Below the pieces are notes generated by a model that saw only the letters and a list, made by a program, of their open reading frames with translations, did no database searches and had not been told where the DNA came from. Shown here one piece after another: positions 1-27,178 of a stretch of 27,178 bases of DNA; the stretch's first letter is position 1, and every line of letters starts with the position of its first letter. Source of the DNA: Candidatus Thorarchaeota archaeon (GTDB lineage: Archaea > Asgardarchaeota > Thorarchaeia > Thorarchaeales > Thorarchaeaceae); the NCBI GenBank assembly GCA_020348985.1, contig CP070761.1, positions 2,712,109 to 2,739,286 on the forward strand, written 5' to 3'. Both the position numbers and the translations under genes were made by a program.

Positions 1-507
1 ATGAAACGGGTGCTTGTTCTAGGCAAAAGTGGCTCTGGAAAATCGAGCTTCGCGGAAAGACTAGCAGAGAAGCCGGGGATTCCATGCGTCCATCTCGATT
101 CCCACTACTGGAAACCAAACTGGGTTCCCACTCCTATTGAAGAATGGCCACACATAATCGGCAAGCTGATAGCCGAAGATGAATGGGTGATGGATGGGAA
201 CTACTCCAACACATTGGACGAAAGGATGCAACGCGCTGATACTGCGATCTATCCTCAAGTTAGGCGTCCTGTGGCCATTTGGATAATAATCAGAAGAAGG
301 ATCGCTAATCATAGGAGGGTCCGCGCTGGACTTCCAGAAGGCTGTTATGAGAAGATTGACCTCGATTTTCTGAAATGGATATGGAATCATCCAAAGAGAG
401 CGAAAAGGGGCACATTTCCTATTCTGGAGAAGTACTCTAACTCAGAGAAGACTATTCTTCATCTAAACTCGAAGGAAGCACAGGAGTTACTTGATGCTGT
501 GACTTAG
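1..507 (+). CDS. P-loop adenylate-kinase-like protein, topology modulation protein (FlaR-like) family
   Basis: Walker A GKSGSGKS directly after MKRVLVL; family-type motifs HLDSHYWKPNW, WVMDGNYS, PEGCYEKIDLDFLKWIW. ATG at base 1, so the upstream context is not visible. Confidence 0.8.
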   Translation: MKRVLVLGKSGSGKSSFAERLAEKPGIPCVHLDSHYWKPNWVPTPIEEWPHIIGKLIAEDEWVMDGNYSNTLDERMQRADTAIYPQVRRPVAIWIIIRRRIANHRRVRAGLPEGCYEKIDLDFLKWIWNHPKRAKRGTFPILEKYSNSEKTILHLNSKEAQELLDAVT

Positions 508-1232
508 TACTGTAGGTCGCCTGGAGTGATGCTCCTTCTATGCAAGGCTGTAGCAACCAGTACCTCGCCAGCTCCAATCTTCTCAAGTTCACCCAAGTCG
601 TGAGGATCTCTCACTCCGCCTCCGGCGATTATGCTCATGCTGGTGGCGTCACACACATCGATTAGAGCATCATGGATTGGACCTTTTTCGGTGCCAACCA
701 AAGATAACTCCAAGACTATGAGTCTCTTGAGGTCCGTATTCTCAAGTTCGACTGCCACACTGACAGGCATCATCTCCCTCACAATCGGGTTCTTGGAAAG
801 CACAACTCCCTCTTTCAAGTCAAGAGACCCTACGACAGATCCCGGATACTCATCTACTGCCCGACCAAATGCTTGAAGGGAATCCATGGTCTCAGTCGCC
901 AGTATAACGTGCTTCACACCCGACTTCATTAGTCTGTCAAAACCCTCCATACTGAGAAGACCATAATCAAGGATCACATCAAGATTGGTTTGCTCGATGA
1001 TTCTTTGAACGTGCTCAAGATTGCTCCCTTGTTTTCTAATTGCGTCGAGGTCAGCGATGTAAATCTCAGTGAACCCGAATGTTTCTCTAAAAGCCATTGA
1101 GATGTCGACTGGATCCGCCCCTTCCACGAGACCACTAACAACTGGCCTGTAGAGGTCTCTCTCACCTGCAACACCATGGACGACTTCGCCATTCATCAAA
1201 TCCAATACAGGAATAACCTTTGGATACTTCAT
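504..1232 (-). CDS. HisA/HisF-related TIM-barrel protein (type associated with archaeal C1/methanofuran gene clusters)
   Basis: VIPVLDLMNGEVVHGVAGER..YRP, YIADLDAI, ILATET, SLDLKEG, GGGVR, LVATALH; 242 aa; divergent from mfnD; no other his genes in the window. Confidence 0.8.
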   Translation of the reverse strand: MKYPKVIPVLDLMNGEVVHGVAGERDLYRPVVSGLVEGADPVDISMAFRETFGFTEIYIADLDAIRKQGSNLEHVQRIIEQTNLDVILDYGLLSMEGFDRLMKSGVKHVILATETMDSLQAFGRAVDEYPGSVVGSLDLKEGVVLSKNPIVREMMPVSVAVELENTDLKRLIVLELSLVGTEKGPIHDALIDVCDATSMSIIAGGGVRDPHDLGELEKIGAGEVLVATALHRRSITPGDLQY

Positions 1233-1260
1233 TTCGTGTCTGAGGATTTTGGGCCACGAG

Positions 1261-1270
1261 TCTTATAGGT
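1261..1270. promoter_or_regulatory. Putative shared bidirectional TATA element between the hisA-like gene and mfnD
   Basis: TCTTATAGGT: TTATAG on + is about 32 nt before ATG 1301; TATAAG on - is about 29 nt before ATG 1232. No clear SD before either start, consistent with leaderless archaeal transcripts. Confidence 0.45.
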
Positions 1271-1300
1271 TGCTCCCTCGATATCAAACGTGAGCGATTG

Positions 1301-2503
1301 ATGCAGGTCTTTCTTTACGAGCACATTTCAAGCGGAGGGTTCGTAGGACGTCCTTGGGAGCCTCGGTTTGCCTCTCAAGGCCTCGCAATGTTTTATACAA
1401 TGGTCGCTGCACTTGCTTCAGAAGGCCATGAAGTTGTGTCCCTCGTTGACGCAAGAATCCCAGAAGCCGTTCTCCCTCCTCAGACCACGACTCACTCAGT
1501 TAGGTCCGGCGAAGATTGGGAAGCATCGATGAGGATTGCCTGCAGAGACTCAGATCTAGGAATAGTAATCGCCCCAGAAGACGAGGGTATCCTTCTGAAC
1601 ATAATAGAGGCAGTGCGTTCCACTGGCCTAGGAGTGATAGGTCCAGATTTGGAAACCGCAGAGCTGTGCTCTGATAAGAGTCAATGTATCGAGCTCTTCG
1701 AAGATCTCTCTCTGAGTGTATCACCATATCTAGTTGGAACACCAGAGGAGATTCTCGGACAAGAATTGGAATCGATTGGGTATCCATCTGTCGCCAAGCC
1801 ATCAATGTCTTCCGGAGGGACACACCTTCACTTGGTTGAGAGTCCGGAAGAACTCGAGAGTCTAATGAACACAATTGAAGAGGAACATGGCCCTAAGCAT
1901 CTGATTGTTCAGGAACACGCAACCGGCGAAGACGTTAGTGCCTCTCTCCTAGTTTCTCCGGACGAATGCAAGTTGTTGTCCACCAACCGACAAGATATAT
2001 CCCTAGGAGACTTCATCACGGAGTCTGGCTATCTTGGCGGAGAATGCCCACTCGACAAAACCGATAGCGACCGTGTTTCAGAAACCGCCATGAAGATAAT
2101 TGAAGCGCTACCCGGTCTCAAAGGGTACGTTGGGATTGACTTCATTCTGGGTGAGGAAAGAGTAATCCCGTTAGAAATCAATGCACGTCTCACTGTCTCG
2201 GCGGTTGGAATTGCAAGGACTCGCGGACAGACTTCTCTCTCTGCCATTCTTGACTGCGTCGATGGACCGATACGCCCGATCCCTGAATCAATCGGGTATG
2301 CAGCATTTGCAGAGTCCGACCCCATTCACTCTGAGTTAACGCCTTTCGAAGACCTCATGAGTATAGAAGGTGTCGTGAGTCCCGCAGTACCTCTCGAAGG
2401 ATTATCTGTCAGCCCATATCTTTGTGGATGGGGAAAATCACGTATGGAAGCAAGAGAGGATCTCAGAAGAATAAGAAGAGAAGTTGAGAAAACCTGGAGT
2501 TGA
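1301..2503 (+). CDS. mfnD: Tyramine--L-glutamate ligase (ATP-grasp), methanofuran biosynthesis
   Basis: N-terminal FLYEHISSGG...GLAM, IAPEDEGIL, CSDK, ATP-grasp motifs AKP..SGG, VQE, NRQ, YLGG.CP, GYVGIDF, EINARLT; directly upstream of mfnF/mfnE. Start ATG 1301 (TTG 1298 is an alternative). Confidence 0.8.
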   Translation: MQVFLYEHISSGGFVGRPWEPRFASQGLAMFYTMVAALASEGHEVVSLVDARIPEAVLPPQTTTHSVRSGEDWEASMRIACRDSDLGIVIAPEDEGILLNIIEAVRSTGLGVIGPDLETAELCSDKSQCIELFEDLSLSVSPYLVGTPEEILGQELESIGYPSVAKPSMSSGGTHLHLVESPEELESLMNTIEEEHGPKHLIVQEHATGEDVSASLLVSPDECKLLSTNRQDISLGDFITESGYLGGECPLDKTDSDRVSETAMKIIEALPGLKGYVGIDFILGEERVIPLEINARLTVSAVGIARTRGQTSLSAILDCVDGPIRPIPESIGYAAFAESDPIHSELTPFEDLMSIEGVVSPAVPLEGLSVSPYLCGWGKSRMEAREDLRRIRREVEKTWS

Positions 2504-2507
2504 CTTG

Positions 2508-3563
2508 ATGAGAGTCGTAGGTCTGGACATCGGAGGAGCGAATGTCAAGGGATGCGGAATCTCAATCGATGTGTCTGGGGAACTATCAGGAGTCATTTCT
2601 GTTTCTCATGACTTTCCTATTTGGCTGCGCGACAGACTTCAGCTCTGGGGTCTTCTTGAAGAGTCCATTGAGTATCTTGCTGAAAGAATGAAGCCTGATA
2701 TGGTCTCGGTTGTGATGACTGCGGAACTCTCGGACACATTTTCAACAAAGCGTGAAGGAGTTTTGACGATTGTCGAAGGACTGGAAGAGATTCTTGATAG
2801 TGAATCTCTTCTGTTCCCCACGGTGGATCTTGAGCTATTCAATTTGGAGCAAGCAAAGGTCAACCCCCTTTCTATTGCTGCGGCGAATTGGCCAGCACTT
2901 GCATGGGCAGTTGGCAGGAAAGTTTCTGAATGTCTGTTGATTGACATAGGTTCCACTACAACGGATATTATTCCGATTTCTGACGGTCTTCCCCAGACAT
3001 TCGGCAGTGATGACACGTCACGGTTGACCCATGGAGAGCTAGTCTACACAGGCGCACTAAGGACTGACCTCCCAGCGATAGTAAAGTTCGTCAACATAGA
3101 CGGCAACAAAGTTCGAGTATCATCAGAACGCTTTGCGTTTTCGGCTGACGTCCATCTTGTCCTGTCCAACATAACTGAAAGCCAGTATACGTGCGACACA
3201 GCTGATGGTCGTGGAAAGACGGTGGAGGAGAGCGCAGCACGAATAGCACGATTGGTGTGCGGGGACATTGAGTCTTTGACCAAAGAACAGATCCTTTCAG
3301 TAGCAAGTCAAGTCTATGAACATCAGCTCATTGACATTGCAGATGGTGTGAAGCAGGTCATCAACGAACACGAGCTTCCTTCAGACTGCCCTGTCATTCT
3401 CTCAGGTTTGGGTGCCTACTTCCTAGGACGCCCTGCTGCCGAGAAGACGAATCTTGGCAGTCAGCACAGTGTTCAAGAGGTTCTGGGTATAGACGAGAAT
3501 GTTGCAGAGACCGCATACGCGTGTGCATTGTTTGCTGGTTTGGCAAAGAGTGATGACCAATGA
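2508..3563 (+). CDS. mfnF: MfnF, hydantoinase A/oxoprolinase-family coupling enzyme of methanofuran biosynthesis
   Basis: GLDIGGANVK, VVMTAELSDTF..KREGV, AAANW, IDIGSTTTDIIPI, GELVYTG.LRT, TADGR. Start moved to ATG 2508 behind GGAGT at 2496-2500. Confidence 0.9.
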   Translation: MRVVGLDIGGANVKGCGISIDVSGELSGVISVSHDFPIWLRDRLQLWGLLEESIEYLAERMKPDMVSVVMTAELSDTFSTKREGVLTIVEGLEEILDSESLLFPTVDLELFNLEQAKVNPLSIAAANWPALAWAVGRKVSECLLIDIGSTTTDIIPISDGLPQTFGSDDTSRLTHGELVYTGALRTDLPAIVKFVNIDGNKVRVSSERFAFSADVHLVLSNITESQYTCDTADGRGKTVEESAARIARLVCGDIESLTKEQILSVASQVYEHQLIDIADGVKQVINEHELPSDCPVILSGLGAYFLGRPAAEKTNLGSQHSVQEVLGIDENVAETAYACALFAGLAKSDDQ

Positions 3564-4213
3564 TTATTGTGATTAAGATTGGCGGAAGCTTGTTGGATGA
3601 TCCATTCAACGTCAAAGTCAGAGCTCTAGCGCGAGCTGTTTCAAATCTGGGTAGGACGGGTGACCATACTTGCGTTCTTGTTCCAGGCGGAGGTCCATTT
3701 GCTGATATTGTGAGGAACACTCAGGCTAAGCTAGATCTTGCAGATGAAACGGCTCACTGGATGGCGGTCTTGAGCCAGAATCAATATGGCCTCATTCTCT
3801 CGGAACTCCTGCCTGAAGCCAACATCGTGGAGTCGATGAACCAAATCAATGAGCTCCAATGGCCTGGAGTTCATATTCTTCTGCCGTACGATTTGGTCAG
3901 ACAGACTGACGAGTTGCCTCACTGCTGGGATGTGACAGGAGACAGTATAGCACTCTGGATTGGTATACTGACCAATGCAGACTATGTTGTTCTTCTTAAG
4001 AGTGTTGATGGAATCTTCCAGAAGGGGGCTCTGATTTCTGAAGTGCGCGCTGACGAGCTTGAGGTAAAAGATGAAGCCCGAGTTCTGGATTCGCATCTCC
4101 CGAATCTTGTAGGTAGATTCCTTGGAAGAATTGTGGTCATGAATGGTGGAAAGCCCAGCCTCTTGGAGAAACTCGTTACTGAGGGGGTTGTCGAGGGTAC
4201 CAAAATCATCTAG
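3560..4213 (+). CDS. mfnE: [5-(aminomethyl)furan-3-yl]methyl phosphate kinase (amino-acid-kinase family)
   Basis: VIKIGGSL, VPGGGPFAD.VR, AHWMA, LPHCWDVTGDSIA, KSVDGI; ATGA overlap with the mfnF stop. Confidence 0.85.
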   Translation: MIIVIKIGGSLLDDPFNVKVRALARAVSNLGRTGDHTCVLVPGGGPFADIVRNTQAKLDLADETAHWMAVLSQNQYGLILSELLPEANIVESMNQINELQWPGVHILLPYDLVRQTDELPHCWDVTGDSIALWIGILTNADYVVLLKSVDGIFQKGALISEVRADELEVKDEARVLDSHLPNLVGRFLGRIVVMNGGKPSLLEKLVTEGVVEGTKII

Positions 4214-4214
4214 A

Positions 4215-4925
4215 TCATGCTAGAAGGCTCTTGAGGGCCGCGACCAACTCGCCATCCACCCTTCCGTCTCTTCTGTCGTTTTCCCTGAGTGCTGCTCCTC
4301 TCACTCCTACGGTGTGAGGGCGAAGATTGATGGCACGCCTGAAGGAATCTCCAGAGAGTGATCCTGCCAGGGCGAATTCAATTCCGTGTTCATTTGCCTG
4401 GTCAATCAGTTTCTTTATGTTCGCCTCAGATTGAAACTCGAAAAGGCTCCTCCCATCTTTGACCGCCGTGTCCAGCATCATCACGCTTGCGCCGGATTCC
4501 AGTGCGACGTGTGGAAGTAATGTGGGATTAAGTGTACCAGCTCGTTCATAATCCCCATAGGCGCACGCTACTACTCTCACATTTGGATGAAACTCATTCA
4601 GCGTAGAACAGACTGACCTCATCACCGTGACTGCTTCAGAGCTGTCCTTTGGCCCGTGCAAACCAATCTTGACATAATCCGCCCCTGAAACTGCCGCGCC
4701 TAAGGCTGCTTGGGCCACAGTCCCGGGAAGATATGGAACATCGCCCACAGCAGCACTCACAGGAATCTCTGGCGGGATCGTTTCCCGAATCCTCTTGATG
4801 AGAGACGGCAACGCAGCACCGAGTGACCCTTCTGATGGATTTTTGACATCGATGATGTCCGCACCAGCCTCCACTGCAACTAGTGCGTCCCTCTCATCGG
4901 TCGGAGTCACGAGCAGCTTAATCAT
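4215..4925 (-). CDS. mfnB: (5-formylfuran-3-yl)methyl phosphate synthase (4-HFC-P synthase)
   Basis: IIDVKNPSEGSLGA, SAAVGD, DYVKIGL, MLDTAVKDG, LAGSL, GVRGA. Start moved to ATG 4925 (MIKLLVTP), matching the family N-terminus. Confidence 0.92.
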   Translation of the reverse strand: MIKLLVTPTDERDALVAVEAGADIIDVKNPSEGSLGAALPSLIKRIRETIPPEIPVSAAVGDVPYLPGTVAQAALGAAVSGADYVKIGLHGPKDSSEAVTVMRSVCSTLNEFHPNVRVVACAYGDYERAGTLNPTLLPHVALESGASVMMLDTAVKDGRSLFEFQSEANIKKLIDQANEHGIEFALAGSLSGDSFRRAINLRPHTVGVRGAALRENDRRDGRVDGELVAALKSLLA

Positions 4926-5036
4926 GTCTGATTCGTAAACGACGGGAAACAATCATCTTAATGTTTGCTTCGCTGTTTGCGGACACACGCACACTCCGAT
5001 AACATCTTAGGTCGGTCTTCCGGCACACAACCTGCA

Positions 5037-5942
5037 ATGCAATTGACTCCCGAGCTGATCCTGGGCTCTATGGCTGGCCTTGTTGGTTCTGCAGTGTTTG
5101 CTTTTTCTGTTGTTGTCTACAGGTCTCAGAGCAAAGAGATTCGTCCTCTTGCAATCAGCTCAATCAAGATGTGGGTTGCACTTCCAGTGATGGCATTCGC
5201 ACTACTATTGCCGTTTGCAGGAAATCCCCTAACGGTCCCACTCCATACAATGTTCTTACTCGCAATCTCGATTCTGTTTGGTGCGGTGATTGGCGACACA
5301 ATCTATCTGATTAGCCAAGAACGCATTGGTGTCTCGTATGCTTTTCCAGTCGCGATGTCATTCCCAATCATGACCTTTGCCTTTACAATCTTCTTTCTAG
5401 GGGAGCCACTAATTGTGACCAGACTAGTAGGAGCGGTCATTGCAGTAGTTGGAATCGTGATTCTCTCCAATGAGCAGAGCAAAGAGAACTCGTCTTCGGA
5501 GGAAAGTGGGATATCCGACGTCATAGGAATAGGATTGGCACTTCTCACAGCTTTGCTCTACGCTGCAGGCACCACAATACTGCAGGTCGGACTTAGTGAC
5601 ATCGACCCTTTTGCAGGTAACTTCCTGAGGGTAGCATTCGGATCAATTGCGTTTGTTCCAATGTTTGCAGTTGCACGGTATCGAGGGATGCCAAGGCCTA
5701 CAATGCGCGCTACGAAGGTCGTGGCAATTGCAGGCTTCTTCGGGATGGGAATTGGCTCACTTCTCTACGTAACGGCAGTCAAGTATGCGGGTGCCGCCAT
5801 AACTTCTGTCTTGGCTTCAACTGCTCCGCTCTGGGCCGTGCCAGTCTCAGTGTTTTTCTTGAAGGAGAGACTCACTAGGATGTCCGTAGTCGGCATTCTG
5901 GCGACTGTGGTTGGAGTCTTCCTGGTAATCATGGGATTCTAG
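5037..5942 (+). CDS. DMT/EamA-family transporter (two EamA repeats, about 10 TM)
   Basis: Two hydrophobic halves ending in FFLGEPL and FFLKERLT with G-rich final helices; IGVSYAFP / AGAAITSV repeat pattern. Start taken at ATG 5037 (MQLTPELI). Confidence 0.85.
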   Translation: MQLTPELILGSMAGLVGSAVFAFSVVVYRSQSKEIRPLAISSIKMWVALPVMAFALLLPFAGNPLTVPLHTMFLLAISILFGAVIGDTIYLISQERIGVSYAFPVAMSFPIMTFAFTIFFLGEPLIVTRLVGAVIAVVGIVILSNEQSKENSSSEESGISDVIGIGLALLTALLYAAGTTILQVGLSDIDPFAGNFLRVAFGSIAFVPMFAVARYRGMPRPTMRATKVVAIAGFFGMGIGSLLYVTAVKYAGAAITSVLASTAPLWAVPVSVFFLKERLTRMSVVGILATVVGVFLVIMGF

Positions 5943-5943
5943 A

Positions 5944-6876
5944 CTAGGGTGCCGCTCCCAATGTGATATAGGTCTCGAAAACATCATTTGCTCTGTGGAA
6001 TCTTACGAGCAGCTTCTCGCCTACACCCTTTTGGAGAATCTTCCTACGTAGATCGTCCATTCCAACCACATCGTCCCCATCAACGCTGATGATGACGTCA
6101 CCAGGCCGCAGACCAACGTCCGATGCTGGCCCCCTTGGGATTTCCAAGAGTAGCGCTCCTTGGTCGATTTGAAGACGGTAATGAGCCGCAATTGCCTTGT
6201 TCAGTGTGACTCCTACAACTCCCAGCCAGGGAGTCCTAATGTCGCCTGTCTGGCGAAGTTCATCAAATGCCGCCTTCACTTCATCCGCGGCTATGGCAAA
6301 ACCGATTCCTTGAGACCAAGGAATCATGGCAGTCGGGACCCCGATTAGGCATCCATCTGAGTCTACGAGTGCTCCTCCACTATTGCCGGGGTTAATCTGT
6401 GCAGACGTTTGGACAAGTCCTTCAAGGTAGGTGTTTCTGCTCTGTATTGTACGATCGATTGCACTTACCATTCCAAACGTCACCGTTGTGCCAAGTCCAA
6501 GAGGATTGCCCACGGCTATTGCGAATTGTCCCATTCTAAGTGATGTACATTCACTCATCTTGATTGGAACGAGATCATCTGCTTCAATCTTTAAGATCGC
6601 AATGTCTCGAGCTTTTGACAAACCCATTATGCGTGCCTTGAAGGTACGACCATCATTGAGAGTCACCTCAACGTCACTAAAGCCTGCAACGACGTGAGCG
6701 TTTGTTACAATGTAGCCATCTTCAGAAAGAATCACTCCCGACCCTTGTCCCTGAACTGGAGCCACTTGGGACAGATTCACACGGGTGAGCTTCGTAACTG
6801 AGACACTCACAACGCTAGGAATCACTTTGTCGACGACGCCTACTACTCTCTCTTCCAAGTTCTTGAACTCGGTCAT
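5944..6876 (-). CDS. htrA: HtrA/DegP-like trypsin serine protease with one PDZ domain and no N-terminal anchor
   Basis: GSGVI, TNAHVV (His), DIAILKI (Asp), QTSAQINPGNSGGAL (Ser), PWLGV and GPASDVGLRPGDVII (PDZ). Confidence 0.9.
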   Translation of the reverse strand: MTEFKNLEERVVGVVDKVIPSVVSVSVTKLTRVNLSQVAPVQGQGSGVILSEDGYIVTNAHVVAGFSDVEVTLNDGRTFKARIMGLSKARDIAILKIEADDLVPIKMSECTSLRMGQFAIAVGNPLGLGTTVTFGMVSAIDRTIQSRNTYLEGLVQTSAQINPGNSGGALVDSDGCLIGVPTAMIPWSQGIGFAIAADEVKAAFDELRQTGDIRTPWLGVVGVTLNKAIAAHYRLQIDQGALLLEIPRGPASDVGLRPGDVIISVDGDDVVGMDDLRRKILQKGVGEKLLVRFHRANDVFETYITLGAAP

Positions 6877-7025
6877 TGCAGGTTGCCGATTGCTACCGCC
6901 AATATTAGTTTGCCGAAGACGACAAAGGGAAGATGGAGCTCGATAATTGATTAGAAACCTTTTGGTTGCTCAGAGCAACTGCGGGGGCCAGCTAGGTCTG
7001 TGTCTCAACTGTGACTCCTTTACCA

Positions 7026-9650
7026 CTATTCAGGACTTGACGGAATCGCTCTGGGTATCCACACCTTGAACTTTGCTCCTTCTATGGGCTTGCCGTCCAC
7101 TCGGTCTTCCACCTCGATCCTGCCTCCGTACTTCTCAGCAATCTGGGATGCTTGGTGAAGTCCTACACCACCAAATCGACGGGCCATGTCAAAGAGCTCT
7201 TCCTTCCGTGTTCTTGAGAGTCCCGGGCCGTTGTCCGCGATTGAGACAACGTAATGGTCAGCCGCTGATTCAAGGGTCACCCAGACTTTCTTTATTTCAG
7301 CGTCTTTATTGTGTTCAACTGCGTTGATTAGTATATTCGACAGAAGCAGTTCCAAGAACTCATCGGCCATTACTCGCGCGTCGTCGACACCAATCAATGA
7401 TTCGAATTCAGTATCACTTCTCCCTTCAATAGCCTGAGTGCAACTCCTCAATGCTGTATCGAGTCTCTTTTCAACAAGTGGAACAGTGAGAAGCTGTTCA
7501 GTTTCTTGTACCTCTCCGATTAGCCGTGATGCTCTTTGCACGGACCTCCGAATGACTTCTAGGAAGTTGTTGCGGACTGTGTCATCTGTTGCACTTCTGA
7601 GCAGAGTTGCACTATTCAGAATGACCTGCATCTGGTTCCTGAGGTCATGGCACATCAAGTCTAGGTACAGAAGTGCACGGTCTTTTGCTGTCTGGACTTC
7701 TTTCTCGGCCTTTCGTCGTTCAGTTATGTCTAGGGCAACAGTCTGCATCGCGATACCTCCCTCATAATCAATTCCGGATGAAAACGCTTCTACCCACCTT
7801 ACACTTCCATCTGGTCGGAGCAAACGATACTCGTGACGTGGAGGACGTGACGTGTCTGGTCTTCTAGTACCCCTGATTCTCTTTAGCTCCTCAAGATCGA
7901 CAGGATGATACAAACTCTCCACTTTTTCGAGAGTCATTTTCATGAGTTCTTCAACACCTCTGCCCACGATGTCGGCGTAGGCCTTGTTCACATAGACAAA
8001 GCCGTCATCGGTTATGATAGTGATTCCCTGAAGGCTACGTTCCGCTAGCATTCTGTACCGCTCTTCTGACTTACGGATGCTCTCTTCTGCCTTCACTCTC
8101 TCGGTGATATCTTCATATGTGCCGAGTATTCCAATTGATGCACCTTCTGCGTCATGCAAAGGCACTTTTGAGATTTCGATCCATCTGTAGATTCCGTCTG
8201 CCTGGATCTGCTTCTCAACTCTCCGGTATACCGGTATATCAGATTTCAGAATCTCGCGGTCGTCTTGTTGAAACCTAGCCGCCTCCTCTTTCGACCACAG
8301 CAGGTCGTAATCCGTTTTGCCTACGATCTTGTCTGGAGTTCCCACACCAGACACAATCGCGAAGTTTTGGTTGCAGCCTATATACTCAGACTCTGTATTC
8401 TTCCAGAACACATAGGATGGAATTGTGTTCATAACAAGTTTAAGCATGGCCTGAGATTCAATCAGTTGAATCTCTCTTCTCTTTCTTTCAGTAATATCGT
8501 GTGTGACTCCAATCAAAGCTGCGGGCGCTCCTTCAGCGTCACTCACCAGAGAGACACTCAATTCAGCAGGAAAAGATGTGCCGTCCTTTCTCTTCAGGAT
8601 GGTCTCAACATTCCTGACACTGCCATCACTCAAAACTAGCCTCAAGTTCTCAGCAGCTTTCTCCTGTTCGTCTTCGTGAAATAGTTCGAATGCACTCATA
8701 CCTAGCATCTCTTCAGGAGAATCATAGCCATGGATTGCTGCCGTCCGCAAGCTAGCCATCGTGAAATTTCCCTCAATATCAGACACAGTTATGGCATCTG
8801 GAGACGTGTCGATTAGTCTACGAAGACGCTCTTCACTCTCTCGGAGCTCAGTTTCCGCAAGGTGTCGTTCAGTTATGTCGATGATTAGAACTTGAAGGGC
8901 ATCACGACCCTCATATTCAACTCTTGATGAGAACGCCTCAACATACTTTACGTCACCATTGCTGTGAACCAATCGATACCTGTATGGCATCTCAATCTCT
9001 TCCCCCCTCCTCCTTCGGTCAGCAAGCTCAAGCAGATATGACTGATCTTCCTCATGGATGATATTCCAGGCCACCCTTCCGGGCATCTCAAGGATTTCAA
9101 TCGGTGAGTAGCCAACCATTCTACCAAAAGCAGGATTCACGTATACATACTTGTCGCCCTGTATGATTGTGAGTCCCTGCAATGAGTTCTCAGCGAGCAG
9201 CCTGTACTTCTCCTCGCTCTTTCTTCTCTCATCTTCGGCTTCTCTAATTCTGCTGATGTCGGTTATGACCGCGTATGAACCTATGTGTTTGTCTTCTTCG
9301 TCAAAGAGCGGAGCCCCAGACACTATCGTTGGGATGTTTCTACCGTCCTTAGTCAACCATTCAAGCTCGTATTGTGATGACCCTCCCGTTGTCCTCATTC
9401 GTACATTCTCAAGCAGAGTCTCCCGGTTCCCTGCATCCACGAAGTCAGTGAGTGCCCTGCCCACCATCTCCGATTGTGTGTACCCCAGCATTTCATGGAA
9501 GTGTCTGTTCACATAGGTGAAACAGCTATCTCGGTCGACAACTCCGAAGCCTTCATTCATCGCATCAACCAATGCTCTAAATATGAGAATATCTTCATTC
9601 GCCCCTTTGGCCACAACGGGTTCTTCAGAACTGTTTCTTCTTTTGGGCAA
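7026..9650 (-). CDS. Soluble sensor histidine kinase with five PAS/PAC domains
   Basis: Five repeats ending in DIT/DIS motifs; H-box LDLMCHDLRN; N-box NILINAVEH; G1 DNGPGL; G2 GGVGL; TTG start 6 nt after GGAGGT. Confidence 0.9.
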   Translation of the reverse strand: MPKRRNSSEEPVVAKGANEDILIFRALVDAMNEGFGVVDRDSCFTYVNRHFHEMLGYTQSEMVGRALTDFVDAGNRETLLENVRMRTTGGSSQYELEWLTKDGRNIPTIVSGAPLFDEEDKHIGSYAVITDISRIREAEDERRKSEEKYRLLAENSLQGLTIIQGDKYVYVNPAFGRMVGYSPIEILEMPGRVAWNIIHEEDQSYLLELADRRRRGEEIEMPYRYRLVHSNGDVKYVEAFSSRVEYEGRDALQVLIIDITERHLAETELRESEERLRRLIDTSPDAITVSDIEGNFTMASLRTAAIHGYDSPEEMLGMSAFELFHEDEQEKAAENLRLVLSDGSVRNVETILKRKDGTSFPAELSVSLVSDAEGAPAALIGVTHDITERKRREIQLIESQAMLKLVMNTIPSYVFWKNTESEYIGCNQNFAIVSGVGTPDKIVGKTDYDLLWSKEEAARFQQDDREILKSDIPVYRRVEKQIQADGIYRWIEISKVPLHDAEGASIGILGTYEDITERVKAEESIRKSEERYRMLAERSLQGITIITDDGFVYVNKAYADIVGRGVEELMKMTLEKVESLYHPVDLEELKRIRGTRRPDTSRPPRHEYRLLRPDGSVRWVEAFSSGIDYEGGIAMQTVALDITERRKAEKEVQTAKDRALLYLDLMCHDLRNQMQVILNSATLLRSATDDTVRNNFLEVIRRSVQRASRLIGEVQETEQLLTVPLVEKRLDTALRSCTQAIEGRSDTEFESLIGVDDARVMADEFLELLLSNILINAVEHNKDAEIKKVWVTLESAADHYVVSIADNGPGLSRTRKEELFDMARRFGGVGLHQASQIAEKYGGRIEVEDRVDGKPIEGAKFKVWIPRAIPSSPE

Positions 9651-9820
9651 TACTAGACCTCCGGGCCTCCTTCTATAGCATCTCTAGGACGGATTCTACT
9701 CGTTTGGAATGCGCACGCGTGCCTATTTTCCCTTTCTGGTCTTGAATTCCTTTCTTAACACCACAAGATTTTCTACAGGTATCATAGAATAGCATATCTG
9801 CAGCAGGAGCGGGTCTTGCT

Positions 9821-11347
9821 ATGAAATCAGAAGACTGGGATTGGATAGGTGACTGGGCTGGCAGAAGAGCAATACTGACCCCCAAAAAAGAAGCCGTCTT
9901 TGACTCTGTCAGGAAGCGTAGGTTCAATTTCGCAGAAGTTGACTCCAGAGCAAATCAGCTTGCACGCGTTCTAATGAACCAGGGCATTGAAAAGGGAGAC
10001 CGAATCGCCGTCTATGCCAAGAATAGGTTCGAGTACTTTGATTTCTTCTTTGCCTCTGGGAAAATCGGCGCGGTTCTCGTTCCGCTCAATATCCGACTTG
10101 TCCCGAGAGAGCTTGAGTTCATGATTCGGAAAACAGGTCCATCACTCATTGTCTACGACTCTGATTTGAGTGAGCCATTCTCCTCATTGAGGGATTCATT
10201 TAAGGACACTGCGAGGATGGTCATGGGTGACAAAGCGATTTCTTCTGACAAATCTGTTGAACACCTGTTGACGAAAGTGTCATCGAATCCAGTAGAGCGT
10301 CCTCAACTTGCTTTCGATGATCCTTGTATGGTCATCTTCACAGGAGGAACCACTGGACTTCCCAAAGGCGCAATCCTTTCGCATCGTCTCGTCTTCTGGA
10401 ATTCTACAAACACACTGGTGTCCTGGGGTATTCGGCCGGATGATGTTCAACCGCTGCTGTTTCCTCTGTTTCACACAGGCGGCTGGAATGTTTTGGTCAT
10501 ACCATTCTTCCATATGGGCGGTCGCACAATCATCATGGGTGATTTTGATGCAAACGAGACTCTCCGTGTAATCGAATCTGAGAAGTGCACAATCGTCATT
10601 GGAGTTCCTACAATGTTTAACATGATGTCTCAGGCGAAGAGCTTCGAAGACGCAGACTTTGGCTCAGTTAGGGTGTTCATCAGTGGAGGAGCACCTTGCC
10701 CCGTTGCCATTATGGAGAAGTATTGGGCAAGAAACAAGCCGTTCAAAATGGGATATGGTCTTACAGAAGTCGGCCCAAACAACTTCTATCTACCTGAGGA
10801 TAATATCAAACGGAAGCCTAAATCAGTTGGATTCCCGGTTTTTCACAGTGACACAAAGATTGTCGACGCTGAGAACATGGAAGTGCCTGTTGGCAAAGTC
10901 GGTGAGTTGCTTCTGAGAGGACCTCATATCTTCTCGGGCTATTGGGATGAGCCTGATGAGACCTCGTCCGCAATAGAATCAGATGGTTGGGTCCATACCG
11001 GCGACCTTGCTTCAGTTGACGAAGAGGGATTCTACTACATAGTCGGACGCAAGAAGGAGATGTGGATTAGTGGCGGGGAGAACGTTTTTCCGTCAGAGAT
11101 TGAAGAGATTCTCTATCAACACCCGGCTATTCTTGAGGCAGCTGTCATAGGCATCCCTGACGACTTCTGGGGTGAGGTCGGAAAAGCATTCCTCGTGCTG
11201 AAGGAAGGCCTTTCGTTATCGGAAGAGGAGATTCGTGAATATCTTACTGTGAGACTAGCGAAGTACAAGATTCCCAAGCATTATGAATTCAGAGAGACCC
11301 TGCCGAAGAGTGCGGCAGGCAAGATTCTCAAACGCGACCTTCTATAG
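9821..11347 (+). CDS. Acyl-CoA synthetase / AMP-dependent ligase (long-chain or aryl acid type)
   Basis: FTGGTTGLPKG, PLFHTGG, GYGLTE, HTGD, GRKKEMWISGGENV, PKSAAGKILK. Confidence 0.92.
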   Translation: MKSEDWDWIGDWAGRRAILTPKKEAVFDSVRKRRFNFAEVDSRANQLARVLMNQGIEKGDRIAVYAKNRFEYFDFFFASGKIGAVLVPLNIRLVPRELEFMIRKTGPSLIVYDSDLSEPFSSLRDSFKDTARMVMGDKAISSDKSVEHLLTKVSSNPVERPQLAFDDPCMVIFTGGTTGLPKGAILSHRLVFWNSTNTLVSWGIRPDDVQPLLFPLFHTGGWNVLVIPFFHMGGRTIIMGDFDANETLRVIESEKCTIVIGVPTMFNMMSQAKSFEDADFGSVRVFISGGAPCPVAIMEKYWARNKPFKMGYGLTEVGPNNFYLPEDNIKRKPKSVGFPVFHSDTKIVDAENMEVPVGKVGELLLRGPHIFSGYWDEPDETSSAIESDGWVHTGDLASVDEEGFYYIVGRKKEMWISGGENVFPSEIEEILYQHPAILEAAVIGIPDDFWGEVGKAFLVLKEGLSLSEEEIREYLTVRLAKYKIPKHYEFRETLPKSAAGKILKRDLL

Positions 11348-11420
11348 ATTCCTACTCAGATAACCGAGAAATCCTTTTCAAATCACAAATTCTCGAATTA
11401 TAGAGAGGAGACGTCAAGCA

Positions 11421-13700
11421 GTGGACAGTCAGAGGCGTATGTTGACAAAGGTCATCATAGTGGTTCCACTAGCAATCTTGGCCACTTTCTTGGCTATTGA
11501 AGGAGCCCAGATTGTCTCAAATTCAAACACAACACGTGTCGGAGTGCACTCACTGCTTGCCTATTGGATATCAATACCTGCGGCTGTAAGTGTTCTAGCC
11601 AGTCGAAGACGATCCGCCTCTGGTGAGCTAGTATTCGTCTCTGCTCTCATAGTTCCGGTTGTGATCCACATCGGCAATGCAATGTACTTCCTACTGCAAT
11701 CCAGCAGCGAGATTTTCGTGATGTCTCCTTACGATACAATTGCAGACATCACCGAACTCACAATGCTCGGGTTGCTGTTTGCACTGGCTTCACTTCTTTG
11801 GACAGACTCCCGCCAATCCAGAGGCAACATAACTCAAATCGGCATAGTGGCCAGTGCGATACTTGTTCCTCTTGTAGTTCAGGGTGCAACCTGGAGTTTA
11901 GTACTTCCCAGCTTGAATTCATCATCTCTAGTAGTGTTCGGAGTTGTAACAGCAGCCATTGGCGCCTTTACCTGCTTTTCTGCCGCTCTTCTCTGTCCGA
12001 ATATAACGAGTAGTGAGTTGGAGATTGATTCCGGTTATTTGATGAGCAGTCTCCTCCTCATGGGGATCTCTTCTCTAATTCTGGGCATCATGATGATGTC
12101 CCCATCGGATGTTTGGATTATAGCAGAGGATCTGCAGATTGCATCATTCTTCTTGATTGCGCTTTCTATAGGTGTGCCGTTTCTGAAGGCTGCGGGATTC
12201 GGGCGAAGAACGGCCTACGTGATGATTATTGGTCTCGCCCTTCTTGCGTACCTGCCGTTTCTTGTTACAATCATCATAGAGTCGCTAGAACTTTATGTTC
12301 TATTAGAACCATTAAACCGACTGGCCTACTCGATTATTCATCTTGGCGCCGGTTCCTTGTCAGCTATGATGGCATACTTGCTGTATGCCTATTCGAAGAG
12401 GCACCCCTCAAGAAACCATTATCCATTGATTCTGACTTTCGGTGTCTGGACCGGAGTGGCCTTAGTTTCAGTATCCTCCGTTTTACTTCCGGATTTCAGT
12501 CCATTAGGCGAGCCGATTGTCCCCTATGTAGTAGGCAGTCTACTCACGTTGCCACTACTATATCTAGCCATTCGATGGACTCACCAGTTCTCAGAAGGTA
12601 GGACTCGCATGCTGCCCAGCTCTTCGGTTTTGATTGGATTCATTCTCCTATTTGTTACAATCTTGATTGGAGAGATAACCAACCAGTTGGTTCTTCAGAG
12701 GTACGGTGAGCTGAGTGGGCATCCTGCAAGTAACGCAATCCTATTGGCCTCCAACCTTCTAGCGATGTTTGCTTTCACTTATCTTGTATTGCTCTTGGCT
12801 CGTGAGGCAAAAGGGAGTCTCACCATTGAGATCTACGTGGTTGGCTTCCTGTCAATGTGGGTTATTCCAAATGTCTTGAAGTCATACTATCCAAGGTGGA
12901 CGCCAGGATGGTGGGTGTCAGAGATACTCATCTTCATCGGTCTTCTGGTTGGGCCTGGACTTCTAGGACTCCTTTACGCGAGGGCCATGCGGGAAGCAGA
13001 AGAGTCTCACTCACGGGCAAGTCTATACGCTGATCTAATGATGCATGACATTACCAACTACAACCAAATGACCATGACCGCTTTGGAGCTGCTTGGTGCT
13101 GAGGGTGTGCCTGACGAGGTCAGAGAGCGACTGGCCCGAGATGCTCGTCAGATTATATCTCTATCAGAACAGCTCATCAGCAACGTGCGTCTTCTCAGTC
13201 GCACAGAGAGCCACGAAGAGAGGACACTTGAACCAATGGACCTAGTTCTTGCAGTTGTAGGAGCCCTTGACGATGTGACGCAGGAAGTCGGAAGTGAGAA
13301 TGTAAGAGTTCAGTTCAAGCCAGAGCGTCACCAAGCCTATGTTATGGCAAATGAGAATTTGATTCATGTCTTCATCAATCTTCTCATCGACTCTTTACAG
13401 CATCCTCCAGAAAAGAAGACAATCTCTGTGGAAATCTCACCCAGCACTGTGAACGGCCAGGATTGGTGGCAGGTAAGATTTGGCGTGCCTGGTCGCTGGA
13501 TTGAACACAATAACCGTCCTACGCTCTTTGACCGAGAAGTTGGGAGCTACAGCGGAAGTGCATTGGGACTCCTGGTTGCAAGGCTTTTGGCTGAATCTCT
13601 TGGTGGAGTCGTGACGATGGAGGACAGAATACTCGGGGAGCTTTTCAAAGGAACTGTTTTTGTTGTGTCCTTACCTGCCTACAAAAAGCCCATTTGCTGA
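11421..13700 (+). CDS. Multi-pass membrane histidine-kinase-like protein with a degenerate HATPase domain
   Basis: About 14-16 hydrophobic segments over the first ~520 aa; H-box YADLMMHDITN; C-terminal HATPase-like region with G2 (GSALGL) and GTVFVVSLP, but altered N and G1 boxes. ATG 11439 is an alternative start. Confidence 0.8.
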   Translation: MDSQRRMLTKVIIVVPLAILATFLAIEGAQIVSNSNTTRVGVHSLLAYWISIPAAVSVLASRRRSASGELVFVSALIVPVVIHIGNAMYFLLQSSSEIFVMSPYDTIADITELTMLGLLFALASLLWTDSRQSRGNITQIGIVASAILVPLVVQGATWSLVLPSLNSSSLVVFGVVTAAIGAFTCFSAALLCPNITSSELEIDSGYLMSSLLLMGISSLILGIMMMSPSDVWIIAEDLQIASFFLIALSIGVPFLKAAGFGRRTAYVMIIGLALLAYLPFLVTIIIESLELYVLLEPLNRLAYSIIHLGAGSLSAMMAYLLYAYSKRHPSRNHYPLILTFGVWTGVALVSVSSVLLPDFSPLGEPIVPYVVGSLLTLPLLYLAIRWTHQFSEGRTRMLPSSSVLIGFILLFVTILIGEITNQLVLQRYGELSGHPASNAILLASNLLAMFAFTYLVLLLAREAKGSLTIEIYVVGFLSMWVIPNVLKSYYPRWTPGWWVSEILIFIGLLVGPGLLGLLYARAMREAEESHSRASLYADLMMHDITNYNQMTMTALELLGAEGVPDEVRERLARDARQIISLSEQLISNVRLLSRTESHEERTLEPMDLVLAVVGALDDVTQEVGSENVRVQFKPERHQAYVMANENLIHVFINLLIDSLQHPPEKKTISVEISPSTVNGQDWWQVRFGVPGRWIEHNNRPTLFDREVGSYSGSALGLLVARLLAESLGGVVTMEDRILGELFKGTVFVVSLPAYKKPIC

Positions 13701-13777
13701 ACTATTCCTGCAGTACGTTAGACTTATTCATGGGATACACTAACCTTTCACAAGTCTAATCCCTTGGAGTCGTTAGT

Positions 13778-14800
13778 TTGCAGTTACAGCAGATCGGTAT
13801 AGAGTCAATTGGAGTCTACATACCTAGTGAGCGGCACACCGCAGAGTACATCTCTGAAATGTCCGGGACACCAGTTGAGATTCTCAAAGCAAAAATGGGC
13901 CTGTTCAGTAAAGCAGTCCCTGGACCTGATGATCACACTGTTGCGATGGGTGTCAATGCAGCCAAGGTTGCGATTGAAAGAGCGGGCTTGACTCCCGAAG
14001 AGGACATTGACCTGGTAATCTGGGCGGGAGAAGTGCACGCAGAGCACCCAATGCAGACATATGCAATAAAGTTTCAGAATGAGGTTGGTGCGACAAAGGC
14101 GTGGGCTTTCGACGTCAACCAACGATGTGGAACGTTTATCGTTGGCATGATACTGGCCAAGTCATTGATGATCACCCAAGGCTACAAGAGAGTCCTGATT
14201 GGCAGCGGCTATAGGAATTCGGATTTGATTGACTACACAAACATCCGGACGCGATTCATGCATGACCTGGCTGCAAGTGGCGTAGCCATGATTTTGAAAG
14301 CGGACCATCCTGAAAACGTGATATTGGAAGGTAGCGTCATATCCGACGGACGATTCTCAGAGGACGTTTATGTGCCGGCTGGCGGAACAGTTCAGCCAAT
14401 GAGCTGTGAGGCGCTGGAGAAACGCTTGAACTATCTGGATGTGACGGACCCTGCGGCATTGAAGAAGCGACTTGACGAGTTGTCGATGCAGAACTTCCTA
14501 AGAGTCGTCGACGATTCTCTGAAACAGAGTGGATACTCGAGAAAAGACATCGATTATCTGGGATTGATCCGCATGAAACGAAGTGCGTTCGAGTTTGTCG
14601 CAAACGAGTTGGGAGTTGATCCATACGAGCAATCAACATACTTCACCGAATACGGTCACATGGGCCAAAACGATGCAGTTGTATCCTTGGAGGAGGGTCT
14701 CCGAGATGGGAGGATAAAGGATGGAGACATAGTTGTCCTTACTGCTGCGGGGATTGGATGGTCCTGGAACGCCATAACAATCAAGTGGGGACCTGCGTGA
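13778..14800 (+). CDS. KAS III (3-oxoacyl-ACP synthase III)-fold enzyme with a non-canonical active site
   Basis: GIESIGVYIP, AWAFDVNQRCG (Cys117), YLGLIRMKRSA, YGHMGQND, GDIVVLTAAGIGWSW; TTG start after GGAGT. Confidence 0.88.
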   Translation: MQLQQIGIESIGVYIPSERHTAEYISEMSGTPVEILKAKMGLFSKAVPGPDDHTVAMGVNAAKVAIERAGLTPEEDIDLVIWAGEVHAEHPMQTYAIKFQNEVGATKAWAFDVNQRCGTFIVGMILAKSLMITQGYKRVLIGSGYRNSDLIDYTNIRTRFMHDLAASGVAMILKADHPENVILEGSVISDGRFSEDVYVPAGGTVQPMSCEALEKRLNYLDVTDPAALKKRLDELSMQNFLRVVDDSLKQSGYSRKDIDYLGLIRMKRSAFEFVANELGVDPYEQSTYFTEYGHMGQNDAVVSLEEGLRDGRIKDGDIVVLTAAGIGWSWNAITIKWGPA

Positions 14801-14815
14801 GAAGGAGGAGAAGCA

Positions 14816-15238
14816 ATGAAAGCTACAGAATACGAGGACATTGAGATTGGGCAGAGTGCAGAAGTCGTACGTACGATTACAGAAGATGACATCCAGACTT
14901 TCGGTGACTTGAGCGGTGACTACAATCCTCTTCACTTTGATGAAGAATGGGCTAAGACCACAATGTTTGGCAGCAGGATAGCACATGGTATTCTGACTGC
15001 CGCGTTCATCAGCACAGCGATAGGCATGAAGCTGCCCGGACCAGGGACAATCTACATGAGTCAGAAGATGAGATTCATGGGTCCCGTACGTATTGGTGAT
15101 ACAGTCACAGCCAGAGTGGAAGTCGTTCAAAAGGACGACACCAAGAAACGGATAACCCTGTCAACTGTCTGCACAAACCAGGATGGCGAAGTTGTCCTTG
15201 ATGGTGAGGCTCTAGTAACGCTCATGAAAATGGAGTAG
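14816..15238 (+). CDS. MaoC-family hotdog (R)-specific enoyl-CoA hydratase (PhaJ-like)
   Basis: FGDLSGDYNPLH (Asp/His dyad), RIAHG, LPGPGTIY, F..PV.IGDTV; strong SD AAGGAGG; 15 nt after the KAS III-fold gene. Confidence 0.92.
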   Translation: MKATEYEDIEIGQSAEVVRTITEDDIQTFGDLSGDYNPLHFDEEWAKTTMFGSRIAHGILTAAFISTAIGMKLPGPGTIYMSQKMRFMGPVRIGDTVTARVEVVQKDDTKKRITLSTVCTNQDGEVVLDGEALVTLMKME

Positions 15239-15282
15239 CAACGGACGCATTGACCCAAGTCCGACATCCTGCAAGCACAAGG

Positions 15283-16545
15283 TTAGTCTTTTCGATTGTG
15301 AGATTTCACCTTGACGGACCTCAATACTGGCACGAGAACGAATGATGTACATATCATCCCCACACCTGCTACTATATAGACAAATCTGAGTGTGCCTGAT
15401 ATCTCCCAGAGAATCGCTCCAAACATTGCAGCGAAGATTGCAAGTGAGCTCATTATGAATGAATATGTGCCCAAAGCCCTTCCCTTTGCTTCCTCGGGAA
15501 CATTGGCCAGGAGCAGGCTTTTTTCGGCGCCAAGCCAAATGATGAATGGAATCGCCCATATGATGTTAAGGACAAGAAGGAGTGTTGCTCCGGTGCCGAG
15601 TCCGAAAGTGATGAACACAAATCCATTTCCACACACAGCCACCAACAGCGCTGCCTTTAGATTACGGTCAGTGAGGCTGCTAGCCGAATACATCAGAATC
15701 GCGCTAGCAAGACCAAACGCACCCCAAGTGATTCCGTAGAAGGGTGTGTCGACTAGCCATTCGTCAACAGATAGATTCCCTAGGTATTGGACTGCCATTG
15801 CCCAGCAGAAGTAGAAGCCTCCCATCCCTATTGCCATCTTCCAGAAGTCTCTGCCCATCTGCCGAAATGAAATGATTGGACCAGCTCTCGCTTTTTGGAT
15901 GATGTCGGACCCTAATGTCTCCTTTATGACCACAAGAGTGGCTATGCACGCGATAACCGCAGCACCCGAAGCAATCCTATGAAGATCTGTCGGCGTGTAT
16001 CCTGTACTCATCAAGAATGCACCAAGAAGCGGACTGACTCCATCGACAATCCAATGAGGGACCATTATCATCATGAATCTGCGAGCAGGGTTTCTACCAT
16101 CCTGGGCTATCTCATCTGCAGGTATGGCCCCCGACATGATTCGTGTAGTCCCTATTCCATACCACACTAGTCCATACTGCAACAACAGAAGCGGCCATGA
16201 CGGCAAGAATGACATGGTCAGCAGGCCCAAGAAGACCGGGACCAAACCAAAAGCCATGGTCCTTTTGCGCCCTATGAGATCAGCAATGGTACCGGAGACA
16301 AATGCAGCTATTAGTCCGGCGAAAGTTGCTCCAGAGAATACTAAACCCATCTGCCAGGGCTCAATGATTGTCTCTAGGAAAATGCCAAATTGCCACTTCC
16401 AAAGCCCTATGCTGAACTGCGCCACACCCATGACGAGTGCAACTCTCCATAGATTAGGACTCAAGCCAAGGAACTCTCTGAGCTCAAACCCTTCTTCTGA
16501 AGATGCGTCCGGTGACAAGCGGCCTTGGTCGTCCAGCAAAGGCAA
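15283..16545 (-). CDS. MFS transporter
   Basis: About 12 hydrophobic segments; motif A GTIADLIGRKR; C-half VPEEAKGRALG; TTG start after GGAG. Confidence 0.88.
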   Translation of the reverse strand: MPLLDDQGRLSPDASSEEGFELREFLGLSPNLWRVALVMGVAQFSIGLWKWQFGIFLETIIEPWQMGLVFSGATFAGLIAAFVSGTIADLIGRKRTMAFGLVPVFLGLLTMSFLPSWPLLLLQYGLVWYGIGTTRIMSGAIPADEIAQDGRNPARRFMMIMVPHWIVDGVSPLLGAFLMSTGYTPTDLHRIASGAAVIACIATLVVIKETLGSDIIQKARAGPIISFRQMGRDFWKMAIGMGGFYFCWAMAVQYLGNLSVDEWLVDTPFYGITWGAFGLASAILMYSASSLTDRNLKAALLVAVCGNGFVFITFGLGTGATLLLVLNIIWAIPFIIWLGAEKSLLLANVPEEAKGRALGTYSFIMSSLAIFAAMFGAILWEISGTLRFVYIVAGVGMICTSFVLVPVLRSVKVKSHNRKD

Positions 16546-16557
16546 TGGTCTCCAAGC

Positions 16558-16633
16558 TTCTTGGACTCAGAATCTATCTTAAGACAGTGTCGCTTCACTC
16601 ATGTGGGCAGATAGAACTTTGAGTCCACAAGAA
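16558..16633. repeat. Imperfect ~22-25 bp inverted repeat in the divergent MFS/SRPBCC intergenic region
   Basis: TTCTTGGACTCAGAATCTATCT (16558-16579) vs AGATAGAACTTTGAGTCCACAAGAA (16609-16633); TGGACTCA/TGAGTCCA and TCTATCT/AGATAGA pair perfectly. Confidence 0.7.
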
Positions 16634-16696
16634 TAACACATATCATCATATTTGGTGACTTCTGTACTGATTCAAGCGAGGCAGATAATCGTGTCC

Positions 16697-17620
16697 ATGG
16701 AGGCCGGTGAAGACGTACTACCACTCATAAGGATGAGAGTGGGATTCAGAAAGCCAGTGGAAGAGGTTTGGGATAGTTTCTTGGATTCGCTTATCATGCT
16801 TCAGTGGCTTGGTAATGAAATAAGCGGAGATTTCAAACCTGGGGGCTCAGTTAGATTCACAGGGAATAATGCTCCAACCACTTCAGAAATTGGGGACCAC
16901 TGGGATATTGAGCAAGTCCGAAAGCATCGTGCTATACTAGGCAGTTGGAGGATTCTTGGGGCTGAAACACTATTCATCCTTCGTTTTCGGCCCACCGAGA
17001 CCGGATCAGCTTTGGAACTCAAACATGGTGCAGTCCCAGAGTCCGCGAAGAGTTTCCACCTAGCTTCCCATTGGAACACACTTCTTGGAAACTTCAAGTC
17101 AGTCATCGAGCTCAGAAGCCCTGGAGTGCGCTTTGATTATTCGAAGTATCGTCCGCTCACACTCACTAGGTATGATCCAAAAGAGGTTCGTGTTAGTGTC
17201 TTGCTGAATGTGCCACCCTCACTTCCGTTTGATGTCTTCACCAATCCGGAGAAGCTCAGCAGATTCGTTCGAGCAGAGACTCCCGTAGTTGACAAGCAGT
17301 ATGCAGGTCTATACACATGGTGGGCCGAAGGCAAGGGTCCAGTTGTTATCACGAGTCTTGAACAGGAACGCGAGCTTGAGTTCTCTTGGGTATATGGTGA
17401 TGAACGAGAAACCCGCGTAAATATCAGATTCGAGCCTGTAAAGGATTCAACCCTTGTTACTTTGCATCATCATGGCTTCAATAGTCCCGAGGATGTCATT
17501 GGATATGACATTGGTTGGACTTCCATTCTGACTGAACTCAAACTGATCTGTGAGCTCGGCGATTCCGGGATTGTCAGACTCAGCGATTGGGAAGAAGAGG
17601 ACGATTCGGATTTCATCTGA
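16697..17620 (+). CDS. Tandem SRPBCC (START/Bet v1/AHSA1-like) domain protein
   Basis: Two repeats: PVEEVWDSF...LQW...F.PGG...GSW...LELKH...HWNTLLGNFK and PPSLPFDVFTNPEKL...FSW...ETRVNIRFEP...TLVTLHHHGF...GWTSILTELK. Start taken at ATG 16697. Confidence 0.8.
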   Translation: MEAGEDVLPLIRMRVGFRKPVEEVWDSFLDSLIMLQWLGNEISGDFKPGGSVRFTGNNAPTTSEIGDHWDIEQVRKHRAILGSWRILGAETLFILRFRPTETGSALELKHGAVPESAKSFHLASHWNTLLGNFKSVIELRSPGVRFDYSKYRPLTLTRYDPKEVRVSVLLNVPPSLPFDVFTNPEKLSRFVRAETPVVDKQYAGLYTWWAEGKGPVVITSLEQERELEFSWVYGDERETRVNIRFEPVKDSTLVTLHHHGFNSPEDVIGYDIGWTSILTELKLICELGDSGIVRLSDWEEEDDSDFI

Positions 17621-17624
17621 GCTT

Positions 17625-18365
17625 TCAGAATACGAGCAGTGGCATAGTAGGAAATACCAATAGCCACAACAATACTGCTGTAGCTAGCGGAATGAAGAAG
17701 TTGTCAGTCCACCCTACACTGAAGAACTCGATGATAGTAACTACAAGAGCAACCAATAACAGCTCAGGCACAACACACAGCGGACATGTGTCAACAGAAA
17801 ACACTGCGAGAGAGACTCCGAAAGCAAGTAATGAGACCAAGAATACTGATAGGGCTCCTTCCAAGGACTTGTTTGCCTTGGGTCTCCTGAATAGCCTTCC
17901 ACCATAGGGGCGGCCAACAATCTCCCCGGCCGCGTCCGCCCACGATACTGCCAGCATCGCCGATACGAAAATCTCGGGTCGCTGAAAGAAGACGATGAAC
18001 GCCGCGGCGAACGCAATCAACCCCATGAACCCGCTCGCGAAGGTGCTTAGGTTGCTCTCGCCCTCCCTACTTCCTGCCAGCAATAGCTCTTCAATCAAGT
18101 CGCTCTTGTGTGCCCAGGCATAGACCAAGACAGTGAGAAAGATGCCTGCAGCAAACGATGGGCCGCTGATGTTCGAGTAGGTCACAACTGTGAAAGCGAC
18201 CAGCGTGCCCATCACAACATGGACCAACTTCCGTGGCTTCCAGTGTTCAACGCCTTTTTGTGTCCATCTGAATGCGGCAGCAAGAACTACCCCCCCAACG
18301 ACACCAGTCATGAGAGCCATGAAGATATCAAGAGGGGCCAGTTCTCCAATCACAAATTCAAACAT
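17625..18365 (-). CDS. CTP-dependent polyprenol/phytol/dolichol/diacylglycerol kinase family membrane protein (SEC59/VTE5/DGK1-like)
   Basis: RKLVH, SWADAAGEIVG, NKSLEG, WTDNFFIP motifs within about 7-8 TM segments. Confidence 0.85.
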   Translation of the reverse strand: MFEFVIGELAPLDIFMALMTGVVGGVVLAAAFRWTQKGVEHWKPRKLVHVVMGTLVAFTVVTYSNISGPSFAAGIFLTVLVYAWAHKSDLIEELLLAGSREGESNLSTFASGFMGLIAFAAAFIVFFQRPEIFVSAMLAVSWADAAGEIVGRPYGGRLFRRPKANKSLEGALSVFLVSLLAFGVSLAVFSVDTCPLCVVPELLLVALVVTIIEFFSVGWTDNFFIPLATAVLLWLLVFPTMPLLVF

Positions 18366-18410
18366 TCTGCTTCCTCAGAAGTACATCCGCTCGTGGCTGA
18401 GTGTTTGAGC

Positions 18411-18467
18411 AAAAAAGAGATGCCTTATGGTTGTTTTCATGCTCCTGAGTTGCTTCCGCAAACTCAG
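18411..18467 (-). terminator. Putative terminator of the acyltransferase gene
   Basis: Minus-strand hairpin CUGAGUUUGC-GGAA-GCAACUCAG (18467-18445) overlapping the stop, followed by UCUCUUUUUU (18420-18411). Confidence 0.5.
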
Positions 18468-19864
18468 CTATGGATGAGCCCTCTAAGGATCTCCTCTGCT
18501 TTGTTGCGGATCTTTCTCATGTTCTCACCATCAACATAGCCATGAAGATGATTGAATGTGATTGTCAGTCTGCCACCCACGGTTATGACACCAAGAACGA
18601 TGTCAAATCCCATACCTGAAGTTGGCGCAAAGAAAGCCCTTTCGACTCGAATCCCCGGAACATCATTTGGCAATTCTATTCTTCCGAGATTGGTACTCAT
18701 GATGTCTGGTGTATTGCTTGCCATTCTTGCAATGAACTTTGCAGCTAAGCTTTCTTTCCGACCCGAGTATTCAGTCAGCTTCTCATGTCGGCTCTGATGC
18801 GGTTCAATCTGGTCACCAATGGATGAGATTACCATAGCATCCAGCAGTGTTTGGTCTAGGACGAAGTGATCTGAGACAGTGCCGAAGACATTGTTCTCGT
18901 CTAGATCCTTGGTGACAATCTTGTGATAGACTCGAACGTTTTCCCAGAAGGTTGCGTTCTCTTTGTAGTCGAGTTGGACAGATGATCCACCTGCATAGAA
19001 GCCAACTGCGTCACTGCAATCAACGCGCAATCTCTTTCTTGTGTCCACTGCTGTGGCAACCCTGGCTTTGCGATCATATGAGCCCACAGCTTCGATCCTT
19101 GCCCTAAGAATGGCCACTAGTATTGTGGAGTTGAGAGTGACATCATTTGCTCTGGAGACCTGGACAAGACTATTGGTTTCAATCTCATCAAACTCCATAA
19201 CTTCGTAGACATAGTGGGTGTTCTTCCAGGTTGCCTCCCAGATATTCAGCAAGTCTTCCTCGTCGAACAGTATTCTTTCCTTTGCCCACTTCTTGTTGAT
19301 GCGACCAATCATAGTGGACCTAAACCTGCCCATTGCCAGACCCTCTGGGAAGATTTCAGGTGTATGTGAGGGGGCTTCCCGTACCACTGGCGGCTCTCGG
19401 CCAGGATCCTTAAGGTGCAGTAGGATTTCTCTAAGGGCAAACTGGAGAGACCGGCCATCGCTAATCATGTGATGGCTCATTGCAATGAGTTCGGAAACAT
19501 CACTTCCCATCACGAGAACGAATCGTGTCAACGGACCAACCGATGGTCTCATCGGAATAGCAAACTCATGATTCAACACAGACATCCAGCTGTTGTCCGA
19601 AACCCTGGGGTGAACTTTCACGGGAACCTTGGCAGCACCCTCAGTCGTTGACCATTTGACACGCTCTTCGTTCCATTCCACTCTCACTCCAAATAGAGGA
19701 TAGGTCACAAGAAGCTTCTCAACCGCTTTCTCCATGGCTTCTCTAGTCACATGGCCTCGAAATCGCAAAACCAGTGAGATGAATGACGCCGGAGAAAACA
19801 GAAAGCGCCGTTCCTGACTTGTGATTTCTCGCTTGTATGGTATAATCTCTTGAGTAGTAGTCAT
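18464..19864 (-). CDS. Stand-alone condensation-domain / CoA-dependent acyltransferase (PapA5, alcohol acetyltransferase or WS-DGAT-like fold)
   Basis: SHHMISDGRS (HHxxxDG), YPLFGVRV, GPLTRFVL, SRANDVTLNS, AVDTRKRL, STNLGR, VITVGGRLTITF; 466 aa with no A or T domains. Confidence 0.82.
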   Translation of the reverse strand: MTTTQEIIPYKREITSQERRFLFSPASFISLVLRFRGHVTREAMEKAVEKLLVTYPLFGVRVEWNEERVKWSTTEGAAKVPVKVHPRVSDNSWMSVLNHEFAIPMRPSVGPLTRFVLVMGSDVSELIAMSHHMISDGRSLQFALREILLHLKDPGREPPVVREAPSHTPEIFPEGLAMGRFRSTMIGRINKKWAKERILFDEEDLLNIWEATWKNTHYVYEVMEFDEIETNSLVQVSRANDVTLNSTILVAILRARIEAVGSYDRKARVATAVDTRKRLRVDCSDAVGFYAGGSSVQLDYKENATFWENVRVYHKIVTKDLDENNVFGTVSDHFVLDQTLLDAMVISSIGDQIEPHQSRHEKLTEYSGRKESLAAKFIARMASNTPDIMSTNLGRIELPNDVPGIRVERAFFAPTSGMGFDIVLGVITVGGRLTITFNHLHGYVDGENMRKIRNKAEEILRGLIHS

Positions 19865-19881
19865 TTACTTCGAGTATTACT

Positions 19882-19914
19882 ATATTTCGTAACTTTTAAA
19901 TATTTGCGAAATAT
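19882..19914. promoter_or_regulatory. Inverted-repeat operator enclosing a bidirectional TATA box
   Basis: ATATTTCGTAA-N11-TTGCGAAATAT (10/11 symmetric); the spacer holds palindromic TTTAAA (19895-19900), 30 nt from both ATG 19864 (-) and ATG 19931 (+). Confidence 0.7.
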
Positions 19915-19930
19915 GCAATATCATGACAGA

Positions 19931-21067
19931 ATGACACTAGAAAAGATCAAACGCGAATTCGTTGACTACATGGAAAGGTCACGTGCTACCGAACCATATC
20001 CTCGTAAGTTCTTCGGGTGTTTGATTTCCATTATAATCGAAACTGAACCAACTAGTCAAGAACGAATTATGGAGTTGACCGGGTACTCTCAAGCAGCAGT
20101 CTCCCTGATACTCCAGAGAATTCAACTAGTAATGCCACTTAAGACTACACGAAAACTAGGAGATCGAAAACACTACTACGCATATGAGGGAACTCTTGAA
20201 GGTTTCATTCTCGATCTTTGGCAGAGGCGTCTAGAGGCGCAGGCCATTGACCCTGTACTTGTTGAAACAATGCTGCAGAAGGTCCGGAAAAAGGTTGACA
20301 ATGATCACGTCTTCGTGCGGTTCTTGGACTACCTTCAAAATGTTCAGCTCTACATGATTCTGGTTCAGGAAATGCGAAATGCTGCAATTGAGACATTCAG
20401 ACATGCCTCAGACACAGGATCTTTTGATACCCTGAGTCTTCAGGATGCTGAAGTTTTGGAGAAGGGGACGCTAGCAGACTTCCTGAGTATCTTCAGAGCG
20501 GCATCACTTGAATCTGATATTAACGATTCATGTTACGAAGATGCCTTGGAAGACTACACGCTTCTAAAGAGCGAGTACTTCACGAGCATAAAGACAAATC
20601 TTCCATCCCTCTATTCTCAAGCAGTTGCCAACCAGATTGTTGTGTTGCATGCTGTGATGCTTGATGGTTGTACCACTCAAGAAAGATTGGAGAAATCAAC
20701 TCTTCTTCCTAGAAGTACCATTTCTGAAGTGCTTGCGCAATCAGTGAGGGCGGGGATCGTAGAGGTCGTCAAAAAGGAGGGTTCACGAACAAAGTTGTAT
20801 CGTTCTAGGATTTCATTCGTTGGGTTTATGCTCAACTACTATGACCGTCTAGAGAGACAAGTGTCGGAAGGAACCGCGCGAATCTCAGAGTTCATTCAGT
20901 CCACTCGAAAGATACGTCCACAAACCAGCGATACGAAGAAGTTTCTAGATACTCTAAAGCGCCTTGAGAAGGCCTACTCATTCACTTTGAGGTTCTCCGA
21001 AAGCTCGAAGGTAGAAATGGTTACCAGACTAAGAGAAGAATATGCGCGTGGATTCGAGTTTGTTTAA
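19931..21067 (+). CDS. Transcriptional regulator with two GbsR/MarR-like winged-HTH units
   Basis: Unit 1 TSQERIMELTGYSQAAVSLILQRI...KLGDRKHYY; unit 2 TTQERLEKSTLLPRSTISEVLAQSVRAGIV...KEGSRTKLY. Start moved to ATG 19931, which removes the overlap with the divergent gene. Confidence 0.75.
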   Translation: MTLEKIKREFVDYMERSRATEPYPRKFFGCLISIIIETEPTSQERIMELTGYSQAAVSLILQRIQLVMPLKTTRKLGDRKHYYAYEGTLEGFILDLWQRRLEAQAIDPVLVETMLQKVRKKVDNDHVFVRFLDYLQNVQLYMILVQEMRNAAIETFRHASDTGSFDTLSLQDAEVLEKGTLADFLSIFRAASLESDINDSCYEDALEDYTLLKSEYFTSIKTNLPSLYSQAVANQIVVLHAVMLDGCTTQERLEKSTLLPRSTISEVLAQSVRAGIVEVVKKEGSRTKLYRSRISFVGFMLNYYDRLERQVSEGTARISEFIQSTRKIRPQTSDTKKFLDTLKRLEKAYSFTLRFSESSKVEMVTRLREEYARGFEFV

Positions 21068-21104
21068 CTGGATACGTGTTTGGCAATGTGTCAATTGTAT
21101 CTTC

Positions 21105-21143
21105 AAAAAAAAGGAGAAGAGGGAAGGCTCGAATCGAACCTTC
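21105..21143 (-). terminator. Putative terminator of the solute-binding protein gene
   Basis: Minus-strand hairpin GAAGGUUCG-AUU-CGAGCCUUC (21143-21123), then CCUCUUCUCC and U8 (21112-21105). Confidence 0.65.
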
Positions 21144-22554
21144 ACCTTTTACGGAACCAGACTACTGCAATTATGACGACAACTAAAACTACGCCAACAA
21201 CCACCGAGATAGTTACGAGATCAAAGGCCGGTTGAATTGGTGTGTAGTTCGTGTCAATAGGAGGTGCAACTGAATTGCGGTCGAGAGTTTCAACCAATTT
21301 GGCAATGATGAAACCTTCAGTCTCAGATCCAGATTCGTTGTCACGCCAAGCTTCCGCGATATACATTTCCGCAAGCCCTTGATGGTCCGCTGGCCGTAGG
21401 TACGTTGATCCCTTCGGCGCGTTTATAGTAATGCCGCTTTCCAAGTACGTTATCATCGACATGCTGTCCAGACTAGGCACAGCATTTGTGACATCTACCA
21501 GGAATTGGGCTGTTGCAAATGCACTTGCGGTAAACAGCTCAGGAACTCTGTACTGTAATCCAAAGGCACCATTGGGCCTTACGTTTCTGGCAACATGTTG
21601 TTCCACCATCCAATCATTTACATCATTGTCTGGCAACTGGTAGCCATACAGACAGAGCCCGGTAGCACCAACATAGGTCGCTGGTGGCGTCATACCCGCT
21701 TCAATTATGTTCATTGAAAGTATGTCGATACATGCTCCAGCGATTTCCATGCTGTCCGCAATATTATACGTACCAAAGTCAGCGTACATTTCCGCGAAGC
21801 TTCCTGCCCAGATCACAAACAGATAGTCAATTCCAGTGGATGCATCTGCAGCAAGTATATTGGTCAACTCCGGACTGAAATCAGTTGTACCAAGAGCCGC
21901 ATATTCCTCGATAACCACAGTTCCACCTTTTTCCTCAATTACAGCTTTCATTGATTCAACGCCACTGTAACCAAAGGAATAGTCTGCTGCAAGAAAGGCG
22001 AAATTCGTATGACCAAGGGTGTCCATGGCATAAGTAACCCCTGCGTATGCATCATGCCAGTTGTTTCTCGCTATTCGGAAAACATACTGATTGAGCAACG
22101 ATCCAGTAAGCGATGCATCTGCAGCTGGGGTTATGAAGAACAGCTTCTCGTATGTTTCGGCAATAGGTACAAGGGCTGCAGCTACACTACTATAGGTGGC
22201 TCCAACCAGAATGTCAATGCCATCTGTTTCTATCGCGGTCGTCGCCAGTGATGCTGCTTCGGTCACATCACCCTTTGTGTCATAGTAGTGAAACTCGTAG
22301 TCTCGACCGGCTTGAGTCTTGTTCTCGTTGTCATACCCCATCTCCGTTGTAGCATATATCATTCCAAGTTCGAAGCCCTGTTTTGTCCATGGTGCATAAA
22401 ACGAAAGACTAGCTGTTGTGAAGGGAGCAAAGATTCCGATCTTGATTGGATCTGTGTCTTGAGCAACAGCTGGTGTATACATGAAACAGGGTAGGAACAT
22501 GGATACTATCAATAGCGCGGAGAAGGAGATTGTAAACACTCTCATCCTATACAT
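21142..22554 (-). CDS. LivJ/HAAT-type (periplasmic binding protein type 1) ABC substrate-binding protein with signal peptide and C-terminal membrane anchor
   Basis: Signal peptide ending in TPAVA-QD; PIKIG, YDTKGD...A, DILVGATYSSVA, PAADASLTG, YVFR, AADYSFG, TTDFSPEL, APKG...LRPADHQ; C-terminal VTISVVVGVVLVVVIIAVVW-FRKR. Start ATG 22554 after GGAG. Confidence 0.88.
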   Translation of the reverse strand: MYRMRVFTISFSALLIVSMFLPCFMYTPAVAQDTDPIKIGIFAPFTTASLSFYAPWTKQGFELGMIYATTEMGYDNENKTQAGRDYEFHYYDTKGDVTEAASLATTAIETDGIDILVGATYSSVAAALVPIAETYEKLFFITPAADASLTGSLLNQYVFRIARNNWHDAYAGVTYAMDTLGHTNFAFLAADYSFGYSGVESMKAVIEEKGGTVVIEEYAALGTTDFSPELTNILAADASTGIDYLFVIWAGSFAEMYADFGTYNIADSMEIAGACIDILSMNIIEAGMTPPATYVGATGLCLYGYQLPDNDVNDWMVEQHVARNVRPNGAFGLQYRVPELFTASAFATAQFLVDVTNAVPSLDSMSMITYLESGITINAPKGSTYLRPADHQGLAEMYIAEAWRDNESGSETEGFIIAKLVETLDRNSVAPPIDTNYTPIQPAFDLVTISVVVGVVLVVVIIAVVWFRKR

Positions 22555-22718
22555 GTTCTCTACTCCAATAGCATTGCCCCGTGTTTGGGCGACGCTAGAC
22601 TCACAGGCATAGAGCATCTATGCCAACCTTCGATAATTGGGTTCTAGACTATATATCTCTTGAGGAACCTAGGCCTGAAGAGGTAATCAAAACTAAGAGC
22701 CATATCATGAAGAGCTTG

Positions 22719-23513
22719 CTACGAGGAATGCTTCTGCAAGAAACTCAGAACTATCCTATTGAATTCGTCAGGCTTCTCAAATGTGACAGCATGTCCCGAG
22801 TCTGGAATAATGGTCATTTCGGAATTGGGTAGAAGATCATGAATCAACTTTGAATATGGATAAGCTGGTTTCAGTATATCCTTCTCACCAGCAATGACAC
22901 AAGTCGGTGTCTTGATTTGTGGCAATTGGTCTGTGATATTAAGCTTCAGAAAGGCATCAAGCAGATTCACCAGTGCGGGATACTCCAGCTGGGTATAGCG
23001 TTGTCTTGCCGCTTCTAGTAGAACAGTGTTCTCCTCAATGAAGGTTTCTCTGAAATTGAGTGGTACTGTGGCATAGTAGAACAATTCAGGGTCTCCAAGC
23101 ACACAGACGTATCTCCATAGCTGACACATGTTGTAAAGCAATGGTCCAACAAATGAAACCGCGCTGCATACAACGAGGCTCTTCAACAATTCAGGATACT
23201 TCAACGCAAAGACTAGGCCCAATTCGCCTCCGTAGCTGATTCCGACATGGTGAGCTTTGAAGACACCGAGGCTTTCCAGAAGGGCCTTTTGATCATCTGC
23301 ATGGAGATCGAAAGAGTATGGGCCATCCGGCTTGCCACTTTGTCCTTGTCCTCGCATATCATACAAAATCATCTGATAGTCCTTGGAGAACGCTGGTTGC
23401 TGATTCACCCAGCCCAGAGTATTGGAGAAGACACCATTTCCGAAGACTACTGGTTCACCGTCTCCATGGATCTCGTAGTATATGTCAATTCCATTTACCT
23501 TCTCGAATGGCAT
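22719..23513 (-). CDS. Alpha/beta hydrolase (esterase, lactonase or thioesterase-like)
   Basis: YDMRGQG, GISYGG nucleophile elbow, GEKD, SGHAV..EKP; starts 2 nt after the upstream ligase stop. Confidence 0.9.
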   Translation of the reverse strand: MPFEKVNGIDIYYEIHGDGEPVVFGNGVFSNTLGWVNQQPAFSKDYQMILYDMRGQGQSGKPDGPYSFDLHADDQKALLESLGVFKAHHVGISYGGELGLVFALKYPELLKSLVVCSAVSFVGPLLYNMCQLWRYVCVLGDPELFYYATVPLNFRETFIEENTVLLEAARQRYTQLEYPALVNLLDAFLKLNITDQLPQIKTPTCVIAGEKDILKPAYPYSKLIHDLLPNSEMTIIPDSGHAVTFEKPDEFNRIVLSFLQKHSS

Positions 23514-23515
23514 TG

Positions 23516-25066
23516 CTACTCCTCTTCCTGACCAAAGTCTTCCTGCAATCTCCTCTTCAATATCTTCCCTGCTGCTGAGATGTATGGTGTGAAACTATCC
23601 ACAAAGACGACCGATTTGGGGATTTTGAATTTGGCCAGTTTACCACTACAGAATTCGATTATCTCATCTCCAGTGGCATCTTGTCCTGAATCAAGGACTA
23701 TAATGGCACGTCCTACTTCGCCCCATTTTGAATCAGGCACGCCTATCACCTGTACTTGTGAAATCTTCGGGTGTTGTTCCAGCAGCTTCTCAATCTCTCT
23801 TGGATAGACATTTTCGCCCCCAGAGATGAACATGTCCTTGACCCGGTCTACTACGAAGTAGAAACCTTCGTCATCGAAGTAGACCATATCTCCGGTTCTG
23901 AACCAACCATCATCATCCAAGAGAGTCCTGTTCAGCTCCGGGCGGTTCCAATAGCCTATTGTGACAGTGGGGCCTTTGAACAAGAGCTCACCAACTTCAT
24001 TTGCACCGCACTCCTTTCCAGTTTCTGGATCTACCACCTTTGCATCTATGAAGAAGTTAGGTGTACCTATACTGCCTATTTTCCTCTCGGCATGCCAAGT
24101 ATCGAGAGCAAAGCAGCCAGGTCCAACTTCTGTCATTCCAAAGCCCTGTTTGAATTTGACACCGTGGGTCTCTCGGTATGTTGCGATGATATCCACTGGA
24201 AGAGGTTCACCACCTGATGTCAAGAAACGAACGCTGCTGAAATCAATTGATTCGAAATTAGGATGGTTCATGAGCATTCTGTATTGTGTGGGCACAGCAA
24301 AGAAGAAACTGGGATTCTCCGTATTGACTATCTCTATCAGTTTATCTAGATCCCAGCTCTTCATCTGCACCACCTTCCCCCCAAGTATGAAGAGGGGAAT
24401 TGCATAGACGTAGAGTCCTCCCACATGAAACAATGGCAGATGGTTAATGTAGACATCACCAGGGAGGATGTCCCGAATTGTACTCAAAGTATTGAATGCG
24501 ACCTGTCGGTAGGTAATCATTGCACCTTTTGGTAATCCTGTCGTACCTCCGGTGAAGACGATACCCATGGGATCTTCATAGGTGAGAGTGACTGGGTTGG
24601 GTGGACTGGTTGGCGCATTACTCATCAGGTCTTCGTAGACAAGAGAATCTTTCACGCCCGCTACCTCTGAATTCAGAGTGAACCAATTGTCAACGGCAAC
24701 CTCTTGTTGCAACTCAGATGCAACGCCGGCCAAATTCCTATCATAGAATAACACGGACGGAGCAAGATCAGTGATTAGGCCTGCCAATTCTCGGGCCACC
24801 AATCGCCAGTTAAGTGGGCTGAATATTCCTCCACACTTCTGACATCCAAAGAAGGCCTCCCAATATTCCAGGCTATTATGAGCTAGAATGGCTAGACGAT
24901 CTCCTTTCTTGAATTTCACAGTCTGCTGAAGGACGTTGGCAACCTGGTTCGCTCTCTCGTTGAATTCTCGATATGTCCGCCTCTTGCCAGTTTCCGCATC
25001 AACCAGAGCTTCAGCCTCCGGGGAGAAGACTTCCCTCTTCGACATGAAATCGAATTGACTAACCAC
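23516..25066 (-). CDS. Acyl-CoA synthetase / AMP-dependent ligase (second paralogue)
   Basis: FTGGTTGLPKG, PLFHVGG, GFGMTE, RTGD, DRVKDMFISGGENV, SAAGKILK; GTG start after GAGGG. Confidence 0.92.
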   Translation of the reverse strand: MVSQFDFMSKREVFSPEAEALVDAETGKRRTYREFNERANQVANVLQQTVKFKKGDRLAILAHNSLEYWEAFFGCQKCGGIFSPLNWRLVARELAGLITDLAPSVLFYDRNLAGVASELQQEVAVDNWFTLNSEVAGVKDSLVYEDLMSNAPTSPPNPVTLTYEDPMGIVFTGGTTGLPKGAMITYRQVAFNTLSTIRDILPGDVYINHLPLFHVGGLYVYAIPLFILGGKVVQMKSWDLDKLIEIVNTENPSFFFAVPTQYRMLMNHPNFESIDFSSVRFLTSGGEPLPVDIIATYRETHGVKFKQGFGMTEVGPGCFALDTWHAERKIGSIGTPNFFIDAKVVDPETGKECGANEVGELLFKGPTVTIGYWNRPELNRTLLDDDGWFRTGDMVYFDDEGFYFVVDRVKDMFISGGENVYPREIEKLLEQHPKISQVQVIGVPDSKWGEVGRAIIVLDSGQDATGDEIIEFCSGKLAKFKIPKSVVFVDSFTPYISAAGKILKRRLQEDFGQEEE

Positions 25067-25138
25067 AAGTATTCCCTCAAAGAGAGTTCAATCAGCACTC
25101 AATTCCTAGTAGCCAAGCACTACGAGGATAAAAACTCT

Positions 25139-26149
25139 TTACCACCATCGTAGGACCGCAGCAGCCATGTTGAATCCTCCTCCTGACGAACAGAGTGCAA
25201 CATACTCTCCGTTTCCCTGTCCTGGAGGTGGGAGCTTTCCTTGATCGATGGCATCGTACATCGCCAAGGCAATACATGCTGAACCAGTATATCCCCATTT
25301 GTCCATGACATTGTGAGTCCTCTCAAGGGGCATGCCTAGTTCATGCATAACGGCCTCAATAGTTCGTAGGTTAACCTGAGTGAAGAAGATCCAGTCAATA
25401 TCCTCGATTGAAAGGCCCGCTTTTGCTACGCAGTCTCTTGTCAGAATTGGCCAATGGTGAAGATTCGTGTCTGCAGGAAAGCGTTTGCGAAATGCTAGAT
25501 GATGTCTATGATTTTGGATTGCTTCAACTGTGGGTGGTTCTGCTGTTCCTCCCACGAAGACTCCCAGGTGGTCATGGAAAGAGCCATCGGCAATCAGTTT
25601 TGAGGCAATGAATCCTTCTTTTGTCTCATTGGCTCGCAGTATCATTGCTCCGGCAGCGTCAGCAAACAATGTACAAGTGTAATGATCAGTCCAATCGACA
25701 AACTTAGTCATTCCGTATGCACCGATTGCCAAGACTGAATCAATACTCGAGTCCGTTCTAATGTACCGAGAAGCTATGTCCAGAGATGTGACAAGACCAG
25801 CACACGCACAATTGACGTCGAAAGTCCCTGCATTCTTCGCACCGAGTTTGTGCTGAACCACCACGGATGTTGCTGGAGAAAGATAGTCCGGCGTGTCAGT
25901 GCTCAGAATGATTAAGTCAAGTTGATCGGCTTCCAATTCCGCATTCTCCAGTGCTTGAAGACCTGCATGCACTGCAAGGTCAGATGTCACCTCATCTTCA
26001 GCCATCACATGACGTTGTCTAATGCCAACGTTCTCTACCAGCCAATCTGCTGTTCCGGGACGATTTAGCATTTGCTCGATTTCTTCATTCGTCATCATCT
26101 TGTTAGGAACGTACATTCCCAACCCTGTGACCACTGCTGAAAGAACCAT
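25139..26149 (-). CDS. KAS III (FabH)-fold enzyme with a non-canonical active site
   Basis: VTGLGMYVP, GIRQR, STDTPDYLSPATS, FDVNCACAG (catalytic Cys), LFADAAGA, WIFFTQVNLR, WGYTGSAC, SSGGGF; ATG 26149 after GGAGGT (TTG 26152 is an alternative). Confidence 0.9.
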   Translation of the reverse strand: MVLSAVVTGLGMYVPNKMMTNEEIEQMLNRPGTADWLVENVGIRQRHVMAEDEVTSDLAVHAGLQALENAELEADQLDLIILSTDTPDYLSPATSVVVQHKLGAKNAGTFDVNCACAGLVTSLDIASRYIRTDSSIDSVLAIGAYGMTKFVDWTDHYTCTLFADAAGAMILRANETKEGFIASKLIADGSFHDHLGVFVGGTAEPPTVEAIQNHRHHLAFRKRFPADTNLHHWPILTRDCVAKAGLSIEDIDWIFFTQVNLRTIEAVMHELGMPLERTHNVMDKWGYTGSACIALAMYDAIDQGKLPPPGQGNGEYVALCSSGGGFNMAAAVLRWW

Positions 26150-26228
26150 CAATGATAACCTCCAAGTCTGATCATTAGAACAGATACTCTTCTCCTTCCC
26201 ATATCACCTTCACGGGCCTTGAATCGAT

Positions 26229-27047
26229 CTATCCTTTCTCCACGGAGTCTATAAATTCCATTACAGCATTGTTGACCTCTTCATACTTCTCAATAGTGAT
26301 GAAGTGTGATGCATTCTCTAGAATAATCAGTTTCGACTTGGGGATTGTCCTCGCCAACAACTCTCCATTCCTAGTAGGTACGGCAGAGTCACTATCCCCA
26401 TGGAGGATAAGTGTGGGAACCGTTACATTCCTCAATTCCGATTCAGAATTGAATTCACCTACTGCTGAAGATTGATGTACTTGTGCGTATAGTGGGGCAG
26501 GGTGCTGATTTGCCCACGTCTCCATTGACTCTATCAAAGACTTGCTTTCTTGGAGGAACTGTGAACTGAAGATTGCCCTAAAGCGCATCTCCGTGGCCTG
26601 CGCTCTAGAGATTGTCTCAGTGGGAATCGCGATTAACAAGGCCTTGGTCTTGTCATCTATAGGAACATGATTGGGTCCCCCAAAGTGGGTTGATACAAGA
26701 ATAAGACTTCGAACCCTTTTTGGATAGGAAATGGCGATTTGCTGTGCAATCAATCCTCCCATTGAGATTCCCAGGATGTGCGCTCTATCAATATCCAATG
26801 CATCCATCAGACCTACGACATCTTCAGCGAACATTTCAATTGAGTACGGATAGTCGGGCTTGGAGCTCCTTCCAGCTCCGCGATTATCAAAGACAACACA
26901 CCTGTATCGATTCCTGAATGCGGGAATCTGTCTGAACCATGTCCAACTGTAACTAGCCCACCCTCCAATCAGCACAAGTGGTGGTGCTTCAGGCGGTCCA
27001 TGAGTCTCATAGTAGATGTCGATTTCTCCTACGGGTTCATATGGCAA
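26229..27047 (-). CDS. Alpha/beta hydrolase (second paralogue)
   Basis: FDNRGAG, GISMGG, HGDSD, ASHF..EK. Start reassigned to TTG 27047 behind SD AGGTGA, giving MPYEPVGEIDIYYETHG, which parallels the other hydrolase (MPFEKVNGIDIYYEIHG). Confidence 0.9.
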   Translation of the reverse strand: MPYEPVGEIDIYYETHGPPEAPPLVLIGGWASYSWTWFRQIPAFRNRYRCVVFDNRGAGRSSKPDYPYSIEMFAEDVVGLMDALDIDRAHILGISMGGLIAQQIAISYPKRVRSLILVSTHFGGPNHVPIDDKTKALLIAIPTETISRAQATEMRFRAIFSSQFLQESKSLIESMETWANQHPAPLYAQVHQSSAVGEFNSESELRNVTVPTLILHGDSDSAVPTRNGELLARTIPKSKLIILENASHFITIEKYEEVNNAVMEFIDSVEKG

Positions 27048-27114
27048 TACTATCACCTACTTCCGGATTCGTTTTCCGTCTTGACGAAATCTTGATCATT
27101 CCTCCGAAATAATT

Positions 27115-27177
27115 CTATAGACTGAAAATGAGCATTAACAGGAATAGGCCGATTACGCCCAGTAATCCGAATACCCA
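27115..27177 (-). CDS. Possible 3' end of a membrane protein entering from beyond the window
   Basis: Minus-strand frame reads WVFGLLGVIGLFLLMLIFSL-TAG, a TM-like helix; only 20 codons are visible. Confidence 0.3.
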   Translation of the reverse strand, partial: WVFGLLGVIGLFLLMLIFSL

Positions 27178-27178
27178 A

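Follow-up and report, generated by a model that had tools for sequence, protein, structure and literature searches.

In FabH, the canonical KAS III enzyme, the reaction uses malonyl-ACP, so that ACP, FabD and AcpS are expected in the same genome, and the His-Asn pair is needed for malonyl decarboxylation; the corresponding triad of KAS I/II enzymes is Cys-His-His. Among the CoA-using relatives of KAS III, PqsD, PqsBC, BioZ, CerJ and DpsC are considered here for comparison. A KAS III-fold enzyme accompanied by an AMP-ligase and a hydrolase, with or without an SDR, is a set known from the Ole and Pqs pathways. The OleABCD pathway, which leads to olefins and beta-lactones, comprises the thiolase OleA, OleB, the beta-lactone synthetase OleC and the reductase OleD. 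The PqsABCDE system combines PqsD, which has a Cys-His-Asn triad, with a PqsB/PqsC heterodimer, the metallo-hydrolase PqsE and an anthranilate-CoA ligase. In archaea, ACP-independent fatty-acid synthesis has already been demonstrated with different enzymes, namely in Sulfolobus acidocaldarius, where the synthase consists of a thiolase/DUF35 pair, an SDR, a MaoC protein and an MDR reductase (bioRxiv 10.1101/2024.07.05.601840).

We analysed a stretch of 27,178 nucleotides (hereafter the window) from a Thorarchaeota-like Asgard archaeon whose genome is a single 3.16-Mb contig with a marker-gene completeness of 86%. The Asgard affiliation, on which the wider interest of the original prediction depended, is supported by KAS1, which is 77-83% identical to proteins of Thorarchaeota MAGs, and by the upstream gene order, which agrees with that of Thor contigs. 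Fourteen genes had been named in the prediction, and we find each of them as an intact open reading frame where it was expected. KAS1 and KAS2 denote the first and second KAS III-fold protein; module A comprises a ligase, KAS1 and MaoC, and module B a hydrolase, KAS2, a second ligase, a second hydrolase and a binding protein:

9821..11347, + strand: LIG1, AMP-forming acyl-CoA ligase that begins module A (AMP-binding, 285 bits, and AMP-binding_C)
11421..13700, + strand: polytopic membrane sensor histidine-kinase-like protein of 759 aa, between LIG1 and KAS1 (C-terminal HATPase_c, 38 bits, residues 645-753)
13778..14800, + strand: KAS1, KAS III-fold protein of family NF005308/PRK06840 (415 bits against a cut-off of 315)
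14816..15238, + strand: MaoC, (R)-specific enoyl-CoA hydratase/dehydratase that ends module A (MaoC_dehydratas, 100 bits)
15283..16545, - strand: MFS permease (MFS_1, 47.5 bits)
16652..17620, + strand: tandem AHSA1/SRPBCC protein (AHSA1 in two stretches, 92 bits)
17625..18365, - strand: polytopic membrane protein of 246 aa, like CTP-dependent polyprenol/phytol/dolichol kinases (Atlas feature score 0.96, structural TM 0.79)
18464..19864, - strand: stand-alone condensation/PapA5-like acyltransferase with the motif HHMISDG (Condensation, 39 bits; PapA_C, 34 bits)
19850..21067, + strand: tandem MarR/GbsR-like wHTH regulator (MarR_2 and TrmB matches, both under their cut-offs)
21142..22617, - strand: LIV-family solute-binding protein (SBP), last gene of module B (Peripla_BP_6, 144 bits)
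22719..23513, - strand: HYD264, cytoplasmic alpha/beta hydrolase with the motif GISYG (Abhydrolase_1, 89 bits)
23516..25066, - strand: LIG2, second AMP-forming acyl-CoA ligase (AMP-binding, 290 bits)
25139..26152, - strand: KAS2, KAS III-fold protein (ACP_syn_III and ACP_syn_III_C)
26229..27056, - strand: HYD275, cytoplasmic alpha/beta hydrolase with the motif GISMG, first gene of the remaining module B (Abhydrolase_1, 131 bits)

Comparison with other genomes resolves this stretch into a mosaic of four kinds of genes: a conserved core, inserted genes, a pair linked to the core in the Thor clade, and an unrelated pair. The core consists of LIG1-KAS1-MaoC and HYD275-KAS2-LIG2-HYD264-SBP, and orthologs of both sets, with LivGFHM between or beside them, are present on contigs of Thor, Hermod/Promethearchaeota, Hodarchaeales and Heimdall LC_3. 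The expected co-localisation of the two KAS modules across Asgard lineages was thus borne out by the neighbourhood comparison, whereas the idea that all 17 kb belong to one system was not: only modules A and B are linked in other genomes. A LIG1 ortholog adjoins KAS1 in most of the Asgard loci examined and lies a few kb off in the rest, while the MaoC ortholog follows KAS1 in Thor-clade loci with sufficient flank and precedes it in LC_3. In relatives, the gene order of module B is LivG-LivF-LivH-LivM, hydrolase, KAS2, ligase, hydrolase, binding protein, and at seven loci it is closed by a binding-protein ortholog of 52-74% identity. The cluster is an optional accessory trait with a patchy distribution. 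Of 151 Asgard genomes sampled, 41 have a KAS1 above its cut-off (module A) and 10 a KAS2 (module B), and a genome of the same genus, 98% complete, has no KAS1 match. Most carrier genomes have KAS1 without KAS2, and an obligate heterodimer of the two is therefore unlikely.

The copy in the window is rearranged. In relatives the two modules are divergently transcribed, whereas here they converge, with module B downstream, and STT3 takes the place directly upstream of HYD275 where relatives have LivGFHM. Orthologs of the four importer genes, 77-83% identical for three of them, are found at positions 342837-346613 of the same contig, 2.37 Mb away and with no other cluster genes near; the LivM-like reading frame has 418 aa, as against 580 aa in a relative. 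A partner hydrolase of module A (~259 aa) and a ~400-aa protein, both found next to module A in other Asgard genomes, have no ortholog in this genome. With foreign genes within and between the modules, these features are what one might expect of a decaying or uncoupled remnant, in which the importer has moved, two partner genes have been lost and what is left may be unexpressed or have taken on a different function. We consider such decay improbable, since all eight core reading frames are full-length, contain no stops and share 64-90% identity with their orthologs in Thor, the importer genes persist intact at another place in the genome, and the binding-protein gene still lies beside module B. 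Even so, the local copy, with its importer unlinked and two partner genes missing, may work differently or poorly.

Two genes are inserted. The sensor-kinase-like gene, whose product resembles MASE3/MASE4 sensor domains over its N-terminal 530 aa (score 0.90, a lead only), has no homolog between LIG1 and KAS1 in the loci compared, and a single 41%-identical homolog was seen 3.4 kb upstream of LIG1 at one other locus. The MFS permease has no ortholog at the same position in the related loci compared and a 47%-identical paralog elsewhere in the genome. We conclude that the permease is a lineage-specific neighbour and that the kinase-like gene is not a conserved part of the cluster. The SRPBCC gene is of a different kind: orthologs with 58-65% identity adjoin module A at 16 loci, with none seen in the Hod, Hermod and LC_3 loci. 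It is convergent with the polyprenol-kinase-like gene in Thor loci, and the pair follows MaoC in many loci of the Thor clade. The 246-aa product of the latter gene has no Pfam matches, and the Atlas clusters that it matches are auto-named phosphatidate cytidylyltransferase or polyprenol kinase. Lastly, the acyltransferase and the MarR-like regulator are an independent two-gene unit outside the KAS cluster. Of 61 family genomes, about 10 encode an acyltransferase ortholog (56-63% identity); the gene is then on another contig, or the genome yields no KAS1 match, and it always diverges from the regulator. This pair was seen at five loci and stands in unrelated contexts in other Thor genomes; in two of these KAS1 was not found, and in a third the pair and the cluster are on different contigs. 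The regulator is similar to Asgard clusters of ~356 aa that carry MarR_2 (Atlas score 0.95, TM 0.71), and its true start is probably at 19931, because the Atlas record begins at residue 28.

Related clusters are not restricted to archaea. They are also present in Chloroflexota, Spirochaetota and Bacillota, and the KAS1 clade of Asgard archaea nests among bacterial branches, so that the notion of an archaeal speciality has to be given up. Their general content is an importer, a KAS1 relative, hydrolases, a ligase or CoA-transferase and mostly an SDR. In Thermoflexus the order is TetR, hydrolase, ligase, SDR, hydrolase, ligase, KAS1, MaoC, SBP, ABC; Rectinema has a CoA-transferase, a KAS2-like gene and TetR, and divergently KAS1, SDR, SBP, ABC and two hydrolases; and Tumebacillus has SDR, ligase, a SARP regulator, KAS1, SBP, ABC, a hydrolase and an esterase of the PHB-depolymerase family. 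Partial versions were found on a Desulfobacterales-like contig and in Psychrobacillus. An ABC importer and a binding protein, at times two binding proteins, are part of the operon in Asgard archaea and in four bacterial phyla.

Both KAS proteins depart from known active sites. The match of KAS1 to NF005308/PRK06840, an uncharacterised equivalog named '3-oxoacyl-ACP synthase', spans positions 3-337 of 339 and exceeds the curated NCBIfam cut-off, which places KAS1 in this family; KAS2, only 24% identical to KAS1, scores 191 bits against the same model, under the cut-off. The active-site residues of KAS1 are Cys117, Ile264/Arg265, His294 and Asp299. In the alignment the Cys is retained and His294 occupies the column of the FabH Asn, and three alignment methods place FabH His244 opposite Ile264, not Arg265. 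Residue 265 is a conserved His across the family and Arg in the Thor clade only, while G293, H294 and D299 are invariant. Some bacterial KAS1 relatives, that of Thermoflexus included, have Ser instead of Cys as the nucleophile, as does DpsC. KAS2, aligned to FabH 2EBD, has Cys, Thr and Tyr at the FabH Cys, His and Asn positions (C116, T257 and Y287 in the 336-aa form); these residues are invariant among Asgard orthologs, and a 35%-identical Rectinema homolog has the same motifs.

The remaining core proteins resemble enzymes of acyl-CoA and ester metabolism. The closest solved structures of LIG1 are feruloyl-CoA synthetase 8WEV (E 2e-103) and FadD13, and those of LIG2, which is 41% identical to LIG1, are 8WEU/8WEV and FadD13. 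MaoC has an intact hydratase-2 catalytic motif, GDYNPLH, at residue 34. Both hydrolases carry GxSxG, show no signal peptide on inspection of the sequence and have carboxylesterases as their nearest structures: Est1 (6EB3) for HYD275, and the esterases MGS-M2 (4Q3L) and Est1, and also PcaD (2XUA), for HYD264. HYD275 scores under the cut-offs of the PcaD, macrolide esterase and PHA depolymerase models. The binding protein is closest to the Rhodopseudomonas palustris binding proteins 3NND and 3N0X.

An ACP-based role is unlikely, because the genome has no PP-binding domain match, no FabD (Acyl_transf_1) match and only three matches to KAS I/II models, all weak (23-31 bits). The Pfam scan of the window's reading frames found no ACP, PPTase, FabD, SDR or acyl-CoA dehydrogenase. 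The proposed lack of ACP and PPTase therefore stands for the window, and that of ACP for PP-binding domains genome-wide, but a single AcpS-type PPTase is encoded ~69 kb outside the window, beside an FkbH-like gene. An acyl-CoA carboxyltransferase is also encoded in the genome. None of the RNA runs searched contains the sequence.

With modest confidence, we favour the view that the locus is a rearranged copy of a conserved, importer-linked operon for the catabolism or salvage of a small organic acid via CoA thioesters. In other genomes the operon includes an ABC importer, which favours catabolism or salvage over the synthesis of ester lipids, and uptake with CoA activation, which formed part of the original prediction, remains the likely chemistry. 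The binding protein and ABC importer would bring in a small carboxylic acid or a carboxylate-bearing ester, which the two cytoplasmic esterase-type hydrolases could split, and the two FadD13/feruloyl-CoA-synthetase-like ligases would form CoA thioesters. MaoC would interconvert (R)-3-hydroxyacyl-CoA and enoyl-CoA, and the 3-hydroxy/3-keto step could be provided by the SDR in the bacterial versions. KAS1 and KAS2, having kept a nucleophile, would act on CoA thioesters via an acyl-enzyme intermediate, possibly as thiolase-like C-C cleaving or as acyl-transfer (ester-thiolysing) enzymes, and the products would enter acetyl-CoA/crotonyl-CoA metabolism. Two candidate substrates fit all the families, (R)-3-hydroxyalkanoate oligomers and hydroxycinnamate-type esters. 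We infer the catabolic direction, the order of the steps and what KAS1 and KAS2 do. As a rule KAS III enzymes serve biosynthesis, which counts against a catabolic role, and since the Asgard clusters lack a dehydrogenase the locus does not spell out a full beta-oxidation-like sequence. Our literature searches found neither KAS family, nor any such cluster, nor an experimental report on them, and the chemistry is therefore unproven.

The same enzymes could be read in the synthetic direction. KAS1 relatives outside the Thor clade have a Cys and two His near the active site, reminiscent of the KAS I/II triad, and the two His together with the carboxyltransferase of this genome leave room for a malonyl-CoA-dependent condensation. 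LIG1-KAS1-MaoC might then be a KAS III-based, ACP-independent module for acyl-CoA extension that, with the SRPBCC/polyprenol-kinase-like pair, builds an acyl or acyl-prenyl compound in Asgard archaea. We give this a very small chance; if true, archaea would have a second way, independent of the first, of making fatty-acyl chains. Equally far-fetched, in our judgement, is the broader proposal made originally, namely that all 17 kb form a single ACP-independent system in which imported acids are condensed by the two KAS III enzymes and ester or amide lipids are made or remodelled with the HHxxxDG acyltransferase, with relevance to the origin of eukaryotes. The Asgard host, the lack of an ACP domain, a carboxyltransferase that could supply malonyl-CoA, the lipid-binding-type SRPBCC and polyprenol-kinase-like proteins that accompany module A in Thor, and the adjacent PapA5-like acyltransferase all agree with it. 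The synteny data have, however, already weakened it, as the cluster is accessory, shared with bacteria and tied to an importer elsewhere, and the acyltransferase unit is separate. In addition, the His-Asn pair of FabH is missing from both KAS proteins, the locus encodes neither a ketoreductase nor an enoyl reductase, and the pathway demonstrated in archaea (bioRxiv 10.1101/2024.07.05.601840) is built on other condensing enzymes. As regards the lipid divide, the outcome is chiefly negative, and the locus should not be used as evidence that Asgard archaea make fatty-acyl lipids.

Less improbable, yet still unlikely, is the synthesis of a specialised acyl metabolite, in which a ligase would activate an imported or endogenous acid, KAS III would carry out a non-decarboxylative or atypical condensation (Ole-, Pqs- or pyrone-like), and the hydrolases would release or trim the product. 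The families resemble OleA/OleC/OleB, with the bacterial SDR as a counterpart of OleD, and PqsA/D/BC/E; similarities to PqsC, CorB and OleA are detectable, if weak; and the regulator of the Tumebacillus cluster is of the SARP type, typical of secondary metabolism. On the other side stand the high-affinity ABC importer and binding protein in the operon in Asgard archaea and four bacterial phyla, the TetR regulators and CoA-transferase of the bacterial versions, and the lack of a conserved exporter. Ole and Pqs NCBIfam models are absent among the matches listed for the KAS proteins and among the top 25 for each ligase and for HYD275, matches to OleA cover the N-terminal 120 residues only (~55 bits), and an extended-SDR OleD and a PqsE-type metallo-hydrolase are both absent.

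Whichever direction the pathway takes, Asgard archaea share with at least four bacterial phyla two conserved KAS III-fold families whose active sites are rewired; one reads Cys-Thr-Tyr and the other Cys/Ser, His/Arg and His, and the literature searches gave an assigned reaction for neither. On the uptake-and-salvage reading that we prefer, these families occupy the place expected for a thiolase in an uptake operon. Their chemistry, once worked out, would provide a new type of reaction for a well-studied fold and would also name a nutrient harvested by sediment Asgard archaea.

How, then, does the locus compare with the described systems? With FabH, KAS1 and KAS2 share the fold, ACP_syn_III and ACP_syn_III_C matches above Pfam cut-offs and the placement of the nucleophile. 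Indeed, FabH enzymes give the best solved-structure matches for both (E 3e-50 for KAS2; profile E 1e-41 for KAS1). They differ in that the His-Asn pair is replaced by Thr/Tyr in KAS2 and by Ile-Arg/His in KAS1, so neither has the Cys-His-Asn triad, and in that their genes are embedded in an importer operon; of the ACP/FabD/AcpS set, this 86%-complete single contig yields only the AcpS-type PPTase, far from the locus. OleABCD likewise brings a KAS III-fold enzyme together with an alpha/beta hydrolase and a member of the AMP-ligase family (and, like the bacterial clusters, an SDR), but the cluster has an importer and unlike catalytic residues, OleA structures match residues 21-143 of KAS2 only, no Ole model is among the listed NCBIfam matches, and the window contains no reductase or OleD. 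Matches to PqsC and PqsD are weak (40-110 bits), the PqsD triad is present in neither KAS protein, and the fold of the hydrolases is alpha/beta and not that of metallo-beta-lactamases. The Sulfolobus synthase resembles the locus in being archaeal, in using CoA esters without ACP and in having a MaoC-type (R)-specific dehydratase. Its condensing enzyme is a thiolase with a DUF35 partner where the locus has a KAS III-fold protein, and MaoC is its only component found here, the required ketoreductase and enoyl reductase being absent. The pim, bad and cou operons of R. palustris share with the cluster a LIV-family binding protein, an ABC importer, one or more acyl-CoA ligases and a hydratase, and with its bacterial versions an SDR and TetR. 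An importer in one operon with CoA-activating enzymes is found in the relatives, and of this arrangement the binding protein alone is still linked here. Compared with these operons, the cluster has two esterase-type hydrolases, lacks an acyl-CoA dehydrogenase and carries a KAS III-fold enzyme where a thiolase would be expected.

Listing of open reading frames, together with Pfam and NCBIfam scans, confirmed that all 14 genes named in the original prediction are present, on a single contig of 3.16 Mb. We refer to LIG1, KAS1 and MaoC as module A, and to HYD275, KAS2, LIG2, HYD264 and SBP as module B, where KAS1 and KAS2 are the two KAS III-fold proteins.

9821-11347, + strand: LIG1, AMP-forming ligase (Pfam/NCBIfam)
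11421-13700, + strand: 759-aa polytopic protein with HATPase_c at its end (Pfam/NCBIfam)
13778-14800, + strand: KAS1, KAS III-fold protein (Pfam/NCBIfam)
14816-15238, + strand: MaoC, with the catalytic GDYNPLH motif
between modules A and B: MFS permease
between modules A and B: tandem AHSA1/SRPBCC protein
between modules A and B: 246-aa membrane protein resembling CTP-dependent polyprenol kinase
between modules A and B: condensation/PapA5-like protein with HHMISDG
between modules A and B: tandem MarR-like protein
21142-22617, - strand: SBP, LIV-family solute-binding protein (Pfam/NCBIfam)
22719-23513, - strand: HYD264, alpha/beta hydrolase, GxSxG present
23516-25066, - strand: LIG2, second AMP-forming ligase (Pfam/NCBIfam)
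25139-26152, - strand: KAS2, second KAS III-fold protein (Pfam/NCBIfam)
26229-27056, - strand: HYD275, second alpha/beta hydrolase, GxSxG present

The host is an Asgard archaeon, a possibility that the original prediction had raised: KAS1 and KAS2 share 77-91% identity with proteins from Thorarchaeota-labelled MAGs, Thor contigs have the same gene order upstream (EamA, HtrA, PAS kinase, LIG1, KAS1, MaoC), GC content is uniform along the window, and chimerism was not seen. Upstream of the cluster, at 504-4952, lie methanofuran biosynthesis genes (4-HFC-P synthase MfnB, ATP-grasp, hydantoinase_A-like and amino-acid-kinase-like). These raised the possibility of a methanogen host, which was ruled out because a search of the genome did not find McrA; methanofuran genes without McrA fit H4MPT-type Wood-Ljungdahl metabolism rather than methanogenesis.

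We then compared ortholog neighbourhoods across public assemblies and genomes of the same phylum, with a profile scan based on an alignment of 9 sequences. Eight of the 14 genes form a conserved cluster. Its usual layout, with module B (LivG, LivF, LivH, LivM, HYD275, KAS2, LIG2, HYD264, SBP, the Liv genes encoding an ABC importer) divergent from module A, is present in at least nine Thor contigs, in Hermod and Promethearchaeota MAGs (L005, L006) and in Heimdall LC_3 (L003), while a Hodarchaeales MAG (L007) carries the cluster genes on one strand up to LIG1, at the contig end. The copy in the window has a rearranged order: module B is placed downstream of module A and convergent with it, HYD275 is followed by STT3 and no ABC gene, and the orthologous LivGFHM stand on their own at 342837-346613 of the contig. 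The STT3 oligosaccharyltransferase (L008:224-2317, - strand), immediately downstream of the cluster beyond the window end, is accompanied by a 140-aa OST3/OST6-family protein (L008:5660-6082, - strand) and by glycine-cleavage H and T genes. The surroundings of the inserted genes showed neither repeats nor mobile-element signatures; the sole long inverted match in the window (46 nt, 74%, 14073-14118 versus 25812-25857) is not a mobile-element repeat but comes from paralogous coding sequence, immediately before the catalytic Cys of KAS1 and KAS2. In Thor, Loki-labelled and Hod genomes, module A is flanked by two further genes, neither of which has an ortholog in the genome studied here:

L016:7993-8769, + strand: 259-aa alpha/beta hydrolase beside module A
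L016:6712-7920, - strand (also L002:14542-15717 and L004:7232-8434): ~400-aa protein of no Pfam family, 44-57% identical across Thor, Loki-labelled and Hod MAGs

The genome studied here has another, more distantly related set of this kind (2078234-2087110 of the contig), made up of LivG/LivF-like ATPase genes together with genes for an alpha/beta hydrolase and an AMP-ligase that share 31% identity with HYD275 and 32% with LIG1, respectively; no KAS III gene was detected in it. The 17 kb that the original prediction treated as one acyl-CoA/ester-lipid system do contain a real conserved system that probably acts on CoA esters, but a smaller one than claimed.

The genes outside the cluster differ in how closely they follow it. 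The condensation-domain gene and the divergent MarR-like gene, which had been counted in the system as an HHxxxDG acyltransferase and its regulator, are found together in about 10 of the family's 61 genomes, always in other contexts, including two genomes without a KAS1 match (G134 and G149) and one in which pair and cluster are on different contigs (G137), and the pair does not belong to the cluster. Their likely start codons are separated by ~66 bp (19864-19931), and five other Thor genomes (L028-L032) show the same divergent arrangement, consistent with local autoregulation. None of the related loci compared has a counterpart of the MFS gene at this position. The sensor-kinase-like gene has a single homolog (41% identical), found in one Thor MAG at 3.4 kb upstream of LIG1; the MASE3/4-like membrane part of its product is a lead only. 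The SRPBCC and kinase-like pair follows MaoC in many Thor-clade loci and not in other Asgard lineages, which may reflect shared ancestry or functional linkage, the two being indistinguishable here. A scan for bacterial-type promoters and terminators, a model type unsuited to an archaeal host, gave no excess over chance. Among the public runs listed, the KAS1-MaoC sequence appeared in sediment metagenome DNA only and in no RNA run.

Both KAS III-fold proteins depart from FabH at the active site. In KAS2 the alignment is unambiguous: the Cys is retained, His is replaced by Thr and Asn by Tyr, and this Cys/Thr/Tyr set is invariant in the Asgard orthologs and in a 35%-identical Rectinema protein. 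KAS1 retains Cys117; its Asn column is occupied by an invariant Gly-His, and Asp299 beyond it is invariant as well. Arg265 had been proposed as the equivalent of the catalytic His, but phmmer, the family profile and hhalign agree in aligning FabH His244 with Ile264 and FabH Gln245 with residue 265. At position 265 itself, a His is conserved in Hod, Hermod, Heimdall and most aligned bacterial representatives, with Arg in the Thor clade only; the residue probably matters. In several bacterial KAS1 relatives, including that of Thermoflexus, the nucleophile is Ser, a residue that fits acyl-transfer chemistry more readily than the chemistry of a thiolase or of a classical condensing enzyme.

Of the 151 Asgard genomes sampled, 41 have a KAS1 match (family NF005308) above the curated cut-off; a genome of the same genus, 98% complete, gave no match. 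KAS2 orthologs occur in 10 of the 151; nine of these genomes belong to the Thor family, and each of the nine has KAS1 too. Clusters built from the same families are also found in bacteria (Thermoflexus, Rectinema, Tumebacillus, Psychrobacillus and a Desulfobacterales-like contig), with the addition of an SDR, of regulators of the TetR or SARP type and of a CoA-transferase replacing the ligases; the Tumebacillus cluster also has a PHB-depolymerase-family esterase. Bacterial KAS1 homologs in L098, L103, L108 (Tumebacillus lacus) and L111 (Psychrobacillus sp. L3) share 53-55% identity with the Thor protein. A maximum-likelihood tree from a quick search, rooted with KAS2, places the main Asgard KAS1 clade (support 99) among bacterial branches, and two bacterial MAGs fall inside that clade. 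The picture is one of inter-domain transfer rather than Asgard invention, although tree details are unsure, given long branches and the quick search. The sequences of L098 and L103, MAGs titled 'bacterium', branch within the Asgard clade, suggesting either two-way transfer or mis-binned contigs. No fused forms of KAS1 were found among longer proteins, which is weak evidence.

Neither a PP-binding domain (PF00550) nor FabD was found in the genome, and the KAS I/II models gave three weak matches only (23-31 bits). An AcpS-type 4'-phosphopantetheinyl transferase is nevertheless encoded ~69 kb past the window end (ACPS, 51 bits; 2807879-2808196 of the contig, L027:1408-1860, - strand), directly adjoining a 470-aa FkbH_N/HAD-like gene, and 'no ACP' therefore means none found with PF00550. 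The genome also encodes an acyl-CoA carboxyltransferase. PhaC_N was not found in the genome, and by this test the cluster does not belong to an endogenous PHA cycle.

What stays constant across clusters is an ABC importer plus its binding protein, a ligase or transferase for CoA activation, esterase-type hydrolases of cytoplasmic location, an enzyme that processes 3-hydroxyacyl-CoA (MaoC and/or SDR), and either one or two KAS III-fold enzymes that lack the decarboxylation residues. This constant gene set, the accessory distribution and the presence of TetR regulators make a catabolic or salvage operon more probable than a biosynthetic one. The cluster is accessory, and its families are shared with bacteria. 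Neither an ester-lipid role nor a bearing on eukaryogenesis is supported. The nearest solved relatives (ligases: feruloyl-CoA synthetase and FadD13; hydrolases: Est1, MGS-M2 and PcaD; SBP: binding proteins of R. palustris) are generic and name no substrate, and the literature searched by PDB code gave nothing useful on ligands. Two substrate classes compatible with all families can be put forward as speculation: (R)-3-hydroxyalkanoate oligomers, favoured because of the PHB-esterase neighbour in Tumebacillus, the R-specific hydratase and the SDR, and hydroxycinnamate-type esters, favoured because of the ligase and binding-protein relatives.

The main point of the locus is its two uncharacterised KAS III-fold families, for neither of which a description was found in the literature (searches for Asgard with FabH/ketoacyl, and for KAS III homologues). 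KAS1 and KAS2 differ from canonical FabH and are not members of it, and the cluster is none of the Ole, Pqs or Sulfolobus archaeal fatty acid synthase systems. Its closest likeness is to bacterial importer-linked operons for CoA-dependent acid catabolism, except that a KAS III-fold enzyme takes the place of the thiolase.

Follow-up and report, generated by a model that had tools for sequence, protein, structure and literature searches.

A widespread clade of KAS III-fold proteins with an apparently rebuilt active-site pocket, labelled FabH in databases

The window, that is the whole 27,178-nucleotide stretch of a Candidatus Thorarchaeota genome analysed here, carries on its minus strand (25139..26149) a gene for a protein of the KAS III fold. 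The initial annotation of this DNA had pointed out that two residues of the FabH Cys-His-Asn triad are replaced in the product, by Thr and Tyr. The question raised by the locus is whether such a protein can be the fatty-acid initiation enzyme FabH, as it is named in the sources (ketoacyl-ACP synthase III), and if not, what it does. Judged from sequence comparison, it belongs to a widespread, uncharacterised clade, misnamed FabH in databases, with a strictly conserved and rebuilt pocket.

The gene, its fold and the catalytic positions

The gene encodes 336 aa from an ATG start. A TTG one codon earlier gives an alternative open reading frame on the same strand (25139..26152, 337 aa, P0001); the ATG is more likely, as 336 aa is both the recorded length and the length in all orthologues. 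Residue numbers throughout follow the 337-aa track, with the TTG start at 26152. The sequence GGAGGT is located 8 nt 5' of the gene and the reading frame is unbroken. A recent transfer into this genome has been considered and set aside; the GC content of the gene (0.48) is the same as that of the window.

Both Pfam KAS III domains, PF08545 (ACP_syn_III, 79.4 bits) and PF08541 (ACP_syn_III_C, 79.1 bits), match the protein. Its AlphaFold2 model has the FabH fold (mean pLDDT 97.4), and Foldseek aligns the model with FabH structures at a TM of about 0.9 (0.86-0.91), in agreement with the earlier description of an uninterrupted, FabH-like protein. The identity to the FabHs of E. coli (1HN9/1EBL) and Aquifex (2EBD) and to B. 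subtilis FabHA (8VD9) is 27-33%. Shared with these enzymes, besides the two domains, are the catalytic Cys, the GGG oxyanion loop, Gln259 and, mostly, Asn261, whereas His244 of FabH is replaced by Thr, Asn274 by Tyr, Thr81 by Asp, Phe87 and Phe304 by Ser, and Ser279 by Cys. The FabH triad is consequently not matched by Cys117-Thr258-Tyr288. The score for the FabH family model TIGR00747 (231.6) is below the cut-off of 292.1, and that for the subfamily model NF006829/PRK09352 (257.6) is above its cut-off of 249, so that pipelines name the protein ketoacyl-ACP synthase III; the mislabelling foreseen in the initial annotation does occur. The HMG-CoA synthase models NF003274 (68.6, cut-off 244) and TIGR00748 (44.3, cut-off 353) and Thiolase_N (22.8 bits, cut-off 26.4) all score below threshold. 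The best PDB sequence matches are FabHs (E ~1e-50).

The residues were placed by aligning the protein with solved FabHs (phmmer) and with E. coli FabH (BLASTP). The catalytic nucleophile, Cys117 (codon TGT, 25802..25804, minus strand), is aligned with FabH Cys112; the intact Cys noted earlier in the motif FDVNCAC is, more precisely, the second one, Cys115 not being aligned with Cys112. Thr258 (ACT, 25379..25381, minus strand) occupies the column of FabH His244, the motif PHQAN having become FTQVN, and Tyr288 (TAT, 25289..25291, minus strand) that of Asn274, GNTSAAS having become GYTGSAC. Both replacements, first read from the motifs, are found in the phmmer and BLASTP alignments alike. The possibility that a different His or Asn holds the catalytic positions, which would have overturned this reading, has been examined and excluded; the pairwise and multiple alignments are concordant, and as the clade has no conserved His at all, none is available as an alternative at a catalytic position. 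In FabH itself the H244A and N274A variants retain transacylation and lose decarboxylation, and the nucleophilicity of Cys112 is due to the helix dipole, not to His.

The pocket also differs at other positions. Asp86 (GAC, 25895..25897, minus strand) is invariant in the clade and lies in the column of the HMG-CoA synthase Glu and of E. coli FabH Thr81. In FabHs this column holds Ser, Val, Ile or Thr; it holds Glu in the HMG-CoA synthase of the host genome (GSES motif, 32 residues from Glu to Cys) and in the neighbouring PRK06840 paralogue. Catalysis by HMG-CoA synthase relies on Glu-Cys-His, with the Glu 32 residues ahead of the Cys. The thiolase superfamily and a carboxylate column 31-32 residues before the Cys are thus shared with this enzyme (archaeal HMGCS 6ESQ, MvaS), and a non-decarboxylative chemistry may be as well, whereas Asp stands here for Glu and Thr for His. 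Neither Asp86 at the HMG-CoA synthase position nor the wider remodelling of the pocket had been described in the initial annotation. Cys293 (TGT, 25274..25276, minus strand) is a second clade-invariant Cys, in the column of FabH Ser279. By homology, Asp86, Tyr288, Thr258 and Cys293 would all be placed near Cys117.

The clade and the modules around its genes

The TQxN/GYT motif pair, which the initial annotation proposed to examine as a possible clade marker, is the signature of one conserved clade; all 246 members compared, which come from at least seven phyla, share D86, C117, N230, T258, Q259, Y288, G290 and C293. Among species-representative genomes, at least 598 loci have been assigned to the clade, which is mostly bacterial and includes Asgard archaea, Thermofilum, Chloroflexota, Acidobacteriota, Myxococcota and Caldisericia. 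The replacement of His/Asn by Thr/Tyr needs one state change on the tree. In this tree, read without fixing a root or a direction of transfer, the Asgard sequences form a single group with 100% support, adjoining Chloroflexota and Myxococcota sequences, and the Thermofilum representative (P0133) is placed apart from it. Relative to Thorarchaeota orthologues, dN/dS is about 0.05-0.06; a value of ~0.05 together with the invariance in 246 members rules out a sequencing error or a pseudogene.

Other FabH positions, namely W32, R36, R151, R249, M207, F213, A246, F304 and F87, are altered or unconserved in the clade. Among them, the ACP-docking Arg249 and the CoA-contacting Trp32 and Arg151 are kept in 92-107 of 108 homologues with the His/Asn pair and are variable in the clade, P0001 itself having R263, W37 and H157 in the respective columns. 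No match to PP-binding/ACP (PF00550) or FabD (PF00698) has been found in the single-contig 3.16-Mb host genome (estimated 86% complete), where the ketoacyl-synt matches are weak only and fall in thiolase-length reading frames; a true HMGS/thiolase pair is encoded elsewhere in it. Three Myxococcota genomes that carry the clade gene have been checked, and each encodes a separate canonical FabH above the TIGR00747 cut-off. The replaced triad, the unconserved Arg249, Trp32 and Arg151, the lack of ACP and FabD matches and the separate bacterial FabHs uphold the earlier view that this is not a fatty-acid initiation enzyme. The protein is very probably neither FabH nor decarboxylative.

In the window, the gene belongs to a co-directional run on the minus strand. 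Directly upstream, after a 79-nt gap, lies the gene for alpha/beta hydrolase 1 (26229..27056), whose residues Ser98-Asp223-His251 are invariant across its orthologues and whose best solved relative is the esterase Est1. Directly downstream, after 72 nt, an AMP-forming acyl-CoA ligase of the ANL family is encoded (23516..25066), the best solved relatives of which are a fatty-acyl-CoA synthase and a feruloyl-CoA synthetase. The gene for alpha/beta hydrolase 2 (22719..23513; GISYG nucleophile motif, Asp and His) starts 2 nt past the ligase, and the run ends with the gene for a Peripla_BP_6 solute-binding protein whose N-terminus carries a hydrophobic signal (21142..22617). A PapA5/condensation-type acyltransferase is also encoded near the Cys-Thr-Tyr gene. 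Hydroxycinnamate-type beta-oxidative shortening, considered as a guess at the substrate, is not claimed, because the structure matches of the ligase and hydrolase are generic. A second module is located on the plus strand (9821..15238) and encodes, successively, a ligase (9821..11347), a membrane HATPase_c protein (11421..13700), a PRK06840-type KAS III-like protein with Glu/Cys/Arg/His (13778..14800) and a MaoC hydratase (14816..15238).

The synteny around the clade gene is kept across domains. The most constant neighbour is an ANL ligase: 62 of 72 loci have one no more than 2.5 kb downstream of the gene, a non-orthologous one in Acidobacteriota included. An alpha/beta hydrolase is encoded directly upstream in 38 of the 72. 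In Caldisericia a CoA-transferase and an SDR take the place of the ligase. As SDR genes occur in only 24 of 80 loci, and MaoC genes in about 30%, the clade does not generally come with a complete beta-oxidation-like set. No conserved acyl-CoA dehydrogenase has been identified in the clade modules, and the clade gene has neither a ketoreductase nor an enoyl reductase as a conserved companion. Transporters recur in several forms: (i) in Thermofilum the gene lies inside a livGFHM/SBP operon; (ii) in Caldisericia and Hodarchaeota a transporter of this kind is found beside it; (iii) in Acidobacteriota a TonB-type outer-membrane protein and an MFS transporter adjoin it. The Acetothermia cluster has an extra thiolase/DUF35 pair, and in the Hodarchaeota locus L017 the second-module ligase, KAS2 and MaoC share an operon with the Cys-Thr-Tyr gene. 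A search for longer proteins yielded, as weak evidence, one complete hydrolase-KAS fusion (P0309, the gene in L079), and two truncated KAS-ligase chimeras resembling artefacts. The AlphaFold2 model of the fusion (pTM 0.61) consists of two confident domains joined by a disordered linker (267-284), and no defined interface between the domains is seen in it.

Proposed function and alternative explanations

The main reading, to which a probability of about 0.5 is given, is that of a functional, non-FabH acyl-CoA enzyme of the thiolase fold, ACP-independent and without malonyl decarboxylation, acting in an uptake-and-processing module. Cys117 would take the acyl group from an acyl-CoA supplied by the co-transcribed AMP-forming ligase, or by the CoA-transferase in Caldisericia, within the retained backbone oxyanion hole, which consists of the GGG loop and the Cys117 NH. 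Asp86, aligned with the HMG-CoA synthase Glu, could serve as the acid/base, and the hydroxyls of Tyr288 and Thr258 may stand in for His/Asn as hydrogen-bond donors to the thioester or enolate oxygen. If these roles are right, non-decarboxylative C-C bond chemistry on CoA thioesters would be likeliest, a 3-oxoacyl-CoA being cleaved in a thiolase-like retro-Claisen reaction or formed by the reverse of it; the specific assignment to thiolytic or Claisen-type chemistry is nonetheless tentative, as is the acyl-transfer or thiolytic activity suggested in the initial annotation. The substrate is probably an acyl-CoA, and since FabH's contacts to the CoA adenine have not been kept, another donor is conceivable. 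The setting would be a horizontally mobile module for the uptake and processing of an organic acid or ester, made up of the ligase, an importer and two Ser hydrolases, often joined by a MaoC hydratase, an SDR or both. Catabolism or salvage is the somewhat favoured role of the module, the adjoining uptake genes being compatible also with the salvage of precursors for biosynthesis.

OleA and the thiolases are among the known systems most similar to the protein. OleA is likewise KAS III-like, carries out a non-decarboxylative Claisen condensation with Glu as the base, and has alpha/beta hydrolase and ANL-family neighbours. However, it retains Cys-His-Asn, with the Glu coming from the partner subunit, whereas both His and Asn are gone here, and OleA structures match residues 21-143 only (E ~1e-13). 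The neighbours differ from OleBCD too: no OleD-type reductase is seen in the annotated clusters and none is conserved beside the clade gene, the hydrolases here have a Ser nucleophile, and the ligase resembles fatty-acyl or feruloyl-CoA synthetases. With the degradative and biosynthetic thiolases (Cys-His-Cys) the protein has in common the superfamily fold, two invariant Cys and the CoA-thioester context, but His is absent and Cys293 does not occupy the acid/base position of thiolases. To our knowledge, no other enzyme of the thiolase superfamily works without His, and catalysis by Asp, Tyr and Thr would therefore be without precedent. It is a more speculative proposal still that the Cys-Thr-Tyr(+Asp) clade represents a new and first His-free class of this superfamily, in which Asp, at the HMG-CoA synthase base position, and the Tyr/Thr hydroxyl pair would cleave or form C-C bonds on CoA thioesters without ACP and without decarboxylation, and that it is the signature enzyme of an undescribed, horizontally exchanged uptake-and-catabolism module common to Asgard archaea, Thermoproteota and five or more bacterial phyla. 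Literature searches on the clade, on Asgard KAS III and on the ligands of PDB 3NND/3N0X returned nothing relevant, and no biochemical data for any clade member were found in the literature.

The alternative that survives best, unlikely as it is, is a KAS III-like acyltransferase or thioester hydrolase, similar in function to CerJ, ChlB3 or ChlB6, which would pass the acyl group from Cys117 to a hydroxyl, an amine or water without C-C chemistry. The retained Cys and oxyanion hole, the loss of the decarboxylation pair, the ligase as a source of activated acyl groups and the PapA5/condensation-type acyltransferase and hydrolases nearby would all suit it, and so would the cleavage of SNAC thioesters by ChlB3 itself (PMC9573744). 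CerJ, ChlB3 and DpsC are indeed alike in having a KAS III fold, no malonyl decarboxylation and an acyl-Cys (or acyl-Ser) intermediate. However, these known acyltransferases depend on an essential His, in Cys-His-Asp or Ser-His-His, the CerJ H295N mutant being dead (PMC9573744), whereas the clade has no conserved His, and the Cys-Thr-Tyr protein is therefore not of the CerJ/ChlB3 type. Moreover, the 58 PDB sequences that match at E <= 1e-10 include FabH, BioZ and PqsD but none of CerJ, DpsC and ChlB3, so that the CerJ/ChlB-type precedents invoked in the initial annotation turn out not to be apt. Simple acyl transfer would also need no invariant carboxylate at the HMG-CoA synthase base position, and the clade genes reside in importer modules, unlike those of CerJ, ChlB3 and DpsC, which belong to natural-product clusters with ACPs.

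An obligate PqsBC-like heterodimer, in which the protein would be a non-catalytic or half-catalytic subunit of the PRK06840-type KAS, is improbable. The His/Asn pair is missing from both paralogues, though not in the same manner; their genes are 10 kb apart in the window, share one operon in L017 and occur together in several Anaerolineae loci. Against this, three Myxococcota carriers have no PRK06840 match above the cut-off, the Thermofilum and Caldisericia modules contain a single KAS gene within +/-8 kb, and in another Thorarchaeota genome the paralogues are 100 kb apart. Unlike PqsB, the clade proteins have kept a Cys of their own, together with a shell of invariant active-site residues.

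No better is the case for a decarboxylative condensing enzyme acting on malonyl-CoA in an ACP-independent pathway to fatty-acyl or ester lipids in Asgard archaea, with Tyr and Thr replacing Asn and His. Their hydroxyls could in principle polarise the thioester carbonyl, the host genome encodes a carboxyltransferase potentially able to make malonyl-CoA, and a MaoC dehydratase and a second KAS are encoded nearby. Nevertheless, all decarboxylating ketosynthases known to us retain His plus His or Asn. The constant partners of the gene are hydrolases, the ligase and importers, with no keto- or enoyl reductase conserved among them, the clade is mostly bacterial with canonical FabH alongside in the Myxococcota checked, and the archaeal fatty-acid synthase described so far employs ketothiolase/DUF35, not KAS III (bioRxiv 10.1101/2024.07.05.601840). 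An inactive relic with a structural role only, to which the loss of two of the three canonical catalytic residues might point, is very improbable in view of the low dN/dS, the eight invariant residues of the active-site region in several phyla and the synteny across domains.

Meaning for the family and for Asgard archaea

Hundreds of genomes label this protein FabH, and the evidence presented here indicates that the label is wrong. In archaea it implies a bacterial-type fatty-acid synthesis and feeds the lipid-divide arguments on Asgard archaea. The clade also marks a conserved, mobile importer/hydrolase/ligase module. As its carriers include the culturable Thermofilum adornatum, Archangium, Pyxidicoccus and Chondromyces, both the catalysis and the substrate of the module are open to direct testing. 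Homologues in such carriers include N186_09645 of T. adornatum and those of Archangium gephyra and Chondromyces apiculatus. If the Asp/Cys/Tyr/Thr constellation is catalytic, a His-free solution would be added to the chemistry of the thiolase fold.

Active site and pocket of the KAS III-fold protein

The minus-strand open reading frame at 25139..26152 encodes, from a TTG start, the 337-residue protein P0001, whose numbering is used here. The likely gene begins at the next codon, ATG (25139..26149, 336 residues), since the recorded copy and all orthologues have this length and the sequence 8 nt upstream reads GGAGGT. Both KAS III Pfam domains are present, and the predicted fold is FabH-like (mean pLDDT 97.4, TM about 0.9). 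In a phmmer search against all PDB chains the best matches are FabHs (E about 1e-50), and the alignments place FTQVN opposite PHQAN and GYTGSAC opposite GNTSAAS. BLASTP with E. coli K-12 FabH, taken from its annotated record, equates C112, H244 and N274 with C117, T258 and Y288. Thr258 and Tyr288 thus stand in place of His and Asn, as the initial annotation had proposed; the catalytic Cys it described as intact is indeed kept, and BLASTP pins the nucleophile to the second Cys of FDVNCAC (C117).

The clade sharing this Cys-Thr-Tyr set was compared with 108 His/Asn homologues, all mapped onto E. coli FabH numbering. Judged from these sequences, the entire pocket is rebuilt, beyond His and Asn: T81 becomes Asp, F87 Ser/Thr, M207 Phe, A246 Val/Ile, I250 Thr, S276 Gly, S279 Cys and F304 Ser, and position F213 is variable. 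The FabH positions that hold CoA (W32, R36, R151) or dock ACP (R249) are unconserved in the clade; in the His/Asn sequences these are the commonest residues (W32 107/108, R151 100/108, R249 92/108, R36 81/108). The change at F87 is like that in M. tuberculosis FabH, where Thr87 opens a long acyl channel, which hints that the clade pocket may accommodate a larger acyl group. G290, C293 and S323 may merely provide space for the Tyr ring.

The most informative gain is Asp86. In a joint alignment it shares its column with the Glu of the GSES motif in the genome's own HMG-CoA synthase (HMGS), 32 residues ahead of the Cys, which is the spacing of the catalytic Glu that HMGS uses as its base. The neighbouring PRK06840-type paralogue also has Glu there.

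Distribution, constraint and naming of the clade

Tyr takes the Asn position in 18 of the best 128 full-length representatives at 50% identity, and 17 of these 18 also carry Thr at the His position; the remaining representatives have His/Asn. A pattern scan of species-representative genomes gave at least 598 clade loci, in Thor-, Hod- and Heimdallarchaeota, Chloroflexota/Anaerolineae, Acidobacteriota, Myxococcota, Competibacter and Acetothermia; Thermofilum/Infirmifilum (Thermoproteota) and Caldisericia came in through cluster look-ups. In 246 clade members (244 distinct), D86, C117, N230, T258, Q259, Y288, G290 and C293 are invariant, and N114, W234 and S323 almost so. On the maximum-likelihood tree one change from His/Asn to Thr/Tyr suffices. 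This invariance and the single change establish TQxN/GYT as the mark of a conserved clade. Against Thorarchaeota orthologues the dN/dS of the gene is 0.05-0.06; the level of constraint excludes a pseudoenzyme.

The host genome, whose closest relatives are Thorarchaeota (Asgard archaea), gave no PP-binding/ACP match and no FabD match; its 3.16 Mb have an estimated completeness of 86%, but form one contig. Its ketoacyl-synt matches are weak and fall in frames of 390-402 residues, the length of thiolases; one is the thiolase gene adjoining the HMGS gene. Three Myxococcota carriers encode a separate canonical FabH scoring 398-408 bits on TIGR00747; their clade members score 251-278, under the cut-off of 292. 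P0001 scores 231.6 on this model, but the PRK09352 subfamily model gives it 257.6, above its cut-off of 249, and this explains why source databases name the clade ketoacyl-ACP synthase III. The mislabelling anticipated by the initial annotation is therefore real. Its exclusion of fatty-acid initiation is likewise supported by the replaced triad, the unconserved CoA/ACP contacts, the lack of ACP and FabD matches, and the separate FabH of the three Myxococcota.

Gene neighbourhood

The gene belongs to a co-directional run of alpha/beta hydrolase, KAS, AMP-forming ligase, alpha/beta hydrolase and Peripla_BP_6 binding protein, with gaps of 79, 72, 2 and 101 nt. Eighty loci were fetched, 72 of them informative: in 62/72 the KAS gene is followed within 2.5 kb by an ANL ligase (the Acidobacteriota ligase is of another type), a hydrolase lies directly upstream in 38/72, and MaoC occurs in about 30% of loci. 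The module hydrolases keep Ser-Asp-His. In other Thorarchaeota (L006-L016) the same five genes share their locus with a Liv-type ABC permease (11/11 loci) and ATPase (7/11). In Hodarchaeota (L017) one operon comprises SBP, MBL-fold, livGFHM, hydrolase, KAS, ligase, hydrolase, ligase, KAS2 (the second paralogue) and MaoC. The order is ligase, two hydrolases, livGFHM, KAS, SBP in Thermofilum adornatum; two hydrolases, KAS, SDR, SBP, livGFHM, TetR, CoA-transferase in Caldisericia; and TonB-type outer-membrane protein, hydrolase, KAS, ligase, hydrolase, MaoC, MFS in Acidobacteriota. Acetothermia carry an additional thiolase/DUF35 pair. That a CoA-transferase stands in for the ligase speaks for a CoA thioester as the KAS substrate, and the constant recurrence of importers argues that the module processes an imported acid or ester.

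In the source genome the liv genes do not adjoin the run; an STT3/AglB gene lies upstream instead (1224..3317 of L086, shortly past the end of the window), and the genome has three Liv permease pairs at other sites, about 0.34, 2.05 and 2.08 Mb. Near STT3, likewise downstream of the window, is a small OST3/OST6-like protein (L086 6660..7082), and both adjoin glycine-cleavage H and T genes. In an Anaerolineae contig, the upstream hydrolase and the Cys-Thr-Tyr KAS are read as a single 624-residue protein, P0309 (L079 7128..8999), with both domains complete; in its AF2 model the linker is disordered and the domains are not confidently packed against each other (pTM 0.61).

The second KAS III-like gene (13778..14800, plus strand) belongs fully to NCBIfam PRK06840, scoring 415 bits against a cut-off of 315. 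It has Cys, with Arg where FabH has His and His where FabH has Asn, and Glu at the HMGS base position. It is preceded by a ligase (9821..11347) and followed by a MaoC hydratase (14816..15238); between ligase and KAS2 lies a 759-residue protein (11421..13700, plus), whose sole Pfam match is a C-terminal HATPase_c. A stand-alone condensation/PapA5-like acyltransferase with weak Pfam matches (18464..19864, minus) is divergent from a 405-residue protein with a MarR-like wHTH (19850..21067, plus). The ATP-grasp, hydantoinase_A-like, amino-acid-kinase-like and 4-HFC-P synthase (MfnB-like) genes at 1298..4952 resemble a set for making a cofactor of the methanofuran or methanopterin type in an Asgard genome.

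Proposed chemistry and alternatives

A helix dipole makes the FabH Cys reactive, and the H244A and N274A mutants retain self-acylation; acylation of Cys117 would thus be expected to survive. Malonyl decarboxylation would be lost with the His/Asn pair. The Asp86 carboxylate at the HMGS base position, with the Thr and Tyr hydroxyls as donors, would instead suit enolate handling or carbanion protonation with no loss of CO2, and candidate chemistries are a thiolase-type retro-Claisen/Claisen reaction or an HMGS- or OleA-like condensation. Neighbours such as MaoC, SDR and the thiolase/DUF35 pair are in keeping with an activated acid being shortened in the manner of beta-oxidation, but no acyl-CoA dehydrogenase is conserved among the clade neighbours.

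The main alternative is simple acyl transfer or hydrolysis; however, CerJ/ChlB3-type enzymes require the His (PMC9573744) and are not detectably close to P0001 by phmmer against the PDB. Since the second paralogue is missing from many carriers, the two are unlikely to form an obligate heterodimer of the PqsBC kind. It is also unlikely that the enzyme performs the condensing step of fatty-acid synthesis free of ACP, in view of the gene partners, the bacterial distribution and the ketothiolase/DUF35 used by the archaeal synthase described so far (bioRxiv 10.1101/2024.07.05.601840). A literature search found no paper on the Cys-Thr-Tyr clade, which, on sequence grounds, is a thiolase-fold enzyme with a proposed catalytic set that has no known precedent.
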